Source: Blastocladiella emersonii ATCC 22665 (taxonomy: Eukaryota > Fungi > Blastocladiomycota). From it: a stretch of DNA of 64,000 nucleotides. The position numbers and the translations under genes were made by a program. The notes beneath the pieces were generated by a model that made no database searches, was not told the DNA's origin, and saw only the letters and a program-made list of their open reading frames with translations. This document shows positions 1-64,000 of the stretch, in pieces. How positions within the stretch are numbered: the first letter of the stretch is position 1; every line of letters begins with the position of its first letter. The stretch covers positions 1,612,001 to 1,676,000 of the forward strand of contig JANHCV010000009.1 of assembly GCA_025594325.1 (NCBI GenBank), in the 5' to 3' direction.

Positions 1-1
1 C

Positions 2-904
2 AACACGAAGCGACTCTTGCCGGCCAAGGGCAAAGGCAAGACCAAGGGCAAAAAGTCACAGCTCTCAAACGCTTTCGCCGCCGCTGGAAACGGCGCCGAG
101 CTTCCCGCTAGTGGCTCCACTTCGCCTCCAGTGCTTCGCATCGTGTGCACGCCGGCGATGTGCATGACCACGGCTGACCCAGCGGACGACTTGATTTCGG
201 GTTCGCCCTCCGTTCCCAAACCGCTCGTCAAGCGGTACACGGTCGACCATCTGCTTGTCTTTGTCAAATTCTACGCCGCACCAGTCGGGCCACGGTTCTT
301 CTTCTCATGCCGCGTCACGCCGTCAATGCTCGTCTCGCAGGTCACGCGCGGGTGGCTCATCCCGGACATGCTTGCGGGCATGCTTTTCTCCGAGCCCTCG
401 AACTACTACGAGGAGCGCCCTGGCGGCGCGCCGCCGCGCCGACTCAGCCCGCGGCTCTCGTTCCGCGCGCAAAACATGCCGTTCGGCGCCGTGATCGTGA
501 TCGAGTTTGCCAAGCTCACCAAGCCCAAGCAGCTCCGCATGCTCACGCCGTCGGACCACATGCAGGTCGTGAGCGTGCTCCCGGCCATGCTCGACCTCGC
601 GGACCAGCACCCGGACCCGGCGCGCGTGCGCGCGGTCATCGAAGCGGCTACCTCCGCGTTCCTGGTCTCGCTTGCGCTGGCGCCCGACATTCAGCCGGAC
701 ATCCGCTACGAGTACCGCATGATTGCGCGCGGCCGCTGGGCGCCACCCACGTACCCCCAGTGGGTCGAGGACTGGGCGAGCGGCAAGTGGAAGCGCGAGT
801 TCGTCTGGCTGTGTGACCCGGACGCGCCGGGCTTCCAAGGCGAGGACCCGAACCAACGGTTGAAGCTGTTGGCCTACGCCGAGCGGGACAGTCTTCCGTT
901 TTAG
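2..904 (+). CDS. Hypothetical protein, 3' part; frame is open from the window start
   Basis: Frame has no stop from base 2 to TAG 902-904 and shows strong C/G third-position bias. The TTG start in the track is unlikely for a eukaryote. No family recognised. Confidence 0.6.
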   Translation, partial: NTKRLLPAKGKGKTKGKKSQLSNAFAAAGNGAELPASGSTSPPVLRIVCTPAMCMTTADPADDLISGSPSVPKPLVKRYTVDHLLVFVKFYAAPVGPRFFFSCRVTPSMLVSQVTRGWLIPDMLAGMLFSEPSNYYEERPGGAPPRRLSPRLSFRAQNMPFGAVIVIEFAKLTKPKQLRMLTPSDHMQVVSVLPAMLDLADQHPDPARVRAVIEAATSAFLVSLALAPDIQPDIRYEYRMIARGRWAPPTYPQWVEDWASGKWKREFVWLCDPDAPGFQGEDPNQRLKLLAYAERDSLPF

Positions 905-1146
905 CGCAACTGAAGCCCCGTTTGCTTTGCAAGCCGCCGAATACATTTTCTGATCCAGTTCGTTCGTGTATGCTTGGGCGGCCTCTCGCAACTGCGAGCG
1001 ATCTTGTGGGTTGCGTGAGCGCCGGCGACGCGTTGAACATGCACTCTCGCGAAAAGGATCGAGTCAGAGTTTCGGTGAATCCGAGCTCCACTGTTCTCAC
1101 GGCCGCCGCTCGCTCTCCCCTTGTCGCACCAGCACTCCTCACCACC

Positions 1147-4100
1147 ATGAAGTAAAAGAATAAGACTAACCGCAAACGCAGTGCCAAGAGCCAGGCTACT
1201 GCCCGGCCCGGCGGCAAGCCTGCCACGGTGGTCGACCCGCAAGCGTCCGCTGGGACCGCCACCGAGCCCGTCACCGCGGCGGCGACGGACCCGTCACCGA
1301 CTTTCGCCATCGACGAGCTGGCTGATCCTTACTACCCTTACGGCCGCTCGTACTCGCGCGACCTGTTCCTGTACCACGACCCGCGCGGCTTCCAGCGCAT
1401 CGACGCGCTGCTCTTCCAGTGCGGCGACCTGCGCAACGTTTCGCGCACCATCGACGAGGCCAAGCGCAAGTATGCCCGCGGCTCCGACTTTGCGTTCGTC
1501 CTTAGTGACACGCACCCCGAGGTGCTCGCGCGCAACTTGCTCGTCCTGCACGCGGTCGCAGAGCGCGGCGCCGCCGACAAGTCTGCTCTTACGCGCCACA
1601 TTGGTCAGCTCTACTATTCTCTCCTTCTTGAGCCCTCGACCCGCGAGTACTGGTTCGAGCAAATGCGCTCGTGTCTCAATGCAGAGTGGACCCGCGAGAA
1701 CGTCCCGGTTTTCGTGCTCGACGTCCCCACGCTTCGAGTCGTCCGCCAGTGCTGGAAGGCGTGGCTCGCGTGCGACTGGTCGGCCGAAAAGCTTGCCCAG
1801 GAGCGCAGCAACTTCTTTGCTCGCGGCGACGGCGACGACGGTCCCGACCACGTGCAGATCACCATCGACGATTTCATGGCGAACGCGCGTCGCACCTACG
1901 GCGACAAGTTTCCCAGCGGCGAACAGAAGGCGAAGCTGGAGCACGAGGTTCGTTCGCTTCTCAATAACGGCGCTTTCCTGTTCAATGCGACCGACGAGCT
2001 TTGTGACCGCGACGATCTCGATGTCAACCCGACCATGCTTCTCGCCGAGTCGGACGGCACGCTCTCATTCTCGGCCCCGTTTGCCTTCTCGCCGCTTAAC
2101 GTGTTCCAGGTCGAGCCTCAAGACGTTAACGGCAGCATGCATCGCGAGCTGTCCATGTACGTCGACTCGCTGTTCGAGGCGTTCGGTCCCTGCGGCGACC
2201 GCCGCCACGAGCGCCGCCGCAACCCCGACCCGATGGTCCCTGTCCTCCGCTGGAAGGAGCAGCAGGATCCGCCTGTCCTGGCATTCCTCTGTCGCATCGC
2301 CTTCATCGCCGGAGGTCCCATTGAAATCATGGAGAAGCTTACGTCGCACAAACAGCTTGAGCACCCGCCGCAGCCGCTTCGCTTCCCGTGGCACCAAAAC
2401 CAGCACGTGTCAAATCAGCTTCGGTTCAACGTGATTGAGACAGGCAACCTAATGGATGTTTGCGGTCTCCTCAACTTGCTGGTCCACGCGTCGCCGCTGC
2501 TCGCGACGCATTGGGAGCAGGGCCGCTCGGTGATTCGCACTTATACTGACCATGTATATTCGATTTCCGCTTCGCGCCTCGACTTTCTGCGCCGTGTCAC
2601 GGGGCTCCCGCTCGAGGCGTTCCCGACGCTTCTGGGCGTCAACCTCCTCAAGCGACCCACCGACCACCACTGGGCGACGCATGTGTCGCGCCTTGCTTGG
2701 AGCACGAGCCAGGTGATGCGCCGCGGTGGCCGTAGCCGCGAGGAGTTTACCTTCTACCGGCTCGCGACGCCGACCGTGCCGATTGCGCTGCGTGAGTCGA
2801 CTTTCTTGATCGACACTCTCGTGCAGCTCGCCAAGGAGCTGGCGGTCCGAAGGCCGCTGCTCTCACCGGGTTGCCTGGTACGTCCTCATACTGTGCTTCC
2901 TCGAGCGGACGCATCTCACGTTGCATTTAAATCGTGTAGCTGCGCCTCGCGGTCCGAGCGCCCTTTTGCCCGAGCTGCTCGCCTTTGCGTTCGCTTCGGG
3001 CCGGATCACTTTCACTGGCGCCACGTAGCTCACGTCGACGCCGTGGCCCGACGTGCGCGAACTGTGGTCGGCCATCTCCGCCAGCTCCTCGCTTGCTTCG
3101 TCCGCCGCCGAGATCTTTGCCCACGCTCAGCTCCACGGCTTCTCGATCAGCGTCGGCGAGACGGCCGGCGACACGCGCCTGTACCGCGTCGAGGGCCTCG
3201 TCGACCGTTCTCTTGTCAGTCCGCCGCGGAAGTGAACCCGCTGTCCGCCATGGTCCTCGAGATCGCGTGTGGTTCCACCGTTCACCAGTTCCACAGTCTC
3301 ACCATCAAGCCGTTCCACGACGGCGGCGGCGACGTCGACGTCGACCAGGTGCGCGTCTCGGTGTGCGTCCCGCGCTTCATTGTCGAGACTTGCCCGGGCG
3401 ACCTCGACGTTCGCGTCCGCTTTGACCACGGTGCCGCGAGATGCGCGGCCACGGATGAGCAGCGGGTGCCACTTGCGTCCGTGTCCGCGACCAAGGTGAC
3501 CGCCGGCTCGCGCACTGAGGCGACCAGCAGCGTCGCCAAGTATGCTGTTGCCACGCGTTTTGCGTGCTATAATAACGGCATGATTTTGCCTACTTCAAGC
3601 CCGCTTCTGCCCGCCATCAGCGCCATCGAGACCGCCGATTCTATCACGCTCACGCTCTCGGTCCCGTCTTCTCAGGCGCGTGCCACCATCGCTCGAGCAG
3701 GCGAGGAGGAGACGGCGCTTACCCACGGCAGTGTCGCCCTGACCGTCGGCGGGAACATGCAGGTCACAATGCTTCCCTGCCGCATCGTCATCAAGTCCAT
3801 TGTCCAGCAGCCGCGGCGGGGCACCGTCGAACTCGCCCTCACAAAGGAGCTTTCGCCCATTGTCCTCGAGGCCGACTATTACTTCTCGCCCATTGCGTGC
3901 AACGCCGACCACTCGGACACGTACGAGGCGGGCAAGCTGGGCCGCCTGGACCAGCACGCTGCGCTTCTCGCGCTGCGCCACGCCGTCACGGACGAGGAGA
4001 TTGCCGCCGTCGAGGGGATCCGGAGCGACATTCGCGAAATGAGCGGCAAGCTTCCGCGCGGGCTGCCGGCCGACCAGGAGGCACGCTTCCTGCGCGTCAC

Positions 4101-4740
4101 GGTTGCGCGGCTGTTCAAGGCGTACGCGCGCGGCGTGCGCGTCGTCGAGTTTGCCATCGCCGGCTTGAGCCGTATGCTTCCCAGGCCCCTGCTTGCCATG
4201 GTGCTGATTCTCAACCGAATGGCCGTCATCCCGCCGGCCGACTCGTCGCGCGCGCACACGCCGGTCCTCGACGTGAGCTACATGTCGCACCCGCTCATGT
4301 CCTCGACCTGCAGCCATCGACCAAAACCGCAGGGCGCGTCCGAGGAGCTCCAGGCGGCGATCGCGACCAAGCTGCCGCGCGTCCGCGGGTCCGGTTCGGG
4401 CGTGTTGCATATCGAGATCCCGTACAGCTGCGTCTCGTGCCTGATCAACGTCTTTAGCCACATTTATCGTTCAGCACCCGACCAGCGCTCCTTCAACGAT
4501 TGCGGATTCGATGCGCACTTCTTCTCGCATATCCAGCCGCATCTGAAGCGGTGCCATTTGATGCCGATGTACCCTGTTCACGGCTCCCAGTACCGCGTCA
4601 CGATCCCACCGCCACCGCCGACTCCCGCCTTGGCCGCGGCTGCATTTGGTATCTCATCCGCGCGCGGCAAGCGGCGCGACACGGTGATCGAGGAGGAGAA
4701 CGAGGGGGAGTTGGATGCGCGCATCGTCGAGCTCGATTGA
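1147..4740 (+). pseudogene. DUF4470-domain protein, probably damaged (stops and frameshifts)
   Basis: N-terminal YPYG..DALLFQCGDLRNV..FVLSDTHPEVLARNLLVL matches the DUF4470 pattern. ATG at 1147 (accaccATG) is in frame but followed by TAA 1153-1155. GTACGT..TAG intron-like segment 2878-2939. The host-like frame for about 2960-3210 is a different frame containing TAG 3026-3028. Confidence 0.6.
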
Positions 4741-5439
4741 GCGGTGTTGTGCATGAGCGTGGGCGGGACGAATGTATCCCTATCAGGGGTCGATTGTGAC
4801 AGCGGTTGATCTTTCCGAAACGGAGGAGCGAGAGAGCCAACACAAGAAGTATGGACCTTGGAGCTGCAGTTGAGGAAGGAGCTGCTAGTCGTGAGAGTGA
4901 ACAGATTAGCCGTAAGCGCGCCTTCCTATGCGCGTGTATTGCGATGTTGTCGCTCGTTGTGTCCTACGTTACCTGCACGTCGGCCATTTGCCCAATATTC
5001 ACGACTTCTGGCCGCAGGGTCCATCTCGGTTCCCAAAGAGCATTTCAAGTGATGCGCGGACGGCGCTCTGCTTCGGCGTTGTTTCGATGTTGGTGCCTGA
5101 GCCGAGTGAAGCACGCACAGCAACAGGGTGCTGAGGACGCGTCGGTTAGGCGCACGGGGCTCACGTGGGGTGGCTTGAGCGGCGTTCCCACCCTGCGCAG
5201 CGACACAGGGACTTGGCGGCCGCGACGCGATCGAGCCTCCACTGTGGCATCATCACTCCATGCAAAGCGAATGGAAACCCACTGGAACTCGGCGCAACAT
5301 GCGCCCATGTATCATGGCTACCCGCTTGGCCTGTTGCTCGGGTGGTCTGGGTTCCAACCCCAACTACACCACGGACCCCGCCGCCTTCGCACTCGCAGCC
5401 TTACCCGCATGCTTACTCTCGTCTGGCACCCGCTCACGA

Positions 5440-5884
5440 GACCTCGGCTGCTTCCCCTGCCTCTATATCTGCCTCTGAACTTGATCTGCTGCTCTTTGCA
5501 CAACAGCGCCTCGTTGTCCCGACTTTGACCGCGCTTAGCGACCCGGATCCCGCCACGTGGCTGCGTGTTCTGGAGACGGATCTTGACATCCTTGGCCTCC
5601 CCCGCCGCCTGTGGCATGCTGCAGCGCTATGTTACGCCGACGCCGAACTTGCACGGACAATTTGCCTTCGCGCACAGGAACGCTTTGAAGCGGCAGGCGT
5701 GGCGAACGGCGACTTGTGGCAATTTAGTACCCGACCTGCGGTACTCGAGCTTGGTCATTACGCACCGCCGAGTTTGCAATCGAGCGCGTTGCCAGCAATC
5801 CGAACGTCCGTGTTCGATCCGTGCGCTTCAACTGGATACTCGGCGTGGCCGCAGCAACAACCTGCGGCTACATTCGCGACTTAA
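5440..5884 (+). other. Degenerate ORF, weakly retrotransposon Gag-like
   Basis: DPDPATWLRVLETDLDILGLPRRLWHAAALCY resembles the Gag capsid P..WL..E pattern. No in-frame ATG and no pol nearby; AT-richer than flanking genes. Confidence 0.2.
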
Positions 5885-6463
5885 AGATTCTTGACGGCGG
5901 CTGACGCGACGTATCAATCGACCGCCTTTGCCTCACAACGCGTTTACTTGGCTGAATATTGACGCAACCAATTACTTGATGTGGCCCCCTTTCCACATGC
6001 CACTGGTTCTGTTTTGAGCGCAATTCCATCGCTTCGACGATCAACTGTCGCGGCGCTTAGCTCGAACCAACTTCAACTGCGCGTGTCGACCCTACACACC
6101 CAGTCGTTTGAACACTGGGCGCCTTCTCCTCAGCGGCGATCGTGGGACCTTGCTTCGACCTTTGCCGACTCACCAGCGCCCTTAAGAATCAGTTTCCTGG
6201 GCTCTGCGGTTCGAATTCTGTCCTTCTTGGTTGTTCGCCAGGGTACTCCTCTGTACAGATTCCGACGGCATTAGTCCGCCTCGCCTATCAAGCTCAAGCG
6301 TTGCTGGTTTGCTCCAGCGCCGGTTCCTCGCGGCAAGGGATCATCTCTCAAACGAGCGCGGAAACAAATCTGGTTTGGTTCGGATGTACGAAAGCGGGGT
6401 GCAGCGGAAAGTAAAGGAAAACTTGTTCAAAGAGGAAGACGAGATGGAGCGCAAGGGCGTCGA

Positions 6464-7249
6464 TCACAAACACACGCGGGATGTGGTGGATGGAAGGAGT
6501 GGAAAGGGTGCCCGCAAACTGTCACGAAGGCCCAGCAAGAACTCGCTGGCATGGTTGAATGTTAGGCCGTCTTGACAGCACGGGTCACTCGTCTGAGTGC
6601 GTGAGGCTGGCGTCATTATCGATTTCCCTACAAGGATCGCCCAACACGTCAGATTGGCTGCTTGGGAGGGCTGCATGTCGGGAGGTCGCACGTACAGCGT
6701 ATGCTGTTCGCTCGCGACTTCCTCAAGAGCAGTCGGAATAGCGAGAGGGTTCTTGAGCACGTCACGCTGGGCGTCCGCCCCCTTCCGGAAGATTTTGACA
6801 ATGTTGCGTGACGCGTTACGGAGGGCCTGGCTGTCCTGCCGCGTACGGGCCAACTTTGACGACATCCGGTTGAACCGCGCCCGCTGCTGTTTGAGCTGGG
6901 CCCCCATCGCAGCGTAGTGGGCCTGCCACTCTTCAAAGTCGGCCTACCGCTGCTGGCGAAGCTCCAGACGTTTCTGCTGCAGCTGGGCCTGCTCTTCCCG
7001 CATCAGGGCAAGCTCACGCTGCACCTGGGCGAGCTGGTCAATCACGAGCTGGAGCAGGTTTGAGGCGGGGGGAACTTCGTTGGGCTGCTCCGTTCTAAGC
7101 AGATGGGAGCGTGTGGAAGCATCAGGAGTGCTATCGGGGGTATGAATGCATGCAGTGCCTACTCGTATCGGACTTGACGGTGTTGTGGAGACGGAGCGTG
7201 GGCCGCGTTCGCCCGCAAGCGACAGAAGATCATGTGCCGCACACTGCAT
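6464..7249 (-). pseudogene. Coiled-coil protein interrupted by one in-frame TAG
   Basis: Track ORFs 6944..7249 and 6464..6907 are the same frame joined across TAG 6944-6946: QKRLELRQQR*ADFEEWQAHYAAMGAQLKQQ. Heptad-like Q/E/L/R-rich sequence on both sides. Confidence 0.45.
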
Positions 7250-7746
7250 ACAGCCAAGTCACCTGAGCCGACGCCACTCGCTGCGCCACTACGCTCCCCG
7301 ATGATTGAGATCAATAATGATGCCCTGCTGCGCAGTTACCCTTCTCCATGCGCTTCACCGAGCCGGCGCGACTAAATATCTAGTCCACCGCAGTGAGATT
7401 TACGCCTTACTCCATACTCCATCAAGCGACACCCGGAGCGCATAGTTCAGAGTGATAGGATTTGCAGTGCACAGCATTGCTCTCAAGATCGACGTGACTT
7501 CGTGCTACGCAGGGTTGACTGCGGGGAGCGTCTCGAACGCCCGCTCTCGGCAAGGGAACTTGCTCTCGCTGGGACGCGCCGCGCCCTCGGGTCAGCCTGC
7601 GCCACACCACGTGCGCGTTAACCCGTGGCGCCGCTGCCTGCCGCTGGGGCCGATCCGCCGGCTCGGATCGCCCCCAGAACCCCGCCCATCCCTGCCGCCC
7701 CGCTTCTCCCCCTCCCGAGTTGCGGCATTCAACGTAAATCGCTACC

Positions 7747-8661
7747 ATGAAACTTGCCAAGTGCCCGCGCAACCGAGCGTCGTACTTCCCTCGAGGGTCC
7801 TCAAGCTGCACGGTGTCTTCTTGCTTGGACTCGGCCGACCATCCCGGTGCAAGTGTCCAGCAGCCGCGCTTCCATCGCCTTGTGCAGATCACAGAGCTGT
7901 TGGAGCGCATTGCGCGCTTCTCGCCGCTCCAGACCAAGGTGGCGCTCTCCGCCGCATTCCCCGCCTCGCTCCCGCTCGCAACCCTCTGGGCATCCACGGT
8001 CGCGATCCCGCGTGTCCGCCCAGGCCTGGCCGTGCTGCCCGATCCCCGCGGACCGCGCCGCCTGCTGCGCGACCTCGAGTCGTGGTCGTCGCTCACCCGC
8101 GTCACGCAGCTCGACCTCGGCGGGACTCCGCTCACGCGCGGGTCCGACGTGGTCCATCTCGCCGGCCTGTTTCCCGCGCTGCGCTCGCTCGTGGTGACGC
8201 TGCCGAAGCCGCACCTCATCGCGTTCGATCTGCGCGAGATCTTTGGCCGGCGGTGCCTCCCGCGCGACGCCGTGGCCGTCTACGCGAGCAAGCACGGGAT
8301 CGCCATGTGCGGGCTGCCGAGCGGCACGCTGCATGCCACCGATGAACCTGACCAGCCTGCACTCTCGCCGTTCTGGCCGTCCCTCGTCGATCTTCACGTT
8401 GACCTCGCCCCGCGAGCTACGTGCACACCCGCGGACGAGCGGCTCCCCGGTCTTCGGGGCAACACTAATCGCGGATTGGAGCGGCAAGTGTACCGGCAGC
8501 TGGACTGGCTGTACTTTGTCCAGACCGTGGCCGAGCTCAACGCGTGCACCGCCGTCACGCTCGCCGACCCTTCTTGGCGAGCGTGTATCGGGGGATGCGA
8601 TGGTGATTGGTTGGTCCGTGGCACTGTGTTATGTTCCGAATGTGATAAAAAGGCATTTTGA
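7747..8661 (+). CDS. F-box-like/LRR-like protein (304 aa)
   Basis: ATG in gctaccATG context. LVQITELLERIARF resembles fungal F-box-like starts; LTRVTQLDLGG and FPALRSLVV resemble LRR units. Confidence 0.5.
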   Translation: MKLAKCPRNRASYFPRGSSSCTVSSCLDSADHPGASVQQPRFHRLVQITELLERIARFSPLQTKVALSAAFPASLPLATLWASTVAIPRVRPGLAVLPDPRGPRRLLRDLESWSSLTRVTQLDLGGTPLTRGSDVVHLAGLFPALRSLVVTLPKPHLIAFDLREIFGRRCLPRDAVAVYASKHGIAMCGLPSGTLHATDEPDQPALSPFWPSLVDLHVDLAPRATCTPADERLPGLRGNTNRGLERQVYRQLDWLYFVQTVAELNACTAVTLADPSWRACIGGCDGDWLVRGTVLCSECDKKAF

Positions 8662-8824
8662 TACCATTCCGACCGTGCCTCCGTATTTGAATACTTATTA
8701 TGCCGCACGTGACCGCGAGGCGCGACGCGTCGCGTTCCCGCGCTGCTTCTTGTTCGCGTCGTCGTCAACGCACTCCTCCCCCCTCTCTCTCCTCCCTCCC
8801 TCAGCCTGCGACGCACTCGCCACC

Positions 8825-10195
8825 ATGAAGCTTACAACTGATCGCACCCGCCGCACCAAGCCCGCGACCTCGCTCGTCCTGACGGCCGTGCTCCTCGCCG
8901 CCGCCCTCCTCGTCGCGATGGTGCGTGCCGACCCGGGCCCGGACCCGAGCCCCGTCGCCGAGGCGTCGCCGAGCCCGAACCCGCACGCGTTCCCGGACCC
9001 GATCGCCGCCGCGGACCCGGCCGTGATCCCCGCCAACATCCACGACGAGGCCGTGCACGCGCTGCACGTCGACGGCGGCGACCAGATCGACGACGTGGTC
9101 ATCGAGGAGGTCCCAGAGATCGCCCCGCTCGACCTGTCGAGCCTGCACGACGTGCCGTCGCCGCACGGCGTGGACGAGGAGGAGACGGCGATCATCGCCG
9201 AACTCGGCGGTGATGGCGACTCGGGCGCCGTCCCGCTCGTCGTCGACCCGCGCGACTGCCCCGCCGCGTCGTCCTCGGCGACGCCGCCCGCGATCGAGGA
9301 CCTGGTCGCCATCTGGAACCACCCGCGGTACCCGCCCAACTCGCTGCCGACGCCCACGGCGAGCCTCGCGCCGCCCGCGCTCAAGGCCAAGGTCGAGCGC
9401 GTGCTCGCCGAGTTCGACAAGGTGCAGAACCCGGGCCTGCTCGACCCCGCGTCGTGCGGCGATCTCGGCGACGGGCGCGGGTTCACGGCTGGGATTGGAG
9501 GTACGCTCTATCGGTGCTGACTTCGCTCGGAGTGTGAATGACTGACACGTACGGCTGTAGCCTTCACGACGTTCGACGGCAACGCGCTCGCCGTGCTGAC
9601 GCGGTACCGCGCCGCGACGGGCCGCGGCGACCTGGCCATGTACGAACCGGCGCTCGCGCAGCTGGCGGACCTGCAGTCGTCCGAGACGGCCGCGATCCCC
9701 AAGTTCTGCTGCGCGTGGACCGCCGTCGCGACCGACCCGGCGACCTCGGCCGCGTTCGCCGCCGCGCAGCAGGCCGTCGTCGACGACGAAGTCTACGTGC
9801 CCGCGATGCTGCTGGCCGACACGCTCGGCGCGTCCAGCGCGCTGTTCCGCGCACACCTGTACGACGCGGTCGGCGCGCACGGGCTCGGCGACGACCCGGA
9901 CTCGGTGTACACGATCGCGTCGCGCGCGCAGGCCGCCATCGCCGACTGGGCCACGGCGGACGAGGCCGCCAAGCACGCGGTGTTCGCCGACGCCCGAGCG
10001 GTCTCGCTGTACGCGCCGTACGCGCTGAACCCGGACCGCGATTCGGCGGATAACGGCGGGAACCCCGTCGTCACGGGCGCCGCCGCCGCGCGCGTCGAGT
10101 GCTTCCGCGCGTGGGCCAAGCAGGGCAACTGGGCGCTCACCGGCAAGCTGGAGTGCAAGGCTGACGGCGGGCTCGACTTTGCTGTGTCGGACTAA
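8825..10195 (+). CDS. csn: Secreted GH46 chitosanase; exons 8825-9500 and 9561-10195
   Basis: Hydrophobic signal segment, then an acidic Pro-rich linker, then GDLGDGRGFTAGIG/AFTTFDG, QQAVVDDEVYVPA and LYDAVGAHGLGDDPDS, which are GH46 hallmarks. The 60-nt GTACGC..actgac..TAG intron 9501-9560 restores the frame. Confidence 0.85.
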
Positions 10196-10338
10196 GCGGC
10201 GGATCCCGCTCGTCGTTGACGTGCTGCTGTTCTCATCTGTCATACACATATCCGTTACATGACCTTGCACGGCGACGGGGCTGCGCTACGAGACTAGATA
10301 AGTGACTAAATTGGACTAGAATACCACACTCCCGTTCC

Positions 10339-13300
10339 TCACGGGTACCCAACGGCCTTGAACGCCTTGGCGACCTGCTTGTACTTCTTGGCGTGCACCT
10401 GCGGCCCGCGGCGGAGCGACGCGGCCATGCGGCCGAACGCGTCCGCGAGCGCCGGGTACACGTGCTTCTCGGCGAGCCACGAGATGACAAAGTGCGCGGC
10501 CGCGAGCGCCGCGATGAAGACCTGGTACGACGGCGGGACCGGGAGCAGGTCGAACAGCGACATGACCCACTCGACGCGGATCCCGAGCAGGACCACGTTG
10601 CACGCGATCACGGCGAAGACGAGCCCGATGAAGGCAGCTACAGCGTGGGCTGACACGGTCAGTTCGTGTTGATTTGAGGGAGTGCAACGTCAGCAACGTA
10701 CTGTTCTTGAAGATACTGGCGCGGTACGGCGGCCCGGCGGTGAAGCACACGGCGAGGGCAATGTACTGGAACGCCGAGAGCAGGAACACGACCGTGTTCT
10801 CGTGCGCCGTGACGATGCGCTCGTCGGGGTCGGCGAGCGGGAGCTCGTACCACGCCTGGAGCTTGACGTGGTAGAAGATGAACAACTGGAACGCGAGCTG
10901 GAGCAGGACGTGGCCAATGAGACTGGTGATGATGCGCTTGGACAGGAGGTTGCCCGTGGGCCGCTTGGGCACGAGCGTCGAGTACGCCTCGGACCGCGCC
11001 ATGGTGATGGCGAGCGGCAGGATCAGGACAATGTCAATGTACAGGAACTGGCCGTCGCCGAGGTTGGAGACCACCAGGTACAGCGTCGTCACCGACGTGA
11101 ACTGGATGAACGAGTACAGCGCCATGAACCGGAACGACGACATGGCCGTGACGATGGCGGCGCGGCCCTCACGCAGCAGCGTGACGACGCAGTTGACGTC
11201 GGGCGACGTGGACGTGAAGGGCGCCGCGACCGACGCCTCGGCCTCAGACAGCGACAGCCCGACGTCCGCCGCCTTGAGCGCGCCGCAGTCGTTGCTACCG
11301 TCGCCCGTGAAGCTGACCGTGTACCCGACGCCCTGCAGCTTCTCGACGAGCCACTGCTTCTGGTCGGGACTCATGCGCGCAAACACCTGCGCCTTGTACA
11401 GCATGCGGTTCAGCGCCTCGGCCGGCGCGTGCTCGACCATCCAGTCGAACACGTCGCCCGTGACCGCGAGCGAGTACGGCGGCGGGCGCGACGCGCCGCG
11501 GGATGCGCCGCCCGGGAGCGAGGTCGGAAGGAGCGACAACGGGTCCAGGGTGCGAGACGGGTCCTCGAACGACTCCCACGCCACGTGCGTGTACGTCGGC
11601 TCGGGCGCCGAGACGATATCCGCGGCGTCGAGGTTGGCGACCGGGACGGGCGTGGCGATCGTGAGCCCGCCGTACCCGCCGGCGGACGGGTCCATCTTCT
11701 TGGACTTGCCACCGCCGCCGACGCCGTTGGCCGAGAGCATCGAGCCGGTGCCGGACATGACGACGGACGAGGCGCCTGAGGTGACCGAGAGCGGCGACTG
11801 GGCGAGCCGCGGCACGTAGATGTCGTCCATGCGGTCAATGATCCCGCACTCGCGCGACACGCTGATGGCGGTGAGCACGTTGTCGCCGGTGCACATGACG
11901 CAGCGGATGGCGGCGGTGCGCAGGGTCTCGATGGCCGAGGCGGACCCGGGCTTGAGCTTGTTCTCGAACACGAGGAACCCGAGGAACGTGAGGGCCGACT
12001 CGGTAGCGGTGCGCCCGAGCCGCTCGACCTTGACGAGGTTGAGCCCGGCGAGGTCGCGCTTGGCGAGGGCAATGACGCGGAGCCCGCGGTGCGCGAGCGC
12101 CTCGAGCTGCGCGTCGTAGTCGGCGGGCAGGGTCTCGGGGAGGCAGATGTCGCGCATGACCTCGGGCGCGCCCTTGCAGTAGACGCGGAACGGCTCGCCG
12201 ATGTTGGTGGTGGCGCCGGGCAGCGGCGCGGCGCGCGTCACGACCGACATGCGGCGCAGCTCGCTGACAAACTCGTACGCCTTGATGATCCCGATCTCGC
12301 CCTCGACGGGCGCCGCGGTGCCGGGCGCCGGGTGCGCGCGGCCCGGCGGGTGCACGCGCATGCCGCCGACCGAGTCGTGCATCTTCCACTTGGTCCAAGC
12401 CAGCATCTTGAGGTCGAGCGGGTCGCCAATGTGCTCGCCGTTGTCGAGCGCGTTGATCCCGTGGCACGTGGCCATGGCGACGAGCGCGTGGTGCGCGACC
12501 GAGGCCGCCGTCGGGAGACTGCTGACGCTCGCGCGCGGGTCGGCGGGCGAGGTGCGCAGGTCCTCGGGCTCGGCGAGGAGCGACGAGAACTTGTGCGTCT
12601 GCGGGTCGACGAGGTGGACGCCGAGCACGTCGAGACCGTCCTCGGTCAGCGTGCCCGTCTTGTCGAAGCACGCAATGTCGATCTTGCCGGCGAGGTTGAC
12701 GCGGTTGGGCGAGATGCAGAAGATGTTGGACCGGCGCAGGCGGTGCAAGGCGAAACTGGTGCCCGCCGAGATGGTAGCGGGCAGCGCGGGCGGGATGATG
12801 ATGGTGACGAGGTCGAGGGCGCGGAAAATGATGATCTTGGCCGAGGTGCCCGCCATGACAAAGTTGTAGACGGAGAAGGCGAACCCGACGAGGGCGAACA
12901 GCGAGAGCACGCCAATGAAGCGGAACGCGTCGCGGTAAAACCCGAAATCGTGCGGCTTGGGGAACAGCATGGACCGGATGAGCGAGCCCTTGGTGGTGTT
13001 GAACCCGGTGCGGACGACCATGGCAAGGGGCGGGAGCGAGGGCGACGCGCCACCGGGCGAGCGCGGGAGCGACCCGGTGCTGGTGCCCATCCCACTAATC
13101 TCGCCGCCGGGCCCGCGGACGCGCACGAGCTGGGTGCCGCAGAAGAGGAAGGACTTGACGACGGGGCCCGAGACCTGGGCCTCGTGCAGGCTGGCGTCGG
13201 CGAGGACCTTGAGGTCGGCGGCGCTCGACTTGCCGACGGGGATCGACTCGCCGGTCAGCATGGACTCGTTGACGATGCAGTCGCCGGCGACGAGGAGGGC

Positions 13301-15024
13301 GTCGCACGGCATGGAGGTGAAGTCGGTGGTGTCGAGCTCGAACAGGTCGCCCGGGACGAGGTCGGCGTTGGTGACCTTGACCCAGTGGCCGCTGCGGTAC
13401 ACGTTGACCTCGCACGTGAACTTGGACATGTCGCGGAGCCGCTTGAGGTTGCGCTTGGTCTCGATGAGCGTGTCGAGCGAGGACACGACCGAGATGACGA
13501 AGATGCACGTCGCGTAGTACAGGTACTCGTCGAGGGCCCACAGGATCATGGAGAAGACCTGGAACACGTAGAAGGGGTGCAGGACCTCGCTGAGGACGAG
13601 GTCGAGCGTCGAGCGCTCGGGGATCAGGATGGCGTTGGGGCCGAACACCTGGCGGCGCTCGACGGCGGTGGTCGAGGCCAGCGACAGCGCCGTGAGCATG
13701 GAGGCCGCGGCCTGGGCGGCCGGGGACAGCGTCGTGGACGACGGGGGCGAGGGCAGGATGGCGCGCGGGGACATGGGCGGCTGCGGCGGGGAGGCCGAGA
13801 TCCAGCGCGGGTCCTTCCAGTCGGCGCCGGTGGCGAACCCCTTGGCGGTCGGATCCCACAGGAAGCGGATGCAGCGGTACTCGAAGTAGGCGAGATGGTA
13901 CAGCAGAGTCGCCGCGGGCTCGTGGTGCGAGGCCGGGTCGACGGTCGCGGGCTTGGCCATGTCAGCGGCGGTCACGGCGGTAGCGCCCGGGTGGGTGAAG
14001 ACGTTGGCGGCGTGGCCGTGGAACAGGTCGTTCTTGAGCGGGACGAGGTGCGACTCCTCCCACGAGTTGGCGATGCGGACCCAGATGGTGCCGTGGGCGC
14101 CGCCCGAGACGAGCGGGGTGGCGTCGGCGGCGGTGGAGGCGGAAGGGGCGGTGCCGAGGACGACCGAGTCGTCGACAGCGGTGACGCGCTTGCCGAAGAT
14201 GCGGACCCAGCGGTCGGGGAACCAGCGCGAGAGCAGGGCGACGAGGCCGGCGGTGGCGAGCGAGGCGAGCAGGTACATGGCGTAGCCGAGGCGCGAGACG
14301 CGGTACAGGGTGACGCGGGCGAGCAGGTCGCCCTCCTCGAGAACGAGCTGCTGGTGCCAGCCGCGGTTGCGGGCTACAGGGTAGGCGAGACGGGTGAGGC
14401 GCTGCAGTCGAGGAGTCACGGCGTGAGAGCGAGCGTACCAGCCTGGTTGGCGCGACGGCGCGATCCGCCGTGGTGGTCCTTGTCGCCGTCATCGACAGCG
14501 CGGCGGTCGAGCCCGTTGCCGTTGCGAGCGGTACGCCCACCGCGCTGGCGCGAGTACACGCCGGTACCAGTACCGGTATCGCGGGCGCGGCCCGAGGACT
14601 CTGCGGCGAGGCGCAGCTCGGCGTCGCTGTCGACGTCGCCGAGGTCGTCAGCGCTCGAGCCGTCGATGCTCGGGGCGGGCGACCCGAGCAGGCGCACGTC
14701 CGTGTCGGAGCCGGGGCTCGAGCGGCCGTCGCTCGGTGCGCCGCCGCCGTGCGGGAAGCGGATCGTGTAGGGCGTGGTGGCGGCGCGGAACCGCGTCAGC
14801 GGCGTGGCCGTGGCGGGCGACGGCGGCCCGTTGGCGGCGGCGGGCTGCTGGCTCGGCAGGAGCGCGGGCGAGCTGGCGGCGGCCGTAAAGTGGCCGTTCC
14901 CGTTGGCGGCAGTCGGCGCCGTGCGAGTCAGAGTCGAGGAGGGGGAGCCGGGCGCGGGCGCGGCTGGCGGGCGGCCGTTGTGCGGCGGGCCCGCCGGGTG
15001 GGCAGCGTTGGTGCTGCTGGTCAT
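10339..15024 (-). CDS. YPK9: P5B-type ATPase (YPK9/ATP13A2-like); exons 15024-14439, 14373-10702, 10637-10339
   Basis: TGES, PPALP (P5B signature), DKTGTLT, CKGAPE, TGDN and GDGSND motifs. Introns 14374-14438 (65 nt) and 10638-10701 (64 nt) have matching phases. Low-complexity N-terminal extension; the start at 15024 is the best ATG but unproven. Confidence 0.93.
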
Positions 15025-15593
15025 GCTCGCGGGTGGAGGGGCGAGCGAGGCAGAGCAGAACGAGGGGGAAAGAGGATCGCGAACGGCGGCGGGTCGCGGT
15101 TGGGCGGGCGGCGGGCGGCAGCGGCGGCGGCGGCGGCGGGCGGTGCTAGGGCACGGAGTCCATGGACTGCGATGATACGTTGCGACGTGTGTGTTGCCGG
15201 CGGGCGGCGGGGAGAGAGAGGATCGGGGCCGCCCGATGGCCAGCGGGTCGCTCACTCAACCTCGGTCGGGCCAACAAGCGGGTCCGCGTTGATGGCGCCA
15301 CTTCCAGCGCTCCCCTCTTGGCCCGCAGCGACCTCGGGCCCGACCGCGAGGGTTGGCGACGGCCGGCGCGATGCGATGAGTGTAATACATGCGGGTGCGA
15401 GGCATGATAAAGCGCCTGGCAACCCGTCACGTGGCATGACCGCGCCCAAGCCACTCCGGGTTTAGCACGCCCCTTCATGCGCGCGTTTCAGTCCGGCGCG
15501 CTCGATCGAGAGAGCCGCCGCGATGAGTGGCGTGGGACGGATCATGTAGCAAATTTGAAATCATGTTGAACAAATCAATGGACCGTGAGCGCG

Positions 15594-17302
15594 TCAGTGC
15601 TCGCACAGATTGAAGGGCGCCGAGTAGGTCAGCTCGGTCGACACGCTCGCGAACCCGGTCCGCTCGTCCATGAGCGCAAGCCGGTGCTTCTTGGCCGCGC
15701 CGAGCGTCATGCGCGACGGCACCTGGTCGGCCACGGCCTCGACCAGCTCGGTGGGCAGTGCCGCCGTCAGCCAGTGCTCGGGCTGCGCCAGGACCGCACG
15801 CGCGAGCCACGACGCCTGCTGCGGCGCCACCACCGCCGTCGACGGCACCGGCTCGCTGCGCTCCGGGTCGACCAGGAACACGGCCACGATCTTGCGATGT
15901 CCCTGCCGCGTGGGGTCCGCCAGCGAAAACGGCGCCACGCGGTGCTGGTACAGGTTCGGGAAGCACACGCCGCGGCCCTGCTCGGCCACAATGTGCCCGC
16001 ACTCCTGCGACAGCCAGTCCTCGTTGCTGAGCCCGTAGATCTGCTCCATGCCCATGTAGTCGCTCTGCTCGTAGTCGGGCCCGCGGATCGCCGTGCGGAA
16101 GTGCAGCCGCGACTCGGTGATGTTGGCCACGTCGTAGTAGTACAGCCCCGTCGCCACAATTGACTCGTTCTCCATGCCCTCGACGTGCCAGCTGCCGCCC
16201 GCGTAATGGGGCCGCTCGGGCGTCAGGTGGATGTTGGCCAGCTTGACAATCACCTGCAGCCGCCGGCCCGCCAGCGACGGCGCCTTGGGCACCGCGCACC
16301 ACGCCGGGTCAAACGCCGCGGGCACCGCGGGCTGCACCGGCTGACGCTCGTAGAACTCGTCGTCGTCGAGTCCGTTCTCCGAATCGGGCCAGATCTCGCG
16401 CCCGTTCGCGTCGTACCGGTGCGGGTACCACTCGCGCGCCGCTATCGTCCAAATTTGAGGTGAGTGATCGGCTCTCAACGGGTTGCAGGGAGTGAGAAGC
16501 ACGTACATGCGTGGATGCGCAGCGGGAACGGGTGCTCGATGCGCGCCAGCGTCTGCTCGAACAGCGGCAGCATCGCTGACACCACCTGCTCGAGCATGCC
16601 GTACAGCTCGCCGTGGTCGTGCGGGTGCAGGTTGTTGATGTACGACACGAAACGCGCCGCGCGGCCCGTCGCGTCCACCTCGATGTCGGCCGGGAGCCAC
16701 TGGAACTGCTCCGACACGAACTCGTCCGAGTCGGCGGCAGCGGGCGGGACCGCGAGCTTGCCGCCCATGGCCGCCGGGTCCTCGAAGGCGCGCGCCACCG
16801 ACTCCTCGACCGACCGCGCCGCGTGCTCGCGCGCCACCACGCGCGTGAACCCGTACACGAGCGGGTACAGCGACGGGTGCACCAGGTCGAGTACCTGGTT
16901 GCCCGACCGCGGGTGCCAGTCCTTCTTCGACTCGGGCACCGCGTCCTCGAGCTGCGCCGCGACCAGCGCCGCGAGCCGCGCGCGCTCGGCCTCGGGGAGC
17001 AGGTCGTCGATGGCGTGCACGTTGTCGGCGCCCGCCATGGTCGGCGCGTGGACCGCCGTGTACGCGATCTCGTCAAAGACGTAGTGCAGCGCGTCCTCGC
17101 TGGCGGCGCCCTGCGCGGCGAGCTCGGCGCGCCACTTGGCGGCGATCGCCGGGTCCTGGGCCTTGGCCGCCCACTGCACCTTGTTGCGGATCGCGCCCAG
17201 GAGGCCGAGGAGGCGCCGCTCGCGCAGCGTCACGGCCGGGTACGGCGCGTCCTCGTTCATGTAGTCGTCCTCGCGGGCGTGGAACGGCAGCCGGAACGCC
17301 AT
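15594..17302 (-). CDS. DUF4246 family protein (putative Fe(II) oxygenase fold); exons 17302-16507 and 16441-15594
   Basis: DWHPRSGNQVLDLVHPSLYPLVYG, FQWLP, SYINNLHP, LQVIVKLANIHLTP, GGSWHVEG and NLYQHRV motifs. The 65-nt intron 16442-16506 joins the two ORFs in phase. Confidence 0.88.
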
Positions 17303-17985
17303 GGTGTCGGTTGCAGTGCGCGAGTGGTGCTCGGTGAGGTTTTCGTGGTGGAGAGGACGTAGGAACGGCCCGCTTTTGTACTGCCGCGGTCGGGACTAAC
17401 CGCTCGAAAGTGGCGCGTCACCAGATTTTCCGCGGATGCAGCCGCGCTGACTCGACGCGTAACCGTCGCCGCCTGTGCGTCACACTTGCCATCGCCGTCA
17501 TCGCGCGCCGATTGAAATGCTTAACTCGCCACCGAATCCCTCTACCGATGCCAACCCGTCGCAGGCGACTCCGTCGTTGGACTCGCTCTACTACGGCCAG
17601 CAAGAATACGCGGCCGCGAAGCGCCGAATGACGCCTCGGCCTCACCGGTTCTTGTGCCATGGCGGGCGCGAGAAACACAGAGGCTCCAGTCCACGGCTGA
17701 GAGCACACGCGTCCGGGAGAGGATACTCGCAACACCACACGCGCCTCGGTCCGTCAGCACGCGTTGCGCCACATCTGGCATGTCACGCCGTGAGCGACGC
17801 GGTCCGAGCGCGTCATGGCGATGAAGAAGTCGGATTTGCGCGCCGCGCCCTGCGCTTGTGACTCAATTCAGCGTTCAACGTTTCAGCCGCGACGCGGTGA
17901 CTTGGTCGCCGCTTGCATTCACCTGAGTCCGAAGCGGCCTCGCCCGACCCTCTCTCTCCCGCATCCGCTCGCACCAGCAGCAACC

Positions 17986-20900
17986 ATGTCGTCGCTGCTA
18001 TGCCCCTCGGGCCACTGGTCGCCGTCCGACCCGGCCCGCCCCGACGACCTGTCGCCGTGCTTCCTCGCCTGGGTCGTGCGCACCGCCGCCCCGCTCGGCG
18101 CCGGCGCACTCGTCTGGGCCGCCTACCGCCTCCGCTACCGCGCCCGCGATGCGCCCGCCTACATGCAGCTGCCCGTTGACGACCCGTCCGAGGACCTCGG
18201 CGATACCGCCATGGAGGGCGGCACCGTCGTCCCGCTCGCCGCCACCGCCGCCCTGACCCAGGTCAACGCCCGCCTGTCGCTGCTGCGTAAGCTGCTCGCC
18301 GCCACGCTCGGCGCCTACGCGGCCGCCCTCGTTGCCGGCACGCTCAACGCCGCCGTCACGGCCGGCGACGCCAACGAGGCCGCCGTCCAGGGCCTGCACG
18401 CCGTCTTTGCCGCGGCCGCCACCCTCGCCGCCGCCTCGATGCGCGGCTCCCGCATCTTCTCGCTCGTCGCCATCCTGTTCGTCGATCTGGTCGCCGCCCT
18501 CGTCAACCTGCGCTCGGTCCTGCTCGGCGCCACCCAGCTCGCGCCCGAGCACATGCTGCCGATCGCCCAGGCCTCGCTCGTCCTCGCCGCCTTCATCTGG
18601 AGCACGCTCGAGTACAACCGCATCACCCACGTCAAGCAGAAGCTGCTGCTCGCGTCGTCGCAGAATGCCGGTGAGGCTGCCGGCCCAACCATGTCGCTCG
18701 AGCCGTTCGCCTCGGTCCTGCAGCTCGCCACCTTCTCGTGGTTCACGCCGCTCGTGCACCAGGGCTACAAGAAGCCGCTCGAGCTCGCCGACGTGTGGGA
18801 CCTCGCCCTGCAGGACAAGTCTGTGTCCGCGATCCGCGAGCTGTCGACCAACGCCAAACCTGGCCGCCCGACCTGGGTCGCCGTCCTGCTCACCGTCAAG
18901 TACCTGCTCGCCTACCAGATGCTCATGGGCCTCTGCGTCACCATCCTGTCCTTCAGCGGTACGTCAACTCGGCTTCGAAACGAGGTGGAGCGTTGGCTAA
19001 CGACGTTCACCCCGCCCTGCTAGGTCCCTACTTCCTGAACCGTCTGCTCTCGTACCTCGACGGCCAGACCGCCGACGTGCCCGCATACACGCCGTACCTC
19101 TACGTCCTCGGCATGTTCGCCGGCAACTTGCTCTCGTCCATCTGCTCTGGCCAGATGTTCTTCACTGGTCGCCGTGTCGGCACCCGCGTGCGCGCGATCC
19201 TCAACTCGCTGCTGTACCGCAAGACGCTCACGCGCAACCCGTACATGGCGCCCGCCAAGAAGGCCGACGGCGAACCCAAGTCCAAGGCCGACAAGACCAA
19301 GGAGCAGGACGTCAACGTGCTCGTCGGCACGGACGTCGGCCGCATCCTCGACTACGTTGCCTACCTCCAGTTCCTCATCACCACGCCCATGCAGATCGTG
19401 CTGTGCATCACGGCCCTGTACGCGCTGCTCGGGTGGTCGGCGCTGTTCGGTGTCTCGTTCCTGTGCGTCATGGTCCCGATCCAGTCGTGGCTCGGCACCA
19501 TCATGGAGAACAAGCAGGAGCTCGTCATGGAGGCCACCGACGCCCGCGTCAAGAAGATGCAGGAGGTGCTCGGCGGGATCCGCGTGCTCAAGTACTTTGC
19601 CTGGGAGCCCAAGTTCACGGCCGTCATCCAGTCGCTGCGTGACAACGAGGTCAATCGGATCCGCCACTACTGGATCATGATGTCGTCCGTCAACGTCCTG
19701 TACCACGCCGTCCCGACGCTCGTCACCATGGGCACGTTCATGACCTACGCGGGTATCGCCGGCCACGACCTCGACGCGACCACCGTTTTCACGGCCATCT
19801 CGCTCTTCTCGGTCCTCCGCATGCCTCTCTGGGACCTACCAGACCAATTAATTCGCTTTTTCGAGACCAAGGTGTCGATCCTGCGCATCCAGTCGTACCT
19901 CGACGGTCCCGACTTCGTCGACTACACGATCGACACGTCCGCCACGGCTTCGGGCGCGGCCGGCTACGGCTCGTTCGACCATGCCGTCGGCGACTACTAC
20001 ATCGGGTGCAAGGACGCGACGCTCCAGTGGCCCCGCGCTCCGGTCGGCGAGTCTTCCAGTACCTCGTCCTCCGACTCGGCTGCTGCCGCCGTGGCGACGC
20101 TCTCGGCTTCCTCGTCCACGACAGCGCTCAACGAGGCCGTCGCCGACGAGACCACGTCGCTCCTGTCCAGCAAGATCAAAGTCGCCGACACAACCCCGGT
20201 GGTCGACGGCGAGACCGCCGTGGCGACCAACGACGCGTCGTCGGCGTTCCAGCTGCGCAACGTGTCGGTCAAGTTCCCCAAGGGCAAGCTTTCGGTGATC
20301 CTGGGCAAGACGGGCTCGGGCAAGTCGTCCCTGCTGCACGCGCTGCTGGGCGAGCTCGAGCTCGTTTCCGGGTCCGTGTTCATGCCCAAGGTGCCCGTCG
20401 CGTACGTGCCGCAGCAGGCGTGGCTGCTCAACGCGACCATCAAGGACAACATCACGTTCGGCGCGCCGTTCGACGCGGCGCGGTACGCGGCCGTCATCAA
20501 GGCGTGCGCCCTCACGCGCGACCTCGAGATCTTTGACGCCGGCGACATGACCGAGCTCGGCGCCCTCGGCGTGAACGCGTCGGGCGGCCAGCGCCAGCGC
20601 ATCTCGCTCGCGCGCGCCGTCTACTCGAACGTCGACGCATACCAATTCGACGATGTGTTGAGCGCGGTGGACGCGCCCACGGCCGCCCACCTGTTCCACG
20701 AGTGCATCTGCGGCGATATCCTCAAGGACCGGACCCGGATTCTCGTGACGCACAACGTTGGGCTCGTTGCGCCGCGCGCCGACTACATTGTCTACGTCAA
20801 GGACGGCAGCGTTGCGGCCACGGGTTCCTCGATCCAGGAGGTTGCCGCGCAGCTCACGGCGCAGGGTTTCGACGAGGAGGCCGACGGCCTGCTCGAGGTC

Positions 20901-23386
20901 GCGACGCCAGCGCTCTCGCGCCAGCCCTCCGAGTCGTCGCTCACGGCCAAGGCTTCCGACACCAAGGCCGCCAAGGGCAAGGGCAAGGCCAAGCCCGAGC
21001 AGGGCGACGCCGACGCTGCCGCCGAAGCCGTTCTGGGCACCAGCGACTCGGACGCGGCGGCCGCTGGTGCCGCTGAACCCGAGAAGAAGGTGCACCGCCT
21101 CGTCGAGGACGAGGAAAAGGCGACGGGGTCCGTCGAGTGGTCCGTGTACGCGGCGTACTTTGCGGCGACGGGCGGCTTCATCTGGTGGTTCTTCATGATG
21201 CTCGGGCTGATCCTGCCGCAGGGCCTCAACGTGGCGCAGGACTGGTGGCTCAAGATGTGGGCGCAGTCGTACTCGCAGGCCAACGTGTTTGTCGCCAACC
21301 ACGCGTCCAAGTCGCTGTACTCGATGGTCATGCTCGCCGACGGCGACGCGCCCGCTTCGTCGTCCCCGCACGTCGACCTCGCCTTCTACATGTTCGTGTA
21401 CGCGGGCCTGTGCGCCGTCAACATCGTGCTCCAGTTCGGGTTCAACGTGCTCGAGATGATTGTCGCGCTCCGCGCCTCGGTCAAGCTGCACGAGGGCATC
21501 CTGCACCGCATCATGCGCGCGCCCATCGGCTACTTTGACAAGACGCCGCTCGGCCGCCTCACCAACCGCTTCTCCAAGGACATGCAGACCATTGACCGCG
21601 AGGTCATCTGGACCCTGACGGGCGTCGCCTGGGCCTCCTCGTCGGTGCTCATCATCCTGATCATGGTCTCGGTGATCAGCCCGCTGTTCCTCGCGTTCGT
21701 GGCTCCCCTGGGCGTCATGTACAAGTTCATTGCCGGGTACTACCTCGCGAGCAGTCGCGAGCTGAAGCGGCTCGAGTCGGTGACGCGCTCACCCGTGTAC
21801 TCGGTGTACCAGGAGACGACGGGCGGCACCTCGGTGATCCGCGCGTTCCGGTCCGAGGCCAGGTTCCAGCAGCGCGCGCACGCCCGCATGGACGACCACC
21901 ACCGGCCCTTTTTCGCGCTGTGGCTCGCCAACCGCTGGCTCAGCATCCGCGTCGATTTCCTCAGCAACGTCATCATCATGGCGTGCGGCCTCGCCATCCT
22001 CATCTCGGGCGGCCTGTACGCCGGCACCGCCGGTATCGCGCTGACGTGGGTCATGACCATTTCCGACTCGTGCCTGTGGCTCGTCCGCATCCACGCCATG
22101 ATGGAGGTACGTCGTGTTCTCTCTCCCTCGTTCGCCGTCAAACGAAACGACACAAACTAACGATCCAACCAACCCTCCAACAGATGAACATGAACTCGGT
22201 CGAGCGGTTCGAGGAGCTCATGGCCATTGAGCAGGAGGCCACGGGCGGCGACCAGCCCGTGCACTGGCCGACGCGCGGCGACCTGACGGTGCGCGACCTC
22301 ACGATGCGGTACCCGTCGTCCACGTCGCCCGTGCTCCGCGGCATCTCCTTCTTGGTGCCCGGCCGCACCAAACTCGCGGTGGTCGGCCGGACGGGCTCGG
22401 GCAAGTCGTCCCTCGCGCTGACGCTGCTGCGCATGGTCGAGCCCGAGGGCGGCGTCATCGAGATTGACGGCGTGGCCACGCGCGACCTCGACCTCGCCGT
22501 GCTGCGGTCTCGCGTCACCATGGTCCCGCAGGACCCCGTCCTGTTCGAGGGCACGCTGCGGTCCAACCTCGACGTGCTCGGCGAGCACGACGACGCGACG
22601 TGCATCAACGCGCTCGAGCGCGTGCACTTTTTCGAGTCGGCCCAGCAGCAACAGCAGCAGCAGCAGCGTAGTGGCGACGAGTCGGCCGTCCAGTCTTCTT
22701 CCTCGTCCTCCTCGTCCAGCAGCAACGCGTCCGAGGAGACGGCGCAGCAGCAGGCGTCGGCACAGTCGACGAGCGCGTGGACCCTCGACTCGGCCGTCAC
22801 GGCCGGCGGCAAGAACCTGTCGCAGGGCCAGCGCCAGCTAGTCACGCTCGCGCGCGCGCTGGTGCGGCGGTCCAAGGTGATCATCATGGACGAGTCCACG
22901 GCGAACGTGAGCCACGACCTGGACGCCAAGATCCAGGAGACGATCCGGTCCGAGTTTGCCGACTCGACGATCCTCGTCATTGCGCACCGCCTGCGCACCG
23001 TCGCCGACTTTGACAAGTACGTGTTTTCGAGTCTAGTTCTGGATGTAACTGCAGCATGCTAACAACGCTCACTCGCACCTCGTAGGATCCTCGTCCTCGA
23101 CCACGGCCGCGTCATGGAGTTTGGCTCGCCCGCCGAGCTCATTGACCAGCCCGAGTCCATCTTCAACCACATGTGCCGCGAGTCGGGCGAGTACGACCAC
23201 CTCGTCGCCATGGCGCACCGCGCCGCGGCGGCTGCGAGCCCCAGCACCGCTGCCGGCTCGTCGTCGTTAACGTCGGCCCGTCCCGGCCACAACAACAACG
23301 TCACGAGCGCGTCCTCGTCGATGCTCGTGGCGCCGTCGGCCACCACGTCCACGTCGTCGCTCGCGTCCGGCGCCACGCTGCTGTGA
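17986..23386 (+). CDS. ABCC (MRP/YBT1-like) full-size ABC transporter; exons 17986-18958, 19024-22106, 22184-23016, 23086-23386
   Basis: TMD0-like N-terminus, two TMDs, NBD1 GKTGSGKSS/ASGGQRQR/DDVLSAVD, NBD2 GRTGSGKSS/LSQGQRQ/IMDESTA/IAHRL. Three introns of 65, 77 and 69 nt with GTACGT donors, all in phase. Confidence 0.95.
22643..22716 (+). repeat. CAG/CAA and TCN runs encoding a poly-Q/poly-S insertion in ABCC NBD2
   Basis: SAQQQQQQQQRSGDESAVQSSSSSSSSSS lies between ERVHF and WTLDS..GGKNLSQGQ. Confidence 0.8.
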
Positions 23387-24114
23387 ACTGCCCGCGACTC
23401 GAGCAACCACGCGTCGCCGCGGCCGTCCCAGTCGCTCCCCGCCGTGTACTTCTTGATCCTCGTCGTTTTCTCAGTTGTCGCAGCTGCTGTCAGTTGATTG
23501 ATCGTCATAGTCATCCGTTTTGTTCCCTCCTCAGAGTGCTTTCTGTTACCTTCCCCTCATCCTCCACTTGTTATCTTCTCAGTTAGTTTCCCCACCCTCC
23601 CCACTAATCAAATGTGCTGCTGTTCTGCATCATCCTACCGTCGACTTTGAGTGGGAGGTGCTGGCACCACACCAAGATCCGGTCGAGGCCTGACCGATCA
23701 TCCGGAGCAACTCGAACATGGGCATCATGGCCCTCGTTGGCCGCCCGAACGCAAAAAGGTCTCGTCGCGAAATTAGAGCTTCACGCCAAGTTAAATCAAC
23801 AGATGTGATTCGGAAAGCCCTAAGCGTAGTTTCAGTGAAGTGTGGTGAAGTTGAGAGTGGATGAAACGCGTCGTCCGTTGACCTTTGCTGCGCCACCATC
23901 CGCGATGCGAGACAGCGTGAGACACTTTCTTGACGCGCCGCACACGTGGATCATGACTCGCACCCCGCGACGCATCGCATTCCGTGGTATCGGGAATGCA
24001 CCGGCCGATTACCCGATGCAGCTCGCTTCCCGCGGTCCTCAACAGATACCTTGCGCTCTCCCTCCTCGCGCTCCTGCTTCCGTAATCCATCGCCATCGTC
24101 ATCAAGCGTTTACC

Positions 24115-24876
24115 ATGGATCTCAACTCGCCGCCCGCCATGGGCCTTGGCGTTCCCGCCGTTCTCGTTGGCCGCCGGATCGTGCTCGTCCCGCAGTCACC
24201 TCAGCTACCCGACGCGTGGATCGACTTCTACTTTGCGCTCAAGTCGGACCCCGTCGCGATGCATCATCTCGCGGCCGGCGGGGTCCCGCTCATGGCCTCG
24301 CGCCAGGCTGCGATTGCGGATCTCGAGGACCGCGCCGCCGTGAACGCTGCGGGAGAAGCTGGCAACTATCTGATCCTCGCTCCGACCGCCTCGGACATGC
24401 CGGCGGTCGTGACTTGGGCTTCGATCGCTTCTGATTCCGCTGCATGGACGCCCGTCGGCGTCGTGGGGCAGCCGCGCTGGATCGCGTCGCCCGACACGGC
24501 CGTGTTCCACGACGCTGTCACGCCGCGGGCCGAGATGGGCCTCATGGTGTCCCCGCACTTCCAGGGCCGCGGCATCGCCCACGAGGCTCTGTTCCTCGCG
24601 ATCTCGGCCACGTTTGACCACGCCAAGTTCAACGGTACCGAACCGGTCGTCTCCATGTGGTTCCGGACGACCAAATGCAACACGGCGATGCGCGGGTGGT
24701 GCGAGCGCATCCTCGGCGTCGCGGGTGAGCGGTGGGTCGAGGGCGCCGCCCGCGTCGGCCTCACGGGCGAGTGGGTCCAGTATGCCATGACACGCGCCGA
24801 TTGGGAATCCGCCGTCAAGGACCGCCTGCAGGACAAGGTTACAGCCGCTGTCCTTAAGCATTCGCACATTTTGTAA
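24115..24876 (+). CDS. GNAT acetyltransferase, RimJ/RimL-like (Acetyltransf_3), intronless
   Basis: AEMGLMVSPHFQGRGIAHEAL (motif A) and a downstream NTAMR. ATG in taccATG context, in frame with track ORF 23842..24876. Confidence 0.75.
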   Translation: MDLNSPPAMGLGVPAVLVGRRIVLVPQSPQLPDAWIDFYFALKSDPVAMHHLAAGGVPLMASRQAAIADLEDRAAVNAAGEAGNYLILAPTASDMPAVVTWASIASDSAAWTPVGVVGQPRWIASPDTAVFHDAVTPRAEMGLMVSPHFQGRGIAHEALFLAISATFDHAKFNGTEPVVSMWFRTTKCNTAMRGWCERILGVAGERWVEGAARVGLTGEWVQYAMTRADWESAVKDRLQDKVTAAVLKHSHIL

Positions 24877-24993
24877 CCCCCATTCTCCCCTTGCGCAAGT
24901 GTCTTGGTCGCTCAACCGTGAAGCAAGCAATGAAAGAAGGTCGTTACTCTGATTTCACGTCCACGGTTACACCGCCATGGGCGCGCAGCCAAC

Positions 24994-25021
24994 ACGCGTG
25001 AGACACTCCCGTCTCACGCGT
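24994..25021. repeat. Perfect hairpin, 11-bp stem and 6-nt loop
   Basis: acgcgtgagac-actccc-gtctcacgcgt read directly from the sequence. Confidence 0.85.
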
Positions 25022-25831
25022 TCCGAAATCACGTTGTCGGGACCGTGACCTGATCGAATCGAGTGCCGCTTCGCTCGACTGCGACGCGGCGCATGTCCGG
25101 CTCCCGTTGAATGACAACCACCCAGCCCATGTAACGCAGCACTTGTCGCAATGGATTGAGCGCTTGTACTTTATGCTGCGGCACCCTGCTTTGGCGCGCT
25201 TCCCGGCGAACTGGTCGCGGCGGTCCCCCAGCTCGCGGCCCCGTTCACCGCTCGTGTGCGCACTGCCTCAGCCCGGCTCAGTAATCACCTCGCCAGCTCG
25301 GCCCCGGGTATGAACGCATGGGCCGATCGCCTCCTTCAGCAGGCAAAACGCATGATATGGTCAACTGCGAGGACCTGGACATGTTCGCCCCGTGTGAACC
25401 GCTCCCATTGACCGCTTGGACCTGAATTACCTCACACTGGACTTTGCGGACGGCGGCTGGGTCAGAGTAACTGACGTGCACCCGAAATCGATCTAATACG
25501 CGACGCTCTCACCAGCCGCCTCCTCAGACACATTTACCCGAACAAGGCGCGCACTCAACGGGATCATCGGCGATGCCTTCTTCCGCGACGAGTTCAACCG
25601 GTGCTTCTGCGGGCCCGTGATATGCTGCATGCAAAGTCGTTTCCATGCATGTCGCTGGTTACTTTTGCTCCAGTTCGCGGTAACACGCTTGAGCCCGACA
25701 AGTCTCCACTCCGTGCCTTCACGGGTGGCGGAGGTCGCCCCCGCAGCTGCTCAAGATTTCTATGCCTGTCAAGGATTGGGGGGCGCTCTCATACGACGCG
25801 GGCGATCTGGTTTCTGACTACGCGGGTTACG

Positions 25832-28061
25832 ATGCGATACTTCAACGTCCTGTTCGGCTTTTCGAGTTTCTTGGGATCTGCGCTGGCCTCCTTCTCAGCG
25901 CCGATTCTCTCAATGTCCTTGGCGATCCGCTCCACCCAAATGGTCTTTCCCGAGCTTCTCATGTTGCTTCGAGACAAACGCATCTTGGGGCTTTTGGTTG
26001 CCACAATGGTCAGCGCGGAACCTGGCACTTCGCCCAAGGAGCTTTGCCCGGTTCTCGACTACCTGCTCGGCCCTGACTGGCTTCAGCCGCATCACCGGTC
26101 GTTCAACGACGTCGAGTTACTCCACCTCCTTTACGACTTCAAGACGCCTGATGTACTTGACTATGCGTTCAAACAGCCGTCTGGTGCTCGCGCTCTCGCC
26201 CTCGCTCAAGACAATGGAGGAACGGGACTTCGAGATTCGATTGCCAGAGCGGTTTGTGAGCTCGCACAAACGCCCTCAAGCGGGTCGGACATTTCTCAAC
26301 AACCGACCGCTGTAGTAGTACTTGTCATCAGACGGCCAAGCACCCTCCCATCGAGATGCTCCGGACTCTCTTCTGTGCTGACCCAGCATTCGTCCTTGCG
26401 AAGCTCCAAGCTCAGTGAAGACGACAACGACTTCCCGTACCCCTCGCTTTGGTCTGCAGTCTCCAACGAAGCCCTTGATGAAATCAAGCCCGCGCGGTGG
26501 ATAGCCAAAGCCGTCTTCTCGATTCGCCTCGACGGCCGCCAGAAGTTCGAAGAGAACCATGTGTACATCAATGAGATCCGACGTCCCGCGCTCAAGGCGG
26601 TTGGTTGAGTCACGCGAATACGCGGACGCGCTGCGTGAGTTGATCCATTCGTCAAAGTACTAGGTGTGCGCTGCCGATATCCCTTCTCCGCGAATCAGTT
26701 GATGCAACTGGCAAAGTTTTATCCGGACGCGCCGCGCCATCCGCGTGGGCGTACCGGTACTCTACGCAGGCGCCGGGACAGAGCTCGCGAAATAGGCGCG
26801 TGGACACCAAATCTGCGCGGCGGGGAGGTCGATGCCGACCATGGCCGAGCAGTGGGGAGGAGGAATTGGCCGTGTCCAACTATGGGCCCTGGGTTGGTTG
26901 CGCTACCGTCGCGTCTCCGAAGTGCTCGCCCAAGTCGTCAGGTGCCGATCCTTTCCATCTTGCTGGCGTCATGAAGCGCGTTCGCGAGCTCGGTTCGCTC
27001 AATGACATCGTTTAGGCCGTCAAATGCTCTCAGCCCTTTAACGCGTCCGTCCACCAGGGACAGCATTGAGCATTCCTTGGCGCAAGTCAGCCTTACCAAA
27101 CGCAAGCTCTGCGGCGGCCAGCCCTCGTCGCTCGACCTGGCCTCGGTCGCATCGTTCCGCACTTTTCTGCATGAGAGCGTCGACCGGTTTCTGGTCTCGT
27201 ACTTTGATGCGCGGCGGCCCACGCCCAATACCATAGATCAAGCTGTCGAGATCGCCCGGCGGCACTTATTGCTGAAGCTGGACCACTGTGTGCGGGAGGA
27301 GGAGGTGGTGGTGGTGGCGAACACGCGACTCGTGTGCGACCCCTCGCTGTCCAGCGACGAGCGCCAGTGGCTCGGCCAACGACCTCGCGGCACGCGGCTA
27401 CACGTTTGCCGAGTCGCTCGACACGCAGCGCGCCGGTGACGTGCTCCGCATGCATACTAGACCTGTGGCAGTCGCTCGTCGACTCGGCGCCGCCCGCGAC
27501 CGCCGCGCCGGGCGGCGAGCCGCATTGGGTCTTGGTCCGCGACGTTGTGCAACCGCTCGCCGACCCCGAGTACGCCGCCGATCATCGACATGTAGTCCAA
27601 TAACAAAGTAGCGAGGGTCACGGATGGACCGGGGTGAATGTATTCGTCGTCGTTCGGCACGTGTCCCATACTCGCGACCAGTACCCGTCGTGGACCGCCA
27701 GGAACTTGAGCGGCTTGGATCCCGCGAGCCGAGGTAGATGCGGCGGCACGATGCGGACGAACGAGAAGAGCGTATGCTGGTGGTTGCAGTCGAACTTGAC
27801 CGACGCGACCGAGACCGAGACGAGAAGTTGTGCACAACCGCCATGGCCTCGTTGGAGACATGCGCGCTTGATCTTCTTGAAGGCGACGCGACGGACCGCC
27901 GAGCGAGGGTACGCGAGGAGCGGCTCGACTTGAGGATGCGGTACGACAGCATGATCTTGCCGGGTACGTGCGCCGCGGGGACCGACCTTGGTGGATGGAT
28001 CTACGCGGGAGTGAGCGTTAGCGTGAGCGTCAGTGCTTCTAATCGTGACGAGTGTAAGTAA
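25832..28061 (+). pseudogene. Chain of decayed lineage-specific coding sequence
   Basis: Successive same-strand ORFs linked by in-frame stops (TAG 27013-27015 in DIV*AVK; TAA 27601-27603 in HVVQ*QSS) and frameshifts. No family recognised; may be more than one gene. Confidence 0.4.
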
Positions 28062-28779
28062 GGTCGGGATGCGGAACCTCGAACCACGGTCAAAACCCGC
28101 CTTGGTACTGCACACGACGTGAAGCCGCCGCCGGCCCAAGCAGGTGAACAGGTTGCTGAGCAGCGCGCGTCGTCTTGGAATCGACGAGGAGGATGCGCGT
28201 GGAGATGGTGATGAAAACGGTCATGACGATCTACACACACGACGGGCGAGAATCGTCGTGAGTCAGTCGGTAGGCGATCCCACAGACGAGCATCGGCGCC
28301 GCCGTACCTGCTGCTTCCCGCGATCGAGAGAGCCTCAAGCGCTGCGTTTGAACTTGAACTTGGTGGGTGGGTAACCGGCGTACGGGGTGCCCCCGGTGCA
28401 GCGCGGGCGGCGTTTCTGTACGACGGGTAGTATTTTCAGATCGGTCCAGCCGCTCCGCCAACAGACGCAAGGTCCATGGGCCACTACCCGCCACCTACTC
28501 GGCCGCCACACCGTTTGCCTCCCTTCATTAGCCCCTCCGCACGGCCGAGACCCCCGCCAGCCGCGCCACACACGAGTCCGCTGCAGCATACGTTGGGGCG
28601 AACGAGCGCATGAAGGGGGAGGTGTGGGCGGTGCTTACGCTTTGCTTACGGCGAGGGCTCGTGCCGCAAAGGGCGTGCCGAGGGAGAGAACTAGGCCAGG
28701 AGGGTACTAGGCCCGCACCGGGGGAGGGGCATCTACACGAGGGAGAGCGAGCACGGGCGGTCGCGGCGGGCGACGCGTT

Positions 28780-29950
28780 ACTGGACTCGGGCGTGCGAGC
28801 GTACCCACGACGAGTGCTCGAGCGACGGTTTGGGCACGGCGGCCGTCGCGGCCGCGAGGGCCTTCATGTCGATGAAGAGTGTAACGCTGACCATGAGCTG
28901 ATGATGCTGACGCGCGAGTCGTCGAGTACCGATCCCTCTACAGTCGGCGCGCGAGTGAGTGGTCGGTGGCTTCTGAATGTCCGCGCTATGGCCATGAGCG
29001 CACCCTTGTTGATACTGCCGTCGCCGATGAGATAAACCCGCCGAGCTTGAGCAGCGCGTCTCGTCGAGAGCGTGAGCACGCGCGGCGCCCTCGAGTACTA
29101 GCACTTGACCGGGAAGTTGTGCGACGCATAATCGGCCTGCTGCTGTTGTTTGGACAAACTTGGTGAGCAACTTGATCCGCGCCGCGCCGCGCCGCGAGCC
29201 GAGAACGAGCGCGTTGGAGTCGATGCCGAAACGGCATGCGACGACAGATCGGCTTCGACGGCTGGCTAGCCTTGATGATGGCCGTTGAGAGCGCGAGCCC
29301 GATCCGCCTACACGACCGGGAGCATGAGGTCAGAGCGAGATCAGCGGCACGTGTCTCGGCCGTGACGTCGCCGTACCTGTCGTATTGGCGCACCGCCGAG
29401 CTCGACGTAGCCGTACTTGGTGCCGACTCGAGCAAGTCGAGCCGTGCCACGCGGCTGCCGCGGCGGAACGTGCGACCGAGTCGACGGCGGGTCAGCAGCA
29501 CGAGCTCGACCATGGGCACCATCAGTCGAACTTGTGGATCGACACCCGCGGAGAATCTTCACATGCATGCAATTCGTGAGCCGCGAGCTCACTCCGTGGC
29601 GGGATCATGAGATGAGGTACCTTGGCGCGTAGGCGCGATGCGTTGATGGCCGGACCCGCCCCGCCACGCAGCACGACGTGAACTCGGCCAGATCGTGCGA
29701 CACATCGCGGCGCCCGGTCGCGGTTGCGGTAAAGGCGGCTCCATGGGACGTGTTGCTGGTACGAGGCGCTACCCGAGCGGCCCGTTCTCGACGTTGTTGA
29801 CGAGCGTGCGTGCCGAGAAGCGTGCCCATGACGCGGAACAGCGTGTTGGCGAAGCCGTAGCTCGGGTAGGCGCGAGGTACGACGACAGCTGGATCACGAT
29901 CGCCGAGCTGCTGGACTTGACGTAGCTGGTAGGTACTTCTTAAGCACCGG
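28780..29950 (-). pseudogene. Decayed coding fragments, possibly a membrane protein (mirror 62,642-63,812, +)
   Basis: Short stretches with host codon bias in shifting frames (YVKSSSSAIVIQLSSYL; PSYGFANTLFRVMGTLLG; LMVSVTLFIDMKAL) and a GTACGC donor-like site. Identity unresolved. Confidence 0.3.
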
Positions 29951-30799
29951 ACCGGACCGACGCGCCTACACACGCGCGGTGACCCGACGTTAGCGCCAAG
30001 GCGAGGCAGATCCGAGCCACAACGACGGCTGCGTACCTGGTGTGCGGCGGCGCACTCGTGGTGGCACTGGATCCGGGCTGCCGGCCGAGGCCCTGCCCGT
30101 CGCGTCGCGTCGCGTCGCAAGATGAGATTGATGCATAGGGAGGAGACTGAGGCCCACACGACGTGCACTCCGTGAGCTCTCCGTGAGCGCGATGCAGTCA
30201 GTGTCATTCATGGCTTGATTCGACGCGCAAGAAGGAGCGAAGGTCGCTGGTCACACTCGCCTCCTTGTTTCGCGGTGTTTCGAGTTCCGCGGCGGAACGA
30301 GGGGAGGGAGGGAGGGAGACACGCGGGACGACGACGCGTCGCACCGTCACGTGAGCGTGCGCGAGACAATTTCCCAATTTTCCGGGCACGCGTTTTGGAG
30401 ACACTTGGAGACATTTTTCTCCTTTGCGCCGCCGTCATCGACGATCTTGGAGGGGGACCGCCGACAACATCAAAACGATTAAGCGATGGCGGCGAAGGAC
30501 GACATGTTGTCCGTTCGGTCTCTCGCCCGACCCCCCACCCGCCACCAACTCTCCATGAATCGGTCCCTTGACCCACCGTAACTTGCTGCAATCTTATCTT
30601 CGAGCGCACTATGCTCAACCTCGTCCTAGTCCTGAGCAGCATCGCGCCACTGGTCGGCGGGGACCCGCTGCGCGGTGGGCCAGCGGTTTGTGCGCGGTGC
30701 ATTACGTGTTTCGTCATGCTCGGTCAGTGTTGATTATTGCACGAACTGCGTCTCCGCGAGACGCTGACCTGCCAACACCAACTCGGTCGACGAAGTCGT

Positions 30800-32137
30800 G
30801 TAAAATCGCCGAGTACCGGGCGCTGGTCGAGGCGCACCCGCTGACGGGCGAGCTGGATCATGCGGCCGTGGACCGATCGCCCAAGGGGAGCTGCTGGCTG
30901 GATCACTTGGCCATCTAGAACGCCATTGCCGGACGCGCTCATTACGCTGGCCGAGGACAACTCGATTGGCGTGGTGCGGCCGTCCGACGGGTCGCTGCTG
31001 TGGTGGATCCCGAACCACGCCGAGATCCCGACCGAGCTCGCGTGGCGGGACGACCTTGTCGTCGCTGGGTACCGCCGTGACCACGCGCACGTATGGGGCA
31101 CGCGCGACGGGATTCTGGACTGGTCGGTCGGTCCACAGCAAAAACGGCGCAGCACATCTTGGCCCGGCACCCCATTGGTGCCGCCAAAGGGTCCCCGACG
31201 CCGAGGGACGGCTCGCGCGGCGCGAGTGCACCATCAGGACGGCCGAACGCCAGCAGCGAGCTCGCGGTCCGAACCCGAGCCTGCCACCGCTCGTCGACCC
31301 GTTCCTCGAGCGCAACTGGCGCGCGGTCGCGGCTCACAACGGAAGAGTCGGGTACCGGCACCGACGACACGTACTCGGGCTCGCGCTCGCCGACTGTCGA
31401 CGACCAGCGCGAGCACGCGCACACCCCACCGCCGTCCATCGACCCGTTCCTCGACGCCGCGCAGCAGGTTGAGCGCGGCGAGTACGGTTACGGCGACAGC
31501 GGCAAGCTGATCAGCCCCATCATGTCGAGGCCGCTCAGCCCGGAGCCGATGGTCGGCAAGGTGCGTTTGCGGACGGTCGGGAGCGGGATGTACGCAAATC
31601 ACTGACCTGTCGTCGTGTGTCTCACGTAGTCGCTTGCCGAGCCCCAGCAGCAGCATGGCGACTCGAGCCCGCTGTGGACGAGCACCGAGTCCAACCTGCC
31701 GTCGTCGCCCGCGCCGCGTCCTGCCGACGACCCGCCCCCGTCGCCGCACATTGACCTCGAGCCCGCCGCCACCCTCATGACGGCCGCCGGCACGACCGCC
31801 GAGGCGGCATCGGTCCCGTCGCCCGTCCCGCTGTGCGTACCCGTTCCCATCGCGTCGTAGCTGCAGCCAGAACCAGCCCTGCGCCGCCGCTCGAGCGCGT
31901 CGGCCATCAAGCCTGCGCCAGCGCCGACGCCCGCCATCTCGACGACCGCGACCACGACCGCGGCCGCGTCGTCCAGGCTCACTGCGCTCGGCCAGGACCC
32001 GCTCGACCCGGCCGTCGGCCTCTGGCCGATCCGCGGCGGCCGGCAACAGGCGCGCCAGTCGACGCAGCTTGCCCTCGAGCTCCATCCAGGACCTGACGCG
32101 CGAGGGGGCACGCCATCGACCATCATCTGGTGCGTTA
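30800..32137 (+). pseudogene. WDR7: WDR7/Rabconnectin-3beta-like fragment (central WD repeats plus low-complexity continuation), left copy
   Basis: LITLAEDNSIG..H..LAWRDDLVVAG..VW..GILDWSVG then KTAQHIL after a frameshift near 31,140 follows the WDR7 pattern. Intron 31561-31629 (GTGCGT..actgac..TAG); in-frame TAG 31858-31860. Confidence 0.6.
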
Positions 32138-34453
32138 TCAATTCTCACGGGTCGGACGGTGTTCGTGGATCTCGTCGACGACGTCAGCCGCGTTGACGGA
32201 GACGTACTCGGCAGCCAGCTCCGAGTCCGACGACGAGGGCGACGCGTACGCGGTGGCGGCGGCGGCGGGCTTCTTGGCGGCCGTCGACTTCTTCTTGGAC
32301 TTATTGATGGCGCGGGACGGCGGGGCGGGCGCGACCTCGTGCGCGGGCGCGAGCGGCTCGACGAGGGCGAGGACGGGGGCGAACACGTCGGCGGAGACCG
32401 AGGGTGGCATGAAGGTGCCGTTGAAGAGCAGGGCCGAGCACGACAGCCGGTCGATCGAGGCGGCGCCGCGGATCTCGAAGCCGAACGGGTCCTCGTCCGA
32501 CGAGTCGCTGTCGGAGCACGAGGCGTCGGTCTCGTAGCCGCTCTCGTAGCCGTCGGGCAGGGTCTTGGACATGGTCATAGACGCCTCGATGTCGAGACCG
32601 ACCGTCGGGGTGGTGGGGCGCGAGGCGAGGTCGCTCGCGGGGATCGTGATGCCCGTCGCCAGCGCGACCTCGGCGTCGAGCGCCGCCGCCACCGGCTTGG
32701 TGTTGTTGATGTTGATGTTCTTGGACAGGATGGTCGGCGTCACCGAGCCGATCGACTGCGCGAGACCCGCGTCAGGGGCGAGCTCAGTCGGGGTAGTGGG
32801 GCGCGAGACGGTGTCGCGCGCAGGGGTGTCCTTCGTGGTCGGGAACTGTCCCAGGATCTCGGACTCGGGCACGGTCACCGACTTGATGGTGTCGATGTCG
32901 AGGACCGACAGCTCGAGGACCGAAGCGGGCGAGATGGTGCAGGTCGAGTCGGACGTGGTGGCGGTGGTGCTGCCCGACACGGTCATGTCGTCGTCGTCGG
33001 TCCGGTTGGTCTCGAGGTCTGACTTGAGGTTGGTGGAGTGGTTGGGGCACGCGTCGACGAGGGTCTCGGCGTCCGAGTCGGCGACGGTCGAGTCACACGC
33101 GTCGCACGCGGCGTGGCCATCGAGGAGGTCCGAGTCGCACGCGTCGAGGTCGTCGTGGACGCCCGAGTCGATCTTGGAGGTGGGCCGCGCGTGGCGCAGC
33201 GCGAGCGAGGTGACGAAGCCGAAGACGATGGTCAGGGCGACGATGGTGATGAGGTAGTCGAGTCGAGCGACGGCAACGAGGCCGGTGGTAGTCAGGGCGA
33301 CAAAGTCGGTGGGGAGGAGGGTGCTGGGGATTACAATAATGGAGGAAAGAGCGCGGAGGTACGAGTAGTCGAGTAGGGGGGTGAGAGTCTTGGTGAGCCG
33401 GAGCGTCGGCTCCTTGAGGGCCGAGTACAGGTCGGACAGGGCGGCCGCGGCGTGGCCGGCGGTCAGCGTCGTCGCGACGTGGAGGGCGGGGCTGCATAGC
33501 TTGCCACCGCCCATGGTGATGCAGACGGGTGCGGGTGTAGCGACCCGAGGCGTGGCTGCGGTAGCCGCGACCTTGAGGGCGACCGGCAGCGTCTGGTTCT
33601 TGGCAAAGTCGATGCCCATGGGGCTGGCGCGCGACGCGCACGGGATGTAGTTGTAGTTGTAGTTGGTGCGTGGAGCGAGCGGGCCGCAGGACGAGATGAT
33701 GGTGAAGTCGGTCGGGTTGAGGAAGTCGGTGAAGTCGAGGGTGGCGAGCGAGGTCGCGCCGAAAAAGTCGTAGGACGACGAGACCGCGGTCACGGCGGCC
33801 GCGGCAGTCGAGGTGGCGGTGGTGCGCACATGTTGCGCGTAGTAGTCTGCGATACATGGCCATGGAGTGTGAGTTTCATGGCCATCGAGAGAGAGAGCGA
33901 GCGAGGGGAGGGGCGGCGAAGGGAGGTGAAAGCGGGCCCACGTGGCGCGTCTCCCGGCTTTGAGCGACGCGTCTCGCAGCACACGTCGGCGCGCGACGCG
34001 CCACCCGCGAGCTTGGGGAGAGCCGGGACCACGGGCGATTCCGCGACGAGAGGGAGTAGAGGGTGGAGACGTACCAATCGAGGGCCTGAGGAAGGCCATG
34101 AAGCCGCAGCCCGTGCGGGTCGCGGGGAAGTCGGCCGAGTTGTCGTAGGTGCCGTCGATCGAGTCGGCGGGGTACAGGTTGAAGTCGAACTTGGTCGCGA
34201 TGAAGTCGAAGATGGCGTTTCCGGGAGTAGTAGTCGAGGTTGTCGAGGCCGAGGGCACGAGCGGGGCAGAGGCGCGGGGGCACACCTCGGCGATGAGGTA
34301 GAGGGCGGACGGGTACGCGCACACGGGCGCGGCAGCAGCGGAGGTAGCGGTGGCGGACACGGCGGGGATGGCGAAGGCGGCGGCGCCCTGCATGGTCGAG
34401 AAGAGGGCCATGAGCGCGAGGCCGAGGGCCAGGATGATGGCGATCGGGTCCAT
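32138..34453 (-). CDS. Orphan Thr/Ala/Ser-rich membrane or surface protein (695 aa if intron 33847-34074 is spliced), left copy
   Basis: ATG in accaccATG context, N-terminal hydrophobic segment IAIILALGLALMALF, a second TM-like segment YLITIVALTIVFGFVTSLAL, and an acidic low-complexity tail. Strong host codon bias; no stops or frameshifts. Confidence 0.75.
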   Translation of the reverse strand: MDPIAIILALGLALMALFSTMQGAAAFAIPAVSATATSAAAAPVCAYPSALYLIAEVCPRASAPLVPSASTTSTTTPGNAIFDFIATKFDFNLYPADSIDGTYDNSADFPATRTGCGFMAFLRPSIGTSPPSTPSRRGIARGPGSPQARGWRVARRRVLRDASLKAGRRATWARFHLPSPPLPSLALSLDGHETHTPWPCIADYYAQHVRTTATSTAAAAVTAVSSSYDFFGATSLATLDFTDFLNPTDFTIISSCGPLAPRTNYNYNYIPCASRASPMGIDFAKNQTLPVALKVAATAATPRVATPAPVCITMGGGKLCSPALHVATTLTAGHAAAALSDLYSALKEPTLRLTKTLTPLLDYSYLRALSSIIVIPSTLLPTDFVALTTTGLVAVARLDYLITIVALTIVFGFVTSLALRHARPTSKIDSGVHDDLDACDSDLLDGHAACDACDSTVADSDAETLVDACPNHSTNLKSDLETNRTDDDDMTVSGSTTATTSDSTCTISPASVLELSVLDIDTIKSVTVPESEILGQFPTTKDTPARDTVSRPTTPTELAPDAGLAQSIGSVTPTILSKNININNTKPVAAALDAEVALATGITIPASDLASRPTTPTVGLDIEASMTMSKTLPDGYESGYETDASCSDSDSSDEDPFGFEIRGAASIDRLSCSALLFNGTFMPPSVSADVFAPVLALVEPLAPAHEVAPAPPSRAINKSKKKSTAAKKPAAAATAYASPSSSDSELAAEYVSVNAADVVDEIHEHRPTREN

Positions 34454-37400
34454 GGTGGTGGTAGTCGTGGTCGCGGTGGGCGTTCGGCTGCGTGGCGGGT
34501 ATGAGGTATGGAGTCTGCTACCGAGCGGGGATAGCATGGGGAGAGAAGCGACCGGCTCGCGGGGGCGGGCGCGCTTTTGAGAGGCCGGCCGGGGACGGGG
34601 ACGGATGCGAGTGCCGCGCACGCGAAGAGCAACGATGCACCGGCGACGCGTCGCGCACCGCGTGACGGACGATTGGAGACAACCGCACGTGGCCGCGGTG
34701 CGAGACAGGAGAGACGCGTCGCGGAATCACGCGAGCAGCGCGTGTGTCTCGCGCTCCGTGTCCCGCGGCGCCGTACCGCGTGTAGGCCGAGTCCCTTGGG
34801 TCGAGTCGATGGCACGAGCGACTACGCAAGGTGCGCCCCGGCGGCGAGCAACAGTCGCTGGCTAGCTGGGGAGGTGGAGAAGGGCTCCGGCGCCGCCACG
34901 CACGCGACCGGCACGTCGCCGCCGAGCCTCCCCCGCGTTCCCATGGCCGCCTCAACCGCTGCTGGCGCGATCGGACGTCGCTGCTCCTCTCTCTACAGCA
35001 CCCAAAGCGACTCGTAATCGCACCCGACAGTGCCTGCAACGCGCCGCTGCCGACCCGCACCGCATCTTGGGCCGGTGCAGGAGTCCCGCGGTGCCCTGTG
35101 GCGAGTGCTCCGCGATGGTGGCACCCGCTCCAGACTCTTCCTTGAGCCTTCATGCCGCACTACTGGGCCGTTGGAGCAAGCAGCAGATGGCGACCAAGGT
35201 TGAGGATGTGACTGCCACTGTGAACCTTGAGCGCAGAACCCGCTCGTCGCGCTCGCGAGCTGGCCTTCATCCATCCACATGGCTTCTACATCCTAGTTTC
35301 TCAGCCTTATCATCTACGAGGCTGATTCATCGTCCATTCTCACGATCCCATCCATCCGCGGGGGCGACTGTTTGAGCGCGAGCAGCCGTCCCTCCCTCGC
35401 GGCCGCTGCGAGCGCACGGTGTGGTCCGTCGCCGCGTTTGAACTCGTGCCGCAGAGCGACGGCCCCTGACGGGGCAATCCGGAGACGCGCCCGATGCACC
35501 TTGTCCCAAGCAGGGCAAAGAGCAACGTCACGGGAAGCGCGCCGAAACGCGTCGCGTCGCAGCTTCACGTGGGACGGCTGCTCCGCTTGGTGCCCTCGCT
35601 CGCCGGCGACGTTGCCGACCCGCATCACACTAGACCTGCCCTCTTTATCCCCACCACGGCTTCTCGTGGCTGCCCCACTCGCTGCAATGTATCTTACCGA
35701 CCTTCCCGGCCGTCCTTCTGGACAGGCTCGCTCTCGCGCGCCTTCGCGGTGCCACCACCCCCGCTGGCACTCCGAACCCTCTTCGCTTCTCCGTTATCTC
35801 CCGCTCTAGCGCTTCCCTTGATCGCTTTCTGCACCGTTGCTCGTCTTACTCGTCCTCATGGCGCTCGGTACCGGCGGTGCTCGCCGAGTTGCGCGCGCGG
35901 AGCCCCTTGCGCGAGATCCTCAACATGCAGCCACTTGACGACGCAGAAAGCCTCCCGGCCAACCCCCAAAACGGCACCCGTATCTCACTTGCCGCATCGC
36001 ACGCGGCGTCAATCGAGGATTCCCCGTTGTTTTCTGCCGTCACGCCCCGTGTCAAGCTGACGTGGCCCGCATCCACCTCGACGGAGGTACGACGTACAGG
36101 CTCGCCTCTTGTGTCCTCGGCACGTTTCCTCGCCGAAATATCTCGCTGCACCGACTCCGGCCACGGTCGTCCTACCTCCACTTCCGCGACGCGCCATGGT
36201 CGCCCACCTCGCTTGTTCCGCGCGCGTCGGACGCGTCGCTTGCCGTTTCCCTTCTCGAATGTTGCACCAAGCGCGCCAAGACTCTTTCAGGAGGCGGCCT
36301 CTTATTTTGTTCACCGAACGGACCCGACGGACGTGTTGCTCGTGTGTTCGCGGTCGCCGCGAGGTCCTCGACGTGTGGCAGCCCGACGCGTTTAGAACCG
36401 GTCCGCCTCCTCGCTCTCCTCCCGACCGCTTGTTCGCCACCCACCAACTCTCTCACCCCCGCACACTCCATGCAATGTCATTACCCCATGAACCGAGACC
36501 CGACCCCTCGGTCCGCCTGCACACCACTTCCAGCTGCGGCGCTGCCCCTACGTGTCTCTCGGCACGACCTGGGCGGAGCCCTTGTCGCACTCTGACGCCG
36601 ATAGACGACGCGTCCGGGCAGGGTCTTCGTCGCCCGATGCGGCGTGGGCGCGGACATACGCAGGCATTCGAGTCGTCTCCGCGGCGGCCACACCGAAAGA
36701 AGGTGTGGTCCTCCTGCTGCGAGCCTAGCGAATCCACCACTTGTTGTTCCCGTGTGCTCTTCGTTCCCGGCGGGTCGCGATAGCTCGTCCATTGTCCATC
36801 GGGGGTGCCGAGCCGGAGCAGCCTTGGCAGTGAAGGAAATAAGCTGCCCTGGCGGGATCTCAGCGGACGGTGGTGGGGGTTTCGTGCCGCGCACGTTTTC
36901 ACTTGGATTATTGCACCTCCTCCCTCTTTTCACTTCGCATCAACGTGCCGGGTCTCGGTTTCGGTGCGTACCCTGCCTCGCGCGGTCCTCCTCGATGACC
37001 GGGTGACGTACCCGCTAGAGGGATCCGCGCGGAGCGCGTGGGTGCGCCTTGTGGTACGTATCATGGGTACGTGCGCTTTGGTTCCACCCTCCGTGGTCGC
37101 GCGGAGCAGTGTATCGCTACTTTATGATCCCTGGCCCTCGGGGCGGGGCAACTGGCTCCGCTGGGAGAATATGTTGCTAGCATTATGCTCTCTGTCTTTC
37201 GCTTCCCGTGTGTCCTCTCTCCAAACTCGAACTCAATCGCATCCTCGGCGACTCACACACAGCCCTCCCTGAGCGACGCGTTGTGTAACGCACTGGGTGC
37301 CGCCGTGCTGAGCCGAGCCCAGAACGTCGCCGACCAGCGACGATCCGCCAGCAAGCGACCATCGACTTCTATAGCGTATCAGCGCGTTCGAAAGAGGGCC

Positions 37401-37766
37401 ACCGAAGCCCCTTGGAGCGAAGATAGGAAGCACCGAGGAGGCGCGCGGGACAACCGGAAAGCACCGACCGCGTTGCGCCACTCAGCGGAGCTCACCTGAC
37501 CGGACTTGACCAGCCCCTCTGTGAACGCGCCGCTCCGCGTCTCGCGCTCCCGGACAACAGCTAATGCGCTGCCTCAATCGCCATGGACGCTTCCGCACAA
37601 CATGCAATGAATCACCCGCAATCCACTCTTGCAATTTTACCCATCAAACGTCGTCACTCGCGTCCTGCAGTTCGCAACGCCGCGGCCCACCGTCACCGCC
37701 GCCGCGTCGGCGCTCCTCGCTGCAGGTGCGCGTGAGCGGTACACGCATGCCTCCTGAACCTGCGCC

Positions 37767-39389
37767 TTGGTCTGCCGATATCTCGCGGCGGCCGGTGTCC
37801 CCAACAAGTTTGACCTCCTTTCGATCCCGTGGTCCGCGGACAGCGTCGAGCCGACCCACGAGCTTGTTGCCGTGCACCTCTCAACTCTGCTTCTTCGCCG
37901 CATCTCCCCTGAGGACGCGTCCAATGCCGGAACACGTCTAGCCGGTCACGTTGCTATATCAGTACGGAACGCTTCGAGCCGCGCACTCCCGACTGCTTTG
38001 TCAGGCCGTGGCACTTGACTATGGCGAGCTCTTGATGCGCCTCATGGGTCGCGCCATGGCTCTCCACCCTCCTCATCTCCTTGGCCATTCGCATGTTGAA
38101 ACTATTTATTGGCTCCTGGTCGTCGAGGATGCAATTCATGCGCTTCAACCACGACGATTTGTACCAAGGTTCAGTGTGACACTTCCCGAGTTCCTCGCCT
38201 TTCTCGATTGTACGTTCGCAAATACCCGGCCCCTCGCGCTCCTCCTTGGCGACCGCGACTTTCAGGCGAGCGAAGCGCGCGTCGCCGAAACTTTGGGCAC
38301 CGAGTTCTCACCGCAGACGGTCACGGCCCATTTCCGCGTCGCTGCGCCCGGAAGCTCCGAGCTTGATGTGCGGACAGTGGACGTGCTTGCTCTCGCTCCC
38401 TCAGATCCTGATGGCGTGGCGGCGCCTGTCCGCGCACGGTACGCTGACTTTGCCGTCGAGTCGGGCCCGCTGTTCTTCCGCCTGCTGATTGTGCGGCTTG
38501 CTGGTCAGTACAGACTACCGCCTTGGAACCACCGTTGCTCAATCCGGTGGTCGGCAAGGACATTCGCAAGAACTTGATGAAGCTGATCGCTGAGTGTGTT
38601 CCGGTCGCAGACCTTGAGATCTGGGACTCGTGCGGCGTCATGGACCGCGAACTTTGGGGCTTCGCGCTTGCCACCGTTGTGACGCGGGCTGATGTCGAGT
38701 ATATCAAACAGCTCTGTGGCCGTTCGCCAGCGGAGTGGAAGCAGCTCAACTCGACGGTCCGGGTTGAGGTGCTGAGTCTAACCAGGCGCAGCGTGTTGTT
38801 CACTTTGCGCTTGAGTCCGGTGACCAGCCCGCTCCCGACTTGGCCGGCCTCGTGCGGGCTTCCATCGGCCTGCATCCGAAGCGCGTCATGCGCGCGTTAC
38901 GTGTCGAAGATCTCATACTCGACCTCGTACAGCTACTTGCGCTGCTTGTCCCGCATTACGACCAGTTCCAAGGCGACGGTCATCGCTACATAGCGTCTCC
39001 GACTTTTGCTTACCTGATCATGGCCGCGATGACAGGCCTCGCGACCCGAAGCCGTGTGCTCAATGCGATTTAGCGTTTGTCGCTCCGAAACACAATCGTG
39101 AAGATCATGATCAACTCGGGTGACGCGGACTGCCCAATCTCAGCTCAAGCTCAACATGACCGACATTGACATCTGCACGAAATGCCCCCTCGCCGCACAG
39201 GGGCTGTTCTGCGACGCACTCGCGCTGGACCTAGAAGCCATGCCGGATGCGCTTCGCGGGTTTCTGCATGACGTAAGTACTTTCGGCTTCGCTTCAGTCG
39301 GCACGCCGGAACCGAAGCCCATAGAAATCCGCGCCAGAACAGCTGTGACTGTGCAGTCGTTCGGGCTCGCCGGACGGCTTCTGTTCTAA
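37767..39389 (+). pseudogene. Frameshifted lineage-specific gene, left copy
   Basis: Five consecutive same-strand ORFs in shifting frames, four of them overlapping (37767, 37951, 38523, 38840, 39120), with protein-like composition. No family recognised. Confidence 0.45.
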
Positions 39390-39479
39390 GCAGCCCCGGC
39401 GCTTGCTGCCGAGCTTCCTCGAACGGCACAGCTCAGTTGGAGTCTGGGCGCTTCTGCCAGCCGCTGGCATCAAAGAGAT

Positions 39480-40038
39480 GAACCGCGCGCGAGTCGGGCA
39501 GGGCGGCGCGGCTAACCGAGGCCGTGGCGGCAGAAACTCGGCCCGGTGCACGCGTTGCAGCGTGACGTGCTGCCGCAGCCGGCGACGGCGGCGGAGACGC
39601 TGTTCGAGATGGTGCGGCGGTTCCCCGTGGTCGCCTTCCAGGCCGCAGTGCAGCAGCTCGTGACGGGCGGGGCCGACGGCCGCGTCGTGGTGTGGGACCT
39701 GCGCACGGCCACGCGCCTGCACGTCATTGACGCACACTCGCGCAGCATGCCCGTGTCGTCGGCGGTCGCGTTCACGCCCGACGGGCGCAGCGTGGTCAAC
39801 GCCGCGCTCGGGGGACACCGCGGCAGCGGTCGAGGTGTGGTCGCCGCCGTTGGGGCTCATGCACCTCGTCGGCGCGGTGGCGGGCGGCAACTCGCTCAAG
39901 GAGGTCAAGGCGTTCGCGTACGCGAGCCCGTCCGGTTCAAGCGCGGCGAGCGGGTGGATGGATGGTACAGCTCGCCGTGTCCGAGCACACACCATCGAGC
40001 TGGCCGAGGGCGGCAGCCGCGTCCGGTTCTGGATCTGA
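39480..40038 (+). pseudogene. WDR7: WDR7-like C-terminal fragment, left copy
   Basis: RLTEAV..LGP..RD..AT..LFEMVRRFPVVAF..QLVTGGADG..WDLRTATRLHVIDAH..AVAFTPDGR..VEVW..RVRFWI* matches the WDR7 C-terminus. Frameshifts near 39,530 and 39,810. Confidence 0.7.
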
Positions 40039-40149
40039 CGTTTTGGCGAGGTTGAATGGATTCCGGATAGATTGTTGTTGACCACGGTGGCCGTAGTAGT
40101 CGCCGCGCTCCTCAGAGCGATCGAACGCAAAGTGGAATGGATGGAGTGA

Positions 40150-40229
40150 AAAGTGTCTCGCACCCGCCGCGTGACTGAGGCGCAAGCCACTACGCGTCTT
40201 CACCTCGCGCATATCAAAGTGTCTCGCAC
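40150..40229. promoter_or_regulatory. Two direct copies of aaagtgtctcgcac (40150-40163 and 40216-40229); mirrored at 52,363-52,442
   Basis: Exact 14-mer repeated 66 bp apart, about 0.55 kb upstream of the 427-aa gene. A regulatory role is inferred. Confidence 0.35.
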
Positions 40230-40742
40230 TGAGTGGACCATGCTGCTAGCTCGCATTAGCTCCCATCTTACCAAGCTAGTGGAGTACAGAAGTGTCGATT
40301 GATCCGGCCGCGGTCGTCATCAAGCGGCTCTACAGCTCAGTGCGACAGCGGCAAGCGTGAACCGCGAAACACACACGAACGAATAAAACCTGAGCAAAAC
40401 TTCCTTGGACCGAGCGACGTTGGACAGGTAGGTTTACTGCTTCATTTGCACGCTCGTAGCAGCGAGTGGGATGTGAGGCAAGCCAGTCGAGAGTGTGCAT
40501 GCATGCATGCCCGCTGAGCGGAGCCTTGACCGAAAGCGAACCCTACAAATGCTCGAGCTCGCCTCGGCACTCTTCCTCCCGCTCCCTCGACCTGGCATCG
40601 CCTTGGTTACCCCGGTACTCTCAATTTCGCCTTCAACGCAAGCTTCCCCGAGTACCCCCTGTACGCTCTCGTACAAGCCCGCCCCGCACGACGATACACA
40701 CACGTTCGCACCCGCGCACCCCGTACCACCATCACCGCCACC

Positions 40743-42026
40743 ATGTCGCTCCTCGCCAAGCTCTCCATGGTCTCTTCGTCGTTCCCGACTGGTACCCGCG
40801 CGCGCGCAAACGTTTTCTCGTCGTCGAGTCGCACTGCTCCGATGGCGGCCCATGTTCCCTCCAAGGACTCGGCTGCCGCCTCCGACGCAGTTGCACCTAC
40901 TCGCCCCGTCTCGGCCGGCCATCCCGCCGTGGCCTGCTCCTCGACCGGGTCGCAGCAGCCGCTTCCGCTCGCTCAGGTCGGCAACCTCGCCGACTCGGGC
41001 GTCGTGGCCTCCACCCCGACCGGCTCCACGCAGCGCATCCACTGCGCGTCGTCGTCGTCGGGCCCCAAGATTACCACCACCACCACCACCAAGGCCGGCG
41101 CGCGTGCGCACGCGGCGGCTGCCGCGGTCCGCCACGCGGCGCAGTCGGCCTCGTGTGCCGTTCGCCGCGCCGCCCTCGCTGTTCCCGCCGCCGGTACCGG
41201 CGCCGCCGCGCGACTCGGCCAGCTGTTCAGCCGCTGCTGCCGCCAGCAGCAGCAGGCTGCCCAACTGACCGGCGTCGCCGCGGGCCTCGACTTTATGGCG
41301 CGCAACGGCGACCCGCTCGCGTGCCCGGGCGTCTGCGGCACGCGCAGCGCCGAGGTGTTCCGCCTCATCGACACGAACCAGCTCGGCTCGAGACGCTTCG
41401 ATGACGACGTGGACGAGGAGATGCCCCAGTGGGAGTGCCAGACGCTGCGCCGCATCGAGCGGACCATGCCGGCCGTCCTCGTCGACTTTCTCGGCCCGCA
41501 GCTCACCGACTTCCGCACCGAGAAGGCGCTCTCGCCCGCGGCCATCCACCAGATTGCCGCCGAGATCCGCGAGCACTCGGACGTGTATCAGTACGTCGTG
41601 TCCCGCTTCGAGCTCGACGCGGCCCAGAACAACTTTTCGGGCCTGCCGCGCGACCCGGTCCTGCGGTCGGCGATCGCGGCGCTCGACGCCAAGCTCAAGC
41701 CGATGCTGCGCTTCAAGCAGCAGCAGCAGCAGCCCAAGCAGCAGCAGGCGCAGCAGAGTGGCGGCGTGTCGTTCCGCACCAAGCAGCACGCGGCCGACTT
41801 TGGCGCTTACGTCCGGTACATGGGCCGCGTGCACGACGCGGACATGCAGTTCGGCGCCAAGTCCGAGTCGGGTGGCCCGGGCGCCGCGGCGCGGTCCCTC
41901 GCGGCGCTGTCGGTACTGCACCTCACGGGCACCAACGTGCACGACTCGCGCACCGACACGCGCTTTGCCCGCGACGCGCCCGTCGCGCTCTACTACCTCT
42001 TCGCGGTGAGCCGCCTTGCTTTCTAG
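40743..42026 (+). CDS. Orphan 427-aa protein, intronless, left copy
   Basis: ATG in caccATG context, strong C/G third-position bias, Ser/Ala/Thr-rich N-half, globular-looking C-half with poly-Q, and a T-rich 3' flank after TAG. Confidence 0.75.
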   Translation: MSLLAKLSMVSSSFPTGTRARANVFSSSSRTAPMAAHVPSKDSAAASDAVAPTRPVSAGHPAVACSSTGSQQPLPLAQVGNLADSGVVASTPTGSTQRIHCASSSSGPKITTTTTTKAGARAHAAAAAVRHAAQSASCAVRRAALAVPAAGTGAAARLGQLFSRCCRQQQQAAQLTGVAAGLDFMARNGDPLACPGVCGTRSAEVFRLIDTNQLGSRRFDDDVDEEMPQWECQTLRRIERTMPAVLVDFLGPQLTDFRTEKALSPAAIHQIAAEIREHSDVYQYVVSRFELDAAQNNFSGLPRDPVLRSAIAALDAKLKPMLRFKQQQQQPKQQQAQQSGGVSFRTKQHAADFGAYVRYMGRVHDADMQFGAKSESGGPGAAARSLAALSVLHLTGTNVHDSRTDTRFARDAPVALYYLFAVSRLAF

Positions 42027-42715
42027 TTGGTTGGTTTCTTCTTTTGTGTTCATTTGTTCATTTTGATGTGCGTGGCGACCTCCGCCCCCGTCTGTATATA
42101 CCCTGTTCCGTTTTCTACACCCCACACTAGTTGAGAGCTGCTCATCGTGCTTGCTCTTTCCCTCCAAGCTTCGAGAATCCTGACTTGGCCTGAAACGGGG
42201 AGGCTGATCGTCCGAGCGCGATGTTCATCTCGGTCGGTCGCAACAGGAGGGAGCGGAAGTGGGTTGTGTGGTGGCGGGATCGGAAAGCAGCACACTGGGA
42301 CCAGCACAAGGTGTGCGTGCAGCAGCGAGGTTGAGGACCGCAGGCCTCGAAGTCGACGATCAAGAAGAACACGCTGCCGCTGACCCACAGCCCTCGGAAC
42401 TCGCCGCCACAGCTGCGCACGGTCGATCGGGATGTCGGTACGGCGGCATACTGAGGCGGACTGCGCGCAGCCCACGACGCCAGCAGGCAGGCCGTGCGCG
42501 TGGGACGCGACGTAGACGTAGAATAGCAACGGATCGATGATGTGCAGCAAGTCAAGTCTCGAGTCCATTGGTTTCCATCGCTTGAGAGTAGTTGCCAAGG
42601 AGCGGGAGCAGCGAGAACGTCGGGCAGCGACGTGGCGCTTCCGCGCGTTGACCGTCCTCGCCCAAACTCTTCGCGGCCGATCCTCCCCTCCACCAACCAC
42701 CCTCACCGAACCGCC

Positions 42716-43752
42716 ATGAAAGACACCATGCAAAGCGAGGCTGGTCCTCTACCGCTCACTCTTGCGAGTTTACCGTCCGACGTCGTTGATCCGGTTCTCG
42801 CGCTGGCCGAGCCGCGCTCGCAACTCTCTGCGCTGGCCGCTTCAACTCGCCGTCATTCCGCGGCCCGCGATGGGATAATGCCCGCTTGTTGGGCGCGTCC
42901 CCGCATCAGTCCGCTCTAGCAGCAGCTGCGACCCTCTAGCAAGTCCATGCTGTGCTTCCCGCTTGAGAGCACACCGAACGCTGACAAGCACCTTGTGGAC
43001 TTGCTGATGGGGAACGATCTCAGAGAGCGAACTGTTTGGGGCCACCGCTGCTCGTTCTTCGCGTCGCTTGCGCGCTGCCCATCCAACCGGGACCAGCTTG
43101 ACCGGCTCGACGCTGAACTCTTGCTGGAACGGGTTCGGAGCCGCCGTGCCTGGTCACTCGACCACCCGCGCCTTCACACGCGCACCGGACGTTTCTCCAC
43201 GTCCTATTTGGAGCGATGGCAACGGACCAGACCGAGCCAGCCCATCGATTTCACACTTGCGGCCTTTTCTAAGCTTTTTGATCTTTCCGCGGGAATTGCC
43301 GTTCGGTGCTCGCTCCGTCGCAGCTAGACATTACTCGTCGCTGCATACGCTCCCACGAAACAGCCAGTTTGCTTATTCTTGGGGCTAAAATGCGCTCCAA
43401 CGCGCTCAGCCACCAGGTCAACTCGCTTGGACCATGGATATTCTCTGACGTGCTGACAACCAGTTCGATCATGGGTCCCATGAACTCGGCTTCCATAGAT
43501 ACTTGCAACAGCTTGCATCGCTTGCCGCTTCGTCCGCGTCATCATTTCGAGGCCGAGCTCGTCCGCCAACCCTTATGGAATCGGCATGACCGCACTGGAT
43601 TCTCGCTTTATACCGACGCTTCGGGAACTTTCGACATCTCGGGCGGCGTATCTGGCTTATCGCGTAGGCTCTCGCTTGAATAGATGCCGACCACGGTGTT
43701 CACGTTGGCAGTCGCAACCATCGTGGCACAGCTTACCATAGCGCAGCTATAA
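42716..43752 (+). pseudogene. F-box-like protein pseudogene spanning the left inner arm boundary
   Basis: MKDTMQ..LTLASLPSDVVDPVLAL is F-box-like. In-frame TAG 42917-42919 (SPL*QQL), a probable frame change near 43,310, and TAG 43681-43683. The part beyond 43,314 is assigned tentatively. Confidence 0.45.
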
Positions 43753-44178
43753 TCCAGCTCATGACCATTCTCTATGCACTCACGCCTCACTCTCTATAAT
43801 TACTATTTGCACTCTCTCCCACGCCCTTTAAGACTTTGTTGAACCGCGCCCGCGCGCGGTTTTTGTTGTCGATTTTCGTTGATGGCCAGATGGTCGACAG
43901 CACGCGCCGCGGACGTGGTGCACTCACGCCCGCGACGACAATGCTCTGACCGAGGTGCTAGCTAGCACTGGATGCGCGTCGGGAAGAACTGGAGCCCGCA
44001 TGTCAGTACACGTCGGACAGGTTTTCAGGACGACCGAAGAGGGAACGCGTACCCGTGCCGCATCGTGGTGGTGCTCAACCCGCGAGGGAACCGACTTGAC
44101 GGACACGCGCGACGAGGCCAGCTCGTGCGGCTGTTGCTGATAGTTCTGGACCGACTTAGCGGACTCGATGGCGTGGAT

Positions 44179-45868
44179 CTACACAGTTGCGCGAGTGAGC
44201 CGATCGATCGACACGGCCGAGGCGATAACCGCAGAACGCACCGAGGTGGTTGACTTGGAGCCGACGACGGCCGACTGCTGAACAGCCGCGGTGGCGGCCT
44301 TGGCGCTGCTGGTGCGGAGGCCGAGACGGTTGAGGATCCCCTTGGCGAGACGCACGGGCGCCGAGGAACGCTTGTGCGGAACATGCTACGGGTTTCGGCG
44401 GTACGAGAGTCAGAGTCAAATCTTGCGGACGCGCGAGGGGAGGAGCGTACCAAGATGCCGCAGAACTCGACCGCGATGGTCGACTTGCCGTGGCCTGTAA
44501 CCGATACGGTCGGCGCGGGCTTGGAGTTGGCGGCGAGGACGCCGGGCTTGGTGGCAGTCGTAGTCGCCGCGGCGGGCGGCATGGTGGCGGTGTCGACCTT
44601 GACGCCCGAGTCCACCTTGATCAGCGCGGGCTGGGCCGGCTTCTTGACGTCGGCGGCGGTGGTCTGCGCCGCGACCTGCTGCTGCTGCTGCTTGGCCGGC
44701 TCGTCGATCGCGGCGGCGAGCGGGGCCGGGAAGTCGACCTCGCCGCCGAACGCCGACTTGACGGCCATGTTGGTCGGGAGGTCGGACTCGGTCGCGTCTT
44801 CGTGGGGATCGAGGTGGAACGCGAGCGCTCGTGTTGGCGGCGACGGAGGACACGCTGTCGCACGTGTTGGTGAAGGCCGAGTGGACGGCCTCGGCCGACT
44901 CGACCGAGATCTCGAGCTCGTCGTTGATCGGGTACATGGCGACCATGCTGGCCGAGCGCGAATTGCGCACGGGAACGAGGTCTCGGGACAGGTTGGTGGC
45001 CATGCCGAGCGAGCCGGCCGAGATGGACCGCGCCAGGGCCGTGAGTGCGCGAGGTGCGAGAGGCTACACGGGGAGCAACAGTGAGCGATTGTCCGTACAT
45101 GACTAGTATCAAACGATATAGTACCGAGAATGTGTTGCCGAGAAGTGTTGTAGGGCCGGCGGCGATGGGACCCGTTGATGCCGGCTTGCGGCTGATCAGG
45201 TCGACGATGTACATGCTGCCGTCGTCGGAGATGCCGAAGAAGATGTGGGTGCCGGCGAACGTGATCGAGTAGAGGCAGGCGGTGGCGTGCGGGCAGAAGA
45301 TCACGATGACGGTAGCCGAGACGCGCAGGTGCAGGAGGCCGCTGTGGAAGTAGGCCGAGCGCGAGTGGCGGTACTCGGAGAGCGAGAGGGTGGCGATGCC
45401 GTGAGCCTGGAGCCAGCCAGGGTGCGTGGAGTGGAAGAAGTCGAACCGGATCACGAGCATCGTGACCTGGCGCCGGGCGAGCGTGGTGAAGATCGAGTCG
45501 ATGGCCGGGAGCAGGTGCATGGCAAAGAGACGCGACGCGAGTTTGGTGAAGACGGCAGCCAGGTGGTCCGCGTGGTAGTGCGAGACGGCCGTGGCGATGA
45601 GCAGCGAGTAGTAGCCGTGGATGCGCGAGGGCTTGGCGAGCAGCGAGGCGATGGCGACCGTGGTCGTGGCCGAGACAGAGTACAGGTTGACGGTGGCAAA
45701 TTTGCGGGTGGCGAGGTTGCGCGTGGCGGTCGACGCGATGATGAGGTCCGAGGACGAGCAGGCGGTGGCGGTGGCGGGCACGGCAAAGTTGGACCCGGCG
45801 AGCACGACGGCGCTGAGGCCGATGATGGCCGCGAGGGCGAGCGCAAGCAGGATCATGAAGAGATCCAT
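44179..45868 (-). pseudogene. Diverged paralogue of the arm membrane protein, one frameshift; introns 45064-45124 and 44386-44450
   Basis: MDLFMILLALALAAIIGLSAVVLAGSNFAVPATATA aligns with MDPIAIILALGLALMALF..AFAIPAVSATA. Both introns have GTAC donors and TAG acceptors and are in phase. A frame change near 44,825 has no canonical intron to explain it. Confidence 0.55.
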
Positions 45869-47881
45869 GGTTGCGGTAGGTCTTGAACAGGTCGGCCGAC
45901 TCGATGGCGACGTGGTACTGTCGAGGACGGGGTCTGCGGCGAGCGGCGGCAGGATACCGGGTGTACGGCTACAGCGAGATGCGTAGCGGTGTGTGGCGAC
46001 GGGGGCAGCGAGGCGATGAATACTCGAGTTCATCGACGAGTGGGCAAGAGGAGAGAACAACGTCGGGCTTCTCGGCGCGGACCGCGGGGCGCCGTGCTGC
46101 GGGCACCCGCGATCCAGAGCAGATGGGCCAGCAGCTGCATCAAGTGCGGGAGGTGCGAGACGGGCGTCTCCCGCCGTAGATTAGACGGTGTCGGGCAGAG
46201 GCGAGTGTGGCTGGATGATCGAGCGCGGCAGCGTGGTCAAGGCCAAGTCGGCGGCCATGTCCCCCACTTCCCCGCCCTCCCGCATTGCACCCAGCTCTTG
46301 ATCATGTATTGATGACACTCGCATGCAATCGATCAGACCGGACGCCGCAAGTGTGCGCCGGGCAGATGCCGTGACCGGCGTCGAGTCACCGAAGCGCGCG
46401 CTGTCGCCGCGGCTGCCGGCCGACCATGGATCACGGAATACAGTCTTTTGATGGATGGCGCGACTCGGTGCAGCCTGACCGTGAGCTGGCCCACCTCATC
46501 ACCGGCGGCAGCGTGGGTTGGCCAGTGGAGGTGTGGTTCGGGCTCCCCGCGCGCGCGTGCGGTCTCGGTCGTCGCGTTGGTCGGCCCGCGTACGTCGGCC
46601 GGCCGCTTCTTCTCCGTCTCCTTCTCACCTCCCTGGCCACAACCGCTCATCAAGCGCACCGAACATGGCTGCCCGCAAGCGCTCTCATAATGACCGTCGC
46701 TGTGTGGTCGCGCCCCGAGACACCAGCACGGGACCAGGTTCGTGTTGAGCGTTCACGCCCGTGGATGATCCGCTGATCCCACGACTGACAGGGCCCTTCA
46801 TTGTGTGTGCCCTACTACACTACGAGCATGGACCGCGTCCGCCGTTGAGATCGGCCGCCACCCCAGCCTCGAGCGCGCCGCGGCGGCTTCCTGTCATCGG
46901 TGTCGTGCACTTCACACCCGACATCGTCGGTTGCTCCATGATTCACTTCCGTTGCCTCGACGACATTGCTCGCGCTCCCGGCCTCACGACCTTCGCGGTT
47001 GAGGAGCAGGTGCACGCGCGCGTGTTGCGACGCGTGGAACACGGCCGCGTGATCGCCCCGAGGGCCTTCGGCAGCGGCGGTCGCTCGTCCGGTTGCTCGC
47101 TCACCTCGACGCTTACACCACACTGTTTCACGGAGCAAGACTTGATGCAATGCTACGATAGCCATGAATCCAATGAAGACTTGGCGCCTCGTCCCGGTCT
47201 CCTTCCGGCGCCGACTCGGACCCCTTCCGAGCGAGCTCGAGCGCCGCCCCCAGCGAAGCTCCCTGCTGTCCCAGCGACTCGGCCTTCTTCTCATCGCAAA
47301 CGCTCTAAACTGCCTTACTTTGACTGCCGACCGCATCAGCACCCGCTCTTCAGACTCTTGCGACAAGTTTTCGGCTGTCTCGTGCGGTGGGAGCGGCGGG
47401 ACCGCCTCTGCTACTTTGGCTTCAAACAGCGCGAATCCTCTCGACCGCCGTTCTCTCATGGCACCGCGTGCTCGTTGCTGACGCTACGCCGAACGTGGCC
47501 GTCCGAGCCGGTGAACGTCCCGCGGCCTGCCCGGGCCCCTCGCCTTGATGACACCGGACAGCCCTGCAGCCGAAAGTACGCTCGTTTTTGTTGTATTAGA
47601 CACCTGTCCTCTCGGCTCAGTCCTTCCCTAGAACATTTCGCTCTGATTCTGCACATCATGACCGAACTGAACGCCAAACGCACGCGCGAACGAAGACCTG
47701 CCAACAAGGAGGTGCTCGGATTGGCCGCCGATCGTGTGCGCGATTGCTGCGGCCGCGGCGTGGGCGGATCGGACCTGTACCCTCGACCCGCGAAGGCACG
47801 GGGTTCCGGTTCCTCTGTTTCTTACCTTTGACTATCAGGTCTGCTTTACAAAACGCACTTGTGTATATAACATGGTTTTAC

Positions 47882-49277
47882 TCAGCACAGCAATGGATGA
47901 GCATCGAGAAGGCCATAGCTAGTCGTGTTGGCCGTGACGAAAGCCTTGAGGCAGTCGCCGTACTTGAGCAGGAAGATGCCGACGGCGCGGCCGACCTTGA
48001 ACAGCTTCTCAGGTGCCTGGTGCAGCGGGCGCGCGCGTAGCGACGAAATGTCCTTGCAAGTTGCGAGCCACGCGCGCTGCGAGCCCTCCAGCTACGCGGC
48101 GCCCATGGCCTCGTCGAGCGACTGGAAAAATAAACAGCTGCAGCGTCGCAAACGACTCGATGAACATGAACGACACTCGAGTACAGCGAATACCACCACA
48201 TCGCCCGTATAGTACAGGTCCCACATCACGCTGTCCTTCTCGCGCGACCGCTCGAGCCGGTACTCGGGCTTGTCGAGCGCCGACATGACGATCGAGAACA
48301 GGATCGCGAGGAACGTGGCGACCGAAAACCACTGCGACTCGACTATCTTCATGGTGCAGTCGCGGAACGGGGCCGCGGGGGGCGCCGCGTTCTCAAAGTA
48401 GCCGTGGCTCTCGTGGAACGCGGCCGACGACGCCGCGGGTCTCGACTCGGCCGCGGACCGCTGGTTGAGCCCCGACTCGGTCGACGCACGGCGGCTGTTG
48501 CAGAGCGACTTCCCGGCGGCGGCCGCATCCGCACCGTCGAGAGAGTCCTTTCGGAGCAGGAGCGGCGACGGCATGGCAATCTCGTTGATGCCCGAGGACG
48601 CGGACAGCTCGACCTGGCGGATCGCGTCGTTGGAGTTGATGTCGCACGCGAACGAGCTGAACTTGGGCGCGCGCTGGCTGAGGTACGAGTCGCTGGTGTA
48701 CTAGAGGTTGGGTGCCTGCGAGCTGTAGCTATGGCGGCGGCCCGAAGCCGTTTTTTAGTTCTCGGCCATGTGTTCTCGTTGATGGCGTACCCGCCGGGCG
48801 GCGCGTATTGCGAAACCGCGTCCAGGTCGCGCTGCTGGCAGACCCTCTGACTCAAGTCGATAGGCGTGCCATTGACGCAGCGCACGAACACCTCGAGGGC
48901 CTGCGCAATGACACCAGTCACCTGGCCAAACAGGCGACGCACCGCGGTCGCACGTAACGTCTCCTGGTGCTTGTGCGACATTCCATCGACCATGGCGACC
49001 TGGTGCCCGCGCTTCTCGTCTTCATCGATCTGCAGGAAGTCGACAAGGACGGCGACCTGGACCTGGGGGTTGAGCAGCACGAGGTTCTGGACCGTAAACG
49101 CGGTTACCATCCGGAATGCCGACAATAACGACCCGAAGGACGGCACGTCGCTTTGAGGGTCCATGCCGCGCCGCAAATAATTAGACCAGTCGTCGTCGGC
49201 GAGGAGTGCGGACTGCGAAAAACAGGCGGTTCCGACGTTGTCGAACATGGTCAGCGCCGGCCCGCTGATGCGTTCAA
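47882..49277 (-). pseudogene. CCH1: Cch1-like voltage-gated Ca2+ channel remnant (domain II pore to III-IV linker, internally deleted)
   Basis: FDNV..DDDWSNYL..GM (pore II); NLVLLN..VAVLVDFLQIDEDEKRGHQV (IIS6); FRDCTMKIVESQWF..AILFSIVMSALDKPEYR..D..FAVLE (IIIS1-S2); LQLFI/FQSLDEAMGAA*LEGSQRAW..K (IIIS6 and linker). Probable intron 48723-48790; TAG at 48701-48703 and 48092-48094. Confidence 0.7.
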
Positions 49278-49876
49278 AGCGAGCACCGGACGGCAATTCC
49301 CACGGAAAGATCAAAAAGCTTAGAAAAGGCCGCAAGTGTGAAATCGATGGGCTGGCTCGGTCTGGTCCGTTGCCATCGCTCCAAATAGGACGTGGAGAAA
49401 CGTCCGGTGCGCGTGTGAAGGCGCGGGTGGTCGAGTGACCAGGCACGGCGGCTCCGAACCCGTTCCAGCAAGAGTTCAGCGTCGAGCCGGTCAAGCTGGT
49501 CCCGGTTGGATGGGCAGCGCGCAAGCGACGCGAAGAACGAGCAGCGGTGGCCCCAAACAGTTCGCTCTCTGAGATCGTTCCCCATCAGCAAGTCCACAAG
49601 GTGCTTGTCAGCGTTCGGTGTGCTCTCAAGCGGGAAGCACAGCATGGACTTGCTAGAGGGTCGCAGCTGCTGCTAGAGCGGACTGATGCGGGGACGCGCC
49701 CAACAAGCGGGCATTATCCCATCGCGGGCCGCGGAATGACGGCGAGTTGAAGCGGCCAGCGCAGAGAGTTGCGAGCGCGGCTCGGCCAGCGCGAGAACCG
49801 GATCAACGACGTCGGACGGTAAACTCGCAAGAGTGAGCGGTAGAGGACCAGCCTCGCTTTGCATGGTGTCTTTCAT
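49274..49876 (-). pseudogene. Truncated copy of the F-box-like pseudogene, ending at the right inner boundary
   Basis: Mirror of 42,716-43,314. It ends at TGA 49274-49276, just past the junction with channel-like sequence. Confidence 0.5.
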
Positions 49877-50565
49877 GGCGGTTCGGTGAGGGTGGTTGGT
49901 GGAGGGGAGGATCGGCCGCGAAGAGTTTGGGCGAGGACGGTCAACGCGCGGAAGCGCCACGTCGCTGCCCGACGTTCTCGCTGCTCCCGCTCCTTGGCAA
50001 CTACTCTCAAGCGATGGAAACCAATGGACTCGAGACTTGACTTGCTGCACATCATCGATCCGTTGCTATTCTACGTCTACGTCGCGTCCCACGCGCACGG
50101 CCTGCCTGCTGGCGTCGTGGGCTGCGCGCAGTCCGCCTCAGTATGCCGCCGTACCGACATCCCGATCGACCGTGCGCAGCTGTGGCGGCGAGTTCCGAGG
50201 GCTGTGGGTCAGCGGCAGCGTGTTCTTCTTGATCGTCGACTTCGAGGCCTGCGGTCCTCAACCTCGCTGCTGCACGCACACCTTGTGCTGGTCCCAGTGT
50301 GCTGCTTTCCGATCCCGCCACCACACAACCCACTTCCGCTCCCTCCTGTTGCGACCGACCGAGATGAACATCGCGCTCGGACGATCAGCCTCCCCGTTTC
50401 AGGCCAAGTCAGGATTCTCGAAGCTTGGAGGGAAAGAGCAAGCACGATGAGCAGCTCTCAACTAGTGTGGGGTGTAGAAAACGGAACAGGGTATATACAG
50501 ACGGGGGCGGAGGTCGCCACGCACATCAAAATGAACAAATGAACACAAAAGAAGAAACCAACCAA

Positions 50566-51849
50566 CTAGAAAGCAAGGCGGCTCACCGCGAAGAGGTAGT
50601 AGAGCGCGACGGGCGCGTCGCGGGCAAAGCGCGTGTCGGTGCGCGAGTCGTGCACGTTGGTGCCCGTGAGGTGCAGTACCGACAGCGCCGCGAGGGACCG
50701 CGCCGCGGCGCCCGGGCCACCCGACTCGGACTTGGCGCCGAACTGCATGTCCGCGTCGTGCACGCGGCCCATGTACCGGACGTAAGCGCCAAAGTCGGCC
50801 GCGTGCTGCTTGGTGCGGAACGACACGCCGCCACTCTGCTGCGCCTGCTGCTGCTTGGGCTGCTGCTGCTGCTGCTTGAAGCGCAGCATCGGCTTGAGCT
50901 TGGCGTCGAGCGCCGCGATCGCCGACCGCAGGACCGGGTCGCGCGGCAGGCCCGAAAAGTTGTTCTGGGCCGCGTCGAGCTCGAAGCGGGACACGACGTA
51001 CTGATACACGTCCGAGTGCTCGCGGATCTCGGCGGCAATCTGGTGGATGGCCGCGGGCGAGAGCGCCTTCTCGGTGCGGAAGTCGGTGAGCTGCGGGCCG
51101 AGAAAGTCGACGAGGACGGCCGGCATGGTCCGCTCGATGCGGCGCAGCGTCTGGCACTCCCACTGGGGCATCTCCTCGTCCACGTCGTCATCGAAGCGTC
51201 TCGAGCCGAGCTGGTTCGTGTCGATGAGGCGGAACACCTCGGCGCTGCGCGTGCCGCAGACGCCCGGGCACGCGAGCGGGTCGCCGTTGCGCGCCATAAA
51301 GTCGAGGCCCGCGGCGACGCCGGTCAGTTGGGCAGCCTGCTGCTGCTGGCGGCAGCAGCGGCTGAACAGCTGGCCGAGTCGCGCGGCGGCGCCGGTACCG
51401 GCGGCGGGAACAGCGAGGGCGGCGCGGCGAACGGCACACGAGGCCGACTGCGCCGCGTGGCGGACCGCGGCAGCCGCCGCGTGCGCACGCGCGCCGGCCT
51501 TGGTGGTGGTGGTGGTGGTAATCTTGGGGCCCGACGACGACGACGCGCAGTGGATGCGCTGCGTGGAGCCGGTCGGGGTGGAGGCCACGACGCCCGAGTC
51601 GGCGAGGTTGCCGACCTGAGCGAGCGGAAGCGGCTGCTGCGACCCGGTCGAGGAGCAGGCCACGGCGGGATGGCCGGCCGAGACGGGGCGAGTAGGTGCA
51701 ACTGCGTCGGAGGCGGCAGCCGAGTCCTTGGAGGGAACATGGGCCGCCATCGGAGCAGTGCGACTCGACGACGAGAAAACGTTTGCGCGCGCGCGGGTAC
51801 CAGTCGGGAACGACGAAGAGACCATGGAGAGCTTGGCGAGGAGCGACAT
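50566..51849 (-). CDS. Orphan 427-aa protein, right-arm copy
   Basis: Translation identical to 40,743-42,026. Confidence 0.75.
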   Translation of the reverse strand: MSLLAKLSMVSSSFPTGTRARANVFSSSSRTAPMAAHVPSKDSAAASDAVAPTRPVSAGHPAVACSSTGSQQPLPLAQVGNLADSGVVASTPTGSTQRIHCASSSSGPKITTTTTTKAGARAHAAAAAVRHAAQSASCAVRRAALAVPAAGTGAAARLGQLFSRCCRQQQQAAQLTGVAAGLDFMARNGDPLACPGVCGTRSAEVFRLIDTNQLGSRRFDDDVDEEMPQWECQTLRRIERTMPAVLVDFLGPQLTDFRTEKALSPAAIHQIAAEIREHSDVYQYVVSRFELDAAQNNFSGLPRDPVLRSAIAALDAKLKPMLRFKQQQQQPKQQQAQQSGGVSFRTKQHAADFGAYVRYMGRVHDADMQFGAKSESGGPGAAARSLAALSVLHLTGTNVHDSRTDTRFARDAPVALYYLFAVSRLAF

Positions 51850-52553
51850 GGTGGCGGTGATGGTGGTACGGGGTGCGCGGGTGCGAACGTGTGTGTATCG
51901 TCGTGCGGGGCGGGCTTGTACGAGAGCGTACAGGGGGTACTCGGGGAAGCTTGCGTTGAAGGCGAAATTGAGAGTACCGGGGTAACCAAGGCGATGCCAG
52001 GTCGAGGGAGCGGGAGGAAGAGTGCCGAGGCGAGCTCGAGCATTTGTAGGGTTCGCTTTCGGTCAAGGCTCCGCTCAGCGGGCATGCATGCATGCACACT
52101 CTCGACTGGCTTGCCTCACATCCCACTCGCTGCTACGAGCGTGCAAATGAAGCAGTAAACCTACCTGTCCAACGTCGCTCGGTCCAAGGAAGTTTTGCTC
52201 AGGTTTTATTCGTTCGTGTGTGTTTCGCGGTTCACGCTTGCCGCTGTCGCACTGAGCTGTAGAGCCGCTTGATGACGACCGCGGCCGGATCAATCGACAC
52301 TTCTGTACTCCACTAGCTTGGTAAGATGGGAGCTAATGCGAGCTAGCAGCATGGTCCACTCAGTGCGAGACACTTTGATATGCGCGAGGTGAAGACGCGT
52401 AGTGGCTTGCGCCTCAGTCACGCGGCGGGTGCGAGACACTTTTCACTCCATCCATTCCACTTTGCGTTCGATCGCTCTGAGGAGCGCGGCGACTACTACG
52501 GCCACCGTGGTCAACAACAATCTATCCGGAATCCATTCAACCTCGCCAAAACG

Positions 52554-53112
52554 TCAGATCCAGAACCGGACGCGGCTGCCGCCCTCGGCCAGCTCGATGG
52601 TGTGTGCTCGGACACGGCGAGCTGTACCATCCATCCACCCGCTCGCCGCGCTTGAACCGGACGGGCTCGCGTACGCGAACGCCTTGACCTCCTTGAGCGA
52701 GTTGCCGCCCGCCACCGCGCCGACGAGGTGCATGAGCCCCAACGGCGGCGACCACACCTCGACCGCTGCCGCGGTGTCCCCCGAGCGCGGCGTTGACCAC
52801 GCTGCGCCCGTCGGGCGTGAACGCGACCGCCGACGACACGGGCATGCTGCGCGAGTGTGCGTCAATGACGTGCAGGCGCGTGGCCGTGCGCAGGTCCCAC
52901 ACCACGACGCGGCCGTCGGCCCCGCCCGTCACGAGCTGCTGCACTGCGGCCTGGAAGGCGACCACGGGGAACCGCCGCACCATCTCGAACAGCGTCTCCG
53001 CCGCCGTCGCCGGCTGCGGCAGCACGTCACGCTGCAACGCGTGCACCGGGCCGAGTTTCTGCCGCCACGGCCTCGGTTAGCCGCGCCGCCCTGCCCGACT
53101 CGCGCGCGGTTC
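52554..53112 (-). pseudogene. WDR7: WDR7-like C-terminal fragment, right-arm copy
   Basis: Mirror of 39,480-40,038. Confidence 0.7.
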
Positions 53113-53202
53113 ATCTCTTTGATGCCAGCGGCTGGCAGAAGCGCCCAGACTCCAACTGAGCTGTGCCGTTCGAGGAAGCTCGGCAGCAAGCGCCGGGGCT
53201 GC

Positions 53203-54825
53203 TTAGAACAGAAGCCGTCCGGCGAGCCCGAACGACTGCACAGTCACAGCTGTTCTGGCGCGGATTTCTATGGGCTTCGGTTCCGGCGTGCCGACTGAAG
53301 CGAAGCCGAAAGTACTTACGTCATGCAGAAACCCGCGAAGCGCATCCGGCATGGCTTCTAGGTCCAGCGCGAGTGCGTCGCAGAACAGCCCCTGTGCGGC
53401 GAGGGGGCATTTCGTGCAGATGTCAATGTCGGTCATGTTGAGCTTGAGCTGAGATTGGGCAGTCCGCGTCACCCGAGTTGATCATGATCTTCACGATTGT
53501 GTTTCGGAGCGACAAACGCTAAATCGCATTGAGCACACGGCTTCGGGTCGCGAGGCCTGTCATCGCGGCCATGATCAGGTAAGCAAAAGTCGGAGACGCT
53601 ATGTAGCGATGACCGTCGCCTTGGAACTGGTCGTAATGCGGGACAAGCAGCGCAAGTAGCTGTACGAGGTCGAGTATGAGATCTTCGACACGTAACGCGC
53701 GCATGACGCGCTTCGGATGCAGGCCGATGGAAGCCCGCACGAGGCCGGCCAAGTCGGGAGCGGGCTGGTCACCGGACTCAAGCGCAAAGTGAACAACACG
53801 CTGCGCCTGGTTAGACTCAGCACCTCAACCCGGACCGTCGAGTTGAGCTGCTTCCACTCCGCTGGCGAACGGCCACAGAGCTGTTTGATATACTCGACAT
53901 CAGCCCGCGTCACAACGGTGGCAAGCGCGAAGCCCCAAAGTTCGCGGTCCATGACGCCGCACGAGTCCCAGATCTCAAGGTCTGCGACCGGAACACACTC
54001 AGCGATCAGCTTCATCAAGTTCTTGCGAATGTCCTTGCCGACCACCGGATTGAGCAACGGTGGTTCCAAGGCGGTAGTCTGTACTGACCAGCAAGCCGCA
54101 CAATCAGCAGGCGGAAGAACAGCGGGCCCGACTCGACGGCAAAGTCAGCGTACCGTGCGCGGACAGGCGCCGCCACGCCATCAGGATCTGAGGGAGCGAG
54201 AGCAAGCACGTCCACTGTCCGCACATCAAGCTCGGAGCTTCCGGGCGCAGCGACGCGGAAATGGGCCGTGACCGTCTGCGGTGAGAACTCGGTGCCCAAA
54301 GTTTCGGCGACGCGCGCTTCGCTCGCCTGAAAGTCGCGGTCGCCAAGGAGGAGCGCGAGGGGCCGGGTATTTGCGAACGTACAATCGAGAAAGGCGAGGA
54401 ACTCGGGAAGTGTCACACTGAACCTTGGTACAAATCGTCGTGGTTGAAGCGCATGAATTGCATCCTCGACGACCAGGAGCCAATAAATAGTTTCAACATG
54501 CGAATGGCCAAGGAGATGAGGAGGGTGGAGAGCCATGGCGCGACCCATGAGGCGCATCAAGAGCTCGCCATAGTCAAGTGCCACGGCCTGACAAAGCAGT
54601 CGGGAGTGCGCGGCTCGAAGCGTTCCGTACTGATATAGCAACGTGACCGGCTAGACGTGTTCCGGCATTGGACGCGTCCTCAGGGGAGATGCGGCGAAGA
54701 AGCAGAGTTGAGAGGTGCACGGCAACAAGCTCGTGGGTCGGCTCGACGCTGTCCGCGGACCACGGGATCGAAAGGAGGTCAAACTTGTTGGGGACACCGG
54801 CCGCCGCGAGATATCGGCAGACCAA
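53203..54825 (-). pseudogene. Frameshifted lineage-specific gene, right-arm copy
   Basis: Mirror of 37,767-39,389. Confidence 0.45.
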
Positions 54826-57800
54826 GGCGCAGGTTCAGGAGGCATGCGTGTACCGCTCACGCGCACCTGCAGCGAGGAGCGCCGACGCGGCGGCGGTGAC
54901 GGTGGGCCGCGGCGTTGCGAACTGCAGGACGCGAGTGACGACGTTTGATGGGTAAAATTGCAAGAGTGGATTGCGGGTGATTCATTGCATGTTGTGCGGA
55001 AGCGTCCATGGCGATTGAGGCAGCGCATTAGCTGTTGTCCGGGAGCGCGAGACGCGGAGCGGCGCGTTCACAGAGGGGCTGGTCAAGTCCGGTCAGGTGA
55101 GCTCCGCTGAGTGGCGCAACGCGGTCGGTGCTTTCCGGTTGTCCCGCGCGCCTCCTCGGTGCTTCCTATCTTCGCTCCAAGGGGCTTCGGTGGCCCTCTT
55201 TCGAACGCGCTGATACGCTATAGAAGTCGATGGTCGCTTGCTGGCGGATCGTCGCTGGTCGGCGACGTTCTGGGCTCGGCTCAGCACGGCGGCACCCAGT
55301 GCGTTACACAACGCGTCGCTCAGGGAGGGCTGTGTGTGAGTCGCCGAGGATGCGATTGAGTTCGAGTTTGGAGAGAGGACACACGGGAAGCGAAAGACAG
55401 AGAGCATAATGCTAGCAACATATTCTCCCAGCGGAGCCAGTTGCCCCGCCCCGAGGGCCAGGGATCATAAAGTAGCGATACACTGCTCCGCGCGACCACG
55501 GAGGGTGGAACCAAAGCGCACGTACCCATGATACGTACCACAAGGCGCACCCACGCGCTCCGCGCGGATCCCTCTAGCGGGTACGTCACCCGGTCATCGA
55601 GGAGGACCGCGCGAGGCAGGGTACGCACCGAAACCGAGACCCGGCACGTTGATGCGAAGTGAAAAGAGGGAGGAGGTGCAATAATCCAAGTGAAAACGTG
55701 CGCGGCACGAAACCCCCACCACCGTCCGCTGAGATCCCGCCAGGGCAGCTTATTTCCTTCACTGCCAAGGCTGCTCCGGCTCGGCACCCCCGATGGACAA
55801 TGGACGAGCTATCGCGACCCGCCGGGAACGAAGAGCACACGGGAACAACAAGTGGTGGATTCGCTAGGCTCGCAGCAGGAGGACCACACCTTCTTTCGGT
55901 GTGGCCGCCGCGGAGACGACTCGAATGCCTGCGTATGTCCGCGCCCACGCCGCATCGGGCGACGAAGACCCTGCCCGGACGCGTCGTCTATCGGCGTCAG
56001 AGTGCGACAAGGGCTCCGCCCAGGTCGTGCCGAGAGACACGTAGGGGCAGCGCCGCAGCTGGAAGTGGTGTGCAGGCGGACCGAGGGGTCGGGTCTCGGT
56101 TCATGGGGTAATGACATTGCATGGAGTGTGCGGGGGTGAGAGAGTTGGTGGGTGGCGAACAAGCGGTCGGGAGGAGAGCGAGGAGGCGGACCGGTTCTAA
56201 ACGCGTCGGGCTGCCACACGTCGAGGACCTCGCGGCGACCGCGAACACACGAGCAACACGTCCGTCGGGTCCGTTCGGTGAACAAAATAAGAGGCCGCCT
56301 CCTGAAAGAGTCTTGGCGCGCTTGGTGCAACATTCGAGAAGGGAAACGGCAAGCGACGCGTCCGACGCGCGCGGAACAAGCGAGGTGGGCGACCATGGCG
56401 CGTCGCGGAAGTGGAGGTAGGACGACCGTGGCCGGAGTCGGTGCAGCGAGATATTTCGGCGAGGAAACGTGCCGAGGACACAAGAGGCGAGCCTGTACGT
56501 CGTACCTCCGTCGAGGTGGATGCGGGCCACGTCAGCTTGACACGGGGCGTGACGGCAGAAAACAACGGGGAATCCTCGATTGACGCCGCGTGCGATGCGG
56601 CAAGTGAGATACGGGTGCCGTTTTGGGGGTTGGCCGGGAGGCTTTCTGCGTCGTCAAGTGGCTGCATGTTGAGGATCTCGCGCAAGGGGCTCCGCGCGCG
56701 CAACTCGGCGAGCACCGCCGGTACCGAGCGCCATGAGGACGAGTAAGACGAGCAACGGTGCAGAAAGCGATCAAGGGAAGCGCTAGAGCGGGAGATAACG
56801 GAGAAGCGAAGAGGGTTCGGAGTGCCAGCGGGGGTGGTGGCACCGCGAAGGCGCGCGAGAGCGAGCCTGTCCAGAAGGACGGCCGGGAAGGTCGGTAAGA
56901 TACATTGCAGCGAGTGGGGCAGCCACGAGAAGCCGTGGTGGGGATAAAGAGGGCAGGTCTAGTGTGATGCGGGTCGGCAACGTCGCCGGCGAGCGAGGGC
57001 ACCAAGCGGAGCAGCCGTCCCACGTGAAGCTGCGACGCGACGCGTTTCGGCGCGCTTCCCGTGACGTTGCTCTTTGCCCTGCTTGGGACAAGGTGCATCG
57101 GGCGCGTCTCCGGATTGCCCCGTCAGGGGCCGTCGCTCTGCGGCACGAGTTCAAACGCGGCGACGGACCACACCGTGCGCTCGCAGCGGCCGCGAGGGAG
57201 GGACGGCTGCTCGCGCTCAAACAGTCGCCCCCGCGGATGGATGGGATCGTGAGAATGGACGATGAATCAGCCTCGTAGATGATAAGGCTGAGAAACTAGG
57301 ATGTAGAAGCCATGTGGATGGATGAAGGCCAGCTCGCGAGCGCGACGAGCGGGTTCTGCGCTCAAGGTTCACAGTGGCAGTCACATCCTCAACCTTGGTC
57401 GCCATCTGCTGCTTGCTCCAACGGCCCAGTAGTGCGGCATGAAGGCTCAAGGAAGAGTCTGGAGCGGGTGCCACCATCGCGGAGCACTCGCCACAGGGCA
57501 CCGCGGGACTCCTGCACCGGCCCAAGATGCGGTGCGGGTCGGCAGCGGCGCGTTGCAGGCACTGTCGGGTGCGATTACGAGTCGCTTTGGGTGCTGTAGA
57601 GAGAGGAGCAGCGACGTCCGATCGCGCCAGCAGCGGTTGAGGCGGCCATGGGAACGCGGGGGAGGCTCGGCGGCGACGTGCCGGTCGCGTGCGTGGCGGC
57701 GCCGGAGCCCTTCTCCACCTCCCCAGCTAGCCAGCGACTGTTGCTCGCCGCCGGGGCGCACCTTGCGTAGTCGCTCGTGCCATCGACTCGACCCAAGGGA

Positions 57801-58138
57801 CTCGGCCTACACGCGGTACGGCGCCGCGGGACACGGAGCGCGAGACACACGCGCTGCTCGCGTGATTCCGCGACGCGTCTCTCCTGTCTCGCACCGCGGC
57901 CACGTGCGGTTGTCTCCAATCGTCCGTCACGCGGTGCGCGACGCGTCGCCGGTGCATCGTTGCTCTTCGCGTGCGCGGCACTCGCATCCGTCCCCGTCCC
58001 CGGCCGGCCTCTCAAAAGCGCGCCCGCCCCCGCGAGCCGGTCGCTTCTCTCCCCATGCTATCCCCGCTCGGTAGCAGACTCCATACCTCATACCCGCCAC
58101 GCAGCCGAACGCCCACCGCGACCACGACTACCACCACC

Positions 58139-60454
58139 ATGGACCCGATCGCCATCATCCTGGCCCTCGGCCTCGCGCTCATGGCCCTCTTCTCGACCAT
58201 GCAGGGCGCCGCCGCCTTCGCCATCCCCGCCGTGTCCGCCACCGCTACCTCCGCTGCTGCCGCGCCCGTGTGCGCGTACCCGTCCGCCCTCTACCTCATC
58301 GCCGAGGTGTGCCCCCGCGCCTCTGCCCCGCTCGTGCCCTCGGCCTCGACAACCTCGACTACTACTCCCGGAAACGCCATCTTCGACTTCATCGCGACCA
58401 AGTTCGACTTCAACCTGTACCCCGCCGACTCGATCGACGGCACCTACGACAACTCGGCCGACTTCCCCGCGACCCGCACGGGCTGCGGCTTCATGGCCTT
58501 CCTCAGGCCCTCGATTGGTACGTCTCCACCCTCTACTCCCTCTCGTCGCGGAATCGCCCGTGGTCCCGGCTCTCCCCAAGCTCGCGGGTGGCGCGTCGCG
58601 CGCCGACGTGTGCTGCGAGACGCGTCGCTCAAAGCCGGGAGACGCGCCACGTGGGCCCGCTTTCACCTCCCTTCGCCGCCCCTCCCCTCGCTCGCTCTCT
58701 CTCTCGATGGCCATGAAACTCACACTCCATGGCCATGTATCGCAGACTACTACGCGCAACATGTGCGCACCACCGCCACCTCGACTGCCGCGGCCGCCGT
58801 GACCGCGGTCTCGTCGTCCTACGACTTTTTCGGCGCGACCTCGCTCGCCACCCTCGACTTCACCGACTTCCTCAACCCGACCGACTTCACCATCATCTCG
58901 TCCTGCGGCCCGCTCGCTCCACGCACCAACTACAACTACAACTACATCCCGTGCGCGTCGCGCGCCAGCCCCATGGGCATCGACTTTGCCAAGAACCAGA
59001 CGCTGCCGGTCGCCCTCAAGGTCGCGGCTACCGCAGCCACGCCTCGGGTCGCTACACCCGCACCCGTCTGCATCACCATGGGCGGTGGCAAGCTATGCAG
59101 CCCCGCCCTCCACGTCGCGACGACGCTGACCGCCGGCCACGCCGCGGCCGCCCTGTCCGACCTGTACTCGGCCCTCAAGGAGCCGACGCTCCGGCTCACC
59201 AAGACTCTCACCCCCCTACTCGACTACTCGTACCTCCGCGCTCTTTCCTCCATTATTGTAATCCCCAGCACCCTCCTCCCCACCGACTTTGTCGCCCTGA
59301 CTACCACCGGCCTCGTTGCCGTCGCTCGACTCGACTACCTCATCACCATCGTCGCCCTGACCATCGTCTTCGGCTTCGTCACCTCGCTCGCGCTGCGCCA
59401 CGCGCGGCCCACCTCCAAGATCGACTCGGGCGTCCACGACGACCTCGACGCGTGCGACTCGGACCTCCTCGATGGCCACGCCGCGTGCGACGCGTGTGAC
59501 TCGACCGTCGCCGACTCGGACGCCGAGACCCTCGTCGACGCGTGCCCCAACCACTCCACCAACCTCAAGTCAGACCTCGAGACCAACCGGACCGACGACG
59601 ACGACATGACCGTGTCGGGCAGCACCACCGCCACCACGTCCGACTCGACCTGCACCATCTCGCCCGCTTCGGTCCTCGAGCTGTCGGTCCTCGACATCGA
59701 CACCATCAAGTCGGTGACCGTGCCCGAGTCCGAGATCCTGGGACAGTTCCCGACCACGAAGGACACCCCTGCGCGCGACACCGTCTCGCGCCCCACTACC
59801 CCGACTGAGCTCGCCCCTGACGCGGGTCTCGCGCAGTCGATCGGCTCGGTGACGCCGACCATCCTGTCCAAGAACATCAACATCAACAACACCAAGCCGG
59901 TGGCGGCGGCGCTCGACGCCGAGGTCGCGCTGGCGACGGGCATCACGATCCCCGCGAGCGACCTCGCCTCGCGCCCCACCACCCCGACGGTCGGTCTCGA
60001 CATCGAGGCGTCTATGACCATGTCCAAGACCCTGCCCGACGGCTACGAGAGCGGCTACGAGACCGACGCCTCGTGCTCCGACAGCGACTCGTCGGACGAG
60101 GACCCGTTCGGCTTCGAGATCCGCGGCGCCGCCTCGATCGACCGGCTGTCGTGCTCGGCCCTGCTCTTCAACGGCACCTTCATGCCACCCTCGGTCTCCG
60201 CCGACGTGTTCGCCCCCGTCCTCGCCCTCGTCGAGCCGCTCGCGCCCGCGCACGAGGTCGCGCCCGCCCCGCCGTCCCGCGCCATCAATAAGTCCAAGAA
60301 GAAGTCGACGGCCGCCAAGAAGCCCGCCGCCGCCGCCACCGCGTACGCGTCGCCCTCGTCGTCGGACTCGGAGCTGGCTGCCGAGTACGTCTCCGTCAAC
60401 GCGGCTGACGTCGTCGACGAGATCCACGAACACCGTCCGACCCGTGAGAATTGA
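58139..60454 (+). CDS. Same orphan membrane protein, right-arm copy (intron 58518-58745)
   Basis: Mirror of 32,138-34,453. GTACGT donor at 58518 and CAG acceptor at 58745, phase 1 on both sides. Confidence 0.75.
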   Translation: MDPIAIILALGLALMALFSTMQGAAAFAIPAVSATATSAAAAPVCAYPSALYLIAEVCPRASAPLVPSASTTSTTTPGNAIFDFIATKFDFNLYPADSIDGTYDNSADFPATRTGCGFMAFLRPSIGTSPPSTPSRRGIARGPGSPQARGWRVARRRVLRDASLKAGRRATWARFHLPSPPLPSLALSLDGHETHTPWPCIADYYAQHVRTTATSTAAAAVTAVSSSYDFFGATSLATLDFTDFLNPTDFTIISSCGPLAPRTNYNYNYIPCASRASPMGIDFAKNQTLPVALKVAATAATPRVATPAPVCITMGGGKLCSPALHVATTLTAGHAAAALSDLYSALKEPTLRLTKTLTPLLDYSYLRALSSIIVIPSTLLPTDFVALTTTGLVAVARLDYLITIVALTIVFGFVTSLALRHARPTSKIDSGVHDDLDACDSDLLDGHAACDACDSTVADSDAETLVDACPNHSTNLKSDLETNRTDDDDMTVSGSTTATTSDSTCTISPASVLELSVLDIDTIKSVTVPESEILGQFPTTKDTPARDTVSRPTTPTELAPDAGLAQSIGSVTPTILSKNININNTKPVAAALDAEVALATGITIPASDLASRPTTPTVGLDIEASMTMSKTLPDGYESGYETDASCSDSDSSDEDPFGFEIRGAASIDRLSCSALLFNGTFMPPSVSADVFAPVLALVEPLAPAHEVAPAPPSRAINKSKKKSTAAKKPAAAATAYASPSSSDSELAAEYVSVNAADVVDEIHEHRPTREN

Positions 60455-61792
60455 TAACGCACCAGATGATGGTCGATGGCGTGCCCCCTCGCGCGTCAGG
60501 TCCTGGATGGAGCTCGAGGGCAAGCTGCGTCGACTGGCGCGCCTGTTGCCGGCCGCCGCGGATCGGCCAGAGGCCGACGGCCGGGTCGAGCGGGTCCTGG
60601 CCGAGCGCAGTGAGCCTGGACGACGCGGCCGCGGTCGTGGTCGCGGTCGTCGAGATGGCGGGCGTCGGCGCTGGCGCAGGCTTGATGGCCGACGCGCTCG
60701 AGCGGCGGCGCAGGGCTGGTTCTGGCTGCAGCTACGACGCGATGGGAACGGGTACGCACAGCGGGACGGGCGACGGGACCGATGCCGCCTCGGCGGTCGT
60801 GCCGGCGGCCGTCATGAGGGTGGCGGCGGGCTCGAGGTCAATGTGCGGCGACGGGGGCGGGTCGTCGGCAGGACGCGGCGCGGGCGACGACGGCAGGTTG
60901 GACTCGGTGCTCGTCCACAGCGGGCTCGAGTCGCCATGCTGCTGCTGGGGCTCGGCAAGCGACTACGTGAGACACACGACGACAGGTCAGTGATTTGCGT
61001 ACATCCCGCTCCCGACCGTCCGCAAACGCACCTTGCCGACCATCGGCTCCGGGCTGAGCGGCCTCGACATGATGGGGCTGATCAGCTTGCCGCTGTCGCC
61101 GTAACCGTACTCGCCGCGCTCAACCTGCTGCGCGGCGTCGAGGAACGGGTCGATGGACGGCGGTGGGGTGTGCGCGTGCTCGCGCTGGTCGTCGACAGTC
61201 GGCGAGCGCGAGCCCGAGTACGTGTCGTCGGTGCCGGTACCCGACTCTTCCGTTGTGAGCCGCGACCGCGCGCCAGTTGCGCTCGAGGAACGGGTCGACG
61301 AGCGGTGGCAGGCTCGGGTTCGGACCGCGAGCTCGCTGCTGGCGTTCGGCCGTCCTGATGGTGCACTCGCGCCGCGCGAGCCGTCCCTCGGCGTCGGGGA
61401 CCCTTTGGCGGCACCAATGGGGTGCCGGGCCAAGATGTGCTGCGCCGTTTTTGCTGTGGACCGACCGACCAGTCCAGAATCCCGTCGCGCGTGCCCCATA
61501 CGTGCGCGTGGTCACGGCGGTACCCAGCGACGACAAGGTCGTCCCGCCACGCGAGCTCGGTCGGGATCTCGGCGTGGTTCGGGATCCACCACAGCAGCGA
61601 CCCGTCGGACGGCCGCACCACGCCAATCGAGTTGTCCTCGGCCAGCGTAATGAGCGCGTCCGGCAATGGCGTTCTAGATGGCCAAGTGATCCAGCCAGCA
61701 GCTCCCCTTGGGCGATCGGTCCACGGCCGCATGATCCAGCTCGCCCGTCAGCGGGTGCGCCTCGACCAGCGCCCGGTACTCGGCGATTTTAC
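60455..61792 (-). pseudogene. WDR7: WDR7-like central fragment, right-arm copy
   Basis: Mirror of 30,800-32,137 with the same lesions. Confidence 0.6.
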
Positions 61793-64000
61793 ACGACTTC
61801 GTCGACCGAGTTGGTGTTGGCAGGTCAGCGTCTCGCGGAGACGCAGTTCGTGCAATAATCAACACTGACCGAGCATGACGAAACACGTAATGCACCGCGC
61901 ACAAACCGCTGGCCCACCGCGCAGCGGGTCCCCGCCGACCAGTGGCGCGATGCTGCTCAGGACTAGGACGAGGTTGAGCATAGTGCGCTCGAAGATAAGA
62001 TTGCAGCAAGTTACGGTGGGTCAAGGGACCGATTCATGGAGAGTTGGTGGCGGGTGGGGGGTCGGGCGAGAGACCGAACGGACAACATGTCGTCCTTCGC
62101 CGCCATCGCTTAATCGTTTTGATGTTGTCGGCGGTCCCCCTCCAAGATCGTCGATGACGGCGGCGCAAAGGAGAAAAATGTCTCCAAGTGTCTCCAAAAC
62201 GCGTGCCCGGAAAATTGGGAAATTGTCTCGCGCACGCTCACGTGACGGTGCGACGCGTCGTCGTCCCGCGTGTCTCCCTCCCTCCCTCCCCTCGTTCCGC
62301 CGCGGAACTCGAAACACCGCGAAACAAGGAGGCGAGTGTGACCAGCGACCTTCGCTCCTTCTTGCGCGTCGAATCAAGCCATGAATGACACTGACTGCAT
62401 CGCGCTCACGGAGAGCTCACGGAGTGCACGTCGTGTGGGCCTCAGTCTCCTCCCTATGCATCAATCTCATCTTGCGACGCGACGCGACGCGACGGGCAGG
62501 GCCTCGGCCGGCAGCCCGGATCCAGTGCCACCACGAGTGCGCCGCCGCACACCAGGTACGCAGCCGTCGTTGTGGCTCGGATCTGCCTCGCCTTGGCGCT
62601 AACGTCGGGTCACCGCGCGTGTGTAGGCGCGTCGGTCCGGTCCGGTGCTTAAGAAGTACCTACCAGCTACGTCAAGTCCAGCAGCTCGGCGATCGTGATC
62701 CAGCTGTCGTCGTACCTCGCGCCTACCCGAGCTACGGCTTCGCCAACACGCTGTTCCGCGTCATGGGCACGCTTCTCGGCACGCACGCTCGTCAACAACG
62801 TCGAGAACGGGCCGCTCGGGTAGCGCCTCGTACCAGCAACACGTCCCATGGAGCCGCCTTTACCGCAACCGCGACCGGGCGCCGCGATGTGTCGCACGAT
62901 CTGGCCGAGTTCACGTCGTGCTGCGTGGCGGGGCGGGTCCGGCCATCAACGCATCGCGCCTACGCGCCAAGGTACCTCATCTCATGATCCCGCCACGGAG
63001 TGAGCTCGCGGCTCACGAATTGCATGCATGTGAAGATTCTCCGCGGGTGTCGATCCACAAGTTCGACTGATGGTGCCCATGGTCGAGCTCGTGCTGCTGA
63101 CCCGCCGTCGACTCGGTCGCACGTTCCGCCGCGGCAGCCGCGTGGCACGGCTCGACTTGCTCGAGTCGGCACCAAGTACGGCTACGTCGAGCTCGGCGGT
63201 GCGCCAATACGACAGGTACGGCGACGTCACGGCCGAGACACGTGCCGCTGATCTCGCTCTGACCTCATGCTCCCGGTCGTGTAGGCGGATCGGGCTCGCG
63301 CTCTCAACGGCCATCATCAAGGCTAGCCAGCCGTCGAAGCCGATCTGTCGTCGCATGCCGTTTCGGCATCGACTCCAACGCGCTCGTTCTCGGCTCGCGG
63401 CGCGGCGCGGCGCGGATCAAGTTGCTCACCAAGTTTGTCCAAACAACAGCAGCAGGCCGATTATGCGTCGCACAACTTCCCGGTCAAGTGCTAGTACTCG
63501 AGGGCGCCGCGCGTGCTCACGCTCTCGACGAGACGCGCTGCTCAAGCTCGGCGGGTTTATCTCATCGGCGACGGCAGTATCAACAAGGGTGCGCTCATGG
63601 CCATAGCGCGGACATTCAGAAGCCACCGACCACTCACTCGCGCGCCGACTGTAGAGGGATCGGTACTCGACGACTCGCGCGTCAGCATCATCAGCTCATG
63701 GTCAGCGTTACACTCTTCATCGACATGAAGGCCCTCGCGGCCGCGACGGCCGCCGTGCCCAAACCGTCGCTCGAGCACTCGTCGTGGGTACGCTCGCACG
63801 CCCGAGTCCAGTAACGCGTCGCCCGCCGCGACCGCCCGTGCTCGCTCTCCCTCGTGTAGATGCCCCTCCCCCGGTGCGGGCCTAGTACCCTCCTGGCCTA
63901 GTTCTCTCCCTCGGCACGCCCTTTGCGGCACGAGCCCTCGCCGTAAGCAAAGCGTAAGCACCGCCCACACCTCCCCCTTCATGCGCTCGTTCGCCCCAAC

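Follow-up and report, generated by a model that had tools for sequence, protein, structure and literature searches.

Near-perfect palindromes of tens of kilobases have been studied in detail on the sex chromosomes of mammals, and to my knowledge such structures have rarely been documented in fungal nuclear genomes. Inverted repeats that are copy-corrected by recombination, with flip-flop of the intervening segment, are also known from the chloroplast IR (~25 kb) and the yeast 2-micron plasmid. For the human Y palindromes P1-P8 and those of the X chromosome, the identity of the arms is attributed to arm-to-arm gene conversion (Rozen et al. 2003 via PMC5490193; PMC6790999). Asexual animals provide further cases, with 11 palindromes given for Folsomia candida and 17 for Adineta vaga (PMC5490193, the Adineta figure by citation). 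A different route to a palindrome is the amplification of yeast SUL1 by fold-back or ODIRA, where a spacer-bearing inverted duplicate increases transporter gene dosage; the triplications that ODIRA yields are inverted and have their junctions at inverted repeats of ~5 nt separated by 40-80 nt, and secondary rearrangements can lengthen the spacer of palindromic amplicons (PMC10766186).

I find that a chromosome of Blastocladiella emersonii carries a genuine palindrome of 56,659 bp, made up of two inverted arms and a unique middle. B. emersonii is an early-diverging, water mould-like fungus, and the window analysed here, that is, the whole 64-kb stretch of DNA from which this work started, comprises bases 1,612,001-1,676,000 of contig JANHCV010000009.1 in assembly GCA_025594325.1 of strain ATCC 22665 (coordinates below are those of the window unless stated otherwise). 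Palindromes are not mentioned in the B. emersonii genome paper (PMC9730499), and a full-text literature search returned nothing.

A repeat search confined to the window placed the arms at 28592-43314 and 49278-64000 with 5,963 nt between them, in agreement with an initial annotation that had claimed a near-perfect inverted repeat around a 5.96-kb spacer. Compared base by base, these window-limited arms are identical at 14,721 of 14,723 positions, the two mismatches being 43290|49302 and 43303|49289. The same annotation gave the arms as at least 14.7 kb long, which stands as a lower bound but not as an extent: the left start at 28592 is merely the mirror of the window end, because 28592 + 64000 = 43314 + 49278. 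It had also proposed looking for the outer ends beyond 64,000, and when DNA past the window edge was fetched, both were found and both are sharp, at 17967 and 74625. The full left arm thus occupies 17967-43314 (forward) and the full right arm 49278-74625 (reverse; 49278-64000 within the window and then on to record position 1,686,625), each of 25,348 nt. Position-by-position comparison of the extended arms added a third mismatch, 19175|73417, so that 25,345 of 25,348 positions are identical (99.988%, a divergence of 0.012%; an assembly-level figure, with reads covering ~1.5 kb of one arm). All three differences are transitions. Identity over such a length cannot have arisen by chance. Because the contig continues for ~55.7 kb past the right arm, the palindrome is interstitial rather than terminal, and its left and right flanks differ from each other and are both gene-bearing.

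With two large, gene-bearing inverted arms of at least 99.9% identity over kilobases (at assembly level, ~1.5 kb of it confirmed by reads), set around a unique, non-palindromic spacer, the locus has the architecture of the Y-type palindromes of mammals. The mammalian examples, however, lie on animal sex chromosomes and contain mostly testis-expressed genes, whereas the B. emersonii palindrome lies on an ordinary contig and contains an ABCC transporter; conversion was demonstrated in mammals by cross-species comparison, whereas here it is inferred from the contrast between flanks and arms. The chloroplast IR has arms of similar size (~25 kb), but chloroplast and 2-micron genomes are small, multicopy and circular, and the present locus is on a nuclear chromosome at ordinary depth. 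Like the palindromes of Folsomia and Adineta, it is a gene-bearing inverted duplication in a lineage without known sex, a class that has been discussed as a substrate for gene conversion (PMC5490193), although the B. emersonii arms reach 99.988% identity and have been compared with reads.

An intact transporter gene of the ABCC/MRP type is found in each arm, together with a gene for a GNAT acetyltransferase and several orphans, and every arm gene is present in two intact copies. The transporter gene (17986-23386, forward; mirror copy 69206-74606, reverse) has the Pfam domains ABC_membrane and ABC_tran, finds its best solved relatives in MRP1, ABCC2 and Ycf1, and is called intact at 1729 aa in both arms. 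Its ATG lies 19 nt inside the outer start of the arm, and the sole arm difference within it, CGT/CGC, falls at a third codon position. The single-exon GNAT gene (253 aa; Pfam Acetyltransf_3) lies at 24115-24876 (forward), with its mirror copy at 67716-68477 (reverse), and the exact protein is encoded twice on the contig. Further called genes are one of 263 aa with no family (30555-31860, forward; mirror copy 60732-62037, reverse), an orphan of 695 aa (32138-34453, reverse; mirror copy 58139-60454, forward) inside an 827-aa ORF with a third-position GC of 0.87, and an intronless orphan of 427 aa (40743-42026, forward; mirror copy 50566-51849, reverse). Neither the 827-aa ORF with its 695-aa orphan nor the 427-aa orphan had a Pfam match, and for both the Atlas search returned low-scoring noise only. 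Pfam does recognise a WD40 beta-propeller fragment of 129 aa (39609-40038, forward; mirror copy 52554-52983, reverse).

No transposase, integrase or reverse transcriptase was detected by Pfam among the called genes or the arm and spacer ORFs of at least 150 aa, which bears out, for all ORFs scanned, the initial remark that neither a transposase nor an integrase is to be seen. A transposon-borne inverted repeat or composite element would be marked by a mobility gene within or beside the repeat, and the ORFs scanned contain none. Scans for tRNAs and Rfam families gave no matches, and neither did the plasmid and phage collections. The examined DNA also includes P5-ATPase and DUF4246 genes, which together with the ABCC gene indicate a fungus; with a B. 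emersonii protein matching at 99% as well, bacterial, archaeal and viral origins were discarded.

The spacer (43315-49277; 5,963 nt) is asymmetric and single-copy. It contains two called genes, both on the reverse strand, of 528 aa (43962-45868) and 313 aa (47882-49110); a fragment of a dispersed repeat lies near 45506-46024. Sequence comparison found no inverted homology between the two spacer ends and no complementarity past the inner arm ends. Neither a Cch1-like channel remnant (right junction) nor an RNase H remnant (left junction) gained support from Pfam or from a search of PDB sequences at a cut-off as loose as E = 10. An in-silico fusion of the spacer end with the right flank restored no open reading frame.

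The few differences between the arms are unevenly placed. Two of the three fall within the last 25 nt of the inner edges, at 43290 (C/T) and 43303 (T/C) in the left edge (43290-43314), corresponding to the arm-specific variants at 49302 and 49289 in the right edge (49278-49302), which meets the spacer at the right inner junction, 49277|49278. Were three differences placed uniformly, I calculate a chance of ~3e-6 that two would fall within those 25 nt. None of the three is more than 1.2 kb from an arm end. The outer 1.2 kb of the arms is perfectly identical up to the boundary, so that an edge effect is visible at the inner end only, which counts against upkeep by conversion.

Outside the left arm, at 17837-17966, there is older and diverged homology whose inverted partners lie beyond the window. 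One block (17837-17908; partner ~75190-75264) includes a 30-mer containing TGACTCA that matches at 29 of 30 positions (blastn, E = 6e-8) within a gapped alignment of ~72 nt; the other (17935-17966; partner ~74776-74807) matches at 26 of 32 positions, a score reached by none of 500 shuffles. Local alignment of the flanks scored 60, whereas shuffled sequences reached 36 at most. The second block abuts the left boundary but is 150 nt away from the right one, and perfect identity ends exactly at this 150-nt indel on the outer side. These blocks, upstream of both ABCC copies, are short, collinear, inverted and broken by indels, and their identity of ~80%, a figure resting on ~100 alignable nt, contrasts with the 99.988% of the arms. 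A tblastx comparison of flank with flank gave compositional noise only, and the loci that hold the ABCC orthologues in Catenaria and B. britannica are not syntenic with either flank.

The palindromes of the Adineta vaga draft genome were reportedly put down later to assembly error, a precedent that counts for reading the present structure as a chimera of assembly, polishing or library, in other words a fold-back product that arose in long-read assembly or in amplified DNA. Such an artefact was among the options in the initial annotation, and it gains from the fact that the 25-kb arms exceed the HiFi reads (BioProject PRJNA194096), whose mean length is 10.5 kb (PMC9730499), so that no read spans an arm. 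Furthermore, the three public runs of ATCC 22665 examined here (X1, X2 and X3; contigs built from 31-letter words) all come from one sample. Nonetheless, the right inner junction was recovered in contigs of all three separate runs: in both X1 (depth 30.1) and X2 (depth 109.8) a contig 48287-49332 crosses 49277|49278 with no differences from the assembly, and an X3 contig (48471-50071) crosses it as well. At 49278 an X1 contig shows a loose end, which reads as the reverse complement of 43315-43344, and therefore the left inner junction exists too. Word depth in the arm contigs is 66.8 (X1) and 231.9 (X2), compared with ~30 and ~110 in the unique spacer contigs that serve as reference; the resulting ratios of 2.2 and 2.1, in two runs of very different depth, agree with the roughly twofold arm depth that had been predicted for a real palindrome. 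The shared-arm contig begins at 49303, directly after the variant at 49302, as expected for contigs of 31-letter words, and the arm-specific variants are therefore real. Whole-genome amplification is absent from the published methods (PMC9730499), and an interstitial structure between different, gene-bearing flanks also speaks against a chimera. Thus, with its inner junctions and a 2:1 depth both found in run contigs, the palindrome physically exists in the genome, and I give a chimeric origin almost no credence. The assembly was produced by LJA with Illumina polishing at a mean coverage of ~190 (PMC9730499), a procedure that could have exaggerated the similarity of the arms. The year of X2 suggests that it is the HiFi run; if so, its spacer depth of 110 is below that published mean.

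How a real palindrome came to have such similar arms is a separate matter. One option in the initial annotation was a very recent inverted duplication, formed de novo by fold-back priming, ODIRA or replication template switching, with arms that are identical through youth. It would account for an arm divergence of just 0.012% and for the sharp inner junctions, where the last 11 nt of the inner ends match perfectly and could be microhomology; a gain in transporter dosage, as with SUL1, is moreover a classic result of palindromic amplification (PMC10766186). However, the perfect arms sit inside diverged flank homology, and this two-tier pattern disfavours a simple recent duplication: collinear homology outside the outer boundary that is already broken by indels implies age, and is too old for three differences in 25 kb. 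ODIRA would in addition have left three copies, whereas the depth ratio of 2.1-2.2 and the contig itself indicate two, and both ODIRA and fold-back place their junctions at short inverted repeats tens of bases apart rather than 5,963 nt. I estimate the chance of a pre-existing 25-nt inverted repeat with two mismatches within 6 kb at ~4e-5. Recent duplication therefore appears decidedly improbable. The old flank homology can instead be accommodated by a single, recent, homology-driven copying event, in which break-induced replication, started by invasion at an older and short inverted copy of the ABCC 5' region, copied 25 kb inward once and ended in a non-homologous joint at 49277|49278 with no ongoing conversion. 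This would explain why old homology is present on the outer side only and not on the inner; a heteroduplex remnant could account for the mismatch 1.2 kb inside the outer end, and error-prone synthesis near a template switch for the two within 25 nt of the inner joint, and the scheme resembles the logic of human DUP-TRP/INV-DUP rearrangements (PMC10766186). Flank homology of ~80% is, however, a poor substrate for strand invasion, and I regard this explanation as unlikely, though worth keeping in mind.

The best explanation, and probably the correct one, is an old inverted duplication that has since been homogenised by arm-to-arm gene conversion, which was also the best supported of the three readings offered at the outset. 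The original duplication would have taken in the ABCC gene with ~130 nt of its promoter, the GNAT gene and several orphans, and intrachromosomal conversion between the arms would afterwards have held them identical. Because conversion cannot cross heterology, perfect identity would be expected to reach inward only as far as the spacer and outward only as far as the 150-nt indel. Promoter-proximal remnants past that indel would have drifted to ~80% identity, and the last 25 nt of the inner ends may retain two old differences. Crossover between the arms likely inverts the spacer and also carries a risk of dicentric formation; the orientation of the spacer in the assembly is arbitrary.

The locus is a read-checked example showing that B. 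emersonii tolerates 25-kb inverted repeats, which it probably homogenises. For users of this model genome, it means that the arm genes, including the MRP-type transporter, exist as identical pairs, and that short reads are unable to separate the two arm copies. More tentatively, the genome may contain dozens of gene-bearing palindromes with two tiers, the present locus among them, each with an identical core within older diverged inverted homology and each continually converted, amounting to a Y-chromosome-like upkeep of gene pairs in a fungus without a known sexual cycle; such palindromes could also mean that break repair in this species is unusually prone to inverted duplication. If many similar palindromes do exist, B. 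emersonii would be a tractable microbial system for the study of palindrome formation, upkeep by conversion and stability.

A repeat search of the window returned a single inverted pair, 28592-43314 against 49278-64000, with 5,963 nt separating its members, and base-by-base comparison found 14,721 of 14,723 bases to be the same. The initial annotation had described this pair as a giant near-perfect palindrome with arms of at least 14.7 kb. The inverted arms are real, but 28592 is only where the window end falls when mirrored, and the length was indeed a lower bound. Position-by-position comparison of both loci, fetched from contig JANHCV010000009.1 (1,742,282 bp; record position = window position + 1,612,000), places the outer boundary at 17967 and its mirror at 74625. 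This gives arms of 25,348 nt and a full structure of 56,659 bp, a palindrome larger than first reported. About 55.7 kb of contig continue past the right arm, and the palindrome is therefore interstitial. At the level of the assembly the arms differ at 3 sites over 25 kb. Two are transitions (43290|49302 and 43303|49289), both in the final 25 nt of the inner ends, next to the spacer; the third, 19175|73417, exchanges CGT for CGC in the ABC transporter reading frame, affecting the third base of the codon.

The sequence is present in four public runs of the strain (X1-X4), all from one sample, whose contigs were placed on 44800-50799. The right inner junction (49277|49278) is crossed in three of them. 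In X1 and X2 the crossing contig, 48287-49332 (word depth 30.1 and 109.8, respectively), enters the arm by 55 nt with zero differences and stops exactly 30 nt beyond the arm-specific variant at 49302, as required for contigs built from 31-letter words. The adjoining arm contigs have depths of 66.8 (X1, 49303-49877) and 231.9 (X2, 49303-50071), giving arm/spacer ratios of 2.2 and 2.1, and the remaining unique spacer contigs lie at 26-32 and 104-111. In X3, contig 48471-50071 (depth 8.79) runs 794 nt into the arm, with no separate arm contig. Furthermore, at 49278 an X1 contig on the arm carries a loose end that matches 43315-43344 in reverse complement; thus the left inner junction is likewise in the reads. 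Of the checks proposed by the initial annotation, an arm depth about twice that of the spacer came out in favour of the palindrome.

Exact protein matches place the window on assembly GCA_025594325.1, for which PacBio HiFi reads (mean length 10.5 kb) were assembled with the La Jolla Assembler (LJA); purging, and polishing with 65-nt Illumina reads, followed. The methods describe no whole-genome amplification, and the words "palindrome" and "inverted" are absent from the genome paper (PMC9730499). I infer that X1 is that Illumina library. If so, the 31-letter-word depth attainable from 2.2 Gb of 65-nt reads over 34.27 Mb is ~34x at most, so that a spacer depth of 30 is full single-copy and the arms are present twice in each genome. 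A 25-kb arm is too long for reads to span, making the spacer orientation in the assembly arbitrary, and some differences between the arms could have been lost to LJA or Pilon. At 50724 (mirror 41868) the sole covering contigs of X1, X2 and X3 have G and the assembly A; a discrepancy introduced in assembly or polishing, a concealed difference between the arms or a paralogue could each be the cause. The contigs of X1 sum to 26.7 Mb and those of X2 to 28.7 Mb, compared with 34.27 Mb for the assembly; several Mb of exact repeats possibly collapse in the word graph, or filtering or uneven coverage could account for the shortfall. X4 contigs carry 454 adaptor B and a loxP-linker at loose ends 45700, 45990, 46965 and 46994. 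X4 is therefore a 454 paired-end library whose adaptors were left untrimmed, and the runs span different technologies.

The match breaks off abruptly at the inner ends, and the two spacer ends show no inverted homology exceeding shuffled controls. At the outer ends perfect identity begins 19 nt before the start codon of the ABC gene, and weaker homology extends beyond it in two collinear blocks oriented as the palindrome is. One (left 17837-17908, right ~75190-75264) has a core 30-mer matching at 29/30 and containing TGACTCA (blastn E = 6e-8; local score 60 versus a shuffle maximum of 36). The other matches at 26/32 (17935-17966, abutting the left arm; 74776-74807, 150 nt from the right arm), a score reached by 0/500 shuffles. 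The right copy holds extra sequence of ~150 nt and ~356 nt between these segments, and flank-versus-flank comparison found no homology beyond them.

How did such arms arise? Flank remnants that are ~20% diverged and indel-broken lie beside 25 kb with 3 differences, for which a single recent duplication is insufficient. Most likely the palindrome is old and has been homogenised by gene conversion. An old inverted duplication would have taken in the transporter's proximal promoter, and arm-to-arm recombination would afterwards have homogenised the arms, halting at heterology, namely the 150-nt indel outside and the spacer inside. The two differences at the inner ends fit conversion tracts that seldom reach the boundary; were three differences placed uniformly, two of them would land in the final 25 nt with a probability of ~3e-6.

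A single recent round of homogenisation, for instance by break-induced replication priming in the old homology, would account for the pattern too and is the main rival to continuing conversion. Three points speak against a de novo fold-back or ODIRA event: the diverged homology in the flanks, the presence of two copies instead of three, and the 6 kb spacer (PMC10766186). An assembly chimera is essentially excluded, given the inner junctions in run contigs and the 2.1-2.2 arm/spacer depth. Of the three origins offered by the initial annotation, the conversion-maintained palindrome is the best-supported reading; the very recent inverted duplication is disfavoured by the flank homology, and the chimera is rejected on junctions and depth.

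Each arm contains one intact MRP-type ABC transporter gene (17986-23386 in the left arm, 1729 aa; nearest solved relatives MRP1, ABCC2 and Ycf1), a called 263-aa gene, a 695-aa orphan, a 129-aa WD40 fragment and an intronless 427-aa orphan. The arm orphans had no match in Pfam or Atlas. Each arm also carries a single-exon GNAT gene (24115-24876 in the left one), found twice on the contig. The models at 30555-31860 and its mirror 60732-62088 (16390-17746 of the fetched stretch L003) are 263 aa and 262 aa with differing starts; in sequence-identical arms this is an annotation inconsistency and no biological difference. The spacer has two called minus-strand genes (528 aa and 313 aa) and, at 45506-46024, what resembles a piece of a dispersed repeat family, where run contigs have ~3-3.4x single-copy spacer depth and 6-9 positions unlike the assembly. 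No scanned ORF contained a transposase, integrase or reverse transcriptase domain, in agreement with the initial annotation on the first two. Cch1-like and RNase H-like remnants were without support on testing. The genes around the palindrome are of eukaryotic type and include a P5-type ATPase (left flank, single copy, 99% match to a protein of B. emersonii ATCC 22665), DUF4246 and DUF4470, and past the palindrome on the right lie 7tm_1 receptor, thioredoxin, B-box zinc-finger and 1053-aa genes. A left-flank 684-aa gene (7747-10195, plus strand) matches Pfam Glyco_hydro_46 (chitosanase), chiefly a bacterial and viral family, and is possibly a horizontal acquisition.

The 30-nt core (17837-17866; ~75235-75264) lies 120 nt from the left ABCC start codon and 629 nt from the right, in diverged surroundings. 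It includes an AP-1/Yap-like site, TGACTCA, and is a candidate conserved promoter element. Survival of this block amid otherwise unalignable sequence suggests that both ABCC promoters are under selection, in which case both ABCC copies would be used. Palindromes in Adineta vaga were reportedly put down to assembly error later. Gene-bearing palindromes have been reported in asexual animals, those of Folsomia without concerted evolution (PMC5490193), and mammalian sex chromosomes carry comparable gene-bearing ones (PMC6790999). The B. emersonii palindrome is most likely a known type of structure in an unexpected organism.
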